This document shows, in pieces, positions 1-64,000 of a stretch of 64,000 nt of DNA. A program made the position numbers and the translations under genes. Within the stretch, counting starts at the first letter, position 1. Each line of letters starts with the position of its first letter. The stretch lies in IMG/VR virus record IMGVR_UViG_3300014205_000002, positions 144,265 to 208,264 of that record. One strand, given 5' to 3'. The notes beneath the pieces are model-generated. The model ran no database searches and had not been told where the DNA came from. It saw nothing but the letters and a program-made list of their open reading frames with translations. The stretch is from a virus (taxonomy: Duplodnaviria > Caudoviricetes).

Positions 1-2
1 CC

Positions 3-1787
3 GTCATTCCTGCCACGCGTGCGGACGTTGAGCAGGCCCACACGGTATGGCAGCAGCTGACGGCGGCCGAGGCCACGGCGCGCACCCGCGCGGACGCCTG
101 GCAGGCCTTGCAGCAGCGCATCGGCCAGGAGGAGGCGCAGGGCCGGGATGGCCTGCACCGGATCGACCTCGCGATCGCCGGACGCGAGGAGAATGGGCGG
201 GCCGCCCGGCGGGACTTGGAGCGCCGGCTGGAGGAGGCGCGGACCACCGCCGCCGGTCACGCCGCCCTCGTGACCGAGCATGCGAAGGTTCAGGCCGAGC
301 TCGCGGCGGTCGAGGCGTTGCTGCCGCAGCTGGAGGCTGTGCAGCTGAACGGCATCGAGCTTCGCGCGGCGTACGACCTCCTCAAGGCCGATGGCGTGAG
401 GATCGTGGAGCGCTGCGAGGCGACGGCGGCGAAGATCACGCGGATGGACGCCGAACTCGGTCATGACGGCTGTGAGGCGACCTGTCCGCTGTGCGCGAGC
501 TCACTGAGCGGCGAGCGGCTCGCGAACCTGCGCACCCAGCTAATCCAAGAGATGCAGACCGACGCCGAAAAGCGCTGTGAGGTCGCGGAGGCACTGGCAC
601 AGGCGGAGCCGAAGCTGGAGGCGTCCCGCGCGGCCTATGTGGATTTGCGGGATCGCATCAAGGGCCAGGCCGATATCCAGCGCCGCGAGGTCGCACTGGC
701 CGGCCAGGTGAGCCAGGCGGCCGATGCCGTGAGCCTGGTCGTCTGGCTGGAGTCGGCGGCCTCGGTCCAGGAGGTGCCGGATACCGAGTTGGTCGCGCTG
801 CAATCTGAGCGTGCGGCCCTGGTGGCCGCGAACCTCGCTGTCAGCCAGGCATCGCTCGCCGAGCAGCAGGCGGTCGGACATGATGCCGCGGGCTACGCGG
901 TGTTGCGCGGGCAGCTCGCGGAGGTTGCCGAGGCTCCGGCGCGCTGGGCCGAACTCCAGCAGGCGTTGTTGGCGGTCGAGCAGGCGCAGAGCGCTATTGC
1001 CCGCCTGGAGGGCGAGCGAGAGGGGCATGTGCGCTCGGCTAGCGAGGCCGCCATCGCGGCGAACGAGGCCCGTATCCGGGCGACCAGGCACGGGGACTGC
1101 GAGCGCGAACTGGCGGCCACCCAGTCGGAGGTGATCGCCCAGCGCAACGTGGAGCGTCTGGCTCAGCAAGAGGTCGCGCGCATCGAGGCGGCGATCACCC
1201 GGGCCCAGGAGGACGCTGCGGAGCTGGTGATTCGCGAGGTGGAATGGAACCGCGCCACCGAGGATGTGCGCACGTTCAAGACGCTCGACAAGGCCTTCGG
1301 CAAGGGCGGCATCCAGGCTCATGCGATCGAGGCCGCCATTCCCGAGATCGAAGAAGAGGCCAACAGGATCCTCGGGGGCATCTGCGAAAACCAGATGCGC
1401 ATCACCCTCGTGACCCAACGCGACACCAAGGCGGGAACGGTGGTGGAGACGCTCGACGTGCGGATCGAGGACGATGCTGGCGCGCGTCCCTACGAATCCT
1501 ACTCGGGAGGCGAGGCTTTCCGTATCAACTTCGCCATCCGGCTTGCGCTCTCGCGCCTGTTGGCGCGGCGTGCGGGGGCCAGGCTGGAGACGCTGGTGAT
1601 CGACGAGGGCTTCGGTTCCCAAGACGATCAGGGGCGGGCGCGGTTGGTCGAAGCGATCAACGCCGTGTCTGGTGAATTCCGGCGTATCCTGGTCGTGACC
1701 CACATCCGCGAGTTGCGCGAGCTGTTCAACACGCAGATCGACGTCACAAAGGTGCGTGGCGTCTCCCATGTGCGCGTGGCGGGTTAG
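3..1787 (+). CDS. sbcC: SbcC/Rad50-family SMC-like ATPase, 5'-truncated by the window
   Basis: Frame is open from base 3. Long coiled coil with CPLC zinc hook, signature YSGGE, Walker B/D-loop LVIDEGFGSQD and H-loop VVTH. Confidence 0.93.
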   Translation, partial: VIPATRADVEQAHTVWQQLTAAEATARTRADAWQALQQRIGQEEAQGRDGLHRIDLAIAGREENGRAARRDLERRLEEARTTAAGHAALVTEHAKVQAELAAVEALLPQLEAVQLNGIELRAAYDLLKADGVRIVERCEATAAKITRMDAELGHDGCEATCPLCASSLSGERLANLRTQLIQEMQTDAEKRCEVAEALAQAEPKLEASRAAYVDLRDRIKGQADIQRREVALAGQVSQAADAVSLVVWLESAASVQEVPDTELVALQSERAALVAANLAVSQASLAEQQAVGHDAAGYAVLRGQLAEVAEAPARWAELQQALLAVEQAQSAIARLEGEREGHVRSASEAAIAANEARIRATRHGDCERELAATQSEVIAQRNVERLAQQEVARIEAAITRAQEDAAELVIREVEWNRATEDVRTFKTLDKAFGKGGIQAHAIEAAIPEIEEEANRILGGICENQMRITLVTQRDTKAGTVVETLDVRIEDDAGARPYESYSGGEAFRINFAIRLALSRLLARRAGARLETLVIDEGFGSQDDQGRARLVEAINAVSGEFRRILVVTHIRELRELFNTQIDVTKVRGVSHVRVAG

Positions 1788-2113
1788 ACGTCAGGGAGGT
1801 CGCCCCGCTCGGCGTAAGCGGCGCGCACCTCCTTGACGTAGCGGCGGCACGGATAGAAGTGCGGAACCGCCCGGGGCGGGAGGAGTTCCTCCTCCTTGGT
1901 CTTCGGGCGGACGAACCGCTGGGCCTTGTGGATCGTGACTCCGAAAATGCCAAAATTCCGAAACGTGACGGAAAGCCCGTCCCGCATGGCCTTGGCGAGC
2001 ACGTCCAAGAAGGCGTCCAGGACAGTCTCTACGTCCTCCTGAGAGATCTGGGCGCGGTGAGAAACAGCCTGTATCAGGCGTCTTCGTGATAACGAGGGGC
2101 CATGCTTGTTCAT
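1784..2113 (-). CDS. hup: HU/IHF-family DNA-binding protein
   Basis: LIQAVSHRAQISQEDVETVLDAFL...VTFRNFGIF...RPKTKEEELLP...VPHF matches the HU fold. Start reassigned to ATG 2113. Confidence 0.88.
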   Translation of the reverse strand: MNKHGPSLSRRRLIQAVSHRAQISQEDVETVLDAFLDVLAKAMRDGLSVTFRNFGIFGVTIHKAQRFVRPKTKEEELLPPRAVPHFYPCRRYVKEVRAAYAERGDLPDV

Positions 2114-2118
2114 GGAAC

Positions 2119-2148
2119 CATTATCCGCGCGGGTCGGACCAAGGTCAA
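2119..2148 (-). promoter_or_regulatory. sigma70-like promoter of the HU gene, probably leaderless
   Basis: TTGACC-N17-GATAAT ends 6 nt before the ATG, with no SD. The spacer contains TTGGTCCGACC. Confidence 0.6.
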
Positions 2149-2194
2149 GAACCGCTCGAAGTGAGACGGTGACTCGACCCTGCGGACTGACTGA

Positions 2195-2237
2195 ACTCTG
2201 ATTACATGTTGCATTTGTAATCAGAGTGCGGTAATGT
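2195..2237 (+). promoter_or_regulatory. Promoter with a 12-bp inverted-repeat operator upstream of the AbrB-like gene
   Basis: TTGCAT(2209)-N17-TAATGT(2232). ACTCTGATTACA (2195-2206) and TGTAATCAGAGT (2216-2227) flank the -35. Confidence 0.55.
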
Positions 2238-2282
2238 GCAAGAGTACATATAACGACGTGGTCGGCAAAAAAGGAGTGAACC

Positions 2283-2639
2283 ATGAGTCAAGCGGCAGCG
2301 CCCAAGATCGTCTGCATCTACGACTGCCAGGTGGTGAAGAACGGTCGGTCCTTGTCGGTGACGCTCCGGAACCATGTCTCAAAGGCCATGGGGCTAAAGC
2401 CTGGTGACCCCGTGCGAATCGCGGTCCGCGATGACGGGGTGCATGTGCTGGTCTTCATGGAGACAGAGATGACCAGCAACGGCGGCTCGACGACCATGCC
2501 GCGGCCGATTCATCTGGCGATGGAGGATCCGACCAAGCCGCTCCTGGTCATTCCCGAAGGCCGGCGCGTGCGGGCGAAGACGTCCTTCATTCGTAGCCTG
2601 AACGCGCGCGATCAGCGCCAGTTCAAGTTCGCCCAGTAG
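2283..2639 (+). CDS. AbrB/MazE/SpoVT-family DNA-binding protein
   Basis: VVKNGRSLSVTLRNHVSKAMGLKPGDPVRI swapped-hairpin motif, SD AAGGAG. Confidence 0.8.
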   Translation: MSQAAAPKIVCIYDCQVVKNGRSLSVTLRNHVSKAMGLKPGDPVRIAVRDDGVHVLVFMETEMTSNGGSTTMPRPIHLAMEDPTKPLLVIPEGRRVRAKTSFIRSLNARDQRQFKFAQ

Positions 2640-2640
2640 G

Positions 2641-3417
2641 TCAGATGATCTCGGGACCGCCGTCGCCCTCGCGCGGCTTGTCCGCGATCAGGCTCTGGGG
2701 GGTCTGAACCTGGAGCCTGAGGGCGAACTCTTCCATCCACTTGTCCTTGTCCTTGTCGAGCTCATACTTGAAGCTCTGCTCGGAGAACTTGTTGACCATG
2801 CCGCCGCAGGCGATCGCCTTGTCGAACAGTTCGTTGAAGTGGGCGCGCTGCTGGGCGGGCTGATCCTCATTGATGATCGCCTCAAGCTGCGGCTTGATGT
2901 AGAGCTTCATCATGTTGTGGAAGAGGTGCAGGGCCTCGCCGACCGCGGTCTTGGCGTCGACCTTCGTGTCCGACTGCTGGTTTGAGAGGAACAGCAGCTG
3001 GCCCGTGTCGAACGCCATCGCGTTGCGCATGAGCATGGCGGCTTGAGGCCGGATGTTCTGGAGCTTGTCGAGGTAGAGCGCGCGCTCGACTTCCGTGGGG
3101 AAGACCGAGACGTCGAAGAAGCAGTCCGCGTAAACCTGGACGTCGTCGATGCTGTCCTTGAGGATCTTGGCGGTGTCGGCCACGGAGCGTGTGGCGAACA
3201 GGATCACCTCGTACATCGTCCGGGTGGACTCCGAGCGGTAGATCTCCAGGGCGCGGTTGTAGGCGCGCACCTTGAGCTTGCCCTCAACGACCTGGCGCAG
3301 GGTCTGGGCGATCTTGTCGGCCTTGCTCATGACGAGCAGGCCGTCGCGCTGGGGTTCCTCTCCTGTGGCGAGCGCGACGCAGTTCCAGCGATGCCTGGGC
3401 GAGTGCATGTGGCTCAT
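2641..3417 (-). CDS. Hypothetical protein
   Basis: 258 aa, GC3-biased codons, starts 3 nt after the upstream stop. Confidence 0.75.
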   Translation of the reverse strand: MSHMHSPRHRWNCVALATGEEPQRDGLLVMSKADKIAQTLRQVVEGKLKVRAYNRALEIYRSESTRTMYEVILFATRSVADTAKILKDSIDDVQVYADCFFDVSVFPTEVERALYLDKLQNIRPQAAMLMRNAMAFDTGQLLFLSNQQSDTKVDAKTAVGEALHLFHNMMKLYIKPQLEAIINEDQPAQQRAHFNELFDKAIACGGMVNKFSEQSFKYELDKDKDKWMEEFALRLQVQTPQSLIADKPREGDGGPEII

Positions 3418-3420
3418 GCG

Positions 3421-4116
3421 CTACCCTTTCGGCTTCGGCTTGCTGATCCCTTTGCTCGCGGGCTTCCCCTTGGCCTTGGCGGCCGGGGGTTTGGTCGCTT
3501 CCTTTTTTTTAGCTGGCGGCGGAGCTGGCTCTGGCTGAGGCTTTGGTCTGGGGCCGACGGATACGCCCTTGACGCCGTTGCGATCGCGCTTGACTGCGGT
3601 GATGTTGTCGGCGTCGCCGGCGATGTTCAGCATGAAATCGGGGACGCCGTCGAGATCGACGCCGTGGGCGTTCACCTTACCAGCTCCCTTGCGTTTGCCG
3701 GGGACGTCGTTCTTGCTGGCTGGTTTCTTCGCGCCCTTGCGCGCAGGCTCGGGCACTCTGATCTCGACATCTTCGGGGCCGAGGGAGCCCTCGGGGTTGG
3801 ACTTGAGCTTGACCTTGACGCCGTTGAAGTCGCGATCGCGCAAGGGCCCCACGATCGACGAGCCCGCGATGATTGGGCAACCCTCGGTGCGCTCGTACAG
3901 GACGAAGACGTAGAAGCTATCGGGAACGACGACGTCGTCTTCTTCCTCGCGAAAGGCGTGCTTGATGCTGCCCTTCGCCATCTGTTCCTTCTGTACCAGG
4001 ATCCGCAGGGTATGACCATCTTCGGCGAGGATCTCATTGAGGATTCGCTCGCCTTTGGGGGTCATGATGTCGAGGAGTTGGCACTCCTTGCGGAGCCTGG
4101 CGCGCAGCAGGAACAT
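3421..4116 (-). CDS. Hypothetical protein with a Lys/Pro/Ala-rich tail
   Basis: 231 aa, tightly packed with neighbours, basic low-complexity C-terminus. Confidence 0.75.
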   Translation of the reverse strand: MFLLRARLRKECQLLDIMTPKGERILNEILAEDGHTLRILVQKEQMAKGSIKHAFREEEDDVVVPDSFYVFVLYERTEGCPIIAGSSIVGPLRDRDFNGVKVKLKSNPEGSLGPEDVEIRVPEPARKGAKKPASKNDVPGKRKGAGKVNAHGVDLDGVPDFMLNIAGDADNITAVKRDRNGVKGVSVGPRPKPQPEPAPPPAKKKEATKPPAAKAKGKPASKGISKPKPKG

Positions 4117-4119
4117 CGC

Positions 4120-6309
4120 CTATACGGCGGCGGCGTTCCGTCCGACCATCTGCGCGTTCACGAGATTCGCGCGGAACTTGTCGGACTCGTCGAGGATGCG
4201 CTTGCCCTCGTTCTCGGTGATGAAAGGAATCTTGCCCAGGCGCACCAGTAGCAGGATGCGGCCGGCGAGATCCTGGACGTCCTCCAGCTGGTTGCCCAGC
4301 GTGGAGTACATGGCCGCCATCTCGTCGGGTCCAAGCAGGCCCATCGCCATGGAGGTGAGCTCGTCGGCAACCTCGGCAAAGAAGGGGATGTCGGGACCGA
4401 TGCCTGCGCCGAAGTCAGCCCCAGGGGCTGCGGCACCGGGAACCCCTGGCGCACCCGGTGCGCCGTTGGAGGCGTTCGGCATCCCCGGTGCGGCCCCGCG
4501 CTGACCGGGAGGTCCAGAGGGGGCCTGGCCGGCGGGTGCCTCCTGGACGGCGCGGTTGGCATCCGGCCCGCCTGGTCCGGACTCCTTGGGCGGCTCACTG
4601 GTCTTGCGGTTGGGTCCGCTCTTGTCGGGGCTGAGATCCTTCTCCTCGCCTTCGGAGGCGGGGCGCTGGGCCGCAGACTTGACCACGCCGTAGAGCAGCA
4701 GCGCGAGGGCGAGCGGCTCACTGGCGAGCGAGGCCTCCTTGCGCAGAGGCTCCTCGGTGAGGATGGCCTTGAACGGCCGTGCCACATGGATGTCGACCTG
4801 GCGCAGGTGTTCGAGTGCGTGCTCGGGGCTGAACCCGTAGCGATTCATGAGCTGAGCGAGCAGGGGCCCGCGAGCCATGCCCTCGGAGACGGCGCGGCCA
4901 GCTTCCTGGATCGAGTACAGACCGCCGCCGCGGAGGACACGCACCTCGGTCTTCTTTGGCTGGGCTTCGATATTGGGGCCTGGATACTGGCCGCGCATCG
5001 GGTTAAGATCGATCCGCTTCGGCTGGAGCCTGTAGATCATGTAGCCCGTCTTCGGGAAGGCAATCTCGCTCTGGGACAGGCGGTAGGGGCGCTTGTTGTC
5101 GCCGAACCGCAGCGTCTCCGTAGCCTGGTAGCCGAGCGCGGGCGCGACCACCAGCGTGAAGCATCCGCCAGGCAGCTCGGTGAAGCCCCGGATCGTGAAG
5201 GGCACAGAGGCCTCGCCGGTCTGCTCACAGAGAATGAAGGCGACCTCGCCGGGCTTGAAGCTGGAGGGCTGGTAGAACTGATGCAACTCCTCGGAAGAGG
5301 TGCTGGGGCTCGGCGTGGCGTAGATCCACTGATCGAAGGCGTGACCGTCCTCCATTGCCGCAAGCATGTAGGAGCAAGGGCGGCCGTCCAAATAGGTCGT
5401 ACGGAAGGCGCGCAGGCGGCCTTCGAGAGCGTCGCTGTGGACTGCGTACCAGCCGGGCTCATTGACGGACTGCGCGCAGGGCTCGTCCTTGGGGCGCGGA
5501 TACATCTGCTCGTAGTCGCCGGCGATGCCGAAGGCGCTCTTGTCGCGGAAGTCGAGGATGATGGGCAACCCCTTCATGAGCGCGACCACATGGGCTGCGG
5601 GATCGTGACCACAGGAGGCCAGAAACTCGGCGGCGGCCTTGATTGAGATCCAATCACTGGTCTGGCCGTCGGCGGTGATGGTGGCGGTGTCTCGGTGCGA
5701 GGGATCGACAACCACTGCCGTCGCGAAGGGCTTGAGCGAGGCGGCCTTGCAGCGATCCATCAGCGCGACCATGTCGTCGAGGTGGCGCTCGACGAGGAAC
5801 TCGTCGAGGCCCTCGCAGGCGGCCTTACCGAGAAGGGTCTCGACGGCCAGGCGTGCGCCATCGCCCAGGCGCTCGGTCGCGAGCTTGACCGGCTGGGTCA
5901 TGTTCATGACGTCGGGGCGTCCGCGCCGGCGGCCCGCACCGAACATGCCCGAGTAGGGCGGCATCAGGCTCATGGCGAGGTCACCCTGGGCTCCGGGTGG
6001 CAACTTCTCGACGGGCTTGCCCAGACCGACGCCGCCTACGGCCATCGTCGCATTGACCTCGGTAAGGCGGCAGAAGCGGCTCTCGCCGTCCTCCATGCGC
6101 ATCAGGAGGTCGATGGGCTTGAGGTCGAACGAGCGCACCACGAAGGGTACGAAGGCACCGGTGAGCGCGACGACGCCGAACGCGTTACCCTCCTCGTCGT
6201 TCTCCAGGATGCGCACGAACTGCACATACGGCTCCAGGGCAGGGAACTGCTGGTTCAGCTGCTGAGCAATGACGACGCCCCATTGGGCGGGATCGAGGGG
6301 CAGACGCAT
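4120..6309 (-). CDS. Large hypothetical protein, possibly virion/head-associated
   Basis: Start reassigned to MRLPLDP (SD GGAGG). About 730 aa with a G/P/A-rich linker. The structural role is inference only. Confidence 0.65.
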   Translation of the reverse strand: MRLPLDPAQWGVVIAQQLNQQFPALEPYVQFVRILENDEEGNAFGVVALTGAFVPFVVRSFDLKPIDLLMRMEDGESRFCRLTEVNATMAVGGVGLGKPVEKLPPGAQGDLAMSLMPPYSGMFGAGRRRGRPDVMNMTQPVKLATERLGDGARLAVETLLGKAACEGLDEFLVERHLDDMVALMDRCKAASLKPFATAVVVDPSHRDTATITADGQTSDWISIKAAAEFLASCGHDPAAHVVALMKGLPIILDFRDKSAFGIAGDYEQMYPRPKDEPCAQSVNEPGWYAVHSDALEGRLRAFRTTYLDGRPCSYMLAAMEDGHAFDQWIYATPSPSTSSEELHQFYQPSSFKPGEVAFILCEQTGEASVPFTIRGFTELPGGCFTLVVAPALGYQATETLRFGDNKRPYRLSQSEIAFPKTGYMIYRLQPKRIDLNPMRGQYPGPNIEAQPKKTEVRVLRGGGLYSIQEAGRAVSEGMARGPLLAQLMNRYGFSPEHALEHLRQVDIHVARPFKAILTEEPLRKEASLASEPLALALLLYGVVKSAAQRPASEGEEKDLSPDKSGPNRKTSEPPKESGPGGPDANRAVQEAPAGQAPSGPPGQRGAAPGMPNASNGAPGAPGVPGAAAPGADFGAGIGPDIPFFAEVADELTSMAMGLLGPDEMAAMYSTLGNQLEDVQDLAGRILLLVRLGKIPFITENEGKRILDESDKFRANLVNAQMVGRNAAAV

Positions 6310-6350
6310 CCGAGGGTCCTCCAGGCTATAGTTTAGCACGGCTTCTGAGG

Positions 6351-6398
6351 CTATTATAGGGGGAGCGGCCGGATGGTCGGTCCACCGTGCCGTATAAT
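6351..6398. promoter_or_regulatory. Divergent promoter region
   Basis: TATAAT on the - strand (6353-6358) and on the + strand (6393-6398) between divergent genes. TGGTCGGTCCA lies at 6374-6384. Confidence 0.55.
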
Positions 6399-6428
6399 AT
6401 GGGTAGGGCCAACGGTCCATGAGGTGAT

Positions 6429-8030
6429 ATGCGCGACGGACGAGCTTACCTGGCGTTCATCAGCGACTTCTGGACGAGCATCTGGACCGACGCCAAGGTG
6501 CTGTCGGCGGTGATCGGCGCGCAGCACGAGATCCTTTACCGCCTGTACCTCCAGGCGGTGCGAGCGGCGGTGCCGGACTTCATCGACCAACTCCCCTTGT
6601 ACCGCGAGGACTTCTGGCATCTGATCCTTGTCGCCGAGTCGAGCCGGGTGACAGCGGGGCAGCCGACCTTCTTACTCCAGAGCGACTACCACCGCATTCC
6701 CTTCCTCTACGATCGCATGTTCGACCCGCTCGTGAGCATGCGCGAGGCCACTGACTACACGCTTGCGACCGACAACGGCGAGACGACCGTGACCTTCGCG
6801 ATCGATCCGTTCGCGCCAGGTGTTCCGCGCTTCCCCGTGCGCGATCTCGGCGACGACCGGCAGATCGTCATGTTCGCGCCCAAGGTCTACGTCGATCGCG
6901 ACGATCTCTTCGAGGCTTTCGGTCACTTCACCCGCATCGTCCAGCCGACGAGCGAGCAGTACCGCCAGCTGGTGAAGGGCGTATTGTTCATCTACGCCCA
7001 TGGCCCCGTGCTCCAGCCGCTGAACGCCGGGCTGAACCTGGCGGCCGGCTACCCGGTCAGCCGGGATCACGACAAGGTCACGAGCATCAGCGTCGATGCG
7101 GGCTCCTACGTGATCGGCACGGCCAAGGGCCACGTCTACCGAGTGCCGGACGTGGCGACCCTTTCGGTGGCGATTGGCACGATCCTCAGGCCCATGTCGA
7201 CGTTCATCCTCGACATCCGCGTCTTCGACCACATCTCCGATCCCGAGTGGTGGTCGGGCGGACCAGGGAATGTCGACCCGGCCAAACGAGTGGTGAACTT
7301 TCTGCCCGTCGACCTGGTGCCGGAACTCTCCGAGCCCCTGCGCGACGATGCGGCCGTGATCGACTACATGATGGACACCTACCTCAAGTTCAACCTGCTC
7401 GGGCTCTCGGTAAACACGCTGGCGCTCACGACCTTCAACGCGATCGAGGACTTCTTTCGTGTGCTCTACGAGGTGAAGCCGCACTACACCTCGCCCTACA
7501 CCAACGCCTTCTTCAAGGTCTCCGAGAGTTGGGCGCTGCCCCAGGAGGCGATCGAGATCGTGGCGGCGATCGATCTAACCACGGGCCTGGCGCTCGACGA
7601 CGTCGGACCCGGTGGGGCCGAGTACTGGACCTTTCCTGCTGACCTCAAGCTGAACGCCCGGCTCAGACTCGGGCCGAGGCACCGCGACATGCTCAGCCTG
7701 GAGCACACCGCCCATGACAACCCCCAGCTTGAGGCGGGCTTCGACCTGTCGCCGCGCAATGCGATCATGGGTGGCCCCGTCACGCTGAACAGCCTGCGTG
7801 TATTGGGAAACTACCCCGACGGCGGTGTGCGCGAGCGCATCACGATCGGCGTCGAGTTCGACACCGACGACACGGTCACGCTCGGCGACGATCGCGTGCA
7901 GCTCGTCATGCAGGTCGAGAACCGGCTGGGCGACGAGAGCTTTTACCTGGGCGACTCCGATTACTTCCTTGGCGAGAATTACGGGCTCGGCGTCGATCCC
8001 GTCGTCTTCGGCGACGCACTGCTGCCATGA
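6429..8030 (+). CDS. Putative baseplate/tail-associated structural protein
   Basis: 533 aa, acidic and beta-rich. YRQLVKGVLFIYAHGP...LNAGLN resembles baseplate wedge proteins (recollection). SD GAGG. Confidence 0.5.
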   Translation: MRDGRAYLAFISDFWTSIWTDAKVLSAVIGAQHEILYRLYLQAVRAAVPDFIDQLPLYREDFWHLILVAESSRVTAGQPTFLLQSDYHRIPFLYDRMFDPLVSMREATDYTLATDNGETTVTFAIDPFAPGVPRFPVRDLGDDRQIVMFAPKVYVDRDDLFEAFGHFTRIVQPTSEQYRQLVKGVLFIYAHGPVLQPLNAGLNLAAGYPVSRDHDKVTSISVDAGSYVIGTAKGHVYRVPDVATLSVAIGTILRPMSTFILDIRVFDHISDPEWWSGGPGNVDPAKRVVNFLPVDLVPELSEPLRDDAAVIDYMMDTYLKFNLLGLSVNTLALTTFNAIEDFFRVLYEVKPHYTSPYTNAFFKVSESWALPQEAIEIVAAIDLTTGLALDDVGPGGAEYWTFPADLKLNARLRLGPRHRDMLSLEHTAHDNPQLEAGFDLSPRNAIMGGPVTLNSLRVLGNYPDGGVRERITIGVEFDTDDTVTLGDDRVQLVMQVENRLGDESFYLGDSDYFLGENYGLGVDPVVFGDALLP

Positions 8031-8761
8031 GTGCGCGCCCGTTGCCACGGCTGGAAGCCTCGCTTGGTGTTTTCCTTGCCGACTGCGGGGCCACGCTCGC
8101 CACGGACAAGGTCGCCGAGAACCGCTTCCATGCGGTCACGACCTCGCAGCTGCATGCGGTCAGCGCCCAGTCCGTCGAGACCCAGGAGCGCAATGCGAAG
8201 CAGATTGCAGAGATGGTGGGCATGATGCTGGCTCCGCCCGAGGCCCTGGATACAGCGTCGGGCCCCTACGTCGGGACTTTCAATTACAACAACATCGACC
8301 CCAAGGACTTCACGGTCTTCGACGGCCGCAAGACCGTCCGTTTCAAGGGCAAGTACACCGTCGGCGGGGCGGAGATGCATGTCGGCCGGGCGATCGCGAG
8401 TCGCGTAAAGGCCCTGATCGAGTACGCCTGGACCCAGAATATCAACCTCAAGATCAACGAGGCCGAGCGCACCTACGACACCCAGTTGCTCTACTGGAAG
8501 CGTTACCAGAACACGCTGGCGGCACGCGCGGGCAGGACTCGCCCGTACCCCGGTCTCGGCGATGGCCCGATTGCCGCCCGTCCAGAGACAGGCAATCACC
8601 GCAAGGGCCTGGCCGTCGACTTTAACCTGCTCGGCAATGGCTCAAACTGGCAGAAGACCTACCAGTGGCTGCATAAGAACGCGCCCCGCTTCGGCCTCTA
8701 CAACACCTTTGAGCAGCGCGGCTTGTTCGACGCGCCTCACTGGTCTGCGAACGGATCCTAG
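8027..8761 (+). CDS. Peptidase M15-family (VanY-like) peptidoglycan peptidase
   Basis: ERTYDTQ, ARPETGNHRKGLAVD (HxxGxAxD Zn motif), WLHKNAPRFG, DAPHW. Confidence 0.85.
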   Translation: MSARPLPRLEASLGVFLADCGATLATDKVAENRFHAVTTSQLHAVSAQSVETQERNAKQIAEMVGMMLAPPEALDTASGPYVGTFNYNNIDPKDFTVFDGRKTVRFKGKYTVGGAEMHVGRAIASRVKALIEYAWTQNINLKINEAERTYDTQLLYWKRYQNTLAARAGRTRPYPGLGDGPIAARPETGNHRKGLAVDFNLLGNGSNWQKTYQWLHKNAPRFGLYNTFEQRGLFDAPHWSANGS

Positions 8762-8763
8762 CG

Positions 8764-9507
8764 ATGCCCGTTCCGCCGCACCCTGGCCTGGACTTGTTCC
8801 TCAAAGACTGCGGCGCATCACTGCCCGTCGACAAGGTGGCGGAGAATCGCCTGCATGCGGCGAGCACCCATATGCTGCGCGACGTCGGCGATGCGACGCG
8901 GGCGATTCAGGAGCGCAACGCCAGCCAGATCGCGGAGATGCTCGGATTGTTCATCTCGCCGGAGTTCGGAGCGGTCGGAGCTGGCCCCGAGTCGGTCACC
9001 GCCGTGAGCTTGGCCGAGTTCAAGCGCCGGATCGGCGGACACCCGCGGGCCTTCGTGCTGTTCCTGCTGCCGGCCGCCAGGCACATGGAGAAGCAGTTCG
9101 ACATCCCCGCCATCGTGGCGCTGGGCCAGGCGGCCTGGGAGACGGGCTGGGGGGCACCCGCCGGCGTCAAGACCTACAACCTCTGGAACCTGCGCGCGGA
9201 CGCGGCCTGGGTGAAGGAGGGTCGGCGCTACTACGACACCGGCACCAACGGCAAGTTCCGCGACTACTCGAACTTCGTCGAGGCGATCATGGACTACGCC
9301 CGCAACATGACCCGCGGCGTCAACAACCCGACCGAGAAGGGTTACTACGTCAAGGCCGTGAACGCCTACCGCCGGCACCGCTCGCCCGAGCAGTTCGTCC
9401 GCGATATCTCTGAGATCTACGCGCCCGTCTCCGACGGCAACAACAACTACGCCGGCGGCGTGCTCGGACGGATGAAAGAGATCAGGGAGATCGTGCCAGG
9501 CCTATGA
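8764..9507 (+). CDS. GH73/FlgJ-like glucosaminidase (peptidoglycan hydrolase)
   Basis: IPAIVALGQAAWETGWG, YNLWNLRA, FRDYSNFVEAIMDY and terminal YA motif. Confidence 0.85.
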   Translation: MPVPPHPGLDLFLKDCGASLPVDKVAENRLHAASTHMLRDVGDATRAIQERNASQIAEMLGLFISPEFGAVGAGPESVTAVSLAEFKRRIGGHPRAFVLFLLPAARHMEKQFDIPAIVALGQAAWETGWGAPAGVKTYNLWNLRADAAWVKEGRRYYDTGTNGKFRDYSNFVEAIMDYARNMTRGVNNPTEKGYYVKAVNAYRRHRSPEQFVRDISEIYAPVSDGNNNYAGGVLGRMKEIREIVPGL

Positions 9508-9950
9508 GAATCGTCATCCATGGCAAGCCGCCGTCCGTGAACAGCCTCTACCGGCGCGATCCCCGCGATGGTCACCTCTACATCAACAAGCGCGGCCGCA
9601 ACTACAAGAAGGTCGTCTCGGACATGTTCAAGGAACTCGCGGTCAAGCTCCCCGTACATCTGCGCGGCATCCCCTTGAAGATCACCTACGTGTTCTACTT
9701 CCGCCAACTCTGGGATGGCAAGAGCCCGGTTCAGCGCGACGCCGACGGGCCGGTGAAGTGCGTACAGGACGCGGTCACCGAGGCGCTCAAGGTCAATGAC
9801 GCCTGGATCTTCCGCGGCATCTTCGAGAAGCGCCGCGGGGACGAGCGGGCGGTGATATTCATCGAGCCCTATGTGGACGAGGGCGACGAGTTCTACATGG
9901 AGTCCTCGCCGAACGCCTCCTCCTCCTCTTCGTCTTCGGACGGAGCCTGA
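9504..9950 (+). CDS. rusA: RusA-family Holliday junction resolvase
   Basis: PPSVNSLYR and RDADGPVKCVQDA...ND acidic catalytic pattern. Confidence 0.8.
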   Translation: MRIVIHGKPPSVNSLYRRDPRDGHLYINKRGRNYKKVVSDMFKELAVKLPVHLRGIPLKITYVFYFRQLWDGKSPVQRDADGPVKCVQDAVTEALKVNDAWIFRGIFEKRRGDERAVIFIEPYVDEGDEFYMESSPNASSSSSSSDGA

Positions 9951-10168
9951 CGCTTACGGCCTGGCCGGTTGGCCGTGATCTCATGGTAGAACGAGCTGTC
10001 GAGTCCGCAGACGATGCAGAACCGGAGCGGAAACTTCGGCACCCAGACGCCATCAGGCCCCTGGGTGCAGTCGCGAGCGTCGGCGGAACACAGGGTCTTG
10101 CAGCGCTCGCAGCGGTATTCGTAGACGAATTTAAGTCCCGGGGTTTGCCGGATCCTGCGGTTGCGCAT
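9893..10168 (-). CDS. Small zinc-ribbon protein with an acidic tail
   Basis: YEYRCERC...FCIVCG, SD-like GAGAAGAGG. Confidence 0.65.
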   Translation of the reverse strand: MRNRRIRQTPGLKFVYEYRCERCKTLCSADARDCTQGPDGVWVPKFPLRFCIVCGLDSSFYHEITANRPGRKRQAPSEDEEEEEAFGEDSM

Positions 10169-10565
10169 CGCCCTCTTCTCGCCTCACGAAGTCCTTGCCG
10201 TTGAGCGCGAACCCGTCGATCCGCTGAACCTGCCGTAGAGCCGACGATGCGGCCGGCTTCGGTGCGGGTGCCGCGACGGGCGGCCGAGCCAGGCCCATCT
10301 GCTGCGCCACCTCCACCATGATCGCGAGACGCTCGGCGGTCTTCACGTCGGCGAGCGCGCAGGCCTCGTTGAGCTCGTCATGGCTGCGCATCATGAACTC
10401 GCCAGAGGTCAGATCGACCTGGATGTAGTAGAGGCTGTTGACCATCACCATACGCTGGCCGGGCAGCACATAGGTGTCGTAGCGCATGCCCGGCGTGAAG
10501 TGGTTGGGGCGGTGGTCGGCTACCTCAGACCCCACTGGTTCATCAATGGTTTCGGGTGACTGCAT
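10131..10565 (-). CDS. Hypothetical protein
   Basis: Start reassigned to MQSPET, which overlaps the upstream stop (TGATG). Confidence 0.6.
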   Translation of the reverse strand: MQSPETIDEPVGSEVADHRPNHFTPGMRYDTYVLPGQRMVMVNSLYYIQVDLTSGEFMMRSHDELNEACALADVKTAERLAIMVEVAQQMGLARPPVAAPAPKPAASSALRQVQRIDGFALNGKDFVRREEGDAQPQDPANPGT

Positions 10566-11128
10566 CAGGGGGCCTCGGGTGCTTCTAGCGCCCCAGGGAC
10601 ACTCTCTAGGTAGGGCGCGGTCACGGCGGCGATCTCCGCCAACAGGGAATGGCACGACTCGATCTGGGAGTGAGTGCGCGTGACCAGGCCTTCGTATTCG
10701 GCGATCGCCGCGTCCGTGCGACCGCGTAGTTCCCGCAGGGCAGCGCGCAACTCGCCGACCTGGGTGGCGTAGAGGACGATGCGTTCGATTTTGACGACCA
10801 GCAGTTCACTTTCACTGCTGTCGTCGCGGGCGTCCAGCAGCGCGGCTTCGGCCTCCATCATATTGCGCTCCAGTACCCGATGTTCCTCACAGAGTTTCCG
10901 GGCGCGCACGAGCGCATGGTGCTGGTGTGCGCTCAGTTCGTCCAGCACTTGCGTCTGGCTGGCTCCAGTGGTAGCGATCCGCATGACCTGCATGAGAAGC
11001 TTCGACATCATTCTTCTGACGCTAGCAGCCTCGGCGGGCTTCGGCAGAATGAAGACCATACCGTGCTCTTGGTGCTCGGAAATGGCGTTATCTGCTCGTT
11101 GGAAGGACGCGGGATCGGTGAGGGACAT
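10565..11128 (-). CDS. Helical/coiled-coil hypothetical protein
   Basis: 187 aa, SD AAGGAGG. Confidence 0.7.
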   Translation of the reverse strand: MSLTDPASFQRADNAISEHQEHGMVFILPKPAEAASVRRMMSKLLMQVMRIATTGASQTQVLDELSAHQHHALVRARKLCEEHRVLERNMMEAEAALLDARDDSSESELLVVKIERIVLYATQVGELRAALRELRGRTDAAIAEYEGLVTRTHSQIESCHSLLAEIAAVTAPYLESVPGALEAPEAP

Positions 11129-11278
11129 CTACCTGACCTCCTTTAAAGTGTCGCTGGGGTGAGGCCAACCTTTCACGCGCATTACGCGCTGCGGGGAGTA
11201 GGTTCCGTCCGTGAAACGCGTCGGCGACACGATGGCGTGTGGGCCGTACAGGCGAGCAGGATGAATGAATGGGGCCAT
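11129..11278 (-). CDS. Small 49-aa ORF not in the ORF track (MAPFIHPARL...)
   Basis: Exactly fills the gap between the thyX stop and the next ATG. AAGGAG lies upstream. Confidence 0.5.
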   Translation of the reverse strand: MAPFIHPARLYGPHAIVSPTRFTDGTYSPQRVMRVKGWPHPSDTLKEVR

Positions 11279-12769
11279 CTATTTGATCTCCTTGATGCGC
11301 TTCATAGCATCGGCATCGTCGATCGGACACACGCGCATCCGCTCGACGAGACGGGGCCACCGCTCGCCCACGGCCTGGGCCATAAGCGTGGCGGCGATGC
11401 GGTAGTTCAGATGCCCGCCGGGCTTCGTCCGCAACTCCACGAGGCTGTAGAGCTCACGGAGGTTGCAGGCGAGGATGGCGCGCTTGTTGTAGCACATGGG
11501 CACGCAGTACTGCGCCACGAGCCGGCCGCACTGGGCCTCGATGTTCTCATAGAGCGCCTGGACCCCGAGCATGGCGTTCGCCCAGCGCTCGGTCAGATCG
11601 TAGCGGCCAGCGGCTTCCGGTAGATGGAAGCCGAGGTAGGGGTCGAGCGGCTGCTCGACGTGTAGGCACATGCGGTGACGCTGGAGGTCTCGCCAGGTAC
11701 CGAAGTCCAGCGTGAGGTCGAAGGTGTGGGGGTAGAGTTCCAGCGCACGCGGTGCGCCGTCGCGCTCGCCACGGCTCTCAAAGATGGCGTTCCAGATCGC
11801 CGAGAATTGCGTCTCATTCAGGCGGGCAATTGCGAACAGGAGGCGATTGTGGTCGACATTGACGTAGGGGTAGAGCGCCTGAGCGACGATGCGCTGCTCC
11901 GGCGGCCAGGCCCCGAGCAGCTCGACAGCAGGGCTGTCGGCGTGCTGGACCTGGCGTTCAAACGCGATCACGGAGGCGGCGATCGCAGCCATGGTCTCGC
12001 GGTAGGCCACCGGGTAGGTCTTGGGTGCGACGTACTTCACTAGCGTCGGCAGCTGTGACTGAAAAGTGGTCTTGAGACCCAAGCCGAGCGCGCGGGCCTC
12101 AGCAAGGTCGTGGCTGAGCAGCTTACTCACGCTGTGCTCGACGGTGCGCGCGTTGGCGACGTAGCCGACCATCGTCGTCGCCGAGGCCGGCAAGATGCCG
12201 CGAGCGACATCGAGGGCCTTGGCGCGCAGGTTCGCCGCATAGAGTGCCTCGCTCATGTCGGGCGATCGCGTAGCTTCGCCAGCGAAGGCCGCCATCAGGT
12301 CGTCCAGGGTCTCCTGGTAGAGCGCAAACAGGCCCATGCAGTGGTCAATGTAGGCCTCGCGCAGGCCATGGAGCGTGTCGTCCAGTTCGTCTGGCACGAT
12401 GAAGCTCGTGGGCCCCCAGGGCTGGTAGCGGGTCGAGGCCTCAACGTAGGAGCCGAGCCGGCCGTCTTCAAGCGCCTTGGCACAGAGCATGGAAATGTTC
12501 TCGACGCAGGCGTGACCGGTCGCCAGCTCCGCGACCGAGGCGTGCCCGTACCCCAGCACGTACTTGTCGTGGAAGGTCGAGGCCTTCTCCTTGGTTAGCA
12601 GGCCCGCGTTCTGGCGGAAGGGCAGCGGCGATCGCGAGGTCTTGGCGAGCGCGACCGCGACCTCCTCGGGTGTGAGCAGGGTGTCGCGCCCAGGAACCTC
12701 ATGGAAGAGGTGATAGGCTTCCTGGGGCTTACGGGCGACCCGGTAGGCTTCATAGAGGGTCTTGGACAA
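11279..12769 (-). CDS. thyX: Flavin-dependent thymidylate synthase, long double-domain form
   Basis: GYGHASVAE, EASTRY, DVARGILPAS, FGTWRDLQRHR, ELRTKPGGH. Confidence 0.88.
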   Translation of the reverse strand: MSKTLYEAYRVARKPQEAYHLFHEVPGRDTLLTPEEVAVALAKTSRSPLPFRQNAGLLTKEKASTFHDKYVLGYGHASVAELATGHACVENISMLCAKALEDGRLGSYVEASTRYQPWGPTSFIVPDELDDTLHGLREAYIDHCMGLFALYQETLDDLMAAFAGEATRSPDMSEALYAANLRAKALDVARGILPASATTMVGYVANARTVEHSVSKLLSHDLAEARALGLGLKTTFQSQLPTLVKYVAPKTYPVAYRETMAAIAASVIAFERQVQHADSPAVELLGAWPPEQRIVAQALYPYVNVDHNRLLFAIARLNETQFSAIWNAIFESRGERDGAPRALELYPHTFDLTLDFGTWRDLQRHRMCLHVEQPLDPYLGFHLPEAAGRYDLTERWANAMLGVQALYENIEAQCGRLVAQYCVPMCYNKRAILACNLRELYSLVELRTKPGGHLNYRIAATLMAQAVGERWPRLVERMRVCPIDDADAMKRIKEIK

Positions 12770-13499
12770 CCTGTTTCTCCTTGGGGGCCTTGGGCGGCCG
12801 GGGGGACTTTGGTGGCTGTTTCATCGCCGAGTAGCGGGTCACGACCGGCACCGGCGGCCGGTAGACGACGAGCACGTTGGGGAAGGGGGCCGAGTCCGGC
12901 GCACCGCCGAAGAACAGTCGGCCCTTGATTAGGCGGACCTCGTCGGCCTTGCCGTCGACCCAATCGTGAAACCAGCAGGAATCGGTGCGGGCGGGCACGA
13001 GGCAAACTACCGTGCAGCCTTGCAGGCTCTCCTCGTAGGCCTTGCGCATCCAGTCGGCGATGCCGGGCACATAGAACTCGTTGTGGTGGTCGCTCTCGCC
13101 GAAGGCGGCCTCGTAGGCGGCCATGAGGCCAGGTACTTGCGCCAGTAGCTCATAGGCCTTCTTGACGCCCGGCAGGTTGGTGATGCGCATGGCGAGCCGA
13201 CCCAGGCACTTCTTCTTCTTGCAGTTCTTCACGCAGGGCTGCTCGGCGTCCCCATACGGCGGATTCATATAAAAGACCTTCGCGGGGCGTCCGCACAGCA
13301 GCTTGATCTTGTGCCAGATCTTCATCAAGCCGTTGGTTTCGCGGGTGAAGTAGACGGGGCATTTGTGGTTCAGGTCGTCGGCGCAGACGTCGACCTCGAA
13401 GCCGAACTCCTCATGGAGCGCGCCATAGAACGCGTCGGGCGTCGACCAGTTATCGGTGCTGGACGAGAACATCGCCGCCTTGTCGGTGGCGTGCGCCAT
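12750..13499 (-). CDS. Phage DNA N6-adenine methyltransferase (lambdoid/T1 Dam-type family)
   Basis: NWSTP, VDVCA, MNPPYG, VCLVPARTD, IKGRLFF, APFP. Carries a ~60-aa Cys-rich insertion. Confidence 0.9.
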   Translation of the reverse strand: MAHATDKAAMFSSSTDNWSTPDAFYGALHEEFGFEVDVCADDLNHKCPVYFTRETNGLMKIWHKIKLLCGRPAKVFYMNPPYGDAEQPCVKNCKKKKCLGRLAMRITNLPGVKKAYELLAQVPGLMAAYEAAFGESDHHNEFYVPGIADWMRKAYEESLQGCTVVCLVPARTDSCWFHDWVDGKADEVRLIKGRLFFGGAPDSAPFPNVLVVYRPPVPVVTRYSAMKQPPKSPRPPKAPKEKQVVQDPL

Positions 13500-14086
13500 C
13501 AGGCCCAGTCCTTCCCGTCGGCGGTGAGGTAGTTGCGGCGCGCCAGCTCCGTGATCACCTCGTGGGCGCGCGAGACGGGGTCATCGGCCTCAATGAAGAT
13601 CGTCTGTTCATAGAGTCCGAAATGGTCGATCGCTTCACACAGATGGTGATGGACCTCCTGAACGCCATGGAGGTGCCGGATACCGTTGTCCTCGGTGCCC
13701 TTGGAGTTGGGCGGCACCACGACGATCAGATCGTACTTCTCGGCCTCGCGACGGGCGATCTTCGCGTAGTCCTCGTTCACCGAGGGGGCCTGGTACATGG
13801 CGTAGGCGAGGAAGTCGAGCACGCCGCGATCGGCGATGAAGCGCTGGAGGTTCTGCTCGGCCTGAATCTGGGTGAACAGGGCATACCACTGAAAAGCCCC
13901 CATCTGCTCGGGCGGCACGGCGCTGGGCTTTTCATAGCCCATGGCCCGTGCGGCGGCACCCGGCCTCGACCAGGTGAGCAGATTGAGGTCGCCGTTGGCG
14001 GGCAGCCGGGCGTGCAGTTCTCGCGCGAGCGTGGTCTTGCCCCCGCCGGAGGAACCCGCGCATACGACGGATCGGAGTTTAGCCAA
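13499..14086 (-). CDS. P-loop NTPase, AAA_28/NadR-like nucleotide kinase
   Basis: GSSGGGKTT, FIADRGVLDFLAY, YDLIV, EDNGIR. TTG start with SD AGGAGG. Confidence 0.75.
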   Translation of the reverse strand: MAKLRSVVCAGSSGGGKTTLARELHARLPANGDLNLLTWSRPGAAARAMGYEKPSAVPPEQMGAFQWYALFTQIQAEQNLQRFIADRGVLDFLAYAMYQAPSVNEDYAKIARREAEKYDLIVVVPPNSKGTEDNGIRHLHGVQEVHHHLCEAIDHFGLYEQTIFIEADDPVSRAHEVITELARRNYLTADGKDWA

Positions 14087-14606
14087 GGGGGGCCTCCTGT
14101 CTGGGGTGACTCGCGCCAGCGAGCAGAGCGGCGATGATGGGCTCGGTCGCGAGCAGGCGTTCACGCAGGCCCGCGGGTGCGCGCCGGCGGATGCCGCGGT
14201 AGCGAACACAGGGGCCTTCGGGCCAGAGCGCGACGCCGCTCAGGCCGGCGTGCTGGATCGTGGCCTCTGACTCCTCGACTAGTTCGTGGAACCAGGTGCC
14301 GAGCCGGGCAACCTCTTCAATATAGAAGGCGTCACAGCCCGTCGGATGCGCGATAAAGACCTGTTGGTCGGACCGGAAGATGCAGTGCTGTTTCTCGACC
14401 ATCTGGCGGGCCAGGTTGATCACGCGCTGGCGTGTCTCGTGCTCCAGGGGCGGCATACGCGAGCGCGACGAGACCTCAACTGCGGCGAACCCCTCTTCGA
14501 GCAGGTAGGCGCGGGTGGCCGAAGCCGCCGACGCGAGGGTGTGGTCGCTCTCGTTGAAGAAGCGCGAGAACTCGCCCATGTTCGTCTTGACGGCGACCTC
14601 AATCAC
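14079..14606 (-). CDS. Hypothetical protein
   Basis: 175 aa, coupled to both neighbours. Confidence 0.6.
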   Translation of the reverse strand: MIEVAVKTNMGEFSRFFNESDHTLASAASATRAYLLEEGFAAVEVSSRSRMPPLEHETRQRVINLARQMVEKQHCIFRSDQQVFIAHPTGCDAFYIEEVARLGTWFHELVEESEATIQHAGLSGVALWPEGPCVRYRGIRRRAPAGLRERLLATEPIIAALLAGASHPRQEAPLG

Positions 14607-15175
14607 CTCACGGCCTCGGGCGGCACGCCGAGCACGAAGTCCTGGCCCTCGACCAGGCCTGCCTGGGCGAGCTGGTCGCGGACGCTCACGCCGACGGGAT
14701 CGATCCTGATCACCTCGCCGGCGGGGTCGTTACTGACGCCGAAGGGCAGCACCAGCAGCAAGGGGCTGTCGGCGGGGAAGGTTTGCTCGATGTGGCTTGC
14801 GAGTCCCTCGACGAGAATGCGCACGCATGCGAGCTTGCCCGCGGTGTTGCGGACCATGTCCTGGGTGCGCACGTAGTTGTCGGCCTTCTCATAGGTCTCG
14901 AACACGAGGATCGCGAAGGCGTCCTTGTAGATGTCGGAGACATGGGAGAAGTCGAAGCCGAGCGGCATGCGAGACTCGGCGTCGAGCAGGATCCAGCCCT
15001 TGCCGAGTTCCTCGCGACTCATGCAACAGGCCTTGAACTTCTTGCCGCTGCCGCAGCGGCAGGGCTTACGCAAGCCGAGGTCGACGGTCTTGCCTGACCA
15101 CTCGGCGGCGATCGACGGCCGCTTTGCGTCGAGGAACCAGGTGTTTTCGGGAGGTGCGGGGGGCGCGATCGTCAC
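14603..15175 (-). CDS. SEC-C motif protein
   Basis: KPCRCGSGKKFKACC. GTG start with SD AGGAG. Confidence 0.75.
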   Translation of the reverse strand: MTIAPPAPPENTWFLDAKRPSIAAEWSGKTVDLGLRKPCRCGSGKKFKACCMSREELGKGWILLDAESRMPLGFDFSHVSDIYKDAFAILVFETYEKADNYVRTQDMVRNTAGKLACVRILVEGLASHIEQTFPADSPLLLVLPFGVSNDPAGEVIRIDPVGVSVRDQLAQAGLVEGQDFVLGVPPEAVR

Positions 15176-15185
15176 GGGGGATCTC

Positions 15186-15560
15186 CTATAAGGCCTGGGA
15201 GCTGGCGAACATATCCAGCTGACCCTTGATGTGCTTGGTGCGTCGAACACGGGGCTTGCGCGTGACCGTGCCGCGTTTGATGAAGCGTGAGCAGCGAACC
15301 CTGGCGACGGTTTCAGTGGTGCCGAAGAGGGTGCTCTGCTCGCTGCTTTCGACCGATAGCTCTTTGGGTGGCGCGGGCTTGCATGAGCCGAGGGAGGAAA
15401 GGATCTTGCAGCGCCGGGTCCGGCTGCCGCCCCGCTGCGTGTCGGCGTAGGTGTAGGTGCGGTCGAAGTGACAGGCCTGACAGGGTCCACACTTCTCCAT
15501 CTGGGTGACGAGCTGGTTGATCGAGCAGTTCAGGGCCTTGGCGATCGCCGCGTGCGTCAT
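15186..15560 (-). CDS. Cys-rich basic hypothetical protein
   Basis: CGPCQACH...C...C...C. ATGA overlap with the upstream gene. Confidence 0.6.
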   Translation of the reverse strand: MTHAAIAKALNCSINQLVTQMEKCGPCQACHFDRTYTYADTQRGGSRTRRCKILSSLGSCKPAPPKELSVESSEQSTLFGTTETVARVRCSRFIKRGTVTRKPRVRRTKHIKGQLDMFASSQAL

Positions 15561-16414
15561 GTGCGATCGTTCCGCAGCGAGACCGTCGGTCGGGCCAGGC
15601 CGGGCGGCAGGGTCGGGAAGTCATTGAAGACGGCGGCGGAGATCTCGCGCGTGCCCGTCGAGATGTCGCCCGTCAGCCCCTTGGCCCGGTTGAACTCCTT
15701 GATCTTCTCGACCAGCTTGAGGTGATCCGACGTGACGTGCTCGCGGATATAGACCGTGCCGTCCATGATCGCCTCCATCCGGAGCGTGCTCATGCCGCAC
15801 TTATCGATCGCGCAGCGCCTGGCGTCGTCGGTCTTGGTGATAAAGATGCTCGGCTCCAAGTTACCAGGATCCGTCGAGTGGACGTCGAGGATGCCGTCCT
15901 TGTAGGCGTGGCCGAGACCCAGCTGTACGCAGGCTTGCAGGATCAGGGCATTGTTCGGAAGGCGGCAGTGGCACTGCGGCTCAAAGCTCGACTGCCCCTG
16001 CTTGCCGGACACGGTGAAGGTCTTGGTCTCCTTGGCGCGGTGCGGGCAGCTGAGGATCTTCGGCTCGGGCAGGCCCGCGAGCATGAGCAGCTGCTTGGTT
16101 TCGGCCACCACGATCTTGTAATCGTCGATATCGAAACCGGGGTCGAGCCCCTGGCTTTTCAGTGCCGCACCGTCGGAAATATAGGGGGCCATATCGATCC
16201 CCACGGGGGTAGAACCGTAGGTCTCGCAGAGTGCGCGAATGTGGTTGACCACCGGCCAGATCAACTCCTGCATCCCCGTCCCGAAAGGGGCGGGCGGAAT
16301 CAGGCCGGTCTTGGCGTGAATCTCCCTGGCGACGTCGGCCTTGAGGCGGCGCACCACGCCGTCGAGTTCGAAGAACACGGCCGTCTTCTTCTCGCCGAGA
16401 TAGATCGCGGTCAT
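15557..16414 (-). CDS. HAD-superfamily (GmhB/HisB-N-like) phosphatase homolog, degenerate
   Basis: AVFFELDGVV, CPH...CHCRLP. The catalytic Asp and Lys are substituted. Confidence 0.65.
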   Translation of the reverse strand: MTAIYLGEKKTAVFFELDGVVRRLKADVAREIHAKTGLIPPAPFGTGMQELIWPVVNHIRALCETYGSTPVGIDMAPYISDGAALKSQGLDPGFDIDDYKIVVAETKQLLMLAGLPEPKILSCPHRAKETKTFTVSGKQGQSSFEPQCHCRLPNNALILQACVQLGLGHAYKDGILDVHSTDPGNLEPSIFITKTDDARRCAIDKCGMSTLRMEAIMDGTVYIREHVTSDHLKLVEKIKEFNRAKGLTGDISTGTREISAAVFNDFPTLPPGLARPTVSLRNDRT

Positions 16415-16734
16415 ACATCCTCCTCGGGATGGTTCTTGGCTGGACCTCTGGTCCGACCAACCGAGCGTGAGAGCAGGAGCGTCGCCAGCCTCTGCCCAAA
16501 CAGGCCGCTGGCCCCGTTCGCGTTGACCTCCTCGATCAGGACGTCGAGCGCGAGCTGCATCAGCTGGCTCTTGTCGATCTCCTCGCGCATCTTAAGGGAT
16601 AGCTGCATTTGTACGAGCCCGAAGTCTACGAGCTGCTGCTTGGAGAAGTAGAAGGTGCGGCGGATGTCGCACTTTTCATCGACTGGCCGGCGGTAGCTGG
16701 TGGCGTCGGGAAAGCCGTAAGGGGTAGTGGTCAA
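16411..16734 (-). CDS. Small DNA-binding protein, ribbon-helix-helix/partition-adaptor-like
   Basis: RRTFYFSKQQL...IDKSQLMQLALDVL. TTG start with SD GGAGG. Confidence 0.5.
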   Translation of the reverse strand: MTTTPYGFPDATSYRRPVDEKCDIRRTFYFSKQQLVDFGLVQMQLSLKMREEIDKSQLMQLALDVLIEEVNANGASGLFGQRLATLLLSRSVGRTRGPAKNHPEEDV

Positions 16735-16750
16735 AGGAGCCTCCAACGGC

Positions 16751-16993
16751 TTAGGGGCGCGGGGCGAACATCTGCACGATGGTGGCATCCACACTGGGCA
16801 GAGCCTGTCGAATCTGGGTGGCTGCCGCGACCATGAGGTCGGCGAAGAGTAGGAACTCGGCCTCGCCATAGTAGGTTACCTGTCGACCAAACAGCACCCC
16901 AATGGCCTCGGCGTCGCTGTCATTAAAGACAGTCCCCCCCTCGTTATCAGCGATCACATCTCGGGCGGAGTCGAGCGTTTTCAGGCGGTTCAT
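16751..16993 (-). CDS. Hypothetical protein
   Basis: 80 aa, SD GGAGG. Confidence 0.65.
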   Translation of the reverse strand: MNRLKTLDSARDVIADNEGGTVFNDSDAEAIGVLFGRQVTYYGEAEFLLFADLMVAAATQIRQALPSVDATIVQMFAPRP

Positions 16994-17181
16994 CGGACCT
17001 CCGGGGAGAAAGAGGGAAAGGGGTGTCGAACATCACAGACAGTGCGACGAAACTGATGTGTCACAGTATCATCTGATGCACGCTGTAATCAAGGTTCAGG
17101 CCGTAGCTAGGCTGTAACGTTTAATCAACGATGTTAAGTTAGGCTCACCAGGCTTGATGAAGTAATATTGCGGACGGACTG

Positions 17182-17583
17182 TCAAAGCCTTTGACAAGGA
17201 CGCCCAAACGACGCCAAATGAAGACCTGCGCGATCTATCGCCTGCGCGGTTGCCTCGTCATCAAGCGTGTCGAAATTGTTACGCTTAATGAATGATAGAA
17301 TTACGTCTACGTCGTCCTCAAGTTTGCCAACCGAGGCGACATAGCCATCCCCAGGCGATTGTGCGTCGAGCGCGAGGGCCTTTTGCCGGGCATGCTCCTC
17401 GACGACGGCGAGCTTGTCGTAGAGAGAACAATCAATTTCCCGATGGCAGGCCGAGCATGTTCCCAGATGTTCGGCAAGCTCATTCTGGGCGTCGAAGGCC
17501 AGTTTCATGTGGTGGCGGACACGCTCGACGCGGCGGCACCCCAGGCACACGACTGCTGGCACCGGGGGTATGGGCTCGGACAT
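17182..17583 (-). CDS. Cys-containing hypothetical protein
   Basis: Start MSEPIPP with SD GAGGAG. CLGC and CSAC pairs. Confidence 0.6.
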   Translation of the reverse strand: MSEPIPPVPAVVCLGCRRVERVRHHMKLAFDAQNELAEHLGTCSACHREIDCSLYDKLAVVEEHARQKALALDAQSPGDGYVASVGKLEDDVDVILSFIKRNNFDTLDDEATAQAIDRAGLHLASFGRPCQRL

Positions 17584-18121
17584 AGCTCCTCCTCGCGTGG
17601 CGCATGATCGTGCGACTGTATCCACTGCGGTAGATGCCGCGACTGACCGCGCTTCCACCCATATTATAGGCAACCAAGGCCATCTCCAGCCGGGTGTCCG
17701 CAGTCGCGCGCAGGAAGCGTTTTTCGACCTGGCGCAATTCAAAGGCGAGGATGCGGCAGGAGAGGTGGGCGTTCAGCTCGGGATCCTGCCAGCGTGAGCG
17801 CGGGAAACCCTTGCGCGCGTCCCACCAGAAGGGCATGACCTGACCGAGGCCGAGTGCGCCCGCCCCGCTGACGGCGCGCGGGTTGTAGTTGGACTCCGTC
17901 CAGAAGAGGGCGGCCGCGACCATCGGGTCCAGGCGATGCCTGGCGGCGGCGCGCCGTACGATGGGTGCGTAGTAGTCGGCCTTCTCGCGAGCCAGAGCCT
18001 TGCCGTACTCAGGCAGGCACTGCGCGTAAATGTAGGCCTGGACATTGTCGGCGGCCTCGGCGGCCGCTGCCGGCATCAGTGCGAGGGCGAGGGCGAGCGC
18101 GAGGCGCTGCAAGAATTTCAT
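17480..18121 (-). CDS. Lytic transglycosylase (SLT domain) with a signal peptide
   Basis: ESNYNPRAVSGAGALGLGQVMP, AYNMG. N-terminal MKFLQR-hydrophobic-AEA. Confidence 0.92.
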   Translation of the reverse strand: MKFLQRLALALALALMPAAAAEAADNVQAYIYAQCLPEYGKALAREKADYYAPIVRRAAARHRLDPMVAAALFWTESNYNPRAVSGAGALGLGQVMPFWWDARKGFPRSRWQDPELNAHLSCRILAFELRQVEKRFLRATADTRLEMALVAYNMGGSAVSRGIYRSGYSRTIMRHARRSYVRAHTPGASSRVPGVPPRRACPPPHETGLRRPE

Positions 18122-18185
18122 GGGGTCCTCCAGTGGTTAAGGTTCGCTTGGTTTCACATTGTACCGCGCCCTGCACCCGAGAGGC

Positions 18186-18214
18186 GGGGTCTGACCAAAC
18201 ATTGGTCAGACCCC
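18186..18214. repeat. Perfect 13-bp inverted repeat made of two GGTCNGACC boxes
   Basis: GGGGTCTGACCAA-ACA-TTGGTCAGACCCC between dut and the SLT gene. TACAAT on the - strand at 18158-18163. Confidence 0.85.
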
Positions 18215-18223
18215 GGGAGGCAT

Positions 18224-18859
18224 TCAGCGCACGCCAGAGGTGCCCCAGCCACCCACCCGGTTGGACGGCGGCAGTGCGTCGACGGGCGTCCAGTCGCCCT
18301 CGACGTAGGCCTCGACACAGATCTGGGCGATGCGATCACCGCCGGTGACCCGGAACGGCCTGTCGGAGTGGTTGTAGAGCACCACGCCGATCTGCTCGCG
18401 GTAGTTGTTGTCGATCAATCCCGCACCGACCTCGATGCCCTCGTTTGAGGAGAGGCCCGAGCGACTCTCGACCACGATCTTGTAGCCGGGTGGCAGCGCG
18501 ACCTTGATGCCGATGCCGAAAGTCTTGCGGCCGCCTGCGGGAATGACGATACTGTCGGCGTTGCCCATGCGCAGAAACTCATAGCCGTCGTCGCCATTGC
18601 GGTACTTGAGGCTGTAGGCGAAGACGTCCGAGGCCACGTCGCCCGGCTGCATGGTCTTGGGCGCAGTGGCCCCTTTCATGACCACCGTGGGAATGCTCAG
18701 CTTGGGGGCGAGGCCCGCGAGTGCGACGATGGCGCGAGCCAGCTCCGGCGTGATGGCGATCGCGTCGGTGTTCAGGCTGCTGGAACCAGCCATGACCGGC
18801 AGGCGCTGGAGCGGCAACACGAGCTCGCCCTGGGCGTTGGTGTAGTGACTAGCGGGCAT
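18224..18859 (-). CDS. dut: Trimeric dUTPase
   Basis: ESRSGLS, GLIDNNYR, GDRIAQ, RVGGWGTSG. Confidence 0.93.
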   Translation of the reverse strand: MPASHYTNAQGELVLPLQRLPVMAGSSSLNTDAIAITPELARAIVALAGLAPKLSIPTVVMKGATAPKTMQPGDVASDVFAYSLKYRNGDDGYEFLRMGNADSIVIPAGGRKTFGIGIKVALPPGYKIVVESRSGLSSNEGIEVGAGLIDNNYREQIGVVLYNHSDRPFRVTGGDRIAQICVEAYVEGDWTPVDALPPSNRVGGWGTSGVR

Positions 18860-20732
18860 GGGGCAGCTCCTTGGTTACAGCGAGTCCTGCGCGCTTGACG
18901 AAGGGAAGGAACTCGGGGACGGGGTGGAGGATGCGCTCGCCGAGCGCGATCCTGATCTGGTTACCCAGATGCCAGCCGAATAGCGGGGGTACCGCATTGC
19001 CGACCTGCCTGTATTGGGCCGAGCGGGGGCCCTGGAAGACCCAGTCGTCGGGGAAACTCTGGAGCCTCGCGGCTTCGCGCACGGTCAGCCGGCGCAGCCT
19101 GCGTGGCGGCGGAGCTGGTACGATGTGGGTGTGGTTGGCCCCGCCCGAGGCGACGATCGTCTGCGCGGGCTGGTCCATGTCCTGGACGCGACCACGGCCG
19201 TTGAAGATGGTCTCGGCGGGGTTTCCGGGCCGGGCCATCAACTCCTTCGCGCGCTCCGAAGCGGGCACGATGGCGATCGCGTTGTCCTCGTGGTTGGGCA
19301 CGGGCAGCAGGTTGGCATTGCCGCAGTCCTGCTCGGCGATGATGGTCTTCGCTGGTGCGTCCCAGCTCATGGCCGGATTACTCAGCTTACCCGCGAGGGC
19401 GCTGGGCCTAGGCGGCGAGGCCGGCTCGTGGTTGGGGACGTCACCCATGATGAAGTCGACGTTACCCGAGGTGTTGATCGTGCGGCCTGGCGCATCGGGA
19501 TCGAGCAGCTTCATGCCCTGACCGACGTGCCCTGCGAGGATGGCCTCTTCATGCGTGCCCGTGTAGACGCTGGCCTCGTGGTTGGCGGGGATGGCCTGCT
19601 GGTGGTGGGCTCGTACGGTGTTGGCAGGCTTGTCCCAGGCGTGCAGGCCGTTGGGGCCGGCCCCGCGATCGGCGGCGTGCTCGATGTGCCTGATCTCACC
19701 GGGCGTGAGCGGGTGATTCACGTGGTTCTCGACCGGTAGCAGGTTCACGTTCCCCGAGCGCTGGTGGGCGATGATGCACGACGCGGGCTCGTCGAGCGCC
19801 ATCGGAGCCTTCATCGACCAGTCGCTCTCGCCGGTGAGCGCGGAGGGTACCGGCGGGGGCGCGGCCTCATGGTTCTCGACGGGGATCAGGTTGTTGGTGC
19901 CGGACTCCTGCTTGGCGATGATCGTACGCGCGACCTGGTCGAGTTCCATCGGTGGGTGTTTCTGAGCCCAGGAGCTGTCGGCGATCGCCGCACATGGTGG
20001 CGGCGGAGGAGCTGGCTCATGGTTGGCGGCGGGGGCGAACGCGGGACCGTAAGGGGCCGGCAGATCGCTGATGGCCTGACGGACCGTGACCCATCTGCGC
20101 AGCGTACCGAAGAAGCCCGGAGTGGGAGTGTCCGCATGCGTCGGCTTCGGCCAGGGGAAGAAGCTCTCGTCGCGTCGGCCGAAGAAGATCACGCGGATGC
20201 GCTTCTGGGGAACGCCGTAGTCGGCCATGTTGATCATGCGGTACTCGACGCTGTAGCCGATGTCCCTGAAAGCCTGGAGGATCACGTCCTTGACCAGAGT
20301 CTGGTCGTCGTCGGTCTTCATCGTGAGTAGCCCCTTGACGTTCTCCATGACGAAACCCCACGGCTTGGCCTCGTCGACGACCCGTACAAACTGCCAGAAC
20401 AGCTTGTTGCGCGGATCGTCCGCCTCGCGCTTGCCAGCGGTAGAGAACCCCTGGCAAGGTGGCCCGCCCACCACGAGGCGGGCCTGACCGGAAACCAGTC
20501 CTGCCGCCTCAAGGATGACCTCGGTGGGAATGGCGCAGATATCGCCCTTGAGCACGGGGATCCCCTGGCGGTTGTGGCGCAGCGTGTCGACGGCGTGCCC
20601 GTCGAGTTCGACCGCAACGCGCACGTCGAACCCCGCGGACTCCAGCCCGATATCCAGGCCCCCGGCCCCCGAGAACAGTGAGATGATCGGCATCGGCCGG
20701 TTGGTCGGACCGTGCATGGGGACGATGGTCAC
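18849..20732 (-). CDS. dcm: DNA cytosine-5 methyltransferase with an expanded, repetitive variable region
   Basis: FSGAGG, GGPPCQGFS, MENVKGL, YGVPQKRIR, RRLTVREAARLQSFPD, YRQVGNAVPP. Confidence 0.95.
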   Translation of the reverse strand: MTIVPMHGPTNRPMPIISLFSGAGGLDIGLESAGFDVRVAVELDGHAVDTLRHNRQGIPVLKGDICAIPTEVILEAAGLVSGQARLVVGGPPCQGFSTAGKREADDPRNKLFWQFVRVVDEAKPWGFVMENVKGLLTMKTDDDQTLVKDVILQAFRDIGYSVEYRMINMADYGVPQKRIRVIFFGRRDESFFPWPKPTHADTPTPGFFGTLRRWVTVRQAISDLPAPYGPAFAPAANHEPAPPPPPCAAIADSSWAQKHPPMELDQVARTIIAKQESGTNNLIPVENHEAAPPPVPSALTGESDWSMKAPMALDEPASCIIAHQRSGNVNLLPVENHVNHPLTPGEIRHIEHAADRGAGPNGLHAWDKPANTVRAHHQQAIPANHEASVYTGTHEEAILAGHVGQGMKLLDPDAPGRTINTSGNVDFIMGDVPNHEPASPPRPSALAGKLSNPAMSWDAPAKTIIAEQDCGNANLLPVPNHEDNAIAIVPASERAKELMARPGNPAETIFNGRGRVQDMDQPAQTIVASGGANHTHIVPAPPPRRLRRLTVREAARLQSFPDDWVFQGPRSAQYRQVGNAVPPLFGWHLGNQIRIALGERILHPVPEFLPFVKRAGLAVTKELPHAR

Positions 20733-20785
20733 GTAACTCTCCTCGGGAAGCCCAGTTTAGCAGAAAAGCGAGCCCTACGGAACCC

Positions 20786-21568
20786 TCAGGATCCGCTCGC
20801 GGCGATGGACAGCGCCATCATGCGTACGGCCTGAATGTGGGCCGGAATTGGTCGGTCCAGCCTTGCGGCCTCTTGCTCCTGGCGGCGCTTCTTGCGATCA
20901 GCGTAGCCGAACTCGTCCAGTGAACGGGCATCTATGCGCCAGTTGTGGCCGAACTTCCAGCCCTTCATCTGGCCCTTCTGGAGGGCAGTGAGTACATAGG
21001 CGCGCGGCCTGTCGAGCTTCTTCGCGGCTTCGGCACAACCGACCCATGCGCTGGTGTGCTGGGGGTAGATCGTTTTGAGGATTGCCAGGGCTTCCTGCGT
21101 GACGAAGGCGAACGCCCCCTCGCCATAGGCTGGCATGTTGAGCTTCGCGAGTTGGACGCGGATGCTATTGGGTGAGATGCCCAGTTCCCGTGCGACCATG
21201 GTGATATTTGGGTCTCCCTGGGCCTCTAGGGGGTTGAGTCGATCCTTGCGGATCTTCCAGGCCACCTGGCCGCCGGTAAACTTGGTGCCGAGTCGCGTGT
21301 TGATGTAGCGGGCAATCTTATGGGGCGGATACTTGCCGAGGAAGGTGTGTAGCAACTCCAGCGCGGCGGGGCGCTTCGCCCAGACGTCCTCATAGGGAGT
21401 GACTGGTACATACTTTTGCAGCGCCGACTGGCCGAAGGTGGCGTCATAGCGCTGGTTGAAGAGGGCGATTGTCTCAGCCCAGGTATGCCTGGTCCTGAGG
21501 TCGCACAGGTCGGCGATGATCGCGGGCGTCCACCGGAAGATCGCGTCACCTTTACGGGTGTGCATCAT
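20786..21568 (-). CDS. Multi-HTH DNA-binding protein with a C-terminal excisionase-like HTH
   Basis: ITMVARELGISPNSIR and AEAAKKLDRPRAYVLTALQKGQMKGWKFGHNWRI. Start MMHTRK. Confidence 0.7.
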   Translation of the reverse strand: MMHTRKGDAIFRWTPAIIADLCDLRTRHTWAETIALFNQRYDATFGQSALQKYVPVTPYEDVWAKRPAALELLHTFLGKYPPHKIARYINTRLGTKFTGGQVAWKIRKDRLNPLEAQGDPNITMVARELGISPNSIRVQLAKLNMPAYGEGAFAFVTQEALAILKTIYPQHTSAWVGCAEAAKKLDRPRAYVLTALQKGQMKGWKFGHNWRIDARSLDEFGYADRKKRRQEQEAARLDRPIPAHIQAVRMMALSIAASGS

Positions 21569-22404
21569 GGGGTTTGGTCTCCTGTTCTGGGGGACAGTGC
21601 CGGGGCAATGCCGCCGGAGGCGGCCAGGTGTTGGAGGTGCTTCCAGACGGCGTAGGCGACGACGCCGATCCGATCCTGATCGCCGGGCTTGACCTGGCCG
21701 TTTTCCAGGAGGTTGACCGTGACGCCGTTCATCGCCAACGCCTGGACGAGCTCGGGGTAGGTGGCGATCGCCGAGTATGGAATACAGGCGAAGGCGCTGT
21801 GGCCTGGGCTCGCGTACCATTCGTGGCTACACCAGCAGATCGAGCACCCCATCGAGGCCCCGCCTTTGCCGCAACGCGAACAGCTGTAGAGTGGATTGCC
21901 GCCACCGGTCATCCCTGCACCCGCGACGCTCCGGAGGACGCGCCCTTGGCAGTGGCGGCACATATGCGGCTCAACCACCCATGTAACGCGCCCCTGTGTG
22001 TCGTCGGGTATCGGAAACCCCGCGGCCATGGCCCGCTCAAAGTCGCGCCGGAGTACGATGCCGATCCGCGAGCCCTTGAGGCCGTCGTTCCAGTCGCACC
22101 CGCAGCTGCCGAAGGCTGGCCGCAGGATCGCCTTGGCCGCCTCGGGTACCGTTGGCGCATACATCGCGTTCATGTCGACACAGCGGTAGCCGTTGTCGCC
22201 CGAGCTGTAGCCGCACCAGCAGAGCTTGGTCAACTCGTCGCTCTTGCCGCACTCTGGACAAAAGAACATGCCCTCGCCGCCCAGCCACGAGAGTAGCCGT
22301 CCGCCGCAGCGGCACAGGTGAGTCGATAGCCGGTAGCGCTCAGGAGAGCGCGTCTTGCCCGGCCACATGATTGTGCGAGCGCGCACCATCGTGCCTCCCG
22401 CCAT
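21565..22404 (-). CDS. Cys-rich protein with an internally duplicated Zn-binding domain
   Basis: HLCRCGGRLL..CPECGK..CWCG is repeated as HMCRHCQGRVL..CSRCGK..CWCS. Confidence 0.7.
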   Translation of the reverse strand: MAGGTMVRARTIMWPGKTRSPERYRLSTHLCRCGGRLLSWLGGEGMFFCPECGKSDELTKLCWCGYSSGDNGYRCVDMNAMYAPTVPEAAKAILRPAFGSCGCDWNDGLKGSRIGIVLRRDFERAMAAGFPIPDDTQGRVTWVVEPHMCRHCQGRVLRSVAGAGMTGGGNPLYSCSRCGKGGASMGCSICWCSHEWYASPGHSAFACIPYSAIATYPELVQALAMNGVTVNLLENGQVKPGDQDRIGVVAYAVWKHLQHLAASGGIAPALSPRTGDQTP

Positions 22405-22507
22405 CTCTGGCTTGTTGGTCGGACCGGGAAGTGCAATCTCTTGCGCCTCCCGGTCCTGGTGGTTTCAATGAGTTGAGTTTACCCTAAAGCAAGCAGGCGG
22501 TAAACCT

Positions 22508-25021
22508 TTACTTGCAGCGCGAGTAGCCGCAGGTCGGGTTGATGCACTTGGCACAGCCCTCGCCGTGGTCGAGACGGCTGCCGCAGTCGGGGCATTCGGG
22601 GGTTTCGCCCTGATCGAGGGCGTGCAGGTTGGCGGCGTGCTGGGCGTTCGGTGCTGGCGGCAGCGGAAGCGGCAGCGCGAGGCCCAGGGCGAAGGTCACG
22701 GCCTCGCGGGGCGCGAGATCGATCGGACCACCGGACCAGGTGAGCGGCGCACGCCGGATCGCCTTGCCGATCGCATCTGGCACCGAGAGCACCTGGTTGT
22801 CGCCGAACCCCGAGGGGTCGGCCCCGCGGATGCCCACCAGGGCATGCGAAATGTCCTCGACGGGCACGCGGTGCTGGAGTGCCAGGCTGATCAGCTTGCC
22901 GATGGCCTCGCCGAACGAGTTCAGTGTGCCGCCGGAGCGCCCGATGTTCGTCACGACCTCGCGCAAGCCCTCCTCGTCGTAGTTGAGGGTGGTGTAGAGC
23001 TTGCCCTCGCCGACCTGCTTGGTCATGGTGAAGCCCGTCAGGACCTCGGGCCTGATCCGTTTGCCCGCCCGCATCTCTGCCATCAGGCTATCGAGACGCG
23101 CCTGGAGTTCGGCGAGTTGGGGCGGCGGGGCGATCGCCGCGGGGGCGGTCACCTGGGTGAGCGAGAGCGGCTGTGCCTCGCGGGAGTTGTTGCGGTACAC
23201 GGTGATGCCCTTGCAGCCCGTCTCGTAGGCCAGGTGGTAGGCTTCCTCGACGTCCGCCTCGGTCGCGCTCTCAGGGAAGTTGATCGTCTTGGAGATGGCC
23301 GAGTCGTTGAAGCGCTGGAAGGCGGCCTGGGTGTGAACGTGCTGGGCCGGGCTGATGTCGTGGGTGGTGACGAAGATGCGCGCGAGGTTGAAGAGGATCT
23401 TCATCTCGCCCGTCGTGAAGAACAGGGCCCTATCAAAGGGGTTGTCCGCCACCAACTCGTTGAGCGAGCCGTGGTAGTGAGTGTCCAGCGCTTCGAAGAC
23501 ATAGGCGATGCGTGCGTCGTCGAAGCCCTTGGCCCGGAGCGCGTCTGCGAACACGCGATCGGCGTCGAACATGTGGGTATCGGCCTGGAAGCGCTTGAAG
23601 GCCAGCGCGAAGACGGGCTCGCAGCCGCCCGAGGTATCGGCGATCATGGAGAGGGTGCCCGTGGGCGCGCAGGTCGTGGTGTTGGAGTTGCGCAGGCCGT
23701 GGATGTCGACTTCGTCGGCGAGCCAGTCGTAGCGGCAATCCTTGTGCTTGCCGGGGCGCGCGTGACGCTCCATCAGCATCTTGCGGAAGATGGCGTTGGA
23801 CTCGGCTTCGTGGCCGATGCGCGCGGGGAAGACGCCACGGGCCTTGCCTAACTCCAGGCTCTTGACCTTCGATTCGTAGTCGATGAAGCTCATGACCTCT
23901 TCGGCGAAGGCCAGGCCCTCGGGGCTACCGTAGGGGATCTGGAGCTTGAACAGCGCCCGGGCGAAGCCCATTACGCCGAGGCCCGTCTTGCGGGTGGCGT
24001 TCGAGACCTCGGCGATCTCAGGGATCGGGTACTTGTTCGCGCTGATCACGTTGTCGAGCATGTGCGCCGAGGTGTGAACGACGCCGCGCAGACGCTCCCA
24101 GTCGAAGAATGTGCAGTCGGGGCCGCCCTGCGGCATGTCCATGACGAACTGCTCCAGGTTGATCGAGCCGAGATTGCAGGATTCATAGGGGATTAGGGGC
24201 TGTTCGCCACAAGGATTGGTGGCCTCATACTTGCCCAACCAGGGCACGGGGCAATACTCGTTCATGCGGTCGATGAACACGATGCCCGGCTCACCCGTGG
24301 TCCAGGCGCGCTTGACGATCTCCTTGAAGACGGGCCGCGCGCGGATTCTGTCGGTATCCTGGCCTGTGCGCGGGTTGATCAGGTCGTAGTTGTTATCATG
24401 AACGACGGCGTCCATAAACCTGTCGGTGATCGCCACGGAGATGTTGAAGTTCGTGAGTTTGGAGAGGTCTTCCTTGTGGCTGATGAAGCTCAGGATGTCC
24501 GGATGATTGACGCGGAGGATGCCCATGTTCGCGCCACGGCGCATGCCGCCCTGCTTGATGCTCTCGGTGGCCGCGTTGAACACGTCCATGAACGAGATCG
24601 GACCCGAGCTCTCGCCCTTGGTGGACTGGACCATATCCTTGGCCGGCCGCAGGCGCGAGAAGGCGAAGCCGGTGCCGCCGCCGGTCTGGTGGATCAGGGC
24701 GGCGTTCTTGATGGTTTCAAAGATGCCCGCGAGGTCGTCGGGTACAGGCAGGACGAAGCAGGCCGAGAGCTGGCCCGTGCGGGTGCCGGCGTTCGCCAGC
24801 GTGGGTGAGTTCGGCAGGAAGTCGCCGTCCCAGAGGAGTTGGAAGAACGCCTCCTCGACGAGCGCCGTCTGCTCGGGCGTCTGGCCATGTTGCAGTTCGA
24901 CGGCTGCCAGTGTGCGCGCGACGCGCCGCATCATCTCGATGGGCAGTTCGATCAGGTTGCCTTGGGCATCCTTTTCAAGGTAGCGCTTCTCCAGTACGGT
25001 GATGCCGTTCTTGCTCAGCAT
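22508..25021 (-). CDS. nrdJ: Class II (adenosylcobalamin-dependent) ribonucleotide reductase
   Basis: PNSPTL, GQLSACFVLP, GGGTG, RRGANMG, TNPCGEQ, CNLGSIN, APTGTLS, SKTIN, KGITVYR. C-terminal TSCPD-like domain and CPDC..C..C. Confidence 0.95.
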   Translation of the reverse strand: MLSKNGITVLEKRYLEKDAQGNLIELPIEMMRRVARTLAAVELQHGQTPEQTALVEEAFFQLLWDGDFLPNSPTLANAGTRTGQLSACFVLPVPDDLAGIFETIKNAALIHQTGGGTGFAFSRLRPAKDMVQSTKGESSGPISFMDVFNAATESIKQGGMRRGANMGILRVNHPDILSFISHKEDLSKLTNFNISVAITDRFMDAVVHDNNYDLINPRTGQDTDRIRARPVFKEIVKRAWTTGEPGIVFIDRMNEYCPVPWLGKYEATNPCGEQPLIPYESCNLGSINLEQFVMDMPQGGPDCTFFDWERLRGVVHTSAHMLDNVISANKYPIPEIAEVSNATRKTGLGVMGFARALFKLQIPYGSPEGLAFAEEVMSFIDYESKVKSLELGKARGVFPARIGHEAESNAIFRKMLMERHARPGKHKDCRYDWLADEVDIHGLRNSNTTTCAPTGTLSMIADTSGGCEPVFALAFKRFQADTHMFDADRVFADALRAKGFDDARIAYVFEALDTHYHGSLNELVADNPFDRALFFTTGEMKILFNLARIFVTTHDISPAQHVHTQAAFQRFNDSAISKTINFPESATEADVEEAYHLAYETGCKGITVYRNNSREAQPLSLTQVTAPAAIAPPPQLAELQARLDSLMAEMRAGKRIRPEVLTGFTMTKQVGEGKLYTTLNYDEEGLREVVTNIGRSGGTLNSFGEAIGKLISLALQHRVPVEDISHALVGIRGADPSGFGDNQVLSVPDAIGKAIRRAPLTWSGGPIDLAPREAVTFALGLALPLPLPPAPNAQHAANLHALDQGETPECPDCGSRLDHGEGCAKCINPTCGYSRCK

Positions 25022-25983
25022 GCGTTGCCTTTCTGTATCACGGCATCAGCGGCCGCGTATGCGTCGTCGAGGGTCTCCCAGCGCGTGCGTGTCTGGAAGC
25101 CAGCCGGCTCTCTCGACGGGTTGTGTTCGCGCTCCCACTGTTCATCGTGGTTCAGTACGTAGCCGTCGCGGAGCACAACCCAGCCTTTGGCCTCGTGTTG
25201 GCCCCTTAAGGTTATGATATAGCCGTCGCCGAGGTCGATCGAATGGCGCTCTTTGAGCGGGTCTACCGGCTTTTCGCTGCTGATGCCCAGGCCGCGCCAC
25301 TCGTCGGCGATCGGCAACTTGAGCAACTCCATTAGCCTGCTCGCGTCGTCGGGTTGAATGTCCACGCCAGCGGGGCTGAACAGGCGATCGAGCACCTTGA
25401 TCAAGTGGCCGATGTAGTCGTCCGTTCGCGCGTAGTGGTCGATCAGCTGGATGCCGGGCATCGCTGAGACGCAGTCGATCCAGCTGGTGGTCTGCTCTAG
25501 GGTGGCGAGCAGATCGCCGGGATCGTTGCCGCGGAAGCTCTCCTCGGCCTTGGCGATCGCCGCACGCAGGCGCATGATCAGCGCACGTTGGGCGGCGGCC
25601 ACGGTGTTCACGAGATTGCGCTTCTCCAGCGTTGCCCAGCCGACGTTGGCCTCCGTCAGGTAGCCGCGGCTCAACTCCGTCTGGCGCACGACGGCCTCCC
25701 AGCTGGGTACGCCAGCGGGCACGAGCCCGTAGATCGAGAAGGTGCTGACGGCATTCACGAGGCCCGCGAACTGGGTGCGCAACTCCGCGACCTCCTCGGC
25801 CACGGCCCTGCCAGGGTGACGTTCATCCTGGGTTAGCGACATGCGGGGCGTGCCGCCGAGGGCGACCACCTGGGCGGCGAGCAGGTCGACCAGGCCGTGG
25901 GCGCTCATGAGGTCGAGCTCAAGTATGTCGACATAGGCTGACTGCTCAATGCCGCCTTGCAGCAGGATGTCGTTGTCGGTCAT
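25015..25983 (-). CDS. Hypothetical protein
   Basis: 322 aa, coupled to neighbours. Confidence 0.7.
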   Translation of the reverse strand: MTDNDILLQGGIEQSAYVDILELDLMSAHGLVDLLAAQVVALGGTPRMSLTQDERHPGRAVAEEVAELRTQFAGLVNAVSTFSIYGLVPAGVPSWEAVVRQTELSRGYLTEANVGWATLEKRNLVNTVAAAQRALIMRLRAAIAKAEESFRGNDPGDLLATLEQTTSWIDCVSAMPGIQLIDHYARTDDYIGHLIKVLDRLFSPAGVDIQPDDASRLMELLKLPIADEWRGLGISSEKPVDPLKERHSIDLGDGYIITLRGQHEAKGWVVLRDGYVLNHDEQWEREHNPSREPAGFQTRTRWETLDDAYAAADAVIQKGNAC

Positions 25984-27134
25984 GCCGGCACCTGGGCGAA
26001 ATGGGCCTCGATCGCGTCCGGTAGCATCAATGGGTCAAGCACACCCAGATACTGCATGATCAGCGCGGTGGACGAGCTGAGGGCGATCGCCTGCTCCAGC
26101 TGGCGTTGATTGACGAAGCCCTGGCTCCAGGCGACCATGGCCCGGGCGCTGGCCTGCGGCCCGGTGTAGGGATTGGCCTCCTGGGTCAGGCCTGCCACGG
26201 CGGCCTCCGCACCCTGGCGGTGAGCCTGTTCAACGCCCACGACCTGCCGGAGATCCTCGCTGCTCGTGAACAGGCGCTCGCGCACCTTGGCGTAGAGCAC
26301 CCGGTAGCGCGAGAGGCAGCGCATGATTCGCTCGAAGTTGGTGCCGGCCTGTTCAGTCTCGGGCTCTCCCCGCAGCGCGTCGGCGATCAGGGCGTCGCGA
26401 TACGACAAGGCATCCTTCGCCATGCCGGCCTCGGACACGGCGGCGGCCTCGCGGCTGCGGGCGATTGCAAGTTCACCGGTACTCGCGAGGGCCTCAGCGC
26501 GCACCAGCTCCGTGCTGGCCTTGAGCGTCTCGATCGCCTTGGTTAGCTGTTCGCTCTCGGCCAGTAGCTCGCAGACGCGCTGCTCGGCAGACTCCGCGCG
26601 CTCCTCTTGGGTGCGGATCTGGTCGATATACTGCGCCTCAATGGGCGTGGCTCCGCCGGTGCCGTAGGCCAGGAAGTTGTCGAGGAAAGCGTTGTAGCCA
26701 TCGCAGCTGCGGCCATTGAGTGCTTCTTCGACCATTTCCTGGCGGTCAAGTGGGAGGAGTGCTCCGTTGTAGAGGCCGTTGAGCAGGCATTCATAGTGGA
26801 GCTTGCGCAGCACGGGCTTGAGGATGGCGCTGCCCGATAGCTCGGCGCGCAGGAGCTGGTTCTCCTTGGCGAGTTGGCCGTAGCTGAGTTCGTAGTTGCG
26901 TATCGTGTCGAGCGCGCCAGCGAGGTAGCGACCAGCCTCTTCGGAACCGGCCGCGAGCTGCTTAATCAGCGCCGTGAGGTCCTGGCGGGTGAGGTGTTTG
27001 AGGTTCTCTCCCTGGTTCGTGTGGCGCTGCACCAACTCGGGGATGCCGGCGATCGCCGCCTGGACCACCATGAGCGGGCTGGTGAAGTGGCCGTTGGTCA
27101 CAACGACGGGGATGTCGGGGGTAGATTCACTCAT
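25980..27134 (-). CDS. Coiled-coil protein with a C-terminal RMF-like motif
   Basis: AHRQGAEAAVAG...NPY...AWSQGF. Confidence 0.6.
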   Translation of the reverse strand: MSESTPDIPVVVTNGHFTSPLMVVQAAIAGIPELVQRHTNQGENLKHLTRQDLTALIKQLAAGSEEAGRYLAGALDTIRNYELSYGQLAKENQLLRAELSGSAILKPVLRKLHYECLLNGLYNGALLPLDRQEMVEEALNGRSCDGYNAFLDNFLAYGTGGATPIEAQYIDQIRTQEERAESAEQRVCELLAESEQLTKAIETLKASTELVRAEALASTGELAIARSREAAAVSEAGMAKDALSYRDALIADALRGEPETEQAGTNFERIMRCLSRYRVLYAKVRERLFTSSEDLRQVVGVEQAHRQGAEAAVAGLTQEANPYTGPQASARAMVAWSQGFVNQRQLEQAIALSSSTALIMQYLGVLDPLMLPDAIEAHFAQVPA

Positions 27135-27997
27135 GAGGCTTGTAGCTCCTTGCGTTGCTTGCGCAGCATGGACTGGTAGGTGAGCACGGAACTGACGTCC
27201 GCAAAGCCCAGCTGCTGCTTGATGTCGTGGGGGTCCTGATTGGCTTCGAGGAGTTCGATGATGCGGCTCGCGCGCATCACCTGGGGGGTCAACTGGGGCG
27301 TCTGTGCGCCCGCGGCGTTGCGTACGATCAGCCAGACGACATGCCGGCTGATCATGCCGCCCTTCATACCGTAGAACATGAGGTCCTTGCGCGAGGCCGA
27401 CTTCGGGACGGCGCGCACCTGGGCGTAGGCTACATAGGCCTCTTGGGCGATCGCGTCCAGCACCAGGAGGTCGTCGCGCTCCGCACTGACGAACAGCAAG
27501 GAGCCGGACCGAAAGAGGCTCTCGCCGTCGCCGGCGGCGTTGAAGCGCATGGCCTGAATTTCACCGGGCCGTATGCCCAGCCGGAACAACTCCATGATGA
27601 AGCGCCGCGAGGTGCCGAGGTGGTAGCGCGCGCAGGCCTCGGTGATCGCATCAGGGGGGTAGAAGGCGCTGTCCTTGCCGTCTGGACTCGGCCACTCCAC
27701 GTCATGCAGCAGCGCCGTGTCCAGTTGGCCCCGCTCGATGTGGTGGCGCAGGAAGCCGCGCAGGGCGGCCCCCTTGCGTGTGGCGGTGTTCGGCCTGGCC
27801 CGGCGGCGGGTGTGGGTCATGTAAGCCGCCAGAATCTGGCTGGAGAGGTCGCCGAGATCCCGTGCGTCCGGGCAGTGCTCTGCGAGGTACTGAGTGAAGT
27901 CGGCGAGGTCCCCGCTGTAGGCGCTCGTGGTCGCGACCGCCTTGTTCTGCTCGATCAGCTCGTTGACGTAGGCCTGGGTGGACTGAACGATGTTCAC
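27131..27997 (-). CDS. XerC/D-like tyrosine recombinase with a degenerate catalytic pocket
   Basis: TTSAYSGDLADFTQYL, ALRGFLRH, GIRPGE, LTPQVMRAS, IKQQLGFAD, LTY. GTG start overlaps the upstream stop. Confidence 0.8.
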   Translation of the reverse strand: MNIVQSTQAYVNELIEQNKAVATTSAYSGDLADFTQYLAEHCPDARDLGDLSSQILAAYMTHTRRRARPNTATRKGAALRGFLRHHIERGQLDTALLHDVEWPSPDGKDSAFYPPDAITEACARYHLGTSRRFIMELFRLGIRPGEIQAMRFNAAGDGESLFRSGSLLFVSAERDDLLVLDAIAQEAYVAYAQVRAVPKSASRKDLMFYGMKGGMISRHVVWLIVRNAAGAQTPQLTPQVMRASRIIELLEANQDPHDIKQQLGFADVSSVLTYQSMLRKQRKELQAS

Positions 27998-28347
27998 AGC
28001 TTTTTTCCTCGCTCCTGGCCGATCTTGACGAGCACGTCGAAGCGGCGGCAAGCGTCCTCGAACATGGGCCCGACGACGGCGCATTCGGTGTCCTGCATGT
28101 ACAGGTTTGCGATCATGGCCTTCTGGCCCGTGGTGACGCCGTCACCGACCCAGAGCGCCCATTCCTGGTTGAAGTTGTCCTTGGTCATGGCCCTGAGCGC
28201 GTCCTCGGAGAACGACTCGATGTCGCGATCCTCTTCGGTCTCGATCGCCGCCGGGATGTCCCAGATGGGGAAGGGAACAAGAGAGCCCTTCTTCTCCTTC
28301 TTCTCCGCCGGCGCTTTCGGCTTACTGGCGACGGATCGTCTTGCCAT
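27994..28347 (-). CDS. Hypothetical protein
   Basis: 117 aa, coupled. Confidence 0.7.
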   Translation of the reverse strand: MARRSVASKPKAPAEKKEKKGSLVPFPIWDIPAAIETEEDRDIESFSEDALRAMTKDNFNQEWALWVGDGVTTGQKAMIANLYMQDTECAVVGPMFEDACRRFDVLVKIGQERGKKL

Positions 28348-28586
28348 CAGGATTGGCCCTTCTCAAAAGCGCGCTTACTGGAGCACATGCGACTGAACGC
28401 CAGCTCGATCGCGTTCTCTGGTGAGACGCTGCCCGCGCTGCCGCTGCGCCCGAGGTCATCGGCGATCATCACCATCACGCCACCCTTGGGCATGGTCGTG
28501 AGCGTGAACGCGACGATGGCGAAGGGGTAGTTGGCGGTCTTCTGAGCCAGGTGAGCGAAGTAGCGGTTGACCGACATCCACACCAC
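28347..28586 (-). CDS. Hypothetical protein
   Basis: 79 aa, coupled. Confidence 0.55.
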   Translation of the reverse strand: MVWMSVNRYFAHLAQKTANYPFAIVAFTLTTMPKGGVMVMIADDLGRSGSAGSVSPENAIELAFSRMCSSKRAFEKGQS

Positions 28587-28609
28587 CTTACGAAGATTAG
28601 TCGGGCCGC

Positions 28610-28834
28610 CTAGCGGCTACCCAGGACCCGCAGGACTCGACGCTCGGTTTGGCGATCCAGCGTTCCCGCAAAGAGCCGCCGCATCTCGTCTTCCATTCGC
28701 GCCGCTGTGGATTGTTGGTCCGACCAACGGGGGGATTCAAGTATCCCATCTACGGGGGAGAAAGGCAACGTTACGTCTACCGAAACATTGGTCGGACCAT
28801 CGTCAGAGCCGACGAAAAACGCATCACCTTTCAC
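28610..28834 (-). CDS. Small hypothetical protein
   Basis: GTG start, SD GGAGGAG. Confidence 0.55.
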   Translation of the reverse strand: MKGDAFFVGSDDGPTNVSVDVTLPFSPVDGILESPRWSDQQSTAARMEDEMRRLFAGTLDRQTERRVLRVLGSR

Positions 28835-29109
28835 TGAAACTCCTCCGTAAGATCGGGCTGGTCAAAGCTCTCGGCGGGGCGATCGCTGGGGGTGTCCGCG
28901 AGTATGACGTAGAGCGGGTCCTGGGCCCAGTTGTTTATCTCGGCTTCGGTGAAGTCATTGAGGACATCAGGCCTGTGTCCGGTAGTGAAGAGGATCGTAG
29001 CGGGCTCGACCTTGATCACTGGTGGGTTGACCACCGCCATCTCCGCAGGATTGAGGACGGTCTTGTTCGGGCCCTGCCTGCCCATGAGTTGGCGCATGAA
29101 GTCAGTCAT
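28831..29109 (-). CDS. Small protein ending SDRPAESFDQPDLTEEFQ
   Basis: Start MTDFMR overlaps the upstream stop. Carries the shared C-terminal tag. Confidence 0.65.
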   Translation of the reverse strand: MTDFMRQLMGRQGPNKTVLNPAEMAVVNPPVIKVEPATILFTTGHRPDVLNDFTEAEINNWAQDPLYVILADTPSDRPAESFDQPDLTEEFQ

Positions 29110-29323
29110 CGGCGAGATCCGGATAGGCGGCAACGAGATGGCGAACGTGCGGCCGCCGCGGCGGCTCGACCGCGGCCATGCGTACCGAGAGGTCTTGAAC
29201 GGCCTCGACGACGTTTGTGCCGGCTGGGTAGTATCCGGTGCTGTCGTCGATCTGGAGCCTGTCGGGGTTCAAGGGGTTCTCCGTTACCCATACGGTCTCA
29301 GGGCGACCATTGTCCCCGAGCAT
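29102..29323 (-). CDS. Small protein ending YPDLADD
   Basis: TAATG coupling with the upstream ORF. Confidence 0.6.
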   Translation of the reverse strand: MLGDNGRPETVWVTENPLNPDRLQIDDSTGYYPAGTNVVEAVQDLSVRMAAVEPPRRPHVRHLVAAYPDLADD

Positions 29324-29499
29324 TACAGGAACGTCTCGGTCATGTCGGGGGCGGCGAAGCTGTCGGCGGGGCGATCGCTGGGCCCAGGTCCAACCACGAA
29401 GCGCTGGGAGATGCGGGTGACGGGCATGTCGAGATGCATATTGATGGTGACCTTCTCGACCTGGTCGTCCTGGGCGTCGGTCCAGCTGAATTCAGCCAC
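29323..29499 (-). CDS. 58-aa ORF not in the ORF track, ending SDRPADSFAAPDMTETFL
   Basis: GTG start with SD GAGGAG. Hand-translated MAEFSWTDAQDDQVEKVTINMHLDMPVTRISQRFVVG... Confidence 0.65.
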   Translation of the reverse strand: MAEFSWTDAQDDQVEKVTINMHLDMPVTRISQRFVVGPGPSDRPADSFAAPDMTETFL

Positions 29500-29656
29500 A
29501 AGTCATCTCCTCGGTCAGGTCGGGGGTGGTGAAGCTCGCGGGCGGGCGCGGGCTTTTGGGAGGGAACAGCCGGTCCATCCCTTGCAGGTCATTCATCAAG
29601 TCTTCCGCGGCCTTGATCTGAGCGGACGTGACGGGGCGTTCGCGATTCGGGGTCAT
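29492..29656 (-). CDS. 54-aa protein ending RPPASFTTPDLTEEMTCG
   Basis: TGATG coupling, SD AAGGAG. Confidence 0.65.
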   Translation of the reverse strand: MTPNRERPVTSAQIKAAEDLMNDLQGMDRLFPPKSPRPPASFTTPDLTEEMTCG

Positions 29657-30198
29657 CAACGGGGCGCTCCTTGAGGCTGAGGGGCTTCTGAATCCGCGAA
29701 AGCTTGCGCCATGACCAGGCACCAGGGTACCTCCTGCATGTGGTCGGTGGCGGCCTTGATCAGCGCGGCACCGACGGCATGGTTCATGGCGTAGGGGCTG
29801 AACCCATTGATGACGGCACGCTTGCCGGCCAGGGTGAGCTTGGCATGACAGGTCGGCCCGCTCTGTGCGGTGTGGATGTCGGCGACCAGCTCCGCCATGC
29901 CCGCCTCGCGCACGACGTCCCAGAAGCCTTCGGAACAGGCTGCGTCGTACTCGATGGCCGGCATCTGGGCCTTGCACCACTTGGCGATCGCGTCGACCCG
30001 TACATCATAGACGACTGACCAGCCTTCTGGCCGCTTGATCTCGTTGATGACGCGCCCATGCAGACCTTTCATCACCTCGGCGTGCATCAGGTCGCGGGCC
30101 CGCACCCGCTTCGAGCGGCCCGTCGCGACGAGCTGCACGTAGCCGTGGGCCTTCACGCTCGCGACCACCGCCATCCGGAGGAGATCGGCGGGCGTCAT
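29656..30198 (-). CDS. Hypothetical protein
   Basis: 180 aa, coupled. Confidence 0.65.
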   Translation of the reverse strand: MTPADLLRMAVVASVKAHGYVQLVATGRSKRVRARDLMHAEVMKGLHGRVINEIKRPEGWSVVYDVRVDAIAKWCKAQMPAIEYDAACSEGFWDVVREAGMAELVADIHTAQSGPTCHAKLTLAGKRAVINGFSPYAMNHAVGAALIKAATDHMQEVPWCLVMAQAFADSEAPQPQGAPR

Positions 30199-30593
30199 AT
30201 CACCATCACCGTGAGGCCTGCCCAGGCGGGCGGGGGCTCGGCGCGGAAGCTCTCGGTCAGGTCGGGCACACTCTGGGCGATCGCCTGCGTGATCGACGCA
30301 CCCTTGGCGGCCGGTTGGCCGATCTTCGCGCCCTGGGCGAGCAGCGTCTCGCCCGTCATCGGCGGCGTCGTGAAGGACACGGCATGGCCGAGATCCTTCC
30401 AGTCCACGTCCTTGCGCAGGATCAGGCCATTGGCGAAGACCATCAGGGGGGTGAACTCAGGCGGGAGCGCGAATACGGACGTCTTGTCGTCACCCTCGCC
30501 GAGCGGAACCGGGCCGAACTGATCCAGCTTCAAGCGATTCAGTGGGATTGAGTCTTCGGCGATGCGCGTCCCCAGCACCATGGGCGTGATCAT
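30195..30593 (-). CDS. Small protein with a tail-protein-like beta domain and a PDLTESF motif
   Basis: VFANGLILRKDVDWKDLGHAVSFTTPPMTGETL and VPDLTESF. Confidence 0.6.
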   Translation of the reverse strand: MITPMVLGTRIAEDSIPLNRLKLDQFGPVPLGEGDDKTSVFALPPEFTPLMVFANGLILRKDVDWKDLGHAVSFTTPPMTGETLLAQGAKIGQPAAKGASITQAIAQSVPDLTESFRAEPPPAWAGLTVMVI

Positions 30594-31294
30594 ATCGCGA
30601 GCCCATGCTTGAGCGGGAACTGCTGGGCCACACCGAGACAGTGATAGCAGAGGTAGCTCGCCGGGTCCTCATAGCTGAGGACTTGTGCGAGGTGAGGCTT
30701 ACAGAGGGCGTCGCCGGCCTTGAGCTGGCGCTTGCGGGCGTCGCCGACCCACCTTACATTCGTGTCGACCGTAAGGTGGCCGACGCCGACCCTGGTGACT
30801 GCGAGGCTTACGCCGACAGGCAGAGCCGGCACAAGGTCGCGCAGCTTCTCCTTGCCTGCGAAGTCTTTGAGGCGATTCATCATCGCCTGGGTGTGCAGGG
30901 TGACGGCCCGTTGGGTGTCGAGGTAGCGAATGTGGGCCTCGGCGTAGGCCAAAAGCGTGGGGTAAGGCTTGGGGGCGTCGGTGGTTTTTCCGTTCGCGTA
31001 GAAGTAGCTGTGGGGGTTCTTGACGGCATCGTGAACGCCGAGCCAGTGTGCCTTCGCCTGGTCGTATGAGAGATTGTTCAGCATACTGCGAAAGCCGTTG
31101 GTCTTGGGTTTCGGCAGGCTATTAGCACGCTTGAGATAGACACCAAGCGTCTTGCCGCTGGCGTCGCAGTGGCTAGCGCTCGCGTAGCCGGTCTGCACGA
31201 GGACCTCCCCAGGACCGAATGAGCGCTTGGGGATCGCTTCGACCCAGGTAGGCGAGCTTGAGGGCGCAGAGCTGGCGAGTGACGTGGTTGGCAT
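30590..31294 (-). CDS. Hypothetical protein
   Basis: 234 aa, SD GAGGAGG, C-terminal LC..CYHC. Confidence 0.65.
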   Translation of the reverse strand: MPTTSLASSAPSSSPTWVEAIPKRSFGPGEVLVQTGYASASHCDASGKTLGVYLKRANSLPKPKTNGFRSMLNNLSYDQAKAHWLGVHDAVKNPHSYFYANGKTTDAPKPYPTLLAYAEAHIRYLDTQRAVTLHTQAMMNRLKDFAGKEKLRDLVPALPVGVSLAVTRVGVGHLTVDTNVRWVGDARKRQLKAGDALCKPHLAQVLSYEDPASYLCYHCLGVAQQFPLKHGLAI

Positions 31295-31637
31295 GGCAGC
31301 GGCCCTCCTCGGACCAATTGATCAGACTGCGTTTCACCCAAAGGTCAATGGCGTTGTGAAGCAGGTTGGACATAGCACGCAGCGTGTGGACCGCGACACT
31401 GTCGGCGATCGGGATGTCACCGCGCTTGAGGCCAGTTCGGATGGGTACGTCGGCCGGGCAGAACACGTCGTAGCTGATGGTGATCGACCGATCTTTGGCC
31501 GGCGGCTTATCTAGCGTGACGCTCCCGCTTTTGGGATCGATCATGAGGAGATTGAAGTGGTAGCCATCCCAGGTGTGGGCCCAGTCGCCGGCGTACCACA
31601 GCAGCGTCTTGCCGTCGGGGGCGAGTCCGATGCTCAC
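31173..31637 (-). CDS. Hypothetical protein with a tail-protein-like segment
   Basis: IDPKSGSVTLDKPPAKDRSITISY. Confidence 0.55.
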   Translation of the reverse strand: MSIGLAPDGKTLLWYAGDWAHTWDGYHFNLLMIDPKSGSVTLDKPPAKDRSITISYDVFCPADVPIRTGLKRGDIPIADSVAVHTLRAMSNLLHNAIDLWVKRSLINWSEEGRCHANHVTRQLCALKLAYLGRSDPQALIRSWGGPRADRLRER

Positions 31638-32084
31638 CTAGCTGTCTCCATCGAGCAGGAAGTGGGCGTCGGGCTCGACGTAGCCGTTCCAGTCGAAGTA
31701 GCACAGGCCCGCAATCATCTGGTTCTGCTGCTGCTGGGTGATGGTCTCCTGGCCGTGGTGAGCCAGGAAGCGAAACATGTGGACCATTAAGGGGACGGGG
31801 ATGCCGTGCGAGAGGGGGCCGTGATTGAGGCCGTCCTGGGGCTGCTGGGGCTTGAACGCCTGGGTCGGCTCCTCGGACGGGCCGGCTTTAATGGACATGG
31901 GTGGCTCCTTGGGGGTGAGGACCTGCTCAAGGCTAAGCTCGTTCGCGCGCTCGGCCCAGAGGCGGGAGATCCGGTTGTTGGGTTCGTCGAATGCGGCCTT
32001 GGCTGCAACCTGTTGATCCCGGCAGCCGTCGATCGCGTCCATCGTGGCCTGGGGGACGCCGAGCGCGATGCGCCGGCGCTTCAT
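31638..32084 (-). CDS. Hypothetical protein (may have an internal start at MSIKAG)
   Basis: Coupled ORF with an internal AAGGAG-ATG. Confidence 0.55.
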   Translation of the reverse strand: MKRRRIALGVPQATMDAIDGCRDQQVAAKAAFDEPNNRISRLWAERANELSLEQVLTPKEPPMSIKAGPSEEPTQAFKPQQPQDGLNHGPLSHGIPVPLMVHMFRFLAHHGQETITQQQQNQMIAGLCYFDWNGYVEPDAHFLLDGDS

Positions 32085-32260
32085 GCGAAGCGACCGAAGA
32101 CTGCTCGCCGCTGGTATTCAAGGGTGGCGGCGCTGGAGAACACGGCCCCGCCCTCGTTGATCAGTATCTCGGCGGGGATACTGGCCGCCTGCAACACCCG
32201 GCGATTCACGGCCTCGATCTCGCCTTCCATACCGCCCTGGCTTTCACTCATGAACAGCAT
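32081..32260 (-). CDS. 59-aa protein resembling a portal-protein segment
   Basis: TGATG coupling. EAVNRRVLQAASIPAEILINEGGAVFSSAATL. Confidence 0.5.
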   Translation of the reverse strand: MLFMSESQGGMEGEIEAVNRRVLQAASIPAEILINEGGAVFSSAATLEYQRRAVFGRFA

Positions 32261-32589
32261 CAGGCCTTGGGCTCCGCGTTCTTGAGTTTGTCGATCTTCC
32301 GTTGGGTCGCCTGCGTCTGGCGCACGAGAGCGTCGCGCCGGCCGGCCAGATGCAGCAGCAGCTCGCTCTTGGCGCGCTCGAACGTCGAGAAGCACTCGGC
32401 GACGTGAATCTCGTTGCCGCGGCCGGTCTCGGCCCTGACCCACTGTGTTCCGCTGCCGAGCATGCCGCGCCAGGGCTTCACGCCCGTGACGGGAACGACG
32501 CCGGTGCGGCCCTTGTTCCAGGCGAAGCAGCTGACAGGGACCTGGTTTGACTGCTGATATTCGGGGTTCCAGTTGTGCTGGGTATTCAT
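32260..32589 (-). CDS. Hypothetical protein
   Basis: 109 aa, SD GGAGG. Confidence 0.65.
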   Translation of the reverse strand: MNTQHNWNPEYQQSNQVPVSCFAWNKGRTGVVPVTGVKPWRGMLGSGTQWVRAETGRGNEIHVAECFSTFERAKSELLLHLAGRRDALVRQTQATQRKIDKLKNAEPKA

Positions 32590-32951
32590 TTCAATCCAAG
32601 CCTCCGATTGATGACGCTCGCGAGCGGCAGGTAGTAGTCGATGTGTTCGGTGGGCTCGCCTGTGCCCTTGCGCAGGCGCGGGACCGCCACGAGGTAGCGC
32701 GGCGTGGCTGACCGCAGCAGTCCCTTGATCTTACTCGCGGGCACGCATGCCGATCTGGCGTGCTCGCCATGGGGGTCGTAGACGGGTTTGCCCGCGTGTT
32801 TGGCGATCGCCTCCTGGGCGCTGGCGTGGCTGGGGATGAACGCGAGGATGGTTCCGCTTTTTGAACGCGTACAGCCGCCCGCCTGGCTCGACCACAGGGC
32901 CGCAACTCCAGGTGTAGCCCTGTTGTACTTGGCGTCGTTGTCGATTCTCAT
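32586..32951 (-). CDS. Hypothetical protein
   Basis: 121 aa, SD GAGGAGG. Confidence 0.65.
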   Translation of the reverse strand: MRIDNDAKYNRATPGVAALWSSQAGGCTRSKSGTILAFIPSHASAQEAIAKHAGKPVYDPHGEHARSACVPASKIKGLLRSATPRYLVAVPRLRKGTGEPTEHIDYYLPLASVINRRLGLK

Positions 32952-32970
32952 TGACAGAATCCTCCTCGGG

Positions 32971-33222
32971 TTAATTGGTCAGCTTCTCGACACAGGCGAT
33001 GACGTCGTCGACGCTGTTGATCTTCTCGGCTTCATCATCGGACATCTCAATGTCGAATTCGTCTTCGATCGCCATCACCAGTTCCACTTGATCCAATGAG
33101 TCCGCCCCGAGATCTTCGTCGAACTTGGCCTCGCGGGTCACGACGTCCTCATGGACACCGAGTCGCTCTGTGACAATAAACCGGATGCGGTTGAAGGTGG
33201 CGGTCTGGTTGATGGCGTCCAT
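32971..33222 (-). CDS. acpP: Acyl carrier protein
   Basis: [40 protein letters not shown], with the phosphopantetheine-accepting Ser intact. Confidence 0.95.
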
Positions 33223-33231
33223 GGGGTCCTC

Positions 33232-33489
33232 TTAGATGGTGGGTGGCTTGTGGAGCTTGACGAGGGCCAGTGAGAAGTAGAGCCAGCCAAGCGTCCAGGT
33301 GGTGACGTTCTTCCGCTTGGAGCGAGAGAACCCAGGCAGAACCCAGAACTGACCGCCGACACCAGGGGCGATCGCCCAAGTATGAAACTCCCTCACGGCG
33401 AGACCGCCTTGTCGACGGCGAGCGTAACCTTGCCCTTGACGTTTTTGACCTTCATCGGATCCTTCCCGCAGGCTGAGATCTGGGCCCAA
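33232..33489 (-). CDS. Small hypothetical protein (start uncertain)
   Basis: Fills a gap on the coding strand, Trp-rich C-half. Confidence 0.35.
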   Translation of the reverse strand: MGPDLSLREGSDEGQKRQGQGYARRRQGGLAVREFHTWAIAPGVGGQFWVLPGFSRSKRKNVTTWTLGWLYFSLALVKLHKPPTI

Positions 33490-33552
33490 CTGGCGATAAG
33501 GGCGATGCAGGCCTCGCGGGAGTTGCCTGTAACCTCCAGGGTCATCTTGTGG

Positions 33553-34377
33553 TCAGGCATTGGTCACCCAGGGGTTCTCGCCATTGGGCCCTGCGGGCAG
33601 GGAGAGATTGGCGGGGAGGCCGACGGTGTGGAATTCGTGCGGCCGCCATTCGTGGCCGCAGCCCTTGACGTGGTGCGGGCTGTGCGGGCTGCTCTGATCC
33701 TTGTCGAAGTAGGTGTAGTCCACGCAGCGGTGGGTTTTGTGCGGTATGCAGGCCCATTCTCCGGTGTCGACGTGGCGCATCCCGCAGCCGGGGCAGAACA
33801 GATGGTCGGCGATCGGCCTTGCGTGGCTGACCAACTCCCGCCAGTTGGCGGGGATGATTGGCACCTCGTCGTCGCACCACCAGGCCCCGACGCGGAAGAC
33901 CGCGAGCACGCTGTTGATGTCGTCCGCGAGGTCGCGCACCCACTTCGGCAGGTCGACCTCGGTCCAGCCCTCGGTGCAGATGTCGGGCATGTTTTCCGTC
34001 ATCTCCGCGGTGATGTGCTTGAGCAGGGGCTTGAGGTAGTCCCCGTCGAGGCGATCGCGATCGTCGTCGGGCAACTCCTGCTCGATCATGCCCAGCAGTC
34101 CCTCGGAGTTGAAGGGCAATTCGGAGTCGGCGGGGACGCCTTCCTCAAAGGGGATGAAATCCTGAATGGTGTCACCGAGGTGGCTCGCGGTCACCGAGGC
34201 GGCGCGGAAGCGGGCGATCCACGGCTCCTGGCTGTCTGGCTCAATCTCGGCGATCGCGCAACTTTCCAGGAAGGTCTGGAGGTCGCTGGAGAACTCACTG
34301 CCGCGCCGGAGGGCGATCATCTCGCCCTCTTTCCACGCGACGCGGGGGGCCTCAGCCCAGGTCGGCTCGTCCGACAC
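33553..34377 (-). CDS. Hypothetical protein with a C-terminal Cys/His Zn-binding domain
   Basis: GTG start coupled to the upstream stop. CPGCGMRHVD..HKTHRC..CGHEW. Confidence 0.65.
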   Translation of the reverse strand: MSDEPTWAEAPRVAWKEGEMIALRRGSEFSSDLQTFLESCAIAEIEPDSQEPWIARFRAASVTASHLGDTIQDFIPFEEGVPADSELPFNSEGLLGMIEQELPDDDRDRLDGDYLKPLLKHITAEMTENMPDICTEGWTEVDLPKWVRDLADDINSVLAVFRVGAWWCDDEVPIIPANWRELVSHARPIADHLFCPGCGMRHVDTGEWACIPHKTHRCVDYTYFDKDQSSPHSPHHVKGCGHEWRPHEFHTVGLPANLSLPAGPNGENPWVTNA

Positions 34378-35081
34378 TAGACCAGCTCCGCGTCGAGTTC
34401 GCACGCGGCCGGAAGCGGAGCAGCGGTCAGGCGACCAGGTGCCCATGAGCCAGCGGCGATCGCCTCACGATCGGCGAGAGTGGGCAGCTGCACCTGGCAC
34501 TCGGGGACCAGGCGCAGGATCTCTTCGCGGGTGGTCGCCGTATTGATGACGGTGCGCTTTTCGGTCATCTCCAGGTTGTAGGCGTCTGTGGCTGCCTTCT
34601 CCGCAGCCTCGAACTGGCGGTTATAGGCCTTGATTGGCTGGTTGCGATCGCGCTTGACGTGGTTGACGACGTCTTCGGAGGCGGCAGTGCCGTCGCTGCC
34701 GCTGTGGTTGATCATCAGGGTGCCCGAGCTGTGGACAGCCATCGGTGCGGCCTGGTAGCCATAGGTCTTGGCGACGGACTGAGCGAGTGCGAGGACAGCA
34801 TCGAGGGCAATCTTGTACTCGGGCGTCAACGCAATCTCCGCCTGGATGTCCTTGAGAACCTCCGAGGTCTGGAGCAACTTCTGGCACTGGGAGACCGGCT
34901 CTGGGCGCTTACGCAACCGGAACAACTCCATCATCTGGGCGCGCTGGGCCTGGGTCAGCCGGCCCTCCTTCATGAGCTTGAGCTCGGCCTTACGCAGGTC
35001 GATCTCAGCCAGGCGAATGCGGGTCTCGTCGCTGGGCTGGGCGACGGCGAGGGCGGTGGAGGTCTTCTTCGGGGTGGCCAT
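34377..35081 (-). CDS. Helical hypothetical protein
   Basis: 234 aa, SD GAGG. Confidence 0.7.
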   Translation of the reverse strand: MATPKKTSTALAVAQPSDETRIRLAEIDLRKAELKLMKEGRLTQAQRAQMMELFRLRKRPEPVSQCQKLLQTSEVLKDIQAEIALTPEYKIALDAVLALAQSVAKTYGYQAAPMAVHSSGTLMINHSGSDGTAASEDVVNHVKRDRNQPIKAYNRQFEAAEKAATDAYNLEMTEKRTVINTATTREEILRLVPECQVQLPTLADREAIAAGSWAPGRLTAAPLPAACELDAELV

Positions 35082-35106
35082 CGGGTACCTCTGCGGCGGG
35101 TGCCGC

Positions 35107-35138
35107 TGACAGAATGAGGGGGAGCGTGTGGCGATCGC
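35107..35138 (-). promoter_or_regulatory. Bipartite motif GCGATCGC-N14-CATTCTGTCA, copy 1
   Basis: Intergenic, upstream of the 35081 start. Same layout at 36769 and 38331. Confidence 0.65.
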
Positions 35139-35346
35139 GGGTTAGGTGCCGGGGATGCGCAGTTGCTGACCGGCAACCGTGACAACAATGGGGGTGCGGG
35201 ACTGCAAGTTCGCGAACAGGGCCTCGAACTCGGGAGTTCCTCGCCTGGCCTGGATGTCGATGGAGAACTCCATCACCTCGTCGGGCAGTGGTCTGTCGTC
35301 GCGATCGCTCCATGAGGCGCGAAAGACGAGAGGAGCCTGGGCGTCC

Positions 35347-35847
35347 TCAGGCCATCACCATGCGGGCCGAGGTGTACTTCTTATAGAGCGGGTGGTTGGG
35401 CTGGCCGGTCTTGGAGAGCCCATCAAGCGAGTGCAGGAGGTGCTCGCTCAGGAGTTTGCGCACGGCCTTGTCACGATTGAGGAGCTTGCCGTGGTTGCCC
35501 CAGGCAGCGATCAGGAGCTGACTGTCGTTGGCGGCCTTGAGGATGGCGGCGTTGTTGCGGGGGCCAACGCAGTCGATCTCGTAGGCATTGTCTTTGAGGA
35601 CGGCGGGGCTTGTCTCGCGGTAGGCGAAGAGGTTCGCGACGGTGATGCCGCCGTAGCCCCATTTGTCCGCGAAACCCATGCACTTGCGAATGGTGGCGTC
35701 GTCGACCTCGGCGTCAGCGGTCGATGGGTTGAGCATAATGAAGCCGACGAGACCGGCTTCCGGCTTCCAGATACGAGTCAGGGCGTAGCGATACAACCCA
35801 GACTCGCAGAGGTCGGCGGTCTTTGTGATGACGGTGTCCTTTTCCAA
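35347..35847 (-). CDS. DUF1643-family protein
   Basis: YRYALTRIW, FIMLNPSTAD..DDATIRKC, NLFAYRET, IAAWG, PNHPLY. Confidence 0.88.
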   Translation of the reverse strand: MEKDTVITKTADLCESGLYRYALTRIWKPEAGLVGFIMLNPSTADAEVDDATIRKCMGFADKWGYGGITVANLFAYRETSPAVLKDNAYEIDCVGPRNNAAILKAANDSQLLIAAWGNHGKLLNRDKAVRKLLSEHLLHSLDGLSKTGQPNHPLYKKYTSARMVMA

Positions 35848-35852
35848 GGTGG

Positions 35853-36494
35853 CTAGTACCTTTCTCTCTCGGCTGTGAAGCCGCCGTTCCCGCAGTTAAA
35901 GCAGAGCGTGCCTTCGACCTGGACCTTGCAGTAGTGCATGACGTTGCACTCTGAGCAGCGTCGCCATTCGGTCCCAGGCTTTGGCCCAGGCTCTCCAGGC
36001 AGGCGATCGCGGATGGGCTTCATCGGGTAGGTGGGCGGGAACGGCGGTGCTACAGGAAAAACGTAGGGGACCTTCTCCACCACGAACTCTTCGGGGGCAA
36101 GGAGCGCGGGGCGATCACCCCGAGCGTTGCGCCAGATTAGCTCATGGAGGACTGCGTCCACATCGTCGGGCATGCGCGCCTCCATGTGCTTGAACACGAC
36201 GTCAGCTACGGCCACCTTTCCGGCGATATCAGTGGGCAAGATCGGCTGAGGTGGCGGTATCTGGGGTGGTGGAGGTGCTTGGCGCTGGGTGAGCAGAGCC
36301 CGCATCTCGTCGACGGTGACACCCAGGCCCAGTACGGTCTTGGCGGTCTTGGCGTGAGCGACCTGCTCGCGCCGCAGGGCTTCGGTGAGCGTGGCGATCG
36401 CCAACTCGGCCGTGGCTACGTCCCCAGCGAGTTGGGCTGCACGGCGCTGCGACTGGACCGCACGCCGATCCCATTGCACGCTGAGTGTAGACAT
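35853..36494 (-). CDS. Hypothetical protein, coiled coil plus C-terminal Zn ribbon
   Basis: CSEC...CFNCG. Confidence 0.65.
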   Translation of the reverse strand: MSTLSVQWDRRAVQSQRRAAQLAGDVATAELAIATLTEALRREQVAHAKTAKTVLGLGVTVDEMRALLTQRQAPPPPQIPPPQPILPTDIAGKVAVADVVFKHMEARMPDDVDAVLHELIWRNARGDRPALLAPEEFVVEKVPYVFPVAPPFPPTYPMKPIRDRLPGEPGPKPGTEWRRCSECNVMHYCKVQVEGTLCFNCGNGGFTAERERY

Positions 36495-36754
36495 TACGCT
36501 TTGACCTCCGACGCGCTGAACTCGATGAAGTTCTCGACGAACTCCGGCCCCATTACGATGGCCTTGTTCGCCAGGGCGGAGACGATGTCCAGTTGGAGCA
36601 AGGCGGCATCGCGGTAGTGACCGATGGGTGTGCTCTCGACGATGGTGTCGTAGAGCTTCTTGACCTGGGCGCGAACCGCGGTGATCGCAGCGACATCAGC
36701 TTGCGTCGGCGCTTGGTAGTCATGAGGGTGGCGGCCGGCGTAGGATTGGGTCAT
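36494..36754 (-). CDS. Acb2/Tad1-like helical-hairpin protein (candidate nucleotide-signal sponge)
   Basis: HDYQAPTQAD..ITAVRAQVKKLYDTIVESTP..RDAALLQLDIVSALANKAIV. SD GAGGAG. Confidence 0.55.
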   Translation of the reverse strand: MTQSYAGRHPHDYQAPTQADVAAITAVRAQVKKLYDTIVESTPIGHYRDAALLQLDIVSALANKAIVMGPEFVENFIEFSASEVKA

Positions 36755-36768
36755 ATGGTGCTCCTCGT

Positions 36769-36800
36769 TGACAGAATGTGATCGACTCTATGGCGATCGC
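36769..36800 (-). promoter_or_regulatory. Bipartite motif GCGATCGC-N14-CATTCTGTCA, copy 2
   Basis: Intergenic, directly before the SD of the 36754 gene. Confidence 0.65.
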
Positions 36801-36802
36801 TT

Positions 36803-37162
36803 TCAGGGGGTGATGGGGTTTCCGTTGGCGTCCCGCAGGAAGAAGTAGAGCTTGCTCTTATCGGTGTCGCTGATCGACACGCAGATGGCACCCAGGCCTT
36901 GGAGTGGGCCCTCGTCGAAGATGCCGAACAGGCCGTTGAGGACACCGAGCAGGCCCACCACATAGCAGTGCTCGTCCTGCTGGGTAGCAACATTGACGAC
37001 GGTGCTGCTCTTTGCGACCTGGACTGTTGGGTGATCCGCCAACTCCAGGGTATTGACGCGGGTGCGGATCTCGACCAGGTTGTGGATCGCTCCTGGATCC
37101 AGGCTGGCGAGCTCATTCAAGAAGCGCACTAACTCGGCGAGCGTGACGGAGGGCTTGATCAT
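36803..37162 (-). CDS. Hypothetical phage protein
   Basis: 119 aa. LADHPTVQV..VGLLGVLNGLFG. Confidence 0.7.
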   Translation of the reverse strand: MIKPSVTLAELVRFLNELASLDPGAIHNLVEIRTRVNTLELADHPTVQVAKSSTVVNVATQQDEHCYVVGLLGVLNGLFGIFDEGPLQGLGAICVSISDTDKSKLYFFLRDANGNPITP

Positions 37163-37165
37163 GGC

Positions 37166-38305
37166 CTAGTAGCCTTCGTGTTCGTGGATGGTGTAGTACT
37201 TCGTCGCGAGCATGGCCGGACCAGGCTCAAGGACCACGTCTTCATCGGGGTCGTCCTTGAGGATTGAGTCCCGCTCAAGCTCGGCTGAGGCCTTGCTTGG
37301 GCAGGTCATTGGCGAACTCTGCCGAGGGCCCACTTTGTAGGTTTGGAGCGTGGTGTTGCCGCATTCGCTGTGGAGCGCGCCGCCCGCGCCGACGCCCGTC
37401 CGAACGACCCAGCAGCCGGTGCGAATTGGCACCATTAGATTGCAGTGGAGGCAGCGGATTCCCTCCAAGCGCCCATGGCCGAAGACCGAGTAGCCAACAC
37501 CCTCGTCGGTCTCGGCCGCACGACTGAGCGCCTTGCTATGAAGGTTGGCAGCAGCGGCATCGAGCCCGTACTGCTCGTGTGGCACGGGTGCCTCGACGCT
37601 GTATGAGTCGCCCTTGGCATAGTCGATACCGATCACGCTCTCGGCGTTGAGGGCGATCGCGTCGATCTTCTCGGCACCAGGCAGGACGAAGCAGGCTGAC
37701 AGCTGTCCAGTGGGCTTGCGCCTGGGCAGGAGGCGATCGTCCACGCCGTAGAGGGTGAGCAATGCGAGGTCGCCGCCGGCGTGGTAGGTGACCTCGACCT
37801 GGGGGCCGCCCTCGACCTCGTGCTCGGCGTCGAGTATCTCGATGCCCTGGGTCTTCATGAGGGTGACCAGACGCTTGGCCTGTCGAACCATTCCCGCAGG
37901 GTCGATGCCGATGTGAATGAAGCTCTCACTGGAACGCGCGCCCGCTTCAATCTCAACGGGGACGAAGCCAGCTCCGGTGAGCAGCTGCCAAGTTCTGAGG
38001 ATATTGGCAGGCACTTCGTCGTGGGTGATGGGCTCCGCGAGAACGATGGCGCAGTCTTCCTCGTCGGTGCCCTCGAAGTCGAGCGCGTAGCACTCGTCGG
38101 CGATCGCGATGACCGCCTCCGCGCGCGAGTTGATCTTGCTGATGCGATCGTTGGTGATGTGGCAGTAGACCTTGCCCACTTCCTGAATGGCCGTGTGGTA
38201 GTCGAACAGCTCGCGCATCACCTTGTCGGGGTCGAGTCGGCCCGTCGCCGGGTCTTCCACGAGGGGCTTCCAGAAGCTGGCGTAATTCTTCTCGTAGTCT
38301 TGCAA
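37166..38305 (-). CDS. Mosaic hypothetical protein containing an RNR active-site peptide
   Basis: TTG start, SD AAGGAG. Internal TGQLSACFVLP. Confidence 0.7.
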   Translation of the reverse strand: MQDYEKNYASFWKPLVEDPATGRLDPDKVMRELFDYHTAIQEVGKVYCHITNDRISKINSRAEAVIAIADECYALDFEGTDEEDCAIVLAEPITHDEVPANILRTWQLLTGAGFVPVEIEAGARSSESFIHIGIDPAGMVRQAKRLVTLMKTQGIEILDAEHEVEGGPQVEVTYHAGGDLALLTLYGVDDRLLPRRKPTGQLSACFVLPGAEKIDAIALNAESVIGIDYAKGDSYSVEAPVPHEQYGLDAAAANLHSKALSRAAETDEGVGYSVFGHGRLEGIRCLHCNLMVPIRTGCWVVRTGVGAGGALHSECGNTTLQTYKVGPRQSSPMTCPSKASAELERDSILKDDPDEDVVLEPGPAMLATKYYTIHEHEGY

Positions 38306-38330
38306 TCCGGGCTCCTTTGGCTCTTGCTGC

Positions 38331-38361
38331 TGACAGAATGTGGCAGGTGCGAGGCGATCGC
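38331..38361 (-). promoter_or_regulatory. Bipartite motif GCGATCGC-N13-CATTCTGTCA, copy 3
   Basis: Intergenic, upstream of the 38305 start. Confidence 0.65.
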
Positions 38362-38368
38362 GCTCCCC

Positions 38369-38875
38369 TTACTCGCCGGTCTCGGGAAGTTTGGTCGTGC
38401 CGTCCTTCGGCAGGCGCTCCACGATGCGCCTGAACACGCGCTCCAGTCGATCCGACTGTTCAATTAGACGAGCCGCCTCGATGGCGTGGTGGCGCGCTTC
38501 CGGGCTGGCGTTCTCCGAGATGACGGCGAAGGGAGCCATGTCCGTCGAGTAGACCTCGCAGAGCGTGACGGCGAACTCCGCCTCGTCTCGCGTCAGCATG
38601 GCATACCCCAGCGTGTTGCCGTTTGCGCGGCCTGACGACTCAGCTACGTCCTGCTTGCTCATTGTCTGAATGGTCCAGTGGTACACATCGGCCGGTAGTC
38701 CGAACGAGTGGTCTTTTCCCTTGAAGATGACCATCCCTGGTACGACCGACAGGCCAATGTGGCTTGGATGCGGGTCCGACGGAAAGATTTCCGTGATGTC
38801 CTTGTAGTCCGTTTTCAGGGCCTTGCAGACGACTTTTACGGGCATATCCAGGGTTCCTTTCGGTCGCTTAATCAC
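38369..38875 (-). CDS. Hypothetical protein
   Basis: First gene of the leftward block. Start may be MPVKV. Confidence 0.65.
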   Translation of the reverse strand: MIKRPKGTLDMPVKVVCKALKTDYKDITEIFPSDPHPSHIGLSVVPGMVIFKGKDHSFGLPADVYHWTIQTMSKQDVAESSGRANGNTLGYAMLTRDEAEFAVTLCEVYSTDMAPFAVISENASPEARHHAIEAARLIEQSDRLERVFRRIVERLPKDGTTKLPETGE

Positions 38876-38898
38876 CGGTCGACCGGGGGCGCTTAGGG

Positions 38899-38942
38899 AT
38901 TATACGCCTATGTGCGACAGGAAGCAAGCAAGGTGGTATAAT
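38899..38942. promoter_or_regulatory. Divergent sigma70-like promoters at the strand switch
   Basis: - strand TTGCTT-N17-TATAAT (38927-38899). + strand extended -10 TGGTATAAT (38934-38942). Confidence 0.7.
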
Positions 38943-39042
38943 CCGGGCGTATTCACCGGCAGACCCGTGCGGACCGTTGGTCATACCACGCGCACAATCA
39001 ATGGATCAGTGTAACTCTGACGACAGAGAGGATGTGATTGCG

Positions 39043-40308
39043 ATGGATCATCGCGTACAGCTCCGGACCATGGTCGTAACCGAGGGCGAGGCCCTGCTCG
39101 ACCTCAAGGATCGCCTGGTCTCTCCGACCGCGCGGTTCCACACTCTGGGTGCTCAAGCAGGCGACCTTGTGGATCTGATTGGGCCAAGCGGGCAGCACGC
39201 TGCTGGTCGGATTCTACGGGTGGTGAGCGAGACCACGCTCGTGATCGAGGGCCAGCCCGAGATGGGCTTCGGCGCGCTGTTCGGCGGCGACCCACGGGAA
39301 GACGGAGTTGGCGATGAGATTGTCGTTCAATGCACGGTGGTACGGTTGGTTGCCGAGCCCTGCCGCCACTGCGAGGAACAGGGCGTTCCCGCCGAGTCGG
39401 ACCATCGCCACTGTTTGTCCTGCCGGGAGCGCATCCCGCTCGCTCGCGACACCCGCTACGCCAACTGTGACGTGTGCATCCGGGGTATGCGCGCGCGTCT
39501 GGTCGCGGGCAACGCGATCGACCAGGAGTACGCGATGTTCAACGGCAAGTTGAAGGTCAAGGTCCACGCCCGAACGGCGGAGGAGGGCGACTTCGTCCAG
39601 GAGTGGCAGGACCACTTCCAGCGCGAGCTGGGTGGGCGCACGACTGCCTACTTCCTCGACGAGGTCGCGAAGGCCTGCCTGGCTGTGGTGCTCGACGACG
39701 ATGGCAACGGCAACCGGCCGATGGCCGTGGTCGAGGATCCCGATCTCGACGCGAAGATCGCGGTGGCGCTCGCGATGAAGTTCTTCAAGGATCAGCGCGA
39801 GAGCCGCTACAAGCTCACGCTCTCTTGCATGAGCCGTCTCGACAAGCTGGTCGAGGAGGCCTGCTTCTACCGCATCGTCGAGAAGGACACCAAACAACAG
39901 GTCGAGGCCCTGGCCGAGCAACTCTGCACAAGCACGGGGCCAGTGACCGGTGAGGTTGAGCTCTGGGATGGGATGGAACGCGTGACCTTCTGGGATCCCA
40001 CCAAGGAGCTCAGCGACGAAGCCGACGGCTACGCCGAGACCATGATCGCCGCCTACCTCGCCAGCTCCCGCGGTGTGCTTCATATGTCGGACGCCCGCAA
40101 GACGTTCACCAAGACGGTCTGTCGCTTGGCCTGCCGCTTCGTGGGTGATTCCAAGGTGAGCTACCAGCCGACCGGCGACTTCAAGCAGCGGCTGGGTTAC
40201 CTGCTGTCGCTGCCGCTACCGCTCTACTATCTCTACATGACTGCGGCGAACGTATGGGATCGCCGGGTGCTGCGCGCAGGGAGCCCCGAAGTCGTGGGAA
40301 ACTCCTAA
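39043..40308 (+). CDS. Putative tail assembly chaperone (gpG-like) with N-terminal extra domains
   Basis: Ends GTG GGA AAC TCC TAA, containing slippery GGGAAAC. Three CxxC pairs in the N-half. Start could be 39001. Confidence 0.55.
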   Translation: MDHRVQLRTMVVTEGEALLDLKDRLVSPTARFHTLGAQAGDLVDLIGPSGQHAAGRILRVVSETTLVIEGQPEMGFGALFGGDPREDGVGDEIVVQCTVVRLVAEPCRHCEEQGVPAESDHRHCLSCRERIPLARDTRYANCDVCIRGMRARLVAGNAIDQEYAMFNGKLKVKVHARTAEEGDFVQEWQDHFQRELGGRTTAYFLDEVAKACLAVVLDDDGNGNRPMAVVEDPDLDAKIAVALAMKFFKDQRESRYKLTLSCMSRLDKLVEEACFYRIVEKDTKQQVEALAEQLCTSTGPVTGEVELWDGMERVTFWDPTKELSDEADGYAETMIAAYLASSRGVLHMSDARKTFTKTVCRLACRFVGDSKVSYQPTGDFKQRLGYLLSLPLPLYYLYMTAANVWDRRVLRAGSPEVVGNS

Positions 40309-40751
40309 AGACGTCGGCGGGATACCTGCGGGCGCAGGCGTTCAAGCGGGGGATTGCGCTGCCCCCGCGCGGAAGCGCCGGCGACGTCTATATTCAGTTC
40401 CTCATGCGCTCTGAGCTCGATCGCGAGGCAGCCCTGGCCCAAGCCATGATCTATAAGAGCTGGGCCCTAGCCGGAGGGGAAGGCGGCAAGCAGATGGCGG
40501 ACAATGCGGGTAAGGCCTACGAGTCCTACCTGGGTCTGACTTACCCCTGGCAGGCCAACGTCAAGCAGAACAAGGAGAAGCAGCAGCTCAAGGTCCTGGA
40601 GAAGTTCATGCGAGCCTTCGGCGTGGGCCAGGTGGTCGACGAGGCTCAGACTCGCGCGTCAGACGTAACGCCAGAAAATCCGCGCAGCAAGGGCTCCATG
40701 GCCGCGCAGAAGCTCAAGGACATGTTCACCCCAAAGAAGAAGGAGACATAA
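40296..40751 (+). CDS. -1 frameshift extension (gpT-like) of the upstream ORF
   Basis: The -1 frame is open through the slippery site (GKLLKTSAGYLRAQAFKRG...) and has no convincing SD/start of its own. Confidence 0.6.
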   Translation, partial: GKLLKTSAGYLRAQAFKRGIALPPRGSAGDVYIQFLMRSELDREAALAQAMIYKSWALAGGEGGKQMADNAGKAYESYLGLTYPWQANVKQNKEKQQLKVLEKFMRAFGVGQVVDEAQTRASDVTPENPRSKGSMAAQKLKDMFTPKKKET

Positions 40752-41023
40752 TGCAGGCGATCGCCATCTTCACCGACCAGGAGCACCTCGCTTATTTCAA
40801 GGGCTACGAGGATCGGTTCAGTGTGTTCAGCGGTGCGCGCGAGGGCTGGGTGCGCGCGAACTTTACCAAGGCCGAGGCGGAGGCGGTCCTGCTTAAAAGC
40901 GGGTTGGTAATCGCGGGAGGGGCATTCGACCTCGGGCTGACTACAGACATCCACACCAGGGCCGGTGAGCTTATTGGGACGGCACTTCCATTTATTGGTC
41001 AGGATGCCCAGCAAGCCTGCTAG
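40751..41023 (+). CDS. Hypothetical protein
   Basis: TAATG coupling, SD AAGGAG. Confidence 0.65.
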   Translation: MQAIAIFTDQEHLAYFKGYEDRFSVFSGAREGWVRANFTKAEAEAVLLKSGLVIAGGAFDLGLTTDIHTRAGELIGTALPFIGQDAQQAC

Positions 41024-41058
41024 ACATACAACCACTGGTTAGGGTAGAGTAAAACAAC

Positions 41059-41075
41059 CAATGGTCTGACCATTG
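41059..41075. promoter_or_regulatory. Perfect palindromic operator CAATGGTC-T-GACCATTG
   Basis: Lies between a TAGACA...TAGAGT promoter-like pair and the GGAGG SD of 41090. Confidence 0.75.
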
Positions 41076-41089
41076 CCTCGGAGGTTCGG

Positions 41090-41347
41090 ATGCGCCCCAT
41101 CGCCACAATTGTCGCCATTCTCCTGTACTTGCTCGTCAGCCAGGTCGCTGCGATTGCCTGGCTCGCGCTCGTGGGGGGATGGCTCCTGTGGCGCTACGCG
41201 CGATCGCAGGGTGGTAACTGCTCATGCTGCGGTGGCGACTACGTGGTCGAGTACGGCCCCGTCTTGAAACACAAGGGCGAGCACTACCGTCTGCGCTGCA
41301 CCATCTGTTCCTCGCGAACCTGGCTGGGTGTTGGTATGTCGACATGA
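41090..41347 (+). CDS. Membrane protein with a Zn ribbon
   Basis: Hydrophobic N-half, CSCC...CTIC. Confidence 0.65.
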   Translation: MRPIATIVAILLYLLVSQVAAIAWLALVGGWLLWRYARSQGGNCSCCGGDYVVEYGPVLKHKGEHYRLRCTICSSRTWLGVGMST

Positions 41348-41583
41348 GCGAACCTGGGCCCTGCTGTTCGATCTGCAAGGACCTTGGCAGCGTGGTCGAA
41401 AAGGTTCACGGCCAGATCGTGCCAATCGAGCGCGAGAGCGTTGGTTGGCCGTACACGGCGATTGTGAAGCGCTGCCCGGTGTGCAGCCGTTGGTATCAGC
41501 GCCTCGCCAGGGCGTTCGCCCAACGGCTGTGTCGCTGGGCGAACGACTGCACAATCAGACAGTTCCACGCTTTCAGGCGATAG
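41344..41583 (+). CDS. Small Zn-ribbon protein
   Basis: ATGA coupling, CSIC...CPVC. Confidence 0.55.
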   Translation: MSEPGPCCSICKDLGSVVEKVHGQIVPIERESVGWPYTAIVKRCPVCSRWYQRLARAFAQRLCRWANDCTIRQFHAFRR

Positions 41584-41733
41584 ACACGTTGGTCGGACCA
41601 GGTGGGCGGATGCGCACTTTCGTTAGGAAGTCACGGCAGCATGTCTCAACGCAGTCAGTGGACTCTCGGGATCGACGGATCGTCTCAAGCCGGAGCGAGA
41701 CCGCACTTAGGCGGCGAACGGAGCGTCGCAGCG

Positions 41734-42030
41734 ATGTCAAAGCATGTCATATTTACCGCGTGTGTCGTCGCGGCCCTCGCAAGCGGGGCGATCGCATTCC
41801 AATACCTGCGAGAGCGCAAGCCTTCGACGCTCAAGCGGGAGGTCGATGACCTGGCGCTGACGCGGGCCTTTGCGCGCGAGTTGCTACACCGCTGCCCTCG
41901 CTGTACTCACCGAATGACGATGGCCCGGCTGGCCCATGTGACGACCGAAGGGGTCAAGCGGATGGTCTGGTGCGAGGCCTGTGGATACCAGTCCGCCATG
42001 CCCGAGCGCTTCTACGGAGCCAAGCCATGA
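41734..42030 (+). CDS. Membrane-anchored Zn-ribbon protein
   Basis: TM helix, CPRC...CEACG. Confidence 0.65.
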   Translation: MSKHVIFTACVVAALASGAIAFQYLRERKPSTLKREVDDLALTRAFARELLHRCPRCTHRMTMARLAHVTTEGVKRMVWCEACGYQSAMPERFYGAKP

Positions 42031-42335
42031 ACATCTATATCTTCATCTTCCTGGTGACGGGCTACGCCCTGAGCTACGGAACTCTGATCGCCTGCGACAT
42101 CCTTGGTTACGGAACGTCAAAGGAGGCCGTTTACGCCTTCTGCGCCTATTGGGTGTTCAGTTCGACCATCATGGTCTGGGGCTTCTGGGCCTGTTTCATC
42201 CGTGACCGCAAGAACACGCGATACCGCTGCCCGAACGACGGGCTACCCCTCTCGAAAGTCACCCAGTTCGCCCCTGAGGAGTGGATCATCCGCTGCCCGA
42301 AGTGCGACTACACCGAGCGGCGCTTGCTGCCATAG
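42027..42335 (+). CDS. Two-TM Zn-ribbon protein
   Basis: Two hydrophobic helices, CPND...CPKC. Confidence 0.65.
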   Translation: MNIYIFIFLVTGYALSYGTLIACDILGYGTSKEAVYAFCAYWVFSSTIMVWGFWACFIRDRKNTRYRCPNDGLPLSKVTQFAPEEWIIRCPKCDYTERRLLP

Positions 42336-42345
42336 AAAGGACCTC

Positions 42346-42723
42346 ATGAGTTCACAGGTTTTGTGGATGGGCAACCTCAAGCCCGGCCAGAAGCGCGAGG
42401 GCCCTGCCTTCGGCATGGGTACCCTCGTATCCGGCAGCGGCAGTACCACGGCGAGCGCGATGCTCGACTTCTACGCCGAGATGTCCCAAGTCGAGCCAGA
42501 CGTCCCGAACCACAAGCCGATCTGCGCGCAGTCGCTCACGCCCGTCGAGTTGGAGTTGATCGACGTTCAGTGGCCCGAGGGGCACTGTGGTGGCCGGGTG
42601 TCGATCGCCAATACCTCTGGCGAGGAGATCGAATTCAACGTCGCGTTCACCGTCTTCTCGCGCGAGGAGGTCGTGGCGCAAACGCTTGCGGCTATCGCTC
42701 GCCACAAAGGTGAAGGCCTGTGA
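42346..42723 (+). CDS. Hypothetical protein
   Basis: Start MSSQVLW, SD AAGGA. Confidence 0.65.
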   Translation: MSSQVLWMGNLKPGQKREGPAFGMGTLVSGSGSTTASAMLDFYAEMSQVEPDVPNHKPICAQSLTPVELELIDVQWPEGHCGGRVSIANTSGEEIEFNVAFTVFSREEVVAQTLAAIARHKGEGL

Positions 42724-43724
42724 CCAACAATATGATCATCATCGGTGGAGGCCCTGCCGGCTACACCGCGGCCATCTATGCTGCGCGCGCAGGCCTGGAG
42801 CCTCTCGTCATCGAGGGGCCTCGTCCAGGCGGCCAGCTGACCATCACTACAGACGTGGAGAACTATCCAGGCTTTCTGGAGATCACAGGGCCGGAGCTGG
42901 TGCAGCGGATGCGTGAGCAAGCGGCGCACAACGGCGCGCGCTTCATGACCGACACCGTCCAGCGAGTCGAGTTCGGCAGCCACACCCACAAGGTCGAGAC
43001 GGTCAGCGAGCAACTCGCCGCTCATTCGATCATCATCGCCACAGGGGCCAATGCGAAGTGGTTGGGCATCCCCGGCGAGCAAGAGTACATGGGTAAGGGT
43101 GTGTCCGCCTGTGCGACCTGTGACGGGCCCATGCTCTCGCGGATGCTCGGCCCTGACGCCAGGATCGCAGTGATCGGCGGGGGTGATACCGCGTGCGAAG
43201 AGGCGCTCTACCTTGCGGGCTTACCTGGCTTCGGCCTCGTCTATCTGGTGGTACGCAGGGGTGAGATGCGCGCTTCGCGGATCATGCAGCAGCGCGTAAT
43301 GAACCACCCGAAGATCCACATGATCTGGAATCGCGTGCCCCTGCGCTTTGAGGGCCACGAGACCCTGGAGTACCTAGCGATCACGGTACCCGACTGCCCG
43401 GGCGGACCTGGCCTCGGCGAGAGGCTCCATATCAAGGCAGCCTTCGTGGCGATCGGCCATGAGCCTGCCACGGCCTTCCTCAGGGACCAGGTCATCCTTG
43501 AAAACGGCTACATCATAACTGGTCATCACGGCCAGGTGGCCAGACACCAAGGGACGTTCAGCAATCCCGACGGCCCCTTCATTCCTGGCGTGTTCGCCGC
43601 CGGCGATTGCGTCGATCATGAGTTCCGCCAGGCGGTCACGGCGGCGGGGATGGGGTGCAAGGCAGCTATGCTCGCCGAGCGCTACCTCTCAGCGATGGAC
43701 CCCTTCCCCCTCACCACAACCTAG
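42720..43724 (+). CDS. trxB: Thioredoxin-disulfide reductase
   Basis: IIGGGPAGYTAAIY, GGQLTITTDVENYPGF, CATCDG, GGGDTA, GVFAAGD, RQAVTAAG. Confidence 0.95.
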   Translation: MTNNMIIIGGGPAGYTAAIYAARAGLEPLVIEGPRPGGQLTITTDVENYPGFLEITGPELVQRMREQAAHNGARFMTDTVQRVEFGSHTHKVETVSEQLAAHSIIIATGANAKWLGIPGEQEYMGKGVSACATCDGPMLSRMLGPDARIAVIGGGDTACEEALYLAGLPGFGLVYLVVRRGEMRASRIMQQRVMNHPKIHMIWNRVPLRFEGHETLEYLAITVPDCPGGPGLGERLHIKAAFVAIGHEPATAFLRDQVILENGYIITGHHGQVARHQGTFSNPDGPFIPGVFAAGDCVDHEFRQAVTAAGMGCKAAMLAERYLSAMDPFPLTTT

Positions 43725-43737
43725 GAGGATTAATCCA

Positions 43738-44400
43738 GTGGAAACAACCAAGAGTGGTCTACCTATTCACACCGGCACGGGAACGCCCGAGGCCTACCTC
43801 GTGGGCGACATCTACGCCCACGCACTTGGCAACGCAGTGCGCCAGCTCCTGTTCATCATGGATGGCAGCACGCCCGGGGAAGAAGCGGTCGCAGCCGAAG
43901 TCATGGAGCGCCTCAAACTGGCGGGCGATGACATCGTCCGGTCGACCACGACGGACAATGGCGAGGTGCAGTCGAGCCGCGCCAACGTCGACTACACCGA
44001 CGCCTGGGGCGGCATCACGCTCGCCGACGGTCGCTCCGTTTGCCCTGACGGGAAAGGCAGCGTGGAGATCCGCACCCCCGAACCGAAGGCAGACATTCAC
44101 TACATCAACCCCCTGTGTGAGCGGGGCCCGGTGGCCTGCGAGGTGGTTGGCCTGACCCCCTCATACGATGAACTCAAGGAGGAGCGGGACACCGCTCGCC
44201 ATCTGTTCAAGATACAGAACGACCAGGTTGGCAAATTGGGTGACTACATCAACCTCGCCCTGACCTGCACGGACCCGACGGACGTCCAGGCGCTTCTCGC
44301 CGAGGCGATGGCTCCTGAGCCAACGGAGCCCGTTCGGCGTGATCGCCATGACGCCAGCATCTACTCAAAGATCAAGAACAGCAACCGCGGTTACGCCTGA
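43738..44400 (+). CDS. Hypothetical protein
   Basis: GTG start, SD AGGAGG. Confidence 0.65.
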   Translation: METTKSGLPIHTGTGTPEAYLVGDIYAHALGNAVRQLLFIMDGSTPGEEAVAAEVMERLKLAGDDIVRSTTTDNGEVQSSRANVDYTDAWGGITLADGRSVCPDGKGSVEIRTPEPKADIHYINPLCERGPVACEVVGLTPSYDELKEERDTARHLFKIQNDQVGKLGDYINLALTCTDPTDVQALLAEAMAPEPTEPVRRDRHDASIYSKIKNSNRGYA

Positions 44401-45068
44401 TGTACTACTGCCTGACATGCGGGACAAGCCTTTCCCGTATGGAGCTTCATTCCAACATGCAGTTCACGCCCTGTACCACCGATGGCTGCGGCGGTGAGTT
44501 GCTGTTCCTGGATGACATGGTGGCCGAAGCCGTCGTCCTGCTTAACGGCAAGGGCTATGCGACCGGCGATTCGTGTGGCGGCCACTTCGGTCGAGACGTG
44601 ATCTCGTTCTACGTGAGCTTCGCGGAGGGTAGCACCCCTCCGCTGGCCGCGCTGCCCGATGACTTCGTGGTTGTGTCGCGCGATAGGGACAGTATCCACA
44701 CCCGCCACAAGGATTGGGCTGATGGCCCACAGACGCCGCAGGTCATGCGTGTCAGTCAGACGTTCCTGGCGTGGGTCATCACCCTGCCAAAAGCCAACGA
44801 GCAGGGGGAGGTTGGCGTCATACCTGAGGCGTTCTGGCGTGTAGTCGAGGGCGTTCATCAGACTTACTGCGCCCGTCAGGTCGCGCTGCGCGGCCCGTTC
44901 CCATCGGTCCAAGATGCTGCCGCAGACGCTACGGCGCAAGGCTATAAGTTCGGCGAAGTCGAGTTCATAGACGGCCAGTCGCGCGAGGTGGTCGACGTGC
45001 CGATCCTACCAACCCCCCAAATGAGCTTCATTCCCCCCATTCCCTTGGAGGTTCAGCCCCTTGCGTAA
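44400..45068 (+). CDS. Hypothetical protein with an N-terminal Zn ribbon
   Basis: CLTC..C...C, LNGKGYAT..SCGGH. Confidence 0.65.
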   Translation: MYYCLTCGTSLSRMELHSNMQFTPCTTDGCGGELLFLDDMVAEAVVLLNGKGYATGDSCGGHFGRDVISFYVSFAEGSTPPLAALPDDFVVVSRDRDSIHTRHKDWADGPQTPQVMRVSQTFLAWVITLPKANEQGEVGVIPEAFWRVVEGVHQTYCARQVALRGPFPSVQDAAADATAQGYKFGEVEFIDGQSREVVDVPILPTPQMSFIPPIPLEVQPLA

Positions 45069-45309
45069 CTCCTTCTCGCACCAGGCCTCCCTCGCCATAG
45101 CTGTAGGCCTCTCCGCGATTGCCAGCATGGTTGCACCACCACCGCCGCAGAGTTTCCGTGAGACCCAGGGCTATAGCCGCCCAAGCTATGGTCGCGGGCA
45201 CAGCGGATCCAAGAAGGGCATCAACGTCGAGTGGCGTCGCCATAAGAATCGCCTCGCCAGGGCCGCCCGCAAGATCAATCGTCGCATCAAGCGCGGGATG
45301 CGGGCCTAG
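45061..45309 (+). CDS. Small basic protein
   Basis: TTG start, SD GGAGG, Arg/Lys-rich tail. Confidence 0.55.
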   Translation: MRNSFSHQASLAIAVGLSAIASMVAPPPPQSFRETQGYSRPSYGRGHSGSKKGINVEWRRHKNRLARAARKINRRIKRGMRA

Positions 45310-45537
45310 ATGAAGAAGGGCCCCCAGAGCCTCTGCGACCTTGGCCCCTGGTTGGCAAAGGCGCTGACGTTCAAGCGGGGGCCTGGCTTCAAGTCGATCG
45401 GATTCGGCTGGTCGGTCGAGCGAGGAGCTTGGAAATGCCGTATCATCTACGGACAGCAAGCGTATGAGGCTGAGGATGTCAAGCTCACCTCTGCGCTGAC
45501 CAAGGCCCTGGACGCCTTATTGAAACGACCTCTGTAA
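45310..45537 (+). CDS. Hypothetical protein
   Basis: Abuts the upstream stop. Confidence 0.55.
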   Translation: MKKGPQSLCDLGPWLAKALTFKRGPGFKSIGFGWSVERGAWKCRIIYGQQAYEAEDVKLTSALTKALDALLKRPL

Positions 45538-45563
45538 CCCCCTGAGTATGAAAGGAATTCATC

Positions 45564-45959
45564 ATGCCCGATCCTGAAAACGCCCCCGCGCCCGATGTCG
45601 AAACCAAGTCGTTGGGCGACACCCTGACCGAAGCTGGTGAGGCGATCGTCGAAGCGATCGTCGAGGCGGTCGAGGCGGTCACCGATGCTGTAGACGAAGC
45701 CTTCGGCAGTGGCAGCACGACGCAGCCAGCGCCCATCAAGGAGGGCGACCTCGTCAACTACTCGCTCGACTTGGACAGCCCCTACGCCGGCCAGGTGCGC
45801 GGCGCGATCGTGGTCAAGGTCTGGAATGCGACCTGCCTGAACCTGCGGGTATTCGCCGACGGCACCAACGACTATCCGCCCAATGTGTCCGACTGGAAGA
45901 CGTCGATCGTCGAGGGTGCACCTGGTGCTCCGCGGACCTGGCACCGCAAGGGCGTATAG
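45564..45959 (+). CDS. Hypothetical protein with an SH3-like C-terminal domain
   Basis: EGDLVNY..AIVVKVW..LNLRVFADG..W. SD AAGGA. Confidence 0.65.
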   Translation: MPDPENAPAPDVETKSLGDTLTEAGEAIVEAIVEAVEAVTDAVDEAFGSGSTTQPAPIKEGDLVNYSLDLDSPYAGQVRGAIVVKVWNATCLNLRVFADGTNDYPPNVSDWKTSIVEGAPGAPRTWHRKGV

Positions 45960-45962
45960 GTT

Positions 45963-46229
45963 ATGCCCAAGAAGCCTGGCCCCGAGAAGGGCGATCCACG
46001 CATGGTTGAGGCTGGGAAAAAGGGCGGCGCGATCATGCGCGAGCGTGGCCCTGAGTTCTTCCGCGAGATCGGCAAGAAAGGCGGCCAGGCGACAAAGGAC
46101 AAGCATGGGCCGGACTTCTTCTCCAAGATTGGCAAGAAGGGCGGACAGTCCATGAAGGCGGCTCGCGGCTCAGAGTTCTTTGCGGACATCGGCCGCAAGG
46201 GCGGGGCCACCGAGCGCAAGAAGTCGTGA
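45963..46229 (+). CDS. KGG-repeat stress-induced protein (GsiB/YciG-like)
   Basis: Four ~20-aa repeats of the form G.EFF.EIGKKGG. Confidence 0.88.
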   Translation: MPKKPGPEKGDPRMVEAGKKGGAIMRERGPEFFREIGKKGGQATKDKHGPDFFSKIGKKGGQSMKAARGSEFFADIGRKGGATERKKS

Positions 46230-46606
46230 GCGCCGAACCTGGACAGATGACCGTCAGCCGCTGGCTCCGCCTGGAGCTGGCGGCCCAGGTCAGCACCCAG
46301 GTGGACGCCTGCGTCCTGTTAGAGGCGATCGCCCGACAGATACGCGTGACTTCAAACTGCTCACTCCGGTCCGACCAACCGCCCACGGAGGAGCAGGTCT
46401 CCTATCACCTCAACATGACGGGGCCCACGTTTCACGCCAAGTCCATGTTGCGGCTCGACATCATAGGCGTGGGCGATCGCGCAGCCATCGACGACCAGAT
46501 TAACACCATGCTGGGGCGGCTTATCAAGGCGGTCGACCAGGCGTACAGCGGGCACACAGGGCTGGCGCTCAGCGTCAAGGCCCTGCGCCACCCCGAGGAG
46601 GAATAA
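46226..46606 (+). CDS. Hypothetical protein
   Basis: GTGA coupling. Confidence 0.55.
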   Translation: MSAEPGQMTVSRWLRLELAAQVSTQVDACVLLEAIARQIRVTSNCSLRSDQPPTEEQVSYHLNMTGPTFHAKSMLRLDIIGVGDRAAIDDQINTMLGRLIKAVDQAYSGHTGLALSVKALRHPEEE

Positions 46607-46607
46607 G

Positions 46608-47285
46608 ATGCCATGTGAACGCTGTGGCGGTCGCGAAACAAATGCGCTCGCCGTTCCGCTTTGCGGTTTCCGCAGGCTGTGCGAGGTCTGCGTCTTCGCG
46701 CTGGATCATGGCGAAGCCCCCAGCCTCGCAGAGGCGGTGGCTGAATGCGAAGAGGAGCATGACGGCGAGGAGATCGAGCTGATCACGCTCACCTTCGACG
46801 ACGGCACGCACCAGGACTACATCCTGCTCCAGCAGGAGGTGGTCGACGGCGAGACCTATTGCGCCATGCTCGCGACGCGCCCTGAGGACGACGCTTCACC
46901 CGAGATTGAGGAGATCGTGGTCGTCAAGGTTCTCAACCCTGGCGAGGAAAACGAGCAGTTCGTCAATCTCACCGAGGTCGAGCTACTCAAGGCACTCGAC
47001 GCGATCGGTGTCGGCACCACGGCGACCAACCAGCGCGCGACGATCACGCTCGGGCCTGAGGCCACCTGGCTCGCGCTCGACAACCCGATCTGCGAGTACA
47101 TGATGCTGCTGCCGCGGATCGAGTGGCCCAATTCTCTGCCGGGGCATCACTTCGCGAAGTCGCGCTCGGAAGGCACGATCTACGAGTTCTGGGCCGGCCG
47201 GGGCGAGCAGGGTCAGCCGGGCTATATGGTGCGCGTCGAGGATATGGGAAACGCCTTCACCTCGCCCGAGGAGATGGGCCTGTGA
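46608..47285 (+). CDS. Protein with a central DUF1292-like domain
   Basis: ITLTFDDGTHQDYILL..VDGETYCAML..EEIVVVKV..FVNLTEVE. N-terminal CxxC pairs. Confidence 0.6.
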   Translation: MPCERCGGRETNALAVPLCGFRRLCEVCVFALDHGEAPSLAEAVAECEEEHDGEEIELITLTFDDGTHQDYILLQQEVVDGETYCAMLATRPEDDASPEIEEIVVVKVLNPGEENEQFVNLTEVELLKALDAIGVGTTATNQRATITLGPEATWLALDNPICEYMMLLPRIEWPNSLPGHHFAKSRSEGTIYEFWAGRGEQGQPGYMVRVEDMGNAFTSPEEMGL

Positions 47286-47578
47286 CCTTCAAGAAGTCGT
47301 TCATCGACGCCCTCGTATGCACCCTGGTGATTGGCCTCGCGCTGTGGTACTGCCGTGCGAGCGATCGCCTCGACCCCGAGACGATGCAGGCCATCTACCT
47401 CGCGATCAGTATTACCTGGGGTGTATTCGCGATGCGCTGGAGTCTGCTTCCGCGCTGTGCTCAGTGCGGCTCGGCGCGCATCACCATCTATGGGGGCGGA
47501 CTCAACCCCCAAAGCCCGATAAAGGCCTGGTACCACTGCGACGTCTGCAATCACCGGGGCAGCGCCCCGAGCAGCTAA
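47282..47578 (+). CDS. Two-TM Zn-ribbon protein
   Basis: GTG start with SD GAGGAG, CAQC...CDVC. Confidence 0.6.
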   Translation: MTFKKSFIDALVCTLVIGLALWYCRASDRLDPETMQAIYLAISITWGVFAMRWSLLPRCAQCGSARITIYGGGLNPQSPIKAWYHCDVCNHRGSAPSS

Positions 47579-47589
47579 AGGAGAGCTTC

Positions 47590-47922
47590 ATGTTTAACAA
47601 GGTGTTCGGCCGAAAGAAGAAGATCGACGCACCAACGGTGAGTGTCTACGAGACGTTCATGCTGCTGCCCAACCAGAGCATCGCCCGCGAGGTCGCCATC
47701 CCCAAGGAGCTTCAAGGCAAGCGCCTCAAGGGCTTTATCGGCACTTCCATGGCCGCCCAGGTCAACGTCAACCCCGGCACCGAGCCCACCGGCGACGATC
47801 AGATCGCCCCCGACCACCCGCTGGAGGTCGACCTTGAGCTGGGCAAGGGCAAGGTCGTGTTCTGGCTCCAGAACCTCGGCGAGGTAAAGGCCGCCGGGTT
47901 CGTAATGCTCACGGCACGGTAG
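47590..47922 (+). CDS. Hypothetical protein
   Basis: Start MFNKVFG, SD AAGGAG. Confidence 0.65.
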   Translation: MFNKVFGRKKKIDAPTVSVYETFMLLPNQSIAREVAIPKELQGKRLKGFIGTSMAAQVNVNPGTEPTGDDQIAPDHPLEVDLELGKGKVVFWLQNLGEVKAAGFVMLTAR

Positions 47923-47925
47923 CGC

Positions 47926-48384
47926 TTGGGCGCGCGAAAGCTCACCTGGGAGGATGTCCGGGAGATTCGGCGGCGCAGCCGCGAAGGCGAGACCCTCGCG
48001 GCTCTTGCCCGGGAGTACGAGGTCTCAAGCGTTTGCGTCCATGGGGTAGCGGTGGGGAGAACTTGGCGCAACGACCCCGAGATGGGGGCTTTTCCGCTCA
48101 AAACCGATCTCCGCAGTACTGGACAGCCGCGCATCAAAGATCACGAGGCCAACTTCAAGAGCAAGCTCCGAATTGAAAACGACTGTTGGATCTGGGCCGC
48201 GGGCCACGGCAACGGAAGTCCTGTGTTCTGGGTCAACCAGGCCTACCACCTCGCATACCGCTTCGCATACGAGATGGCCGTCGGCAAGCTTGGGCCCGGC
48301 CAGAAGCTCTACCGAGCGTGCGCGAGTAAGTCCTGCGTCAACCCCGCGCACTACACCTTCCAACGAATGAGGAGATCGCCATGA
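47926..48384 (+). CDS. HTH plus degenerate HNH endonuclease-like protein
   Basis: KLTWEDVREIRRR..LAREYEVS and CWIWAAG..AYRFAYE..CASKSCVNPAH. Confidence 0.7.
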   Translation: MGARKLTWEDVREIRRRSREGETLAALAREYEVSSVCVHGVAVGRTWRNDPEMGAFPLKTDLRSTGQPRIKDHEANFKSKLRIENDCWIWAAGHGNGSPVFWVNQAYHLAYRFAYEMAVGKLGPGQKLYRACASKSCVNPAHYTFQRMRRSP

Positions 48385-48863
48385 CCCAGGCGCGCACGAG
48401 TGCGGCGGCACTCCACCACATCATCGCCACGGGGCTCGTATCCAAGCAGCGCACGGAGGTCTTGGAGGCGCTGTTTGAGCACGGGCCATGCACCGCCCGA
48501 GAGCTACAGGAGCTAGCCTTCGCTGGACGGGACTTCGCCCACAAGCGACTGCCCGAGCTACGCAGCCAGCATGTCGCAGAGGAGCTTGGCACGCGCGTCT
48601 GTCGCTTCGGTGGCGAGAGCGCGACCGTCTGGGATGTTGCATCCGGGCCAGTCGTGAAGTACGAGTCGCCGCCGACGGCAGCCGAGCAATTGGTCGAGGT
48701 GCGTGTTACGATTGAGCGCATCGCCGAGCTCACCAAGGCCCTGTTTGAGGGACGCCATCAGGGCGTTCCGTCCTACCAATTGCGGGCACTGGGCGAGGAG
48801 CTCAATCAGCACCTGGTGCAACTGGGGCACCCAAGCATCCCCGTATTCTGCTTCGCGCTCTGA
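48381..48863 (+). CDS. Winged-helix DNA-binding protein
   Basis: QRTEVLEALFEHGPCTAREL..HKRLPELR..GTRVC. Confidence 0.6.
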   Translation: MTQARTSAAALHHIIATGLVSKQRTEVLEALFEHGPCTARELQELAFAGRDFAHKRLPELRSQHVAEELGTRVCRFGGESATVWDVASGPVVKYESPPTAAEQLVEVRVTIERIAELTKALFEGRHQGVPSYQLRALGEELNQHLVQLGHPSIPVFCFAL

Positions 48864-48921
48864 CCCGTTGGTCGGACCGCTCGCATCACCCGAAACCCAC
48901 ATCACCCGAGAGGAGGCCCCT

Positions 48922-49926
48922 ATGGGCAAAGGCATTGGTTTCACCGTACTGTGCGGCAAGGTCGCGGAAACGCCGACCTACGCAGCGCCCGCCGGTCCCG
49001 AGACGGAGCACCAGCTCCAGTTCTACCTGAACGTCCCGAACTACCGCAAGGACCCCACGCATCCAGACGGCGGCTTCTGGGAGCCCAACGTCATCCTCGT
49101 ACGCGCCCGTGGTGCGTTTGTCGAGCGTTGGTCTGGCATCAAGAAGGACGAGCGTCTGCTGATCGAGGGCACATTCGAGAAGCAGACCTGGTCCGACAAG
49201 GGCGATCTGAAAGACGACGGTCAGCCGCGCAAGAAGTCGTTGCTGTTCGTGCGCGCCACCACGATCAAGAAGGGTGGCTCCGACAACTTCAATACGGTCG
49301 TCCTGCTCGGTCGTGCGGGTGACAAGCCCGAGATCAAGTACTTCGACAACGGCGGATCGCTCGCCAGGCTCCCGCTCGCCATCAACGTGTGGAACCGCAA
49401 GAAGCAGGAAGAGGAAGCCTGCTGGATCGACGTAGAGGTCCAGGGCAAGAAGGCCGACGGCAACAAGAACCGTGCGGAGTCTGCCTCCGAACACGTCACA
49501 AAGGGCTCGATGATTGCGATCCAGCGCGGCCTGCTCGTCACCCAGACCTGGGACAACGAGCGCACCGGCAAGCGCGAACGCAAGACCTTCGTCAAGGCCT
49601 TCGACTGGCAGTTCGAGGGAGCCAAGGGCTCAGGGGCAGGTGGAAACACCGACGACGGCGCTGGCTACGATTTCCCGCCCGACGAGGAGTATCCCTTCGG
49701 CGAGGACGGCAGTGCGGCCGAGCCAGGCCGCACCTACGGGGTTGGCGACCATCGCGCGCAGCCTCCCGAGGACGGTGGCTCTGGTCGCTACCCCTATGGA
49801 GGTGGAAACCCAGACGCTCCGCCAGGCAGCCGCTACGAGCGACTGGCGGGTGGACCCAGCGACCCCAACAAGACCCCCAACGGCCTGCCGCGTGATCCTG
49901 GCGTCGATGACGACATCCCATTCTAG
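48922..49926 (+). CDS. ssb: Single-stranded DNA-binding protein with two OB folds
   Basis: Two OB-like halves (LCGKVAETP.. and NTVVLLGRAGDKPEIKYF..), Gly/Pro tail, C-terminal DDDIPF. SD GAGGAGG. Confidence 0.9.
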   Translation: MGKGIGFTVLCGKVAETPTYAAPAGPETEHQLQFYLNVPNYRKDPTHPDGGFWEPNVILVRARGAFVERWSGIKKDERLLIEGTFEKQTWSDKGDLKDDGQPRKKSLLFVRATTIKKGGSDNFNTVVLLGRAGDKPEIKYFDNGGSLARLPLAINVWNRKKQEEEACWIDVEVQGKKADGNKNRAESASEHVTKGSMIAIQRGLLVTQTWDNERTGKRERKTFVKAFDWQFEGAKGSGAGGNTDDGAGYDFPPDEEYPFGEDGSAAEPGRTYGVGDHRAQPPEDGGSGRYPYGGGNPDAPPGSRYERLAGGPSDPNKTPNGLPRDPGVDDDIPF

Positions 49927-50123
49927 TGCCAGACTCGACCGCTCACCCCTCCCCGCTCGCCAGCTCCGCCCCGGAACCAACCGGGGCGGACTTGGCTTGG
50001 GCTACCGGTCTCCTGCTGATCAGCATGGTGGCATTCTTCGTCGTCGGCATCATCCGAGGCACGCAGTTCAACACGCCACCCGAACGACCGACTGACCAGA
50101 TTGAGAACGACGACGTCCCGTGA
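49926..50123 (+). CDS. Small single-pass membrane protein
   Basis: One hydrophobic helix, TAGTG coupling. Confidence 0.5.
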   Translation: MPDSTAHPSPLASSAPEPTGADLAWATGLLLISMVAFFVVGIIRGTQFNTPPERPTDQIENDDVP

Positions 50124-50205
50124 CGGCGATCCATCCATGGTGCCGTCACGAGACGTCACCCATTGCCGTCACGTGACGGCGGCGTCTGAGACGTCACGTG
50201 ACGGC
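50112..50205. repeat. Array of four 16-bp palindromic boxes, consensus GMCGTCACGTGACGKC
   Basis: Boxes start at 50112, 50142, 50165 (perfect palindrome) and 50190. Confidence 0.85.
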
Positions 50206-50261
50206 ACCGGGTGGATCGACCGAGGCCCGTAGCCCTCTATCATAAGCGTAGGAGGTTGGTC

Positions 50262-53200
50262 ATGGCCGAGCAGAACCCACAGGAGATTCCCTACAAGGTC
50301 ACGATCGACGAGTCGGACGTCCAACGGGCGATCAACGCCGTCGAGACCGCTGCCGCCCGTGCGGCCAGCTCCATCTCGGGCCTCTCCGCCAACGTCACTG
50401 GGGCGATCGCCAACCAGGCGGCAAACCTCGGTCACGGCCCTGCGGGTTCTGGCGGCGGTAACGCCTTGATGCCGGGCCTCACCGCCCACATGCTCGCGGG
50501 TCCAGCGGCACCCTACGACCCGAGGGCGACGCTCGCTCGCGACGCGATGATGCAGCAGTACCTCGCGATGGGGGCGAGCCCAGGCGGCATGGGCGCGGGA
50601 CTGACGACGCCTTTCGGCGATCCGACCATCAACGTCTTCCGCCAGCCTCAGGCAGCACCAGCATTCCAGGTCCCCCTGGGCTTCCTCAGCTCGTACGCCC
50701 CGCCGGGCGCGCCCGGCGATCCCCGCCGCGATCGCATGGTGTTCGGGCAAGGCGAAGGCTCCATGGTTGATCTCGGCTGGATGGTCGGCGGCCGACTCAC
50801 GACTGGGCGCATCGCCAACGACAACCTGGAAGATCGCATGTTCCGCAACATCGATCGCCGCGCGCAGTTCTTCGGTCAAAACCTGCAAGACGTCGAGACC
50901 TTCATGGCGTCGGATGTCGCCGGTGGCTTCACGGGCGGCGCGATGGGTGCCTTCGCCGGCAACTTCTTCGGCGGTCCCGTGGGTGGCCTCGCGGGCGGCA
51001 TCGTCGGCGGCGTGGTCGGGCAGGGCCTCGGCAACCTCACAGCTGCGACACTGGGGCGCATCTCCAAGCCCTATGAGGAGATGGCCCAGGACTTCCGGAC
51101 GCTCACCTCTCCCTTCATTCGCGGCGAGAAGCTCGGGGGAGGCATCTCCAATCGCGAGACCTTCCAGGTCCAGCGGGAGCTGGCGCAGAAGCTCTCGGAG
51201 GACAACTTCTTCAACCAGCAGGAGTTCCAGGAGATCGTCAACGTCGCCGGCGAAACCGGGGCATTCCGCTTCACGGGCTCGAAGGATCAGGCGCTTGACG
51301 CGATCACCAAGATGGGCGAGAGCGTGAAGACGCTCTATGCGCTGGGCGTGAAGTCGAAAGAGATGCTGTCCGAGATCGACAAGTCGCTAGGGGCCTTCGG
51401 CATCAACCCCGGCCAGAGCCCAGGCCAGACCGCGAACTTCTTCCAGGCCATGGCGGTCAGCGCGCAGAGCGCCGGCATCTCGGTTTCACAGATGACCACG
51501 GCGGCCGCGCCGGCCGGCCAGCTGTTCGCCTCACAGGGCATCGGCATGGCCGCTGGCGCGCGCATCGGTGCGCTCAATCAGGGTATCGCCGGCGACCTTT
51601 TCCGCAGCCAGTCGCTGGGGGCGTTCGAGAACGCGTACTACGGCGGAACCGAGGGCTTCGGCCAGAAGCTCACGACAGGCACCGCCGCGATGCTACGCAC
51701 CCCCGTGGGGCAGTCGCTGATCGCCTCGATGATGGCCCCCGGCATGGACAACCTCAAGCGCATGATGGCAGGCGAGACGATGGACATTCCCGACATCCTG
51801 TCGGGCGTGGGCAGCTACGCAAGCAACCCCGGCAAGTTCCTCGGCATGCAGATGCTGATGCCCAAACTCACCCAGCAACTCGGCCCCGAGGTGCTCCAGA
51901 TGGGCATGATGAATACGCAGATTCAGCAGTTCCGCAACATCACCGGCAACCAGAGCGGGCCGCTCAATCCCGAGGAGTTCATCGGCATCATGGCGCGCGT
52001 CAACGGCCTGACCGAGGACGAGGCGATGGCCCAGTACGATATGCTGACAAACGCGGGAACCGCCGCGCGTGGCCTGCGCCGATCGGCCCAGGATCAGATG
52101 GGCATCGCTCGCGTCGAGGCAATGCGCAGCCCCGGCATGGAGCGGTTCTTCTCCAAGCTCTACGACCGGACAATCGGACAGTTCGGCGCGAACGTGTCTG
52201 CGGACCTGGGCGAGTTCAACGCCAACATCGCCCGCAATATCAACCGCTTCGTCACCGGCACCTATGACTACGAACTCGGCGGAACCGGACGCGAGGCTCT
52301 CGACAACCCGATGGCGATCCGATCCCAGTCGCTGGAGGCTGCCGACTTCCTGGAGGAGTTGGGCTTCACGTCGAAGCCCAAGCGCCGATCGTCCGAGGAG
52401 ATGCAAACCAGTCACACTGAGCAGACCGTTGCGGACGCTTTAGGCAGCCCGCTCGTCGAGGTCCACTTCACCGAGATGGCCCTCGCCGCCGGCGAGAACA
52501 AAGGCCAGATCGCGAGCTATGTCGACCAGATTCGCGGAGCCGGTACCGTCACAAAGCGCCTCGATTCGCGGACCAGCTCCGAACTCCAGATGCTCGCCGA
52601 GGAGGCGACGGGCCTCAGCGGCATCGAGGCGATCGCCAAGGCCAAGACCGACACCAAGGCCAACGTCAACTTCGATCGCGTAGCCCGCGGCAAGGGCTTC
52701 GACGTGGGCGACATCAACGCCTTCCTCGGCCTGGGCTTCGTACAGGTGGGCGTCGACGACGTTCCGCCCACGCTCGGTGGACCCAGCGTGAACCTCGCGA
52801 ACGTGCCGCGGCCGCAACGTGAGCGGACCACCGAAGAGAAGACGCGCGGACGTGTGCTTGATGATCTGCGTGGCCGCAGTGGCCTCGCCGATCAGCGCAC
52901 TCGGGACATGGTCAAGCGCATGGTGGATGCGGGCGAGATCACCGAGGCAGATGGTCGTGGCTTCTTGGATCCAAACGCTCAGTCGACCTCGCGAGTTCCT
53001 AGCCGTATAAATAAAACGATCGATACTGAGACCCAGAACCGTTTGACGAACCTGGCCTATGACGAGGTAGTCAAGAGCCTGGAGGAGTTCCAGGTCGAGA
53101 ACATGGACGCCATCAGCGGCATGCGTAGCTACGCTGAGGGGCGCGATAGCTCGGTGAGCCAGATGGCCGACAACGCTGCGGCCACCATCCTCGGCACGCG

Positions 53201-54704
53201 CGGCCGCGATGAACTGAGCTCCTATGTGGTCACCCAGGGCAAGGGTGCCGAGCTAAAGACGCTGGAGAACTTCGCGCCGGCGTTCTTCGGCGGCAAGCCC
53301 TACGCCGAACTGAGCGCCCATGAGCAGGCCCAACTAGGCGCGAACGTCGCGTCGCTCGCGGGCAATGATATCGGCGCGAACACGGGCGGCCTCAGGGCTT
53401 TGGTCGCGGGCGCGCCCAAGGCGGTGAAGTCCGTGGGCATGCTGAACCTGGAGAAGCTGGAGCAGGATCGCGTCGACATCCTCAATAGCCTCGGCGGAAG
53501 TAGTGCGCTAACTGGCTCCGACGTTCGGCGTGCGCTGGAGGTAACCGGCAAGGAGCGCTTCATCAACGCAGAGGTAGTAAGCGAGATGTCGATCCAGCAG
53601 ATGGCGACCGAGTCGGCGGATGGTGTCGACTTCTCGCGGCGCTTAACCGCGGCCGGAATCACCGACAAGGTTGCCCAGGAGTTGGGCATCGACGTGAATG
53701 CCTTCGTGAAGGATCGCGCGGGCTTCATTGAGGAGCGCATGGCGCGCGTCAACGCGGCGATGTCGAAGACCTCGGAGGGCAACCGCGGCAAGCTACTCAA
53801 GGCCCAGGCCGAGATTCAGAAGACGGGCTTCGCGGGCATGGGCGATGCCGACGAGGCCAAGATCTTCCAGGCCACCACGAAGTACCAGGGCTACCTGTTC
53901 GACCTGGAGAAGGTTGCGGGTAGCTCGATCGACACGCAGACTCGCGAGCGCATCAAGCAGCGCCTCAAGGGCGACTCGATTGGGGGCGAGAAGCTAGGCG
54001 ATCTGCTCTCGCACTTCAATGAGGCGCGTGGCGATCGCTCAGACGGTATCACGTCGCTCACCGAGGCCCTACTCAAAGACCCAACGGCGATGGGTGACCT
54101 GGGCGTTTCAAAGGGCTTCCTGGAAGCGGTGAGCGGAGCCACGGCAAACCTGGAGTCCGGCGAAAGCATCAGCGTCGACCAGGCTGCGGCAATCTTCAAG
54201 CAGACGATGCCAGAACTCAAACCTGACCAGTTGAAGCGCCAGTCTGAGAAAGAGGCCAAATACCTTGATGGGTTGAGCCCCGAGGATCGCAAGCGCCAGG
54301 GCATGGAGTTCTTGCGCGGCGGCGTCACCCAAGCGGTCACCAACGGCTCGACTGCGGACTCACGGACGGGGGAGAACCTGGCGGGCGGCATCCTCAGCCC
54401 CGAGAGCCTGCAAGGCATCACCCGAGCCATCGAGCAGCAGAACGAGGTCGCCAAGTCACTGGAGAAGATCGCAAGCCAGTTCGAGGGCGGCTCCGTCAAC
54501 GACATGGTTGCGCAGATCGGCGAACTTAAAAAGTCCGTCGGGCAGAATGGAACCTTCCCTCAGGCGGTGGACAAGTTCGCCGAGACGATCGACAAGCTTA
54601 CCCGCACACCCTTGAGGGCGACCGTCGAGACGGTCCGGGGCGCGAGTGGCGGTGGTGCAGGTCGACCGCCAGCTGGGGCCGAGCGCCCGCCAGGAAGCAA
54701 GTAA
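50262..54704 (+). CDS. Tail tape-measure protein
   Basis: About 1480 aa, A/G/M/Q-rich and helical, with a Gly-zipper hydrophobic stretch. Precedes tail/baseplate genes. SD AGGAGG. Confidence 0.75.
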   Translation: MAEQNPQEIPYKVTIDESDVQRAINAVETAAARAASSISGLSANVTGAIANQAANLGHGPAGSGGGNALMPGLTAHMLAGPAAPYDPRATLARDAMMQQYLAMGASPGGMGAGLTTPFGDPTINVFRQPQAAPAFQVPLGFLSSYAPPGAPGDPRRDRMVFGQGEGSMVDLGWMVGGRLTTGRIANDNLEDRMFRNIDRRAQFFGQNLQDVETFMASDVAGGFTGGAMGAFAGNFFGGPVGGLAGGIVGGVVGQGLGNLTAATLGRISKPYEEMAQDFRTLTSPFIRGEKLGGGISNRETFQVQRELAQKLSEDNFFNQQEFQEIVNVAGETGAFRFTGSKDQALDAITKMGESVKTLYALGVKSKEMLSEIDKSLGAFGINPGQSPGQTANFFQAMAVSAQSAGISVSQMTTAAAPAGQLFASQGIGMAAGARIGALNQGIAGDLFRSQSLGAFENAYYGGTEGFGQKLTTGTAAMLRTPVGQSLIASMMAPGMDNLKRMMAGETMDIPDILSGVGSYASNPGKFLGMQMLMPKLTQQLGPEVLQMGMMNTQIQQFRNITGNQSGPLNPEEFIGIMARVNGLTEDEAMAQYDMLTNAGTAARGLRRSAQDQMGIARVEAMRSPGMERFFSKLYDRTIGQFGANVSADLGEFNANIARNINRFVTGTYDYELGGTGREALDNPMAIRSQSLEAADFLEELGFTSKPKRRSSEEMQTSHTEQTVADALGSPLVEVHFTEMALAAGENKGQIASYVDQIRGAGTVTKRLDSRTSSELQMLAEEATGLSGIEAIAKAKTDTKANVNFDRVARGKGFDVGDINAFLGLGFVQVGVDDVPPTLGGPSVNLANVPRPQRERTTEEKTRGRVLDDLRGRSGLADQRTRDMVKRMVDAGEITEADGRGFLDPNAQSTSRVPSRINKTIDTETQNRLTNLAYDEVVKSLEEFQVENMDAISGMRSYAEGRDSSVSQMADNAAATILGTRGRDELSSYVVTQGKGAELKTLENFAPAFFGGKPYAELSAHEQAQLGANVASLAGNDIGANTGGLRALVAGAPKAVKSVGMLNLEKLEQDRVDILNSLGGSSALTGSDVRRALEVTGKERFINAEVVSEMSIQQMATESADGVDFSRRLTAAGITDKVAQELGIDVNAFVKDRAGFIEERMARVNAAMSKTSEGNRGKLLKAQAEIQKTGFAGMGDADEAKIFQATTKYQGYLFDLEKVAGSSIDTQTRERIKQRLKGDSIGGEKLGDLLSHFNEARGDRSDGITSLTEALLKDPTAMGDLGVSKGFLEAVSGATANLESGESISVDQAAAIFKQTMPELKPDQLKRQSEKEAKYLDGLSPEDRKRQGMEFLRGGVTQAVTNGSTADSRTGENLAGGILSPESLQGITRAIEQQNEVAKSLEKIASQFEGGSVNDMVAQIGELKKSVGQNGTFPQAVDKFAETIDKLTRTPLRATVETVRGASGGGAGRPPAGAERPPGSK

Positions 54705-55126
54705 TGCGACTGTTCAACGCGGCGTCAACCAACCTCGATCGCTACAACCCCAACTGGGAGAAGGGGCTGGAGTTGGGCGACCTCGCGCAATGGCTGGTCA
54801 ACTGGAAGACCGGCACGGAGATCCTCGATCTCTATCTGGAGTGCCAGGCGCTTGCCCTCGTGGAGAACCCCGGCTACTGCCATCGCCTGCCAGGCCGGCC
54901 CGACCCCACCATCCCGCCGTTCCGGGCCCGCGCGAAGTGCCTCGCCGGTGCAGCCTGGGTGGCGCTTGAGCCCGAGGTCGCTGGCCAGCTCGTCGCGGAC
55001 ACGGTGGTCGCGAAAAAGGCCAAGCGAATGGTCGTCGACATGCAGCGCGCCCAGGACGAGAAGTGCTGGGCGGTATTGGGGCTGCTGCTCACGTTTGAGG
55101 AGTTGATGTTCCCCTTGCCCCTATAA
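54704..55126 (+). CDS. Hypothetical protein
   Basis: TAATG coupling to the tape-measure gene. Confidence 0.6.
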   Translation: MRLFNAASTNLDRYNPNWEKGLELGDLAQWLVNWKTGTEILDLYLECQALALVENPGYCHRLPGRPDPTIPPFRARAKCLAGAAWVALEPEVAGQLVADTVVAKKAKRMVVDMQRAQDEKCWAVLGLLLTFEELMFPLPL

Positions 55127-55145
55127 TACCCTCGGAGGCGGCGAG

Positions 55146-58100
55146 ATGACCATTGACAACACTGCGATCACCACGGAGTTGCAGGCTCAGTACGCGTCGG
55201 ACAAGCCCGCCTCGTATGCCCATTACGCGCTGCGCCTGATCGAGAAGCTCTACAAGGCGCGCCAGGTCGAAGAGACACCCGTTGAGGCGTCCTTGACGGC
55301 GCGCATTCAGGTCGAAGAGGTCGCCTCCGGCATCGTCACCGTCGAGGCGCTCCTGCGCGAAGATGTCGCCTACGCCTATACGTCGGCTGCGGAGCTGCGC
55401 TCGCAGGCCAAGCTCGCGCTGGTGATGGCGAGCAGCCAGGCGCTGACCTTCGCGCATGAAGCGGGCGACGGTTACGTCACTGTCACCGGACCGAACCTTC
55501 CGACTGCGGGCATCGAGGCCGGCATGTACGTGAAGGCCAAGGTGCGCGGCGGTTTCCCTCGGACCAAGGGCGTTCAGGTGATCGCGAAAACCGGGGAGGG
55601 CACAAAGTGTCGCGTCGAGGCCAAGGTCTCCGAGCGCGCCATCAGCGTCGGGCGCATCGACGGCACCTTCGCCTACGGCAGCGTCGAGTGGCCGGTGGCC
55701 TCGGCCACCTCCGCGACGGCCATTCGCTTCGTGGGGCAAGCGTTCGCGGACATCGAGAAGCCCGGCGTCGACTTCACCGACAAGGTTGCGGCGGGCGACA
55801 TCGTGCGCGTGCTCGCGCGGGCTGCGGCCCCGGCGACCGTCAACCCTGCCTTCGTGGGCTACTACACGGTGATCGCTGCGGGGTTGAGCTTCGTGCGTGT
55901 CTCCGCCACCCGGCTCACGCGCACGAGCGAGGGCGTCTATGCGGTGGAGGTGCCGGCGGCCGCGATGCCCGAGTTTGAGGACAACGTCGACGTTCAGGTG
56001 GTGCGCACACGCCAGGACGTGACCTACCTGCGCGATGCCGGCGAGACCTTCGCGGGCATTGGGGCGGACGACTGGGTTAGAAACACGCAATCGCCACGCA
56101 AGGTCTTCAAGGTGCTGGAGCGGCTCAGCTCGGGGTTGCTGCTACTGGAGAACAAGCAATACACCGGAAACCAGGCCCCCTACACCCTCGTCGGGCCCGT
56201 TGGGTCGACCTTTGGCACCAACCTCTGGAACTACGGCATCTACCGGGCTCCGCTCGGCAAGATGGCGATCTTTCGCATCACCGATCCCGATGCCAACTTC
56301 AACTACGTGCGCGTTGGCGACATGGTGAAGCTCAAGAACCGCTCGGGTCTGCTCGATCCCACCGCCAACACCAGCAAGGTGCCGGGCATCTACAAGGTGG
56401 CGTCTGTCCCCAGCGCGAACGTCATCAACCTGGAAAGCACGCGCCACGATCAGGTTGGCAACCAGTTCGTGGCCGATGGCACCTTCTACGAGACCTTCAA
56501 CGACAATGCGGCCTATGAGGCATACCGCTTCGCCCAGGCATTCCCGCACGCCGCGCTCTACAAGGTGACGAGCGTGGGCGCTGGCTACGTGCGACTCCAG
56601 ATGAACTTCTTCAACGGTTATGCGGGCTATGCGGGCGTCTTCACGCAGGGCGGGGCTGTTGACGTGTTTGATGACGTCATGGATGCGGACTTCCTGCGTG
56701 TCCATGATGATGCGCTCGCGCTGATCGCGGCCGGAACCACCCTCAACGTCAAGATTCAACCAGGCGACTACATCACGCTCGTGCGGCGCACCGTGGCACC
56801 CGCGACCCAGCGTGCGGGCACGGGCGACACCTTCCGCGTCGCCAGCTCCCCGCGCAAGGATGTCCTGCTGCTTGAGCGACAGAGGCTGCGAGGGGACTTC
56901 ATCGACGCAGGCGCTCGGCGCGCACCATACCTGACTTTCGGTAGTCAGCTAACGGGCGAATGGGCGGATGCCTGCGACTTCACGGCTACCCGCGTATTCC
57001 CTGGCGAGTACCGGTTTGCGCTCGCGACCGTGGAAACCGGCGGGCCACTCCAGGGCTTCTTTGCGGCCGCGCGCGCCGGCGACTACATGGAGGTAGCCAG
57101 TGGGCCTGCGCAGACGATCGGGGCCTGGATGGTCGAGGCAAAGGTGAGCGACAACCAGTTGCGCCTCAAGAAGGACGCGCTTTTCAGTCGACTCGCCGAC
57201 GTCTTTACGCCAGCCGTCCAGACCATCAGCCCGTTTCGCGAGAACCTGCCCATCGTCATCTCGCGCTACGCGGATCATGTCACCGAGATGTACCTGGAGC
57301 GAGCGGGCGGCTGGGGCGACGCGACGATCTGGCTCTACAACGACTCCAATCATGACGTCTTCACCTTCGTCTACGACGGGGTTGAGCGCACCTTCGCCAG
57401 CATGGCGATCGTCGGCAACATACTGTACCTCCATCCACGCTTCGTGACGGGCTCAAATGGAAGCTACGTGCTCGGCGCGCTCAATGCGACGGCGTTTGCG
57501 ACCGAACTCGTGCAGGTCACGCGTATCCGGCCGGTCGAGGATCTCGACATCACGAATGCCTACCTCAACATCTTCCGCACGCTGATCCTGCCCAACGACA
57601 AGCGCCAGGTGCTAGACAGGATGGTCAATGCGATCGTGCCGCCGAACGTGAGCGATCGCTACAGCGACACCATGCTCGCGGCCGCACGCATGGCTTGCGA
57701 TCAGGTTAGCTACATCTCGGATACCGCTGTGTCAGTCAAAGGCTCCTCCATCTCGCCTTCTGTCGCCCGTGACGCACTGCCACCCTTTGAGTTTCAGCCA
57801 GACGAGGTCCTGCTGAAACAGGACGCCTTCCAGCAGGCTGTTGCGGTCGCCGTGTCCGTCGACTTCGATCCTGGCTACCTCGGCAAGACGTTCTCCGAAC
57901 TCAAGGATCTGTACGTCGACGCCAGACTGCGCGAGGACGGGTTCACCGCGCTCTCCGCCTACGCTGCCGCAGCCGGAGTACCTCCAGGGGTTCGCCGAAT
58001 GGAGCTGGCGCTCGCGGCGGTGGGCAAGATGTTCGTCGCCAAGAACCAGGACGCCGTCGAGTCGGCATTGCGCCAGCGCAACCGCGCCGATCTGATCACG

Positions 58101-59555
58101 AGCTTCAACAACCAGATCACCAACCTGAAAGCCATCGTCGCGAGCTTGCTTCCCGCAGGCTTCGCCAATGCCGATCGCATGTTCGTCAAGGACGACCCGA
58201 TACCGATCGCCGACTCCCTGTTGTTCCTGATCCCATTCACCACGCTCGGCAAGATCAAAAACCCCTCCGCCCGCGAGCGACGCGATGCGCTCAAGGGCAT
58301 GATCTCGGTGCCGGCCGATCGCACGCTCCGGGCGAAGCGCCGCAGTTATGCACTGCGCAAGAACCACGCCAACAAGTGCGCGACGAGCGCAGAGGACACG
58401 ACGCGCCACCTCACGGTCGCGACGGATCCGGCGATCGTCACTGCCTTGTCGAGCGCACTCAGCGTCTTCCAGAGCTGCACGACCAGCCAGGGCGCGCTGG
58501 CTGACGACATCGGTGAGGACCTCGACGCCCAGGGCTCCGAACGGCCCGAGATCTTTCCGTCCGTCGACCCCAACGACCAACAGGCCTTCTCCCAGAGCTA
58601 CGCGAGCGTGGACACGCCCCCAGCGGCCCAGATGCAGCTGGTGGTTCGCCCGACGCCGGCCGTGCCCTTCCCATCGACCGCAGCGCAGCCCGTGGCTGCC
58701 GACGCGGCCGGCGGAGACGGCGTCATCGTGCCGGTCGTGCGGGACGGAAATATCACCAACCTGTTCGACAATGACGTGCAGGACTTCCGACAGACGGGCA
58801 TCGTGCTACCGCTCGACTTCCTTGACCAGGACCCTGGCAAGAACAACCGCGATCGCCTGAGCTCGATCTTCCTCGTCGACAGCAACGGCACACCCGTGAG
58901 CAACTTCGCCATGAAGGCAGCCGGCAAGCCACGCACGAACGTCTATAACCACTTCATCCTCCAGAAGTGGGACGAGACGCACATCGAGAAGGTCCAGCTG
59001 CAAGACACGCTGGGGGACGGCTTCGTACTGAACACCTTCGGCGCAGCCCCGCAGGCCTGGAGCCTGTCTGGCGTGCTGCTCAACGATATCCTCAGCGATC
59101 AGCTGGTGCGCTTCCGCGATCTATGGGACTCGGACTTGCGCGCCTCGAAGCTCGCGAAGAACGGCTACAAGATGGCGATCAACGTGCCTGCCGCTGGCAT
59201 CATCGTGCTGGGCTACGGCATCAACCTCCAACTCTCCGTCGACGCCAACGGAAACGAGGGCCTGGTGCCCTTCGCCATGCAGTTCATCGTGGCGCGCTGG
59301 TACCCGCTACCGCTGATCAACCACGTGGACGCGAACAAGATGGGGATCGCCCGCAAGCTCACCGAGATGAACGGCGGTCGCGTGTTCTCCCGGCTGCGTC
59401 CAGCCGGCCAGCCGGCGAAGGCTGCACTTGCAACCCCCCGCGCGAGCAACCTGCTCGACTCGGCCAAGGCCAAGGCCGGCGAGGCCCTCACGAGCCTGCT
59501 CGATCCAGGCCTGCGACAGAGTGTCAGCGGCCTCGGCATCAACTTCTTCGGGTAG
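55146..59555 (+). CDS. Large tail/baseplate structural protein
   Basis: 1469 aa with repeated beta modules (xGDxV..GxYxV). The C-terminal FILQ..E..IEKVQL..T.G..FG..P..SGVLLN domain resembles tail-tube/baseplate initiators. TATAAT and GGAGG lie upstream. Confidence 0.6.
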   Translation: MTIDNTAITTELQAQYASDKPASYAHYALRLIEKLYKARQVEETPVEASLTARIQVEEVASGIVTVEALLREDVAYAYTSAAELRSQAKLALVMASSQALTFAHEAGDGYVTVTGPNLPTAGIEAGMYVKAKVRGGFPRTKGVQVIAKTGEGTKCRVEAKVSERAISVGRIDGTFAYGSVEWPVASATSATAIRFVGQAFADIEKPGVDFTDKVAAGDIVRVLARAAAPATVNPAFVGYYTVIAAGLSFVRVSATRLTRTSEGVYAVEVPAAAMPEFEDNVDVQVVRTRQDVTYLRDAGETFAGIGADDWVRNTQSPRKVFKVLERLSSGLLLLENKQYTGNQAPYTLVGPVGSTFGTNLWNYGIYRAPLGKMAIFRITDPDANFNYVRVGDMVKLKNRSGLLDPTANTSKVPGIYKVASVPSANVINLESTRHDQVGNQFVADGTFYETFNDNAAYEAYRFAQAFPHAALYKVTSVGAGYVRLQMNFFNGYAGYAGVFTQGGAVDVFDDVMDADFLRVHDDALALIAAGTTLNVKIQPGDYITLVRRTVAPATQRAGTGDTFRVASSPRKDVLLLERQRLRGDFIDAGARRAPYLTFGSQLTGEWADACDFTATRVFPGEYRFALATVETGGPLQGFFAAARAGDYMEVASGPAQTIGAWMVEAKVSDNQLRLKKDALFSRLADVFTPAVQTISPFRENLPIVISRYADHVTEMYLERAGGWGDATIWLYNDSNHDVFTFVYDGVERTFASMAIVGNILYLHPRFVTGSNGSYVLGALNATAFATELVQVTRIRPVEDLDITNAYLNIFRTLILPNDKRQVLDRMVNAIVPPNVSDRYSDTMLAAARMACDQVSYISDTAVSVKGSSISPSVARDALPPFEFQPDEVLLKQDAFQQAVAVAVSVDFDPGYLGKTFSELKDLYVDARLREDGFTALSAYAAAAGVPPGVRRMELALAAVGKMFVAKNQDAVESALRQRNRADLITSFNNQITNLKAIVASLLPAGFANADRMFVKDDPIPIADSLLFLIPFTTLGKIKNPSARERRDALKGMISVPADRTLRAKRRSYALRKNHANKCATSAEDTTRHLTVATDPAIVTALSSALSVFQSCTTSQGALADDIGEDLDAQGSERPEIFPSVDPNDQQAFSQSYASVDTPPAAQMQLVVRPTPAVPFPSTAAQPVAADAAGGDGVIVPVVRDGNITNLFDNDVQDFRQTGIVLPLDFLDQDPGKNNRDRLSSIFLVDSNGTPVSNFAMKAAGKPRTNVYNHFILQKWDETHIEKVQLQDTLGDGFVLNTFGAAPQAWSLSGVLLNDILSDQLVRFRDLWDSDLRASKLAKNGYKMAINVPAAGIIVLGYGINLQLSVDANGNEGLVPFAMQFIVARWYPLPLINHVDANKMGIARKLTEMNGGRVFSRLRPAGQPAKAALATPRASNLLDSAKAKAGEALTSLLDPGLRQSVSGLGINFFG

Positions 59556-59564
59556 GAGATCCCC

Positions 59565-61013
59565 ATGCTCGCCATCAGCTTCAACCCCTGGGCCGTGGGC
59601 TCGACCCTCGCCCGCGTGTTCTATCAGGTACTCGATCCGCTGGGTGACGGGATTGCCCAGGTCGCCTACAAGATCTACCGTGACGGTGAGGAGCCACCAA
59701 CCTGGCTGGTTACCGGGGCGGCCTCCGCCGAGCTGAGCATCGACGTCACGAACTACACCGGCGTGGTTCACGTCAAGGTGCGAGCCACGGACTTCTCGTC
59801 GGTGGCTGCCGAGGACACCTCACAGGGGAGCGTGGCGAACTTCGTGACGCCAACGGCCCCTGACTGGGTTAGCTTTCGCGGCAAGGCCGCCATGTCGATC
59901 ACCTTCGTCTGGGGGGCCGATCTCGTCAGCCCCACCGTGACGAGCTGGCGAGTGATCGGTTACAACCACGACGGTCAGCCGAGCATCCTCGCAGACAAGC
60001 CCGTTGGCGAGCGCGAGGCGGCGATCGCCACCGACACGAGCCTGCTGTACCAGGTGCGTGTCTACGGCGTGACGACCCAGGGCCAGCTCTCCGCACCGAG
60101 CCCGGTCCTGACCGTGAGCCCCGACCCCTTCGGCCCGCAGATCTTCCTGGAGCCCTGGACCCTCAATGCCCTGCGGGCGGAGATGGGCTACGGCATCGCC
60201 ACCGGCGGCACGCTCAGCTTCATCCATTGGTCGGTCACGCGCTCGGACGGATTGCAGGACTCGGGCTACGGCCTGGCTCAGGGCCAGTTCGGCATCGACA
60301 CCGTGAACTTCGTGGGCACCGTGTACTTCACCGTGACGGCGATCGACAACCAGGGCCGCGCGACCACGGTCACCTCACAGGTCACCTTGTTCAACCGTCC
60401 GCCCCTGGCTCCGAGCGTGGTCATCGAGGAGGTCGGCATCCACTTCGTGCGCCTGCGGGTAAACCCTGCGGTCGAGCCAGACATGGCGATCGCCGCCGTG
60501 CGCTTCTATGGCCCGGACGGCCCGGTCGAGGTCGGCTCGCCGTACGTCCACACCTTCGCGGATCTGGCCTCCTCGACGCGCTACCTGATCGCCGCATCAA
60601 GCATCAACCCAGACGGCGTGGCCGGCCCCGCATCGCTGCCGGCGGATGTGACGACGCTCGTCGACCCGTTCGCGCCGCCGCCTGGCTCAAACGCGATCAC
60701 CGAGCTCCTCGCCGAGCGCGTCGCGAACATGATCACAGGCGACGTGCGCGCCTACCTCCTCCAGCTGTCGACAGACACGCGCATCCGTGCGCCGCTCGCG
60801 CTCCAGGTGGTCGAGTCGCCCGTGGGCATGGACTCGCTGCTGGAGTTGTTCCGGCCGATCGCCTCGGACTTCGGCGCGATCCTGCGTCGCGAGACGCGCG
60901 ACTCCGCGAGCTACGACGCCTCCGAGCTGATTGACAAACTGCCAGACCCCTTGGAGAAGCTGATCGTGTATGCCGAGCGCCTGGCGTACGGCAACATCTG
61001 GAACAAGGGCTGA
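59565..61013 (+). CDS. Fibronectin type III/Ig-like domain virion protein
   Basis: YQVRVYGVTTQGQLSAPS, FTVTAIDNQG, LASSTRYLIAASSINPDGVAGPAS. Confidence 0.7.
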   Translation: MLAISFNPWAVGSTLARVFYQVLDPLGDGIAQVAYKIYRDGEEPPTWLVTGAASAELSIDVTNYTGVVHVKVRATDFSSVAAEDTSQGSVANFVTPTAPDWVSFRGKAAMSITFVWGADLVSPTVTSWRVIGYNHDGQPSILADKPVGEREAAIATDTSLLYQVRVYGVTTQGQLSAPSPVLTVSPDPFGPQIFLEPWTLNALRAEMGYGIATGGTLSFIHWSVTRSDGLQDSGYGLAQGQFGIDTVNFVGTVYFTVTAIDNQGRATTVTSQVTLFNRPPLAPSVVIEEVGIHFVRLRVNPAVEPDMAIAAVRFYGPDGPVEVGSPYVHTFADLASSTRYLIAASSINPDGVAGPASLPADVTTLVDPFAPPPGSNAITELLAERVANMITGDVRAYLLQLSTDTRIRAPLALQVVESPVGMDSLLELFRPIASDFGAILRRETRDSASYDASELIDKLPDPLEKLIVYAERLAYGNIWNKG

Positions 61014-61048
61014 GCCCCCATGGTATCCTCGGATCGAGGTGACGACCG

Positions 61049-64000
61049 ATGCCTGTAACCAACATCCCGACCCCGGTGGTCGCCATCCCCTTCGACGGAC
61101 GGAACGCCGTCTACATCGAGGGGGTTTACTGCGCGTTCTCTCAGGTCCAGCTAGTCACCGAGGATGGCACCGTACCCCGCCTCCAGCTGACCATCCCTGC
61201 GACCGAGGAGATGGTGACGCTGCCGCGCCGCGCGCGCGTCCACGTCATGCATCGCGAGATCATCAAGGACGAGTGGGTCTGCCTGATGGAGGCGGAGGTC
61301 GTACGGCGCGGCTGGCAGAAGAACGACTCCAACCGCGATCTGTACTTTGAGGCGGCCCATGTAGTCATCCACCTCGACAGCTACTCGATCCAGAGCCTCG
61401 ACCCCGCCCAGGCCACCATGGCGGCCATGCGCGGAACCGACCTGACCACCCCCACGATGGGGGCGGCGCTCGGCAACATCATGGAGTTGCTGCATCCGGA
61501 TGCTGTACTCGCGGAGCTGGCGCTCCTGGGCATCACCATCAAGCAGAGCGAGATGACGTTCGCCCACTGGACGATCGCCGCCTATCAGCGCTACACCAAG
61601 CTAATCGAGGCCTCGCGGGTCCGGAACAGCTACTCGCACCGCGCGACCCAGTTCCACCGCCTGTTCGACCGGGTGGTCACGCCAGACCCCGCACTGATGA
61701 AGTGGGACGAGTTCTACACCACGCTCATGAGCATGGTATTCACGCAGAGTGCTCAGGGCTTCGGCGGTGAGATCAGCTTCTTTCAGCTGATCCAGACGGT
61801 CGCCCAGCACTTCCTCTACAACGTCAGCGTGGTGCCGAACGCCGAGCACTACAAGCACCAGATCCAGGTGCGGCCGCAGACCTTCTTCAATGCGATCCCG
61901 CGCTGCAATGTGGTCTACCCCAGTCTCTCCGAGAACATCGACTTCATGGAGAACCTGGAGACCAAGCCCACGCGAATGATGGCGCAGTTTCTGCCGCTCG
62001 GCACGAGCCCGAGCCAGGACCTCACGGCGCTCGCGCGCTACATCACCGTGTACGGCCCGAACGAGCTCCAGTGGCGCTGGAAGAACATCAATAAGGCCCT
62101 GACCGCCGGCGGCACGAGCCAGGCTGGCGTCGCCAACGTTGACGCCACCACCAAGGCGCTCACGGTGACAGCCCCGAAAGACGGCATCCCCTTCCTCACG
62201 CGCGAGGAGGATCAGCGCGGTATCCGCTCGGAGTCCTATGCGATCCCGCCGACCCTGAACGCCGCGATCATGGCGCTCGTCCAGAAGGGTCCGGCGGTCG
62301 AGGAGGACAGCCCCCTGCCCACGCCTGAGGGCGACGATGCGATCGGCAGCCAGGCCTTCACCATGCTGCGCGCCGACGACGAGGGCAGTCGCATCACGAA
62401 GTACTGGTCCTTCCTCTGCATGGCGCTCGGTGACGGCAACGGCATCGATCCGAAGAAATTCGCGGGCCCCTACAAGAAGCTCGGCCAAGGCCTGGTGGTT
62501 GCGCCGACCAAGGGGCGTTTCGTGGGTCAGCCGCTCATGCGACCCCGACGCATCACGATCATGGGGCTCAAGATCCCCGTACGCTACGGTGAGGGCAAGA
62601 ACTACAAGCCGGTGCTGAACGTCGAGCCCTTGCAGGCCGCTGGCGTAAACTATTACATCGACCGCAAGGGCACCATCATCCAGGTCCTTCCCAGGCGCTA
62701 CCATCTGTTCTCCGAGCCCGTGGCGCTGCCCCTAGGGGTGGTCGTCCAGGGCGTGAGCAACGAAGAGGCGCGCCTGATCAACCTCCAGATGCCGCCCAAG
62801 AACCTGAGCTTCAAGGCCTCGGCGGCGCTCGCGAAGGCGAACTTTACGGCCTTCATGCAGGCCCCCTGGCCGGCCGCACTCACGGCTGCGGGTAAGGGGC
62901 AACCCGTTGGCGGGATCATCAACCAGGTCTTCTTTGACTCAGCCTGGGTCGCTGCGAACGTCCCCGAGGGCATGCACTTCATTATGGAGGATGCGAAGTT
63001 CGACAAGATCGCCCCCGGCGACGAGGTGACGATCGCGAGCTACTCGCCCTCGGGCGGGCCCACGCGACAGGAGACCGGCATCAAGGTCGTCGAGAAGCTC
63101 AAGGTGGGCACTGTCTACTGGATCAGGCTCTCGCGTGCAGTCATCAAGCGGGGCGACCAGGTGGCCTTCAAGATCGTGAACACGCTGGCTCCGGACACGG
63201 GTGCGACCACGGCGAAGCCCTGGCTAGTCATGGGTCAGGCCCCGGCTGCCGGCGCGCCGACCTTGCCGACCTCGACCCTCAATCGGATCGACGATCCGAT
63301 TCGCGAAGAGAGCAAGGTCACGGGCGGCAACCACTTCAACCTGGTGATCGGCCTGGAGTTGGAGGACAAGGCCTCTCAACCCACAAAGGAGCAGATCGTC
63401 GCGGCTGGCTTCCTCACGGCTGTCGTCCGCGAGTTGTCGGGCGACAAGGCCGGCACCGCCAAGCAGAAGCTGAACAGCGAGAGCGCCCGGGGTGTACGCA
63501 TCCCCTTGTCAGCGGTGCGCCAGGCCAAGGACTACTTCTCGACGTCGGGATACCCCTATGCGGAGCTGGGGGGTGCGGTGGTGCAGATTCGCTCCGAGGC
63601 GGCGATCATCGGCAATCGCCTCTATGCCGACTTCAATCGCTTCGACGAGGGCCTGCGCAAGGGTGGATTCTCGCCACTCGCAGACAAGATCGAGGTACCG
63701 TCCGAGGTGGCGGACTCAACCCTCCAAGCGGACATCAACGCTGGCTCTGTGGTGCAGCGTACGTCGGCGATCGCCAACAGCGCCAGCGCAGGCAAGGACG
63801 CAGTGACGGTGTCACGCATCGATCTCGACACCCAGAGCATGGCGTACTTCATCGACAAGTACGCCGCAGCCCTGGTGAACTTCCAGTTCTACAACGTGCG
63901 CTTCGGGCCCCAGGCCTTTGCGATGAAGATGGTCTTCAACCCCTACATGATCGTGGGTTACCCCTCGCTGATCCTCGATGACTCAGACGCGCGCTACCAT
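61049..64000 (+). CDS. Baseplate hub-like protein, 3'-truncated (absent from the ORF track)
   Basis: ATG 61049 with SD GAGG. Segments I translated are in one frame, from MPVTNIP..VYIEGV..LQLTIP to FNPYMIVGYPSLILD at the window end. Contains an amidase-like segment. Confidence 0.65.
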   Translation, partial: MPVTNIPTPVVAIPFDGRNAVYIEGVYCAFSQVQLVTEDGTVPRLQLTIPATEEMVTLPRRARVHVMHREIIKDEWVCLMEAEVVRRGWQKNDSNRDLYFEAAHVVIHLDSYSIQSLDPAQATMAAMRGTDLTTPTMGAALGNIMELLHPDAVLAELALLGITIKQSEMTFAHWTIAAYQRYTKLIEASRVRNSYSHRATQFHRLFDRVVTPDPALMKWDEFYTTLMSMVFTQSAQGFGGEISFFQLIQTVAQHFLYNVSVVPNAEHYKHQIQVRPQTFFNAIPRCNVVYPSLSENIDFMENLETKPTRMMAQFLPLGTSPSQDLTALARYITVYGPNELQWRWKNINKALTAGGTSQAGVANVDATTKALTVTAPKDGIPFLTREEDQRGIRSESYAIPPTLNAAIMALVQKGPAVEEDSPLPTPEGDDAIGSQAFTMLRADDEGSRITKYWSFLCMALGDGNGIDPKKFAGPYKKLGQGLVVAPTKGRFVGQPLMRPRRITIMGLKIPVRYGEGKNYKPVLNVEPLQAAGVNYYIDRKGTIIQVLPRRYHLFSEPVALPLGVVVQGVSNEEARLINLQMPPKNLSFKASAALAKANFTAFMQAPWPAALTAAGKGQPVGGIINQVFFDSAWVAANVPEGMHFIMEDAKFDKIAPGDEVTIASYSPSGGPTRQETGIKVVEKLKVGTVYWIRLSRAVIKRGDQVAFKIVNTLAPDTGATTAKPWLVMGQAPAAGAPTLPTSTLNRIDDPIREESKVTGGNHFNLVIGLELEDKASQPTKEQIVAAGFLTAVVRELSGDKAGTAKQKLNSESARGVRIPLSAVRQAKDYFSTSGYPYAELGGAVVQIRSEAAIIGNRLYADFNRFDEGLRKGGFSPLADKIEVPSEVADSTLQADINAGSVVQRTSAIANSASAGKDAVTVSRIDLDTQSMAYFIDKYAAALVNFQFYNVRFGPQAFAMKMVFNPYMIVGYPSLILDDSDARYH

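What the first reader, a model, noticed from the sequence alone, without database searches (positions are those of the whole stretch)
171..63774. Strong enrichment of the cyanobacterial HIP1 palindrome GCGATCGC
Seen: I counted about 50 copies by eye (e.g. 171, 2810, 3580, 3832, 8390, 10701, 15541, 19981, 29371, 34051, 35131, 36793, 38354, 50403, 60021, 63767), densest at about 25-38 kb. Base composition alone predicts about 2-3, and my rough allowance for Ala-Ile-Ala codons still gives under 10. Established: HIP1 is characteristic of many cyanobacterial genomes and contains GATC/CGATCG methylation targets. Inference: the phage has long replicated in a HIP1-type host.
Basis: partly seen in the sequence, partly recalled or inferred. 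Interest (0 to 1): 0.7.

Follow-up and report, generated by a model that had tools for sequence, protein, structure and literature searches.

The report
Host-type HIP1 palindrome load in phage
A 208-kb uncultured phage is peppered with the 'cyanobacterial' palindrome GCGATCGC (more exactly GGCGATCGCC) to the same degree as high-GC genomes of Sericytochromatia, the non-photosynthetic cousins of cyanobacteria. This points to them as its host and shows the palindrome is not confined to photosynthetic cyanobacteria.

Summary
There are 52 exact GCGATCGC in the window and 120 in the complete 208,264-bp phage, against 2.2 expected from composition, 5.3 from dinucleotide shuffles and 17.8±3.3 from synonymous-codon shuffles.

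The octamer alone is weak evidence at 64% GC. Caulobacter phage phiCbK shows the same 3-fold excess over its codon null, and the count follows from the 7-mers.

The extended palindrome GGCGATCGCC does discriminate:
- Phage: 206 per Mb (328 in the window).
- Five non-cyanobacterial high-GC replicons: 0-43 per Mb.

The excess occurs in all three reading frames and between genes.

Host link: the phage ribonucleotide reductase is sister (100/100 support) to those of Candidatus Sericytochromatia. 19 of 47 genomes of that class carry GGCGATCGCC at 100-424 per Mb, with matching density, extension ratio, rank and fold over the codon null.

Sites are not positionally conserved in a related phage and are spread over phage-specific genes. 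The load therefore looks acquired in place during long residence in such a host.

No host was proven, and the methyltransferase specificities are unknown.

The same scan's notes also hold a first-reader host inference for this contig.

The parts
171..63774 (.). 52 copies of GCGATCGC (21 of them extended to GGCGATCGCC). 32 lie in frame GCG-ATC-GCN (Ala-Ile-Ala), 13 in frame xGC-GAT-CGC, 3 in frame xxG-CGA-TCG-C and 4 between genes.
   Evidence: exact counts, nulls and frame distribution.
25553..38361 (-). HIP1 hot region: 22 sites (1705 per Mb) in a block of 28 small minus-strand genes, only 3 of which have a homologue in the related phage G001.
   Evidence: Poisson P = 1e-5, scan P = 0.0016, 22 against 8.2 under the codon null.
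35107..35138 (-). Bipartite intergenic motif GCGATCGCC-N13/14-CATTCTGTCA, 26 nt before a gene start. The HIP1 copy at 35131 is its upstream half.
36769..36800 (-). Second copy of the bipartite motif (HIP1 at 36793), 15 nt before a gene start.
38331..38361 (-). Third copy of the bipartite motif (HIP1 at 38354), 26 nt before a gene start.
12750..13499 (-). Phage-type DNA N6-adenine methyltransferase (Pfam Dam, PF05869), the only one in the contig. Its specificity is not determined; GATC is a candidate.
18849..20732 (-). 627-aa C-5 cytosine DNA methyltransferase (PF00145), the only one in the contig. A long variable region with repeated N-H-containing modules lies between the catalytic halves. 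Its specificity is not determined; CGATCG is a candidate.
22508..25021 (-). Class II ribonucleotide reductase with a TSCPD domain. It is the host-link gene: 62-64% protein identity and up to 78% DNA identity to Sericytochromatia genomes.
1..1787 (+). 3' part of an SbcC/Rad50-like ATPase gene (it starts 834 nt before the window). It has 69-73% DNA identity to Sericytochromatia genomes G005, G008 and G009.
18224..18859 (-). dUTPase; its conserved part has 69-78% DNA identity to about 20 Sericytochromatia genomes.
32971..33222 (-). Acyl-carrier-protein-like gene (PP-binding) with 68-79% DNA identity to many Sericytochromatia genomes.

Best explanation
The window belongs to a complete 208-kb myovirus whose DNA carries a genuine, DNA-level over-representation of the nested palindrome GATC < CGATCG < GCGATCGC < GGCGATCGCC. 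The load is a copy of the host's genome signature. High-GC members of the class Sericytochromatia (non-photosynthetic Cyanobacteriota) carry the same extended HIP1 at the same density. The phage, replicating in such a host over a long time, has been driven toward it site by site by whatever makes and keeps HIP sites in the host. That could be a methylation-linked repair or mutation bias, as in Elhai's model, or weak selection on number. The process turns tolerant positions (Ala-x-Ala, Asp-Arg, Arg-Ser and non-coding DNA) into HIP sites. Sites turn over and are not inherited at fixed places. The phage's own Dam-type and C5 methyltransferases plausibly keep these GATC/CGATCG-rich sites methylated like host DNA. 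A few copies have been co-opted as the upstream half of a phage promoter/operator-like motif. Shown here: the enrichment, its all-frame character, the matching host-class signature, the gene links and the lack of positional conservation. Inferred: the identity of the host, the generating mechanism and the methyltransferase targets.
For: Enrichment: 52 sites against 17.8±3.3 in the window and 120 against 46.5±5.5 in the contig under synonymous-codon shuffles. All contexts are enriched: frame 0, 82 against 35; frame 1, 26 against 5.3; frame 2, 6 against 0.4; intergenic, 6 against 0.36. The Ala-Ile-Ala tripeptide is 2.6x over-represented while AAI and IAA are not, and 82 of 102 AIA use GCG-ATC-GCN against 33 expected. 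GAT|CGC is 3.35x and GAC|CGC 0.27x of expectation. GCGATCGC is the top palindromic octamer and exceeds every 1-nt variant. Specificity: GGCGATCGCC is at 206 per Mb (window 328), against 43, 22, 28, 27 and 0 per Mb in pSymB, the Ralstonia megaplasmid, Rhodococcus pRHL1, the Methylorubrum megaplasmid and Thermus pTT27. It occurs once each in the phiCbK and RcapMu samples. Host class: the RNR has 62-64% identity to five Sericytochromatia MAGs, the best among pattern-sharing hits in 185,579 species genomes. It is sister to them at 100/100 support and 69-78% identical in DNA to 28 genomes, G002-G029 only. SbcC-like, dUTPase, SLT and ACP genes also match that subgroup at the DNA level. Of 47 class genomes, 19 have the decamer at 100-424 per Mb, with the reversed control at 0-14 copies. 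Sampled HIP-rich genomes (GC 65.5-70%) show 336-953 HIP1 per Mb, O/E 9-25, 1.8-3.6x over the codon null, the decamer at 2.4-7.9x, and HIP1 as the first or second palindromic octamer. The phage shows 576 per Mb, 16.6, 2.7x, 4.9x and first rank. In-place acquisition: sites occur in phage-specific genes (506 per Mb in genes shared with relative G001, 657 per Mb in the rest). Only 2 of 31 aligned in-frame sites are HIP1 in G001, whose residues there are often AAA, AVA or AIE. The load varies among relatives: decamer 206, 147 and 37 per Mb in G000, G001 and G049. Precedent: Planktothrix phage PaV-LD has 483 per Mb and Nostoc phage A1 has 571 per Mb.
Against: No direct host evidence was found. No spacer-like match turned up in window 1-40 kb, and no terminase relative or prophage occurs in any of the 47 genomes. 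The host link rests mainly on one well-resolved gene with a long phage branch (0.75), plus conserved housekeeping genes whose DNA similarity partly reflects shared GC and codon usage. The fold over a codon-aware null is modest (2.7x) and equals that of a Caulobacter phage for the octamer. The tetranucleotide signature does not discriminate: G005 r = 0.91, phiCbK r = 0.89. Some cyanophages of HIP1-rich hosts carry almost no HIP1 (A-4L 0, Ma-LMM01 6 per Mb, MaAM05 22 per Mb), so mirroring is not obligatory. The control set for the decamer is small: five replicons and two phages. The generating mechanism is untested.
Confidence: 0.65

Rival explanations
1. This is a generic high-GC coding artefact. 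In a 64% GC genome the preferred codons GCG/GCC (Ala), ATC (Ile), GAT-CGC and GGC make GATC-centred GC-rich words frequent, so the palindrome has no host-specific meaning.
For: The maximal-order Markov expectation equals the observed count (50.6 against 52; 111.8 against 120). 68% of sites are Ala-Ile-Ala codons. The most frequent octamer is GGCGATCG, not HIP1. phiCbK shows 3.0x for HIP1, 1.9x for CGATCG and 1.4x for GATC over its codon null. GATC and CGATCG excesses of 1.2-1.9x recur in RcapMu and in unrelated high-GC viral contigs.
Against: The excess persists after protein-preserving codon shuffles and is largest where codons contribute least: frame 2 at 16x and intergenic at 16x. The decamer is 5-10 times denser than in five non-cyanobacterial high-GC replicons. 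HIP1 ranks 9th-25th among palindromic octamers in those controls and first here. The AIA tripeptide itself is inflated 2.6x.
Confidence: 0.12
2. The signal is phage-autonomous. The phage's own Dam-type and multi-module C5 methyltransferases, with some repair activity, create or maintain the palindromes. Alternatively, the sites serve the phage itself (promoters, recombination or packaging), independent of the host's signature.
For: Both methyltransferases are encoded in the window. The relative G001 carries the same unusual C5 enzyme (44% identity) and also has a HIP load. Three intergenic copies lie in a conserved bipartite motif just upstream of genes. The HIP-rich host-class genomes mostly lack a close homologue of the phage C5 enzyme.
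Against: Sites are not positionally conserved between relatives (2 of 31). They are scattered inside coding sequence in all frames. Only 3 of 120 belong to the motif, which is absent from the rest of the contig. The same decamer signature exists genome-wide in cellular genomes of the class that supplied the phage RNR.
Confidence: 0.12
3. This is a classical cyanophage: its host is an oxygenic, photosynthetic HIP1-rich cyanobacterium, as the name 'cyanobacterial HIP1' suggests.
For: HIP1 is characteristic of such genomes (PMC4390886, PMC5861425). The best RNR hit among cultured phages is Microcystis phage MaAM05 at 48% identity. Cultured cyanophages PaV-LD and Nostoc A1 have similar densities.
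Against: The phage has 64% GC and its relatives 66-68%. By Elhai 2015, Group C1 picocyanobacteria (other than S. elongatus) and Gloeobacter lack high-frequency HIP1; from my own knowledge these are the cyanobacteria of that GC. The closest cellular RNRs are Sericytochromatia (62-64%) and then Gastranaerophilales (51%), and no Cyanobacteriia genome was among the hits. The source is a landfill metagenome. The order-0 O/E of 17-24 is below even 'weak HIP1' cyanobacteria.
Confidence: 0.08

Closest known systems
HIP1 (Highly Iterated Palindrome 1, GCGATCGC) of cyanobacterial genomes, especially the extended form GGCGATCGCC of Synechocystis PCC 6803, Synechococcus PCC 7002 and Geitlerinema PCC 7407 (Robinson 1995; Elhai 2015, PMC4390886; Xu 2018, PMC5861425)
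   Same: The word and the extension are the same: the 10-mer/8-mer ratio is 0.36-0.40 here, against 27-88% in those genomes. The density lies in the 300-2700 per Mb band. It is the top palindromic octamer. One-base variants concentrate at the outer positions. It is present in all frames and in non-coding DNA. It is scarce in the presumably most highly expressed genes. GATC- and cytosine-methyltransferase genes are present.
   Different: It sits in a phage and not in a cell. The over-representation is far lower (order-0 O/E 17-24 against 55-228; 2.7-5x against 15-300x over codon-aware expectation). No positional conservation with a relative was detected, although that relative is very diverged. 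The methyltransferases are of other families (PF05869 instead of DmtA's class) or of unknown specificity.
Planktothrix phage PaV-LD (NC_016564) and Nostoc phage A1 (KU234533), cultured cyanophages
   Same: These are phage genomes with a host-like HIP1 load: 483 and 571 per Mb, against 576 per Mb here.
   Different: They are low-GC phages of oxygenic filamentous cyanobacteria, so their O/E is much higher. I found no paper in the searchable library describing their HIP1 content. Other cyanophages (A-4L, Ma-LMM01, MaAM05) lack it.
Caulobacter phage phiCbK (NC_019405), a 216-kb high-GC phage of an alphaproteobacterium
   Same: Its GC is similar (65%). The fold excess of GATC (1.4x), CGATCG (1.9x) and GCGATCGC (3.0x) over its own codon null is the same.
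   Different: Its octamer density is half (260 per Mb). It shows no decamer extension (1 copy in 50 kb). HIP1 is not its top palindrome. This marks the generic high-GC background against which the phage's signal must be judged.
Host-mimicking oligonucleotide signatures of phages (genome amelioration, the basis of k-mer host prediction)
   Same: The phage's word usage matches a candidate host group: tetranucleotide r = 0.91 with G005, and the same iterated palindrome.
   Different: Here a single 8-10-nt palindrome carries most of the discriminating signal, whereas tetranucleotides do not discriminate.

Membership tests
HIP1-type genome (Elhai 2015; Xu 2018) | GCGATCGC is the most frequent or most over-represented palindromic octamer, and overlapping words are co-enriched. 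| tested here: met
   It ranks first among palindromic octamers (120 against 76 for the next). The top five octamers all overlap it.
HIP1-type genome (Elhai 2015; Xu 2018) | Density of 300-2700 sites per Mb. | tested here: met
   576 per Mb in the contig and 812 per Mb in the window.
HIP1-type genome (Elhai 2015; Xu 2018) | Observed/expected from nucleotide frequencies of 55-228 (24-42 in 'weak HIP1' genomes). | tested here: not met
   O/E is 16.6 for the contig and 23.5 for the window, at or just below the weak band.
HIP1-type genome (Elhai 2015; Xu 2018) | 15- to 300-fold excess over a reading-frame-aware expectation. | tested here: not met
   2.7x over the synonymous shuffle and 5x over the codon shuffle; for the decamer, 4.9x and 9.3x. 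My nulls are not identical to Xu's estimator.
HIP1-type genome (Elhai 2015; Xu 2018) | Enrichment in every reading frame and in non-coding DNA, i.e. not a codon by-product. | tested here: met
   2.3x, 4.9x and 16x in frames 0, 1 and 2, and 6 against 0.36 in intergenic DNA.
HIP1-type genome (Elhai 2015; Xu 2018) | One-base deviations are biased to the first and last positions (CGATCG core). | tested here: met
   Variants at positions 1 and 8 total 188, against 83 at positions 2 and 7 and 54 at positions 3 and 6. CGATCG has 408 copies.
HIP1-type genome (Elhai 2015; Xu 2018) | Sites conserved at orthologous positions between related genomes. | tested here: inconclusive
   2 of 31 sites are conserved with G001, against an 11.4% background tripeptide conservation. 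At 44% amino-acid identity the pair is far more diverged than Xu's genome pairs.
HIP1-type genome (Elhai 2015; Xu 2018) | GATC- and CGATCG-specific methyltransferases present. | not testable with these tools
   One PF05869 Dam-type and one PF00145 C5 enzyme are encoded, but their target sequences cannot be read from sequence here. PF02086 Dam is present in 45 of 47 host-class genomes.
Cyanophage of an oxygenic cyanobacterium | Closest cellular homologues of host-derived genes lie in Cyanobacteriia, with a GC compatible with a HIP1-bearing host. | tested here: not met
   The closest RNRs are Sericytochromatia and then Gastranaerophilales. The phage's 64% GC exceeds that of HIP1-bearing cyanobacteria (my own knowledge; by PMC4390886, the picocyanobacteria and Gloeobacter lack high-frequency HIP1).
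Phage of Sericytochromatia (proposed) | Direct host link (spacer, prophage, proximity ligation or culture). | tested here: not met
   No spacer-like hit was found for window 1-40 kb and no terminase relative occurs in the 47 genomes. The rest of the contig was not searched.
Phage of Sericytochromatia (proposed) | Indirect links: gene phylogeny and a matching genome signature. | tested here: met
   The RNR is sister to the class at 100/100 support. DNA-level matches are restricted to G002-G029. The HIP decamer density, ratio and rank match.

The most novel reading that the evidence does not exclude
GGCGATCGCC/HIP1 is not a hallmark of oxygenic cyanobacteria only. It is highly iterated in roughly half of the non-photosynthetic class Sericytochromatia. 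This jumbo myovirus and its relative G001 would then be the first recognised viruses of that class. They would be shaped by the same HIP-generating process, and would carry their own adenine and multi-module cytosine methyltransferases to reproduce the host's HIP methylation.
Probability: 0.4. Interest if true: 0.7.

Novelty: new member of a known kind. Interest (0 to 1): 0.55.

Why it matters
HIP1 has been studied for 30 years without an agreed origin or function, and always as a trait of photosynthetic cyanobacteria.

- **A natural comparison set.** The same extended palindrome occurs at 100-424 per Mb in 19 of 47 Sericytochromatia genomes and is almost absent from 23 others. This within-class contrast can be used to find what co-varies with HIP, such as methyltransferases, repair genes or DNA-uptake machinery. 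It also shows that HIP is independent of photosynthesis.
- **A clue to mechanism.** Phage-specific genes have acquired the load without positional conservation. That argues for a continuing, genome-wide generating process acting on any DNA replicating in such a cell.
- **A host lead.** The signature gives a concrete host hypothesis for an uncultured jumbo-phage lineage from a class for which I found no described phage.
- **A caution on method.** At high GC the octamer alone is not diagnostic; the decamer and codon-aware nulls are needed.

Tried and rejected
- **Phage collection searches.** Megablast of 9 kb against the phage collection found no match. tblastn of the 1482-aa protein found none.
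- **Single-protein scans of IMG/VR** found no relatives. Alignment-based scans were needed.
- **Gene caller on G001.** My caller failed there, giving only 3 reciprocal hits. I replaced it with tblastn, which gave 101 shared proteins. The 2.5x figure for G001 is therefore approximate.
- **MoxR cassette.** My first guess at its coordinates was wrong. The VWA-metallopeptidase gene was located, but the claimed cyanobacterial link was not tested because the single genome scan went to the RNR.
- **Terminase in 47 Sericytochromatia genomes:** nothing found.
- **Spacer-like matches:** none for window 1-40 kb. Window 40-64 kb and contig 1-144 kb were not searched.
- **Tetranucleotide correlations** do not discriminate host candidates from phiCbK.
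- **PF02086 Dam** is present in HIP-rich and HIP-poor genomes alike, so it does not discriminate.
- **Phage C5 enzyme against the class:** only catalytic-domain matches, mostly in HIP-poor genomes, so it says nothing about specificity.
- **PDB and NCBIfam** give only generic C5-MTase matches.
- **Sequencing runs:** only the probable source run was returned, so there is no independent habitat evidence.
- **Bipartite HIP1 motif:** not found outside the window.
- **Literature:** no paper links HIP1 with Sericytochromatia. None of the passages I read in the papers holding both GCGATCGC and 'phage' describe HIP1 loads in phage genomes.
Full report
**1. What the window is.**
The window is the last 64 kb of a single 208,264-bp contig. 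IMG/VR classes the contig as complete, with direct terminal repeats. GC is 63.9% throughout. My codon-model gene caller finds 266 genes covering 94.6% of the contig.

The contig encodes a large terminase, a major head protein and a tail sheath, so it is a myovirus. The window holds the following genes:
- a class II ribonucleotide reductase (RNR), ThyX and a dUTPase;
- an SbcC-like ATPase and an SSB;
- an acyl carrier protein, an SLT transglycosylase and an integrase-family protein;
- several very large proteins with no family;
- two DNA methyltransferases.

No tRNA lies in the window. The only sequencing run that holds the DNA is a landfill metagenome, probably its source.

**2.
The contig has 120.

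| Null model | Window expected | Contig expected |
|---|---|---|
| Base composition (order 0) | 2.2 | 7.2 |
| Dinucleotide shuffles | 5.3±2.0 | not computed |
| Order-5 Markov | 30.7 | 73.6 |
| Maximal-order Markov | 50.6 | 111.8 |
| Codon shuffle within genes | 9.3±2.3 | 24.0±4.4 |
| Synonymous-codon shuffle (every protein kept) | 17.8±3.3 | 46.5±5.5 |
| **Observed** | **52** | **120** |

The maximal-order Markov result shows that the octamer follows from its sub-words. The signal is nested. Over the synonymous-codon null, GATC is 1.5x, CGATCG 2.1x, GCGATCGC 2.7x (window 3.0x) and GGCGATCGCC 4.9x (window 8.4x).

**3. It is a DNA-level signal.**
Of the 120 sites, 82 read GCG-ATC-GCN (Ala-Ile-Ala), 26 read xGC-GAT-CGC, 6 read xxG-CGA-TCG-C and 6 lie between genes. 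Each class exceeds its null, and the ratio rises as the codon background falls:

| Context | Observed | Expected | Ratio |
|---|---|---|---|
| Frame 0 | 82 | 35.0 | 2.3x |
| Frame 1 | 26 | 5.3 | 4.9x |
| Frame 2 | 6 | 0.4 | 16x |
| Intergenic | 6 | 0.36 | 16x |

The pressure reaches into the proteins:
- Ala-Ile-Ala is 2.6x over-represented (102 against 39), whereas AAI is 1.5x and IAA 1.1x.
- 82 of the 102 AIA use GCG-ATC, against 33 expected from codon usage.
- Asp-Arg is written GAT-CGC 128 times against 38 expected, and GAC-CGC 28 times against 102 expected.

GCGATCGC is the most frequent palindromic octamer. It stands 2.6-fold or more above each of its one-base variants, and those variants concentrate at the outer positions.

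**4. Calibration: the octamer alone is not diagnostic at this GC.**
- *Published benchmarks.* Elhai 2015 reports 300-2700 HIP1 per Mb and order-0 O/E of 55-228 in HIP1-rich cyanobacteria, and 24-42 in 'weak' ones (PMC4390886). Xu 2018 reports a 15-300x excess over a frame-aware expectation (PMC5861425). The phage has 576 per Mb (window 812) but an O/E of only 16.6-23.5.
- *Phage controls.* A 50-kb sample of Caulobacter phage phiCbK (65% GC) gives 260 per Mb, O/E 7.1 and the same 3.0x over its own codon null. Its CGATCG is 1.9x and its GATC 1.4x. Rhodobacter phage RcapMu and unrelated high-GC viral contigs show GATC and CGATCG excesses of 1.3-1.8x.
- *Bacterial controls.* Samples of four non-cyanobacterial high-GC replicons give 75-150 HIP1 per Mb, O/E 2-4, 0.8-1.7x over the null, and HIP1 ranked 9th-25th among palindromic octamers.

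So part of the octamer excess is a generic property of GATC-tolerant high-GC DNA.

**5. The decamer discriminates.**

| Sequence | GGCGATCGCC per Mb |
|---|---|
| This phage (contig; window) | 206; 328 |
| S. meliloti pSymB | 43 |
| Ralstonia megaplasmid | 22 |
| Rhodococcus pRHL1 | 28 |
| Methylorubrum megaplasmid | 27 |
| Thermus pTT27 | 0 |

The decamer occurs once each in the phiCbK and RcapMu samples. The 10-mer/8-mer ratio of 0.36-0.40 is like that of Geitlerinema PCC 7407 or Oscillatoria acuminata in Elhai's table.

**6. Candidate host.**
I scanned one genome for each of 185,579 prokaryote species with the phage RNR. The best relatives are five 'Candidatus Sericytochromatia' MAGs at 62-64% identity over the full length. 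Next come Gastranaerophilales at 51%, and then others at 46% or less. One 59% hit to a Clostridiales MAG covers only the first 270 residues.

In a maximum-likelihood tree the phage enzyme is sister to the five Sericytochromatia enzymes (100/100 support). That clade is sister to Gastranaerophilales (96/95). The phage branch is long, at 0.75.

At the DNA level:
- The RNR matches 28 genomes of the class (G002-G029) at 69-78% identity and none of G030-G048.
- The SbcC-like gene matches G005, G008 and G009 at 69-73%.
- The dUTPase, SLT and ACP genes match many genomes of the same subgroup.

No terminase relative exists in any of the 47 genomes. The RNR contigs are therefore not mis-binned copies of this phage.

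**7. The host class carries the same palindrome.**
The five RNR-bearing MAGs hold GCGATCGC at 104, 420, 178, 542 and 207 per Mb. Across the 47 species genomes of the class, GGCGATCGCC density falls into three groups:
- 19 genomes at 100-424 per Mb;
- 5 genomes at 26-88 per Mb;
- 23 genomes at 11 per Mb or less.

The reversed-word control gives 0-14 copies per genome.

| Measure | HIP-rich Sericytochromatia (G005, G008, G009, G011, G013, G015, G020) | This phage |
|---|---|---|
| GC | 65.5-70% | 63.9% |
| HIP1 per Mb | 336-953 | 576 |
| O/E (order 0) | 8.6-24.5 | 16.6 |
| HIP1 over codon null | 1.8-3.6x | 2.7x |
| Decamer over codon null | 2.4-7.9x | 4.9x |
| 10-mer/8-mer ratio | 0.33-0.69 | 0.36 |
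| Rank among palindromic octamers | first or second | first |

G003 (57% GC) shows O/E 24.6 and the decamer at 8.7x.

The next-best RNR lineages have 0-11 decamers per Mb: two Gastranaerophilales, a Planctomycetales MAG and an Omnitrophota MAG. I found no paper mentioning both Sericytochromatia and HIP1.

**8. How the load arose.**
G001 is a complete 203,733-bp phage of 67.6% GC. It is a true relative: 101 of the 266 proteins match it in synteny at 33-62% identity. It has 66 HIP1 sites and 30 decamers. A third relative, the 80-kb fragment G049 (terminase 49% identical, GC 66%), has only 37 decamers per Mb. The load therefore varies within the phage lineage.

Of 31 in-frame HIP1 sites lying in aligned regions, only 2 are HIP1 in G001. 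That is 6.5%, against a background tripeptide conservation of 11.4%. The G001 residues at the other positions are often AAA, AVA, AIE or LIA.

Sites occur in phage-specific genes:
- The density is 506 per Mb in genes shared with G001 and 657 per Mb in the rest.
- The RNA polymerase has 2 sites and the 1482-aa protein has 4.
- The head protein and terminase have none.

The window's hot zone (25.5-38.4 kb; 22 sites; scan P = 0.0016) is a block of 28 small lineage-specific genes. Together this argues against import of host genes and against inherited functional sites. It argues for continuing in-place creation and turnover, fastest where proteins are least constrained.

I did not test whether the driver is a methylation-linked repair bias, as in Elhai's model, or selection on site number.

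**9. Methyltransferases and co-opted sites.**
The contig has exactly one Dam-type enzyme (PF05869) and one C5 enzyme (PF00145). The C5 enzyme is 627 aa, with repeated N-H-containing modules between its catalytic halves. Full-length relatives occur only on large phage-like contigs. The specificities of both enzymes are unknown.

A PF02086 Dam is present in 45 of 47 Sericytochromatia genomes, HIP-rich or not. This parallels DmtA in cyanobacteria.

Three intergenic HIP1 copies (35131, 36793, 38354) form the upstream half of the motif GCGATCGCC-N13/14-CATTCTGTCA, 15-26 nt before minus-strand gene starts. The motif is absent from the rest of the contig. It is probably a local promoter or operator that recruited a HIP site.

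**10. Precedent.**

| Cultured cyanophage | GCGATCGC per Mb |
|---|---|
| Nostoc phage A1 | 571 |
| Planktothrix phage PaV-LD | 483 |
| Microcystis phage MaAM05 | 22 |
| Microcystis phage Ma-LMM01 | 6 |
| Anabaena phage A-4L | 0 |

Mirroring of host HIP1 therefore exists but is not universal. I found no paper describing it.

**11. Verdict.**
The best-matching host group is the high-GC, HIP-rich part of Sericytochromatia, not a photosynthetic cyanobacterium.

The host is inferred from one strong gene phylogeny, several DNA-level matches and the signature match.

Noticed in passing
G002-G048 (class survey; no window coordinates): Sericytochromatia split sharply. G002-G029 share the phage-like RNR, and most of them carry GGCGATCGCC at 26-424 per Mb. 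G030-G048 have neither. Close homologues of C5 methyltransferases were found mostly in the HIP-poor genomes.
   Followed up: partly
window 19120-20024 (inside the C5 methyltransferase, 18849-20732, minus strand): The variable region holds repeated modules, each starting with N-H. They are conserved in the three full-length relatives (alignment A1), which suggests a multispecific enzyme. Only two or three such proteins exist in the 5.8-billion-protein set, all on large phage-like contigs.
   Followed up: partly
L082 (Myxococcus phage Mx8, NC_003085): GATC is almost absent (3 against 106 expected under the codon null) and CGATCG is absent. This extreme avoidance contrasts with the GATC excess in the other high-GC phages.
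   Followed up: no
W06-W10 (cultured cyanophages): The HIP1 load is bimodal among cyanophages of HIP1-rich hosts: PaV-LD 483 and Nostoc A1 571 per Mb, against A-4L 0, Ma-LMM01 6 and MaAM05 22 per Mb.
   Followed up: partly
window 32952-38361, minus strand: ATCTGTCA-type element: ATTCTGTCA occurs five times in the contig. Four copies lie 1-26 nt upstream of gene starts in this block, and three of those are preceded by GCGATCGCC at a 13-14 nt spacing.
   Followed up: partly
window 42720-43724, plus strand: A second, shorter RNR-related gene (334 aa; phrog_6397, 'ribonucleotide reductase large subunit') lies 18 kb from the full class II RNR.
   Followed up: no
window 11279-12769, minus strand: ThyX of 496 aa, about twice the usual length, with two matched stretches to the Thy1 domain.
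   Followed up: no
window 27131-27997, minus strand: A tyrosine-recombinase (XerC/integrase-family) gene in a 208-kb phage with direct terminal repeats. No prophage copy was found in the candidate host class.
   Followed up: no
window 32971-33222, minus strand: An acyl-carrier-protein gene (PP-binding) in the phage, with DNA-level similarity to many Sericytochromatia genomes.
   Followed up: partly
contig-wide (+ strand counts): The half-extended words are unequal on the + strand (GGCGATCG 144, CGATCGCC 81). G precedes the octamer in 92 of 120 sites, whereas C follows it in 51 of 120. This is presumably a gene-orientation and codon-position effect, which I did not resolve.
   Followed up: no

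Follow-up and report, generated by a model that had tools for sequence, protein, structure and literature searches.

Six tandem recognition-domain-like units in a phage C5 cytosine methyltransferase: a candidate multispecific enzyme

A C5 cytosine DNA methyltransferase encoded by a 208-kb phage carries six tandem units of 46-66 aa between its motifs VIII and IX, and the same types of unit recur, in other numbers and orders, in its orthologues. We consider it fairly probable that these units are alternative compact target-recognition domains (TRDs) mounted on an M.HaeIII-like core, in a putatively orphan phage enzyme. On the same footing, the methylase is probably multispecific, with two or more targets, and probably labels several short sequences in the phage DNA, thereby protecting it. 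The stretch analyzed (the window) comprises the final 64 kb of a virus record that is complete at 208,264 bp, carries direct terminal repeats, and has a G+C content of 64%. All positions below are those of the window.

By sequence, the methylase gene (18849..20732, minus strand; taken from the ORF list and identified with PF00145 and TIGR00675) is an intact C5 cytosine methyltransferase gene. It encodes 627 aa from a GTG at 20732, or 622 aa from an alternative ATG at 20717, and ends with a TAG stop codon (18851-18849). Direct reading of the sequence places a Shine-Dalgarno-like GAGGAG at 20739..20744 (minus strand), 6 nt 5' of the GTG. Both profiles match well above their curated cut-offs, PF00145 with 220.8 bits (cut-off 22; E 3.9e-65) and TIGR00675 with 203.4 bits (cut-off 100.65; E 6.7e-60), and the match is split into two stretches, one at aa 15-202 and the other at the C-terminal end. 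The N-terminal catalytic part (aa 14-187; 20172..20693, minus strand), delimited from the translation, the alignment and AlphaFold2, aligns to residues 1-171 of M.HaeIII. Its translation contains motif I, FSGAGG (aa 20-25), motif IV, PPCQ (aa 91-94) with the catalytic Cys93, motif VI, ENV (aa 130-132), and motif VIII, QKRIR (aa 176-180); the columns of its catalytic motifs are invariant in an alignment of 70 methylases. The second PF00145 stretch (18933..19097, minus strand; pLDDT 93-96) comprises motif IX, RRLTVREAARLQSFPDD (aa 547-563), which includes RRLTVRE (aa 547-553), and motif X, GNAVPP (aa 578-583). The canonical order I, IV, VI, VIII, IX, X is thereby kept. The relative with a solved structure that best matches the core is M.HaeIII (E 1.6e-41), and Foldseek matched the core model to its structures 1dct and 3ubt with a TM of 0.76-0.77 by target length and an E of about 1e-20. 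In profile searches of the 208-kb genome, the methylase is the sole PF00145 gene and no PF01555 (N4/N6) gene was found. One Dam-like gene lies elsewhere in this genome.

The six units all begin with an NH dipeptide, at aa 237, 287, 336, 384, 434, and 480, and a further NH, the seventh (aa 533, nt 19136), closes module 6. Module 1 (type A; 19875..20024, minus strand) spans aa 237-286 and reads NH237 ... D265-Q-V-A-R-T-I; module 2 (type A; 19728..19874, minus strand) spans aa 287-335, with NH287 ... D314-E-P-A-S-C-I; module 3 (type B; 19584..19727, minus strand) spans aa 336-383, with NH336 ... D367-K-P-A-N-T-V. Module 4 (type C; 19434..19583, minus strand) covers aa 384-433, with NH384 ... D413-A-P-G-R-T-I; module 5 (type A; 19296..19433, minus strand) covers aa 434-479, with NH434 ... 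D458-A-P-A-K-T-I; and module 6 (type D; 19098..19295, minus strand) covers aa 480-545, with NH480 ... D520-Q-P-A-Q-T-I ... NH533. The common frame is thus D-x-[PV]-[AG]-x-[TC]-[IV], beginning at aa 265, 314, 367, 413, 458, and 520; from NH to D, modules 1-6 span 28, 27, 31, 29, 24, and 40 aa. Six frames and eight NH dipeptides were observed in aa 228-548, values reached by none of 20,000 shuffles of that region (means of 0.003 and 1.2, respectively). The first-pass annotation had placed the starts of six NH-initiated modules at nt 20024, 19874, 19727, 19583, 19433, and 19295, which match exactly, and had seen this frame in all of them, as is the case. It had also given a module length of roughly 46-60 aa; the units delimited here measure 46-66 aa.

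Several lines of evidence support the modules as true copies of the frame of a recognition domain. The published TRD consensus is (YFW)x(RK)x5-P-(STCA)-P-T-(ILV)-(TASV)-x5-16-H, and residues around its 'TL' motif touch DNA in the structures of M.HhaI and M.HaeIII (PMC2413257). All six modules carry the P-x-x-T-[IV] ... H portion of this consensus. Moreover, the variable regions of 66 single-domain phage methylases yield the consensus NH ... D.P..TI ... HP ... R..TVRE. Since this matches the frame of the modules, what is repeated corresponds to the complete variable region of compact M.HaeIII-like enzymes. Two such enzymes, P0129 and P0127, both predicted to be monospecific, have exactly one unit of ~45 aa. 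The AlphaFold2 model of P0129 (pLDDT 87.8) superposes on M.HaeIII over its full length (Z 35.0, rmsd 1.9 A, 283/324 residues), which indicates that the small domain needs just one unit.

Module 6 is an M.HaeIII-like recognition unit of near full size, aligning to M.HaeIII residues 219-250, around T237-V238. It also resembles the sole TRD of the methylase P0138 of Burkholderia phage vB_SR4 (z 13.2) and that of P0122 (z 20), and a type D profile matches further monospecific phage methylases. In the alignment, Arg229 and Arg243 of M.HaeIII are replaced by Gln517 and Gly531 in module 6, from which we infer that its target need not be GGCC (PMC2413257).

Modules 1, 2, and 5 are mutually paralogous, with local alignment z of 14-22 against shuffles (14-18 for module 5 against modules 1 and 2), and so form the closer subfamily that had been proposed for them. 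Units of unlike type score z 0-7 and have little in common except the frame; modules 3, 4, and 6 each represent a type of their own (B, C, and D). The type A copies are 67-75% alike at the DNA level and Tandem Repeats Finder detected no array in the methylase DNA, which points to old duplications rather than recent slippage. Each type A unit opens with a proline-rich, PAPPPPP-like stretch that could be a mere linker.

In the searches made, only P0003, P0004, and P0005 have the whole architecture in common with this methylase. Its unit order is A-A-B-C-A-D. P0003 reads A-A-B-C-D, the equivalent of module 5 being absent; P0004, from the syntenic position in the complete 203,733-bp genome of a related phage, reads A-E-C-B-D-A; and P0005 reads A-A-C-B-A, without type D. 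The best partner of each unit in another protein is a unit of like type. Module 1 is closest to module 1 of P0003 and module 2 of P0005; module 2 is 83% identical to module 2 of P0003. For module 3, identities are 83% with module 3 of P0003, 62% with module 4 of P0005, and 57% with module 4 of P0004, and for module 4 they are 76, 57, and 53% with module 4 of P0003, module 3 of P0005, and module 3 of P0004, respectively. Overall, orthologous units are 71-83% identical to those of P0003, with cores at 85-92%, and 48-57% identical to those of P0004, with cores at 63-67%. The closeness of unit to core identities argues that selection maintains every unit type almost as strictly as the core. With five, six, and five units in permuted order in P0003, P0004, and P0005, and one to five in a sister lineage described below, a comparison of module number among homologues supports the earlier suggestion of an expandable cassette. 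The sequencing runs listed include one landfill metagenome run, from which this DNA probably comes, and no RNA run; the contigs show no variant with fewer or more units.

Among ~95 other C5 methylase ORFs of IMG/VR phages, 50 have no frame of the above pattern, 41 have one, two have two, and one has three. The last, L014, has five D-E-P-x-x-T units. Another, L019, has three NH units and belongs to a lineage (P0125-P0132) whose cores are 33-34% identical to that of the present methylase and which follows a like design, with one to five NH ... TL ... HPGPM units: one in P0127, three in P0125 and P0126, four in P0128, and five in P0132. The unit types of L014 and of the L019 lineage mostly differ from those of our enzyme. 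Within the lineage, one unit type is the only unit of P0127 and recurs in the arrays of P0125, P0126, and P0128. In P0126, the third unit belongs to type A (z 16.5 against module 1 and 18.9 against module 2; E 6e-22 with the type A profile). It is ~54% identical to module 2, against 34% for the cores, which argues that units move between methylase genes. Module 3 also has a weak match (z 6.5) in P0132, to its first unit. Together, a type A unit beside so distant a core and type D as the sole TRD of other enzymes indicate that the modules are drawn from a pool common to phage methylases.

Further searches gave little beyond these relatives. A phmmer search of the whole library with the variable region returned only P0003, P0004, the fragment P0122, and P0123, a eukaryotic repeat protein whose match was rejected as spurious. 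Since a single 47-aa unit falls below significance in such a search, which missed P0126, this result says nothing on the rarity of the units. No match to the units was found among shorter proteins, nor to the variable region alone in a sequence search of the PDB, nor in an exact-peptide scan of IMG/VR, and the ESM Atlas gave generic methylase clusters only, with low scores. With tblastn against deposited phages, type D matched Burkholderia phages and types A and B were unmatched; a match to type C (E 0.3) was set aside as chance.

Explanations diverge on how many of the units read DNA. An unlikely alternative holds that the enzyme has in effect one or two specificities: module 6, and perhaps one more unit, would read DNA, and the remaining units would be inactive pseudo-TRDs or would serve folding or spacing as a structured spacer. 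Type D alone has clear kin in single-TRD enzymes and in M.HaeIII; in the library, deposited-phage, and profile searches, types A, B, and C were in no case the only TRD of an enzyme. The proline-rich start of type A would suit a spacer, and some TRDs of the Bacillus phage enzymes are reportedly inactive 'pseudo' domains. AlphaFold2 seems at first sight to point the same way. In the model of the whole protein (70 rows), the core exceeds a pLDDT of 90 and modules 1, 2, 3, and 5 remain below 50, so that the modelling proposed in the first-pass annotation succeeded for the core and gave no usable model of modules 1-5, and confidence in the two-domain methylase fold is confined to the core. Yet the confident pieces outside the core, aa 381-405 and 490-540, coincide with the placement of the monospecific alignment rows. 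The model is consequently a composite driven by the alignment and uninformative on the folding of the units, and we set it aside as evidence on the modules. Against the mono- or bispecific explanation, P0005 has no type D unit at all, and a type A unit adjoins motif IX there as well as in P0004 and P0126, which argues that type A is no mere spacer. Conservation near the core rate also holds for all unit types between phages with a core identity of 63%, and a spacer would be expected to lose type-specific motifs such as W..KH.PM.LD.PA.TI.A.Q.SG..NL. Multispecificity through several of the units hence appears to us the better account, even if some of them may be inactive 'pseudo' domains. The stronger claim that all six are active, each with a different 4-5-bp target, is distinctly unlikely; to our knowledge, six active TRDs would be more than in any known multispecific enzyme.

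Two further explanations fare worse. The six units might build a single composite domain, with which the enzyme would recognize a long or bipartite target, or else methylate cytosines in a relaxed, nearly context-free manner. They do lie in one polypeptide at regular short spacing, and very broad methylation would benefit a phage. However, one cooperative structure would ill tolerate the permutation, gain, and loss of units seen in orthologues at the same locus, and unit types found here or in the L019 family occur alone in relatives predicted to be monospecific (type D, and the unit of P0127), which makes this reading very unlikely. Lastly, the protein might be no active methylase at all, its gene being in decay or its array serving some other purpose in a DNA-binding protein. 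This is extremely improbable in view of the intact catalytic motifs, including Cys93, ENV, and QxRxR, the 627 open codons, the Shine-Dalgarno sequence before the start, the overlap with the start of a dUTPase gene, and the conserved orthologues.

Knowledge of multispecific cytosine methylases goes back to the 1980s, and those of the Bacillus phage group have two to three active specificities. These enzymes (M.SPRI, M.Phi3TI, M.Rho11sI, M.H2I, and M.SPBetaI/mtbP) have one core with tandem TRDs between motifs VIII and IX, as does the methylase described here; each of their TRDs, like each of our units, has a T-[LIV] motif, and in both cases the enzyme is phage-borne, no restriction partner having been recognized among the scanned neighbors of ours. 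Multiple TRDs account for the multispecificity of these orphan Bacillus phage methylases (PMC5923457). The differences are nevertheless substantial. The core of the SPbeta enzyme mtbP (443 aa) is only 25% identical to ours over 220 aa (BLASTP, E 2e-15), to be compared with the E of 1.6e-41 for M.HaeIII, which places the present enzyme in a lineage separate from the SPbeta/SPR group despite the like design. Furthermore, mtbP has a Cys-rich insert after motif IV that is absent here, and two TL frames against six units. Unlike in the Bacillus phage group, our units are bracketed by NH, and what is repeated is the whole compact variable region. The phage differs as well, in type and host range, with its genome of 208 kb and 64% G+C. 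If the enzyme works as proposed, the multi-TRD solution of the Bacillus phage enzymes recurs in a different methylase lineage. The proposal that the array evolved independently stands for the lineage of the enzyme and fails for the cassettes, as type A also occurs in P0126 and type D in monospecific phage enzymes.

M.HaeIII (PDB 1dct, 3ubt) is a monospecific GGCC methylase with one TRD against the six found here. The best match among deposited phage genomes is the vB_SR4 methylase (XRX04713.1; 329 aa), together with eight related Burkholderia phage records. It is 38% identical in the core and 43% in the C-terminal part, and it has a single TRD, of type D, and no array; its gene adjoins an integrase gene in a phage genome of 38.5 kb. 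Outside the SPbeta group, M.BssHII, or M.phiBssHII, is said to be multispecific with TRDs at separated locations, unlike the six contiguous units of the present enzyme. In the literature searched, multispecific C5 methylases came only from Bacillus phages and M.BssHII, and no multispecific enzyme with six active TRDs was found; that literature excluded the original Trautner-group papers. Sequence searches of the PDB gave single-TRD enzymes only, and no multispecific C5 methylase with a solved structure was found.

A mechanism can be proposed for the favored multispecific enzyme. The NH ... D-x-P-x-x-T-[IV] frame would hold the recognition loops on the DNA, as in single-domain enzymes. Inside and beside this frame, the sequence differs from type to type (A in three copies, B, C, and D). 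One unit at a time would dock with the core on the DNA, and the methylase would thereby modify several distinct G+C-rich sequences of 4-5 bp. Such methylation would guard the 208-kb genome against Type II restriction at sites too common for removal by mutation. Rarer 6-bp sites are purged from the genome instead, as expected of phages under strong restriction pressure; sites that occur thousands of times cannot be, and a methylase acting on several short sites would fill this gap. Recombination at the conserved boundaries would allow units to be gained, lost, reordered, and swapped between methylase genes.

Restriction-site counts fit this proposal without proving it. The genome has no CTCGAG (112 expected), no CTGCAG (50 expected), and no GGCGCC (120 expected), and GTGCAC, TTCGAA, and TGGCCA are nearly absent. 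The related phage that encodes P0004 has no CTCGAG either (138 expected), nor CTGCAG, GTGCAC, TTCGAA, AGGCCT, CAGCTG, GAGCTC, GGTACC, TCCGGA, or CGTACG. In both phages, by comparison, GGCC, CCGG, GCGC, CGCG, CCWGG, GCNGC, and CCNGG are found at 0.92-1.09 of expectation. The purging of 6-bp palindromes but of no 4-5-bp G+C-rich site is consistent with methylation of short sites; the undepleted 4-5-mers also fit hosts without such restriction enzymes. The counts suggest a division of labor in the evasion of host defense, in which rare 6-bp sites are purged and frequent short sites methylated. The related phage, whose enzyme has the unit E, keeps 333 GGCGCC against 316 expected. Were all six units active, differences of this kind between relatives, such as GGCGCC and unit E, might tie single cassettes to single sites.

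The units are very small, sharply bounded, variable in number and order, and common to several cores, which makes them practical objects for deletion, swapping, and structural work. A table assigning cassettes to targets would aid the prediction of 5mC motifs from metagenomes and the design of methylases with chosen targets. Should all six units be active, a pool of ~45-aa cassettes would be recombining between unrelated phage methylase cores, and together with the purging of 6-bp palindromes the phage would achieve near-complete evasion of Type II restriction.

The genes around the methylase are in part concerned with nucleotide metabolism. Immediately downstream lies a dUTPase gene (18224..18859, minus strand; PF00692, E 3.4e-19; phrog_135, E 1.8e-28), whose ATG at 18859 gives an 11-nt overlap with the end of the methylase gene, through its stop codon, so that both genes are probably co-transcribed. 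The other neighbors include a lytic transglycosylase, proteins without a family, among them the ORFs at 20786-21820 and 21565-22404, which have no PHROG family, and a large ORF, recognized by eye, that we read as a ribonucleotide reductase. The gene for mtbP is likewise found near nucleotide-metabolism genes, namely thymidylate kinase, nrdEF, and dUTPase. Scanning nine neighbors with Pfam and PHROGs revealed no nuclease or restriction family; seven of the nine had no PHROG match and five of them no Pfam match either. Finally, the methylase gene contains long ORFs in other frames, with weaker look-alikes in the related phage, which we regard as shadow ORFs of the main frame, given the high G+C content of the DNA.

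Several 6-bp palindromes are completely purged from the whole phage genome, G000 (the 64-kb window included), and from the related complete phage G001 (L087-L097). In whole-genome counts, G000 holds no CTCGAG (112 expected), no CTGCAG (50 expected) and no GGCGCC (120 expected), and GTGCAC (2 observed versus 27 expected), TTCGAA (4 versus 21) and TGGCCA (16 versus 83) are scarce. G001 additionally lacks AGGCCT (107 expected), CAGCTG (158), GAGCTC (143), GGTACC (19.5), TCCGGA (23) and CGTACG (23.5), while CTNAG is reduced to 20 occurrences for 176 expected. Observed and expected counts revealed no depletion of 4-5-bp G+C-rich sites in either genome. GGCGCC, by contrast, is retained in G001 (333 observed versus 316 expected), and this difference between both phages coincides with recognition unit E, which is found in the G001 methylase only, without counterpart in that of G000. 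One could speculate that unit E is tied to the retention of GGCGCC in G001. Besides the C5 methylase, the sole DNA methylase family found in G000 is a Dam-like (D12 class) adenine methylase, encoded outside the window (G000:C1:68629-68949, minus strand); GATC occurs at 1.19 of expectation.

Four long ORFs lie in other frames within the methylase gene (window 18871-19521, 19014-19739 and 19764-20330 on the plus strand; 20017-20457 on the minus strand). Their translations have weaker look-alikes (39-50% identity) at the corresponding place of the related phage, and we read these ORFs as shadows of the conserved methylase main frame in G+C-rich DNA. On the minus strand, the neighbouring dUTPase gene (18224-18859; dUTPase domain at aa 103-202) probably shares translational coupling with the methylase gene, and the N-terminal extension of its product (~100 aa) matched no family. 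The ORF at 21565-22404 (minus strand) encodes a cysteine-rich protein of 279 aa that contains several CxxC pairs and has no family in Pfam or PHROG; in the related phage, two look-alikes stand in tandem at the equivalent position, upstream of its methylase gene (L005 4034-4996).

The orthologues of the related phage lineage, P0004 (L005:7986-10100) and P0005, carry a C-terminal extension of ~150 aa, at the end of which motifs IX and X recur in degenerate form (RRLGV.EVARL.T.PDDW ... EQY ... G.PPLF), with GNAVP replaced in this second copy.

Repeated units also occur in other phage C5 methylases. The L014 enzyme (L014:5920-7317; IMGVR_UViG_3300015606_001269) has five short units, each containing [LV]-D-[EH]-P-x-x-[TA]-[ILV]; because these lack the NH bracket, the enzyme seems to represent a third way of arranging repeated recognition frames. 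Members of the L019 lineage (L019:6171-7490 and P0125-P0132) contain one to five NH ... TL ... HPGPM units per protein. Within this lineage, P0128 combines compact TRDs with two canonical full-size TRDs, and P0130 retains a truncated type A stub (NHEPAPTPAADKPQ) immediately preceding motif IX.

Follow-up and report, generated by a model that had tools for sequence, protein, structure and literature searches.

A Shared C-Terminal Peptide on Five Adjacent, Co-Translated Acidic Mini-Proteins of a Phage

Five adjacent acidic mini-proteins of a phage carry, at or near their C-termini, full or partial copies of one 17-residue peptide, here called the tag. The tag is non-random and confined to the gene cluster that encodes these proteins, and chance is excluded as its origin. 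The codons of the copies indicate that the tag spread by DNA duplication and was then maintained through selection at the level of the peptide. Our preferred reading is that the mini-proteins, which are co-translated, form a family of five that arose in tandem, and that the tag serves them as a docking tail; we put the probability of this reading at about 0.45, that is, a little short of even odds. The family is known from one genome seen once, with three full and two partial carriers, all of them adjacent.

The Genome and the Gene Array

The window, that is, the whole stretch of DNA analyzed here, is the final 64 kb of a complete virus record of 208,264 bp. The phage genome has 64% GC and direct terminal repeats, with a CheckV completeness of 100%. 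The only sequencing run found to contain this DNA is one landfill metagenome, which is probably its source, and no RNA run is listed. The tag cluster sits in a long block of minus-strand genes together with those for a class II ribonucleotide reductase, ThyX, a C5 methyltransferase, a DUF1643 protein, and an integrase-family recombinase. Pfam and PHROGs searches with 10 proteins of the cluster gave zero matches, and the same searches with 10 neighbor genes gave nothing informative except the one DUF1643. The features discussed below are collected in Table 1.

Table 1. Genes, tag copies and associated features of the cluster (positions in the window)
Feature	Position	Strand	Remarks
p234	30590-31294	-	basic, pI 9.5, untagged
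p132	30195-30593	-	132 aa; acidic, pI 4.8; GC3 0.86
p180	29656-30198	-	untagged basic orphan, pI 8.4; coupled on either side
p54	29492-29656	-	54 aa
p58	29323-29499	-	58 aa; GTG start
p73	29102-29323	-	73 aa
p92	28831-29109	-	92 aa; probably the final gene of the coupled chain
p74 (doubtful ORF)	28610-28834		GC3 0.60; holds two TGGTCNGACCA palindromes
Probable regulatory gap 3′ of the cluster	28600-28830		TGGTCNGACCA palindromes at 28716-28726 and 28789-28799
Full tag c1, SDRPAESFDQPDLTEEF	28837-28887	-	in p92; followed by Q and the stop codon
Full tag c2, SDRPADSFAAPDMTETF	29329-29379	-	in p58; followed by L and the stop codon
Full tag c3, SPRPPASFTTPDLTEEM	29504-29554	-	in p54; followed by residues TCG and the stop codon
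Partial tag c4, PDLTESF	30246-30266	-	16 residues before the end of p132
Degenerate tag c5, YPDLADD	29105-29125	-	extreme C-terminus of p73
Internal tag-like segment, SFTTPPMTGETL	30342-30377	-	in p132; matches SFTTPDLTEE of p54 at 7 of 12 positions; 7.5 bits, weak alone
Integrase-family tyrosine recombinase gene	27131-28084	-	about 750 bp downstream of the cluster

The genes from p234 through p92 form a coupled chain, in which stop and start codons overlap by 1–8 nt at all six junctions. In order from p234 to p92, the junctions read ATGA, ATGA, TGATG, GTG..TGA, TAATG, and ATGACTGA. The five tag carriers, which are 54–132 aa long, are all acidic, with pI values of 4.2–4.8, and their untagged neighbors p180 and p234 are basic.

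The reading frames were assessed by the G + C content of the three codon positions. The GC3 maximum switches frame exactly at the gene boundaries, and every tagged frame is supported by this analysis. The small ORFs have a GC1 of 0.58–0.73, a GC2 of 0.39–0.53, and a GC3 of 0.76–0.86, the values for the large genes being 0.64, 0.45, and 0.83. Since the small ORFs carry the codon signature of the genome, their coding frames are supported. An antisense ORF of 247 codons, at 28931-29674, has a mirrored codon-position pattern that switches between segments, and we consider it spurious because the pattern is inconsistent along its length; it therefore offers no explanation for the conservation of the tag.

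The annotated span had also taken in p74, which is doubtful as a gene. The exact TGGTCNGACCA palindrome occurs five times in the window, against 0.06 occurrences expected by chance, and two of the five are inside p74; of the other three, two are intergenic on the ORF map. Given the low GC3 of p74, and given that it contains palindromes which elsewhere are mostly intergenic, the coupled chain probably ends at p92, with a regulatory gap following.

The Tag and Its Occurrence in the Genome

The consensus of the full tag is S-x-R-P-x-x-S-F-x-x-P-D-[L/M]-T-E-x-[F/M], and it ends p54, p58, and p92. The tag has a charge of −2 to −5.5, is rich in Pro, Ser, and Thr, and has three conserved hydrophobic positions, namely F8, L/M13, and F/M17. 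The tag peptides and their coordinates on p92, p58, p54, and p132 are as first noted, as is the YPDLADD ending of p73.

In a six-frame translation of the whole genome, comprising 416,524 residues, the core motif PD[LM]TE is found 4 times, with 0.20 occurrences expected. All four are inside this 1.4-kb stretch, each in a coding frame. The longer motif RP..SF..PD[LM]TE is found three times in the same translation, against an expectation of 4e-6, and again every occurrence is in the cluster; this is the genome-wide pattern search that had been proposed as a check on the tag. A looser pattern, PD[LMIV][TSA][ED], has six matches in the window, five of which are in the cluster. A profile HMM built on the three full copies scores these at 34–38 bits, and the best ORF outside the cluster reaches 9.6 bits. 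With this HMM, p132 shows two weak partial matches, as follows: one is PDLTESF, and the other is the internal segment SFTTPPMTGETL.

When 291 candidate ORFs were compared with one another over their C-terminal 24 positions, the p58/p92 pair stood out with an E value of 1e-9, the next pair being at 0.004, and no tail sharing beyond the tag family was found in this genome. Because the p58/p92 pair stands alone, the sharing of tails is no general habit of this genome.

Descent of the Copies and Selection on the Peptide

The DNA likeness between copies is restricted to about 58 nt, with identities of 76% and 60%. Serine is encoded six times in the three full copies, each time by AGC, a codon with a genome usage of 0.36. 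Since AGY and TCN serine codons are not interconvertible by single synonymous steps, the uniform AGC argues for common descent of the copies rather than convergence.

The synonymous sites tell of selection, as follows. Between c1 and c2, there are 4 synonymous changes in 12 identical residues, where 6.3 would be expected with random codon choice; between c1 and c3, there are 5 in 11 identical residues, where 6.0 would be expected. The random-codon expectation was drawn from the codon usage of this genome. That is, the synonymous sites of c1 are near saturation while 11–12 of the 17 residues hold, which argues for selection at the level of the peptide. The Leu codon in the tags varies among CTT, CTG, and CTC, and the variable tag positions differ at codon positions 1 and 2, with the invariant residues interspersed among them. 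The first-pass annotation had quoted differing codons as a sign of protein-level conservation; these codons are correct, and the synonymous changes at conserved residues uphold the conclusion. In the comparison of c2 with c3, a single synonymous difference is seen against 5.0 expected, and part of the c2/c3 identity may reflect recent copying or preferred codons, not long-term constraint.

Within an exact 20-mer common to c1 and c2 lies GCGATCGC, a HIP1-like octamer that codes for S-D-R and uses GAT, the minor codon, for Asp. The octamer has 120 copies in the genome, where 7 are expected, and the genome-wide word bias accounts for the local identity of the S-D-R codons of c1 and c2, and for nothing more. 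The c3 copy is without GCGATCGC, yet S-x-R-P is kept.

The repeat has also to be considered as nucleic acid, that is, as a ribosome-binding or coupling element, as an mRNA structure, or as an attC-like or dif-like cassette boundary used by the nearby tyrosine recombinase. The attC element of integrons, the "59-base element," forms the cassette boundary and lies near a tyrosine recombinase gene. The likeness is that a direct repeat family of about 58 nt is found here at the 3′ ends of successive small genes, with an integrase-family gene nearby; in addition, c1 and c2 share the exact 20-mer with GCGATCGC, and both c1 and c3 contain GAGGAG. The differences from attC are that the repeat here is inside the ORFs, that its conservation is codon-periodic, with synonymous changes at conserved residues, that no inverted-repeat hairpin is formed, and that the recombinase gene is downstream and on the same strand. 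The folding of c1–c3 as single-stranded DNA, in either strand, gives z values of +0.6 to −2.0 and no common hairpin, and the four junctions, folded as RNA, are no stabler than shuffled sequences (z −1.0 to +0.6). As for a Shine–Dalgarno role, GAGGAG is found in just two of the four copies, as had been pointed out, and the spacing to the next start is not fixed, running from an overlap to 48 nt. GCGATCGC, for its part, is a genome-wide word that is absent from c3. Neither a Shine–Dalgarno sequence nor a plain DNA repeat, the two explanations that had been named as fatal to a peptide-level reading, accounts for the motif, and we find a function as nucleic acid very improbable.

Dissimilar Bodies and the Question of an Ordinary Paralogous Family

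The bodies of the carriers without their tails are 34–105 residues long. In 21 pairwise Smith–Waterman tests, each with 300 shuffles, no body-to-body similarity beyond chance was found; the best pair has a p of 0.017, which is at chance level for 21 pairs. By this measure the bodies show no detectable similarity, in keeping with their first inspection. Bodies that are unrelated can have no packing surface in common, so it is more likely that the tail acts alone.

The body of p132 is the one that offers a hint of structure. Its Atlas neighbors are clusters of viral fiber and adaptor proteins, with a feature score of 0.91 and structural TM scores of 0.5–0.55, and PF13799 (DUF4183) or PF03906 (Phage_T7_tail) is found on some members only of these neighbor clusters. 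Against Pfam, p132 itself has no match at an E value of 0.1, and a single-sequence AF2 model of it is unusable, with a pLDDT of 35. From the Atlas neighbors, we take it as a lead that the p132 body may resemble the small β-sandwich of phage fiber and adaptor proteins, of the type of DUF4183 or the N-terminus of the T7 tail fiber. There is a weak match between p132 and the phage's own fiber-like protein, with an E value of 0.015, and it too hints at a fiber-type body. The proposal that the cluster proteins are fragments or decoys of the phage's own structural proteins was rejected; the E values are at least 0.012 in a small database and are not significant after 11 queries.

These observations bear on a competing explanation, in which the carriers are paralogues of the ordinary tandem kind and the stretch conserved at their C-termini would be no handle for a separate partner. 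It would serve structure or self-association instead, for example, as the final strand or helix of a DUF4183-like fold that has decayed, or as a piece used in homo- or hetero-oligomerization. The main argument for it is that p132, whose body may be of the fiber-type β-sandwich kind, harbors the tag-like segment SFTTPPMTGETL; this second motif-like stretch may be no more than a strand of that fold, in which case a structural element could be the origin of the tail. Moreover, the carriers are all adjacent, the copies are homologous by descent, and tail-fiber-like proteins of the same phage show comparable domain endings. Set against this are the dissimilarity of the bodies and their unequal lengths, with about 37 to 105 residues ahead of the tag, the character of the tail, which is rich in Pro, Asp, and Glu and so is unlike a core strand, and the internal match in p132, which at 7.5 bits is weak when taken alone. 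On balance, we hold the paralogue explanation to be somewhat unlikely.

A Proposed Docking Tail

According to our preferred reading, the 17-residue C-terminal module would be a flexible, self-contained docking peptide. First would come an extended arm, kinked by proline and anchored by Phe, and then a one-turn amphipathic helix that begins at P-D; in this P-D-[L/M]-T-E-x-[F/M] helix the L/M and F/M residues would be set one turn apart, on the same face. The tail would link different bodies to a single binding site on a common partner, which might come from the host or be one of the basic proteins of the phage, such as p180 or p234. A conserved peptide that stands by itself on dissimilar bodies has the features expected of a docking motif. 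The contrast between the acidic carriers and the basic p180 and p234 is counted in favor of docking, and the non-terminal position of the motif in p132 counts against it.

Several phage proteins are candidate readers of the tail. One of them, p180, is a candidate without support: an Atlas search with p180 returned nothing, and the predicted complex of p180 with p58 has a score of 0.00, which gives no verdict and is evidence in neither direction. A DUF2201 VWA-metallopeptidase, at 100990-102720 of the full genome record, is among the candidate readers encoded elsewhere in the genome, and nothing ties it to the tails.

The closest precedent is found in phage T4. The gp33, gp55, and gp43 proteins of T4 have short hydrophobic-acidic C-terminal epitopes that are interchangeable and that all dock on the gp45 clamp (PMC2988020). 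[quoted passage not shown] The T4 epitopes are read by one binding site; in contrast to them, the tag has an unrelated sequence, and it is encoded by orphan genes of a single tandem array. No gene for a gp45-type or β clamp was found in the complete phage genome (PF02916 and PF02768). The tag is also absent from the DNA polymerase and from the replisome and transcription proteins, as it is found only in the five ORFs of the cluster. The cluster is thus not a member of the T4 clamp system.

A second comparison is with phage T7, whose gp2.5 and gp4 proteins dock on the T7 DNA polymerase by their acidic C-terminal tails. The likeness is that of an acidic tail with an aromatic anchor that is common to different proteins. 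There are several differences, however. In the tag, further residues (Q, L, or TCG) come after the Phe or Met, and p132 has the motif in an internal position. In addition, the carriers are not single-stranded DNA-binding proteins or helicases, and here the Pro-kinked upstream arm is conserved as well. To our knowledge, there are few examples of shared phage tails in the literature besides those of the T4 clamp and the T7 polymerase.

Processing, Turnover or Modified Peptides as Possible Alternatives

The tail might instead be a signal for processing or turnover, that is, a place where a phage protease cuts or a degron by which the carriers are kept short-lived. The L/M-T-E sequence is invariant across the four copies and looks like the L/I-x-E sites cut by T4-type prohead proteases, and the DUF2201 VWA-metallopeptidase is encoded by the same phage. 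Nevertheless, a cut after the E would take off just 2–5 residues in three of the carriers, the cluster is located among genes of nucleotide metabolism and not among head genes, and a three-residue site leaves the conservation of the upstream S-x-R-P-x-x-S-F unexplained. A processing or turnover signal is, in our estimate, quite improbable.

Another cis-acting role for the peptide would be that of a graspetide-like RiPP core or of a ribosome-arrest peptide. The peptides are short, C-terminal, and rich in Ser/Thr and Asp/Glu, and their length of 17 residues is similar to that of known ribosome-arrest motifs. The cores of graspetides include TTxxxxEE in plesiocin and TxRxPSDxDE in microviridin (bioRxiv 10.1101/2021.03.09.434688). 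The tag is like these in being a conserved C-terminal peptide, with its Ser/Thr and Asp/Glu residues, on small proteins, and p54, with its T-T-x-x-x-x-E-E, fits the plesiocin pattern literally. The pattern is confined to p54, however, as c1 has DQ..EE and c2 has AA..ET at the corresponding positions; that is, neither the TT nor the EE pair is kept in all copies. There is no conserved leader shared by the carriers, and no gene for an ATP-grasp ligase was found in the complete genome, PF13535 and PF08443 being unmatched. The reading of the carriers as graspetide precursors fails because the ligase is absent and the ring-forming residues are not conserved. As for arrest, the next starts overlap the stops, which leaves no space for an mRNA switch controlled by stalling, and p132 is probably a folded-domain protein. 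A RiPP core or an arrest peptide is the least probable of all the readings weighed here.

Distribution and Relatives

A profile of the four tails, run against 1.84 billion representative proteins, returned the four proteins of this phage, at 57–60 bits, and two low-complexity matches only. Among 5.8 billion proteins, p92, p180, and the recombinase each match solely themselves. A profile search of the PDB gave nothing below an E value of 0.3, and a literature search on the motif strings gave nothing relevant. The statement that no described family is like this one agrees with our searches, in which no known family was matched.

At the level of DNA, no match to this phage was found among the GenBank phages. 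A long degenerate DNA pattern for the tag had 0 matches in IMG/VR. A shorter degenerate pattern had 3 matches there, with about 14 expected on a rough estimate that assumes uniform base composition, and in metagenome contigs, 13 matches were found against a rough chance estimate of about 13, which had been made for a collection of similar size. None of the metagenome matches was C-terminal or multi-copy, and no match in either collection was both. Scans of IMG/VR with p180, the recombinase, a 1469-aa protein, and the portal protein revealed no relatives, and the best cultured relatives of the portal, which are in Salmonella phage Arash and in Vibrio phages, have only 26–28% identity.

Implications

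The first-pass annotation had proposed a modular system in which a variable bait is joined to a constant tag. What stands of this proposal is that the tag is a self-contained peptide under selection and that the bodies carrying it are dissimilar. What is not supported is the breadth of the system, the carriers being few, adjacent, and in one genome, and no common partner having been found. With three full and two partial carriers, all adjacent in one genome, a small tandem-born family fits better than a general bait-plus-tag system.

A bolder version of the docking tail would make it a portable address label, by which one dedicated receptor of the phage or the host handles the mini-proteins jointly, for their recruitment, delivery, or timed destruction. 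We regard this version as unlikely; if true, it would be a tag-and-reader system without described relatives. The present instance, small and from a single genome, is a lead and not a system in its own right.

Whichever role the tail has, a selected peptide that is carried across unrelated mini-proteins is good evidence that these ORFs of 54–92 aa are real proteins. Small orphan phage genes are mostly unreadable otherwise, and the 17-mer is a ready bait for fishing out the target of the mini-proteins. If such tails are address labels, they would be a general organizing principle of phage early proteomes.

Tail-Like Endings and the Tagged Genes

The motif SF..PDLTE.(x)F, resembling the end of the 17-residue tail, is found close to the C-terminus of proteins in two unrelated IMG/VR phages, L001 and L003. 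The number of such matches is no greater than that expected by chance, and the two are therefore treated as coincidence. The body of p132, one of the tagged proteins, resembles a free-standing β-sandwich of fibre or adaptor proteins, of the DUF4183/T7 tail-fibre N-terminus type. Despite this fibre-like body, the p132 gene is surrounded by nucleotide-metabolism genes, and the tail module lies far off.

Directly past the last tagged gene, two exact palindromes 73 nt apart fall within a called ORF (28610–28834) whose codon signature is poor. Probably no gene lies in this segment, which would instead be a regulatory gap. On the opposite strand, an ORF covering four tagged genes clears a simple GC3 filter; it was rejected as a gene and is read as a shadow of the minus-strand genes, since its codon-position pattern flips from segment to segment.

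A DUF2201 protein encoded elsewhere in the genome (L017) may be a peptide-reading machine; nothing links it to the tails. Helical-repeat paralogues of ~500 aa and a Rad52-like gene come after it.

Coordinates of the features discussed
Feature	Location	Remarks
DnaC-like ATPase	L001:5863–6444	ends in SFRKPDLTEVTF
Zinc-ribbon protein, 52 aa	L003:4955–5113	SFYDPDLTETF; adjoins PolA gene
DUF2201_N metallopeptidase + DUF2201 VWA-like domains, 576 aa	L017:4991–6721	genome 100990–102720
p132 body	window 30195–30593
TGGTCNGACCA palindromes	window 28716, 28789	within 28600–28830
Antisense ORF	window 28931–29674 (+)	247 codons
GCGATCGC palindrome, example sites	window 28879, 29371, 29984, 30277

The NrdJ Match and Over-Represented Words

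The top phage-database match of the window's NrdJ, at 48% identity, is in “Microcystis phage MaAM05” (L018, MW495066.1 48518–74311). The surroundings in that record carry the cellular-gene annotations pgi, acnA, icd, rpoD, ycf3, and rny, which is odd for a phage.

Across the whole 208-kb genome, the palindrome GCGATCGC, which is the HIP1 word typical of cyanobacteria, occurs 120 times versus 7 expected, GGCGATCGCC 43 times versus 0.7, and GATC 1998 times versus 691. The HIP1 word may therefore point to the host or to a methylation system; the sole sequencing run containing this DNA, however, is a landfill metagenome.
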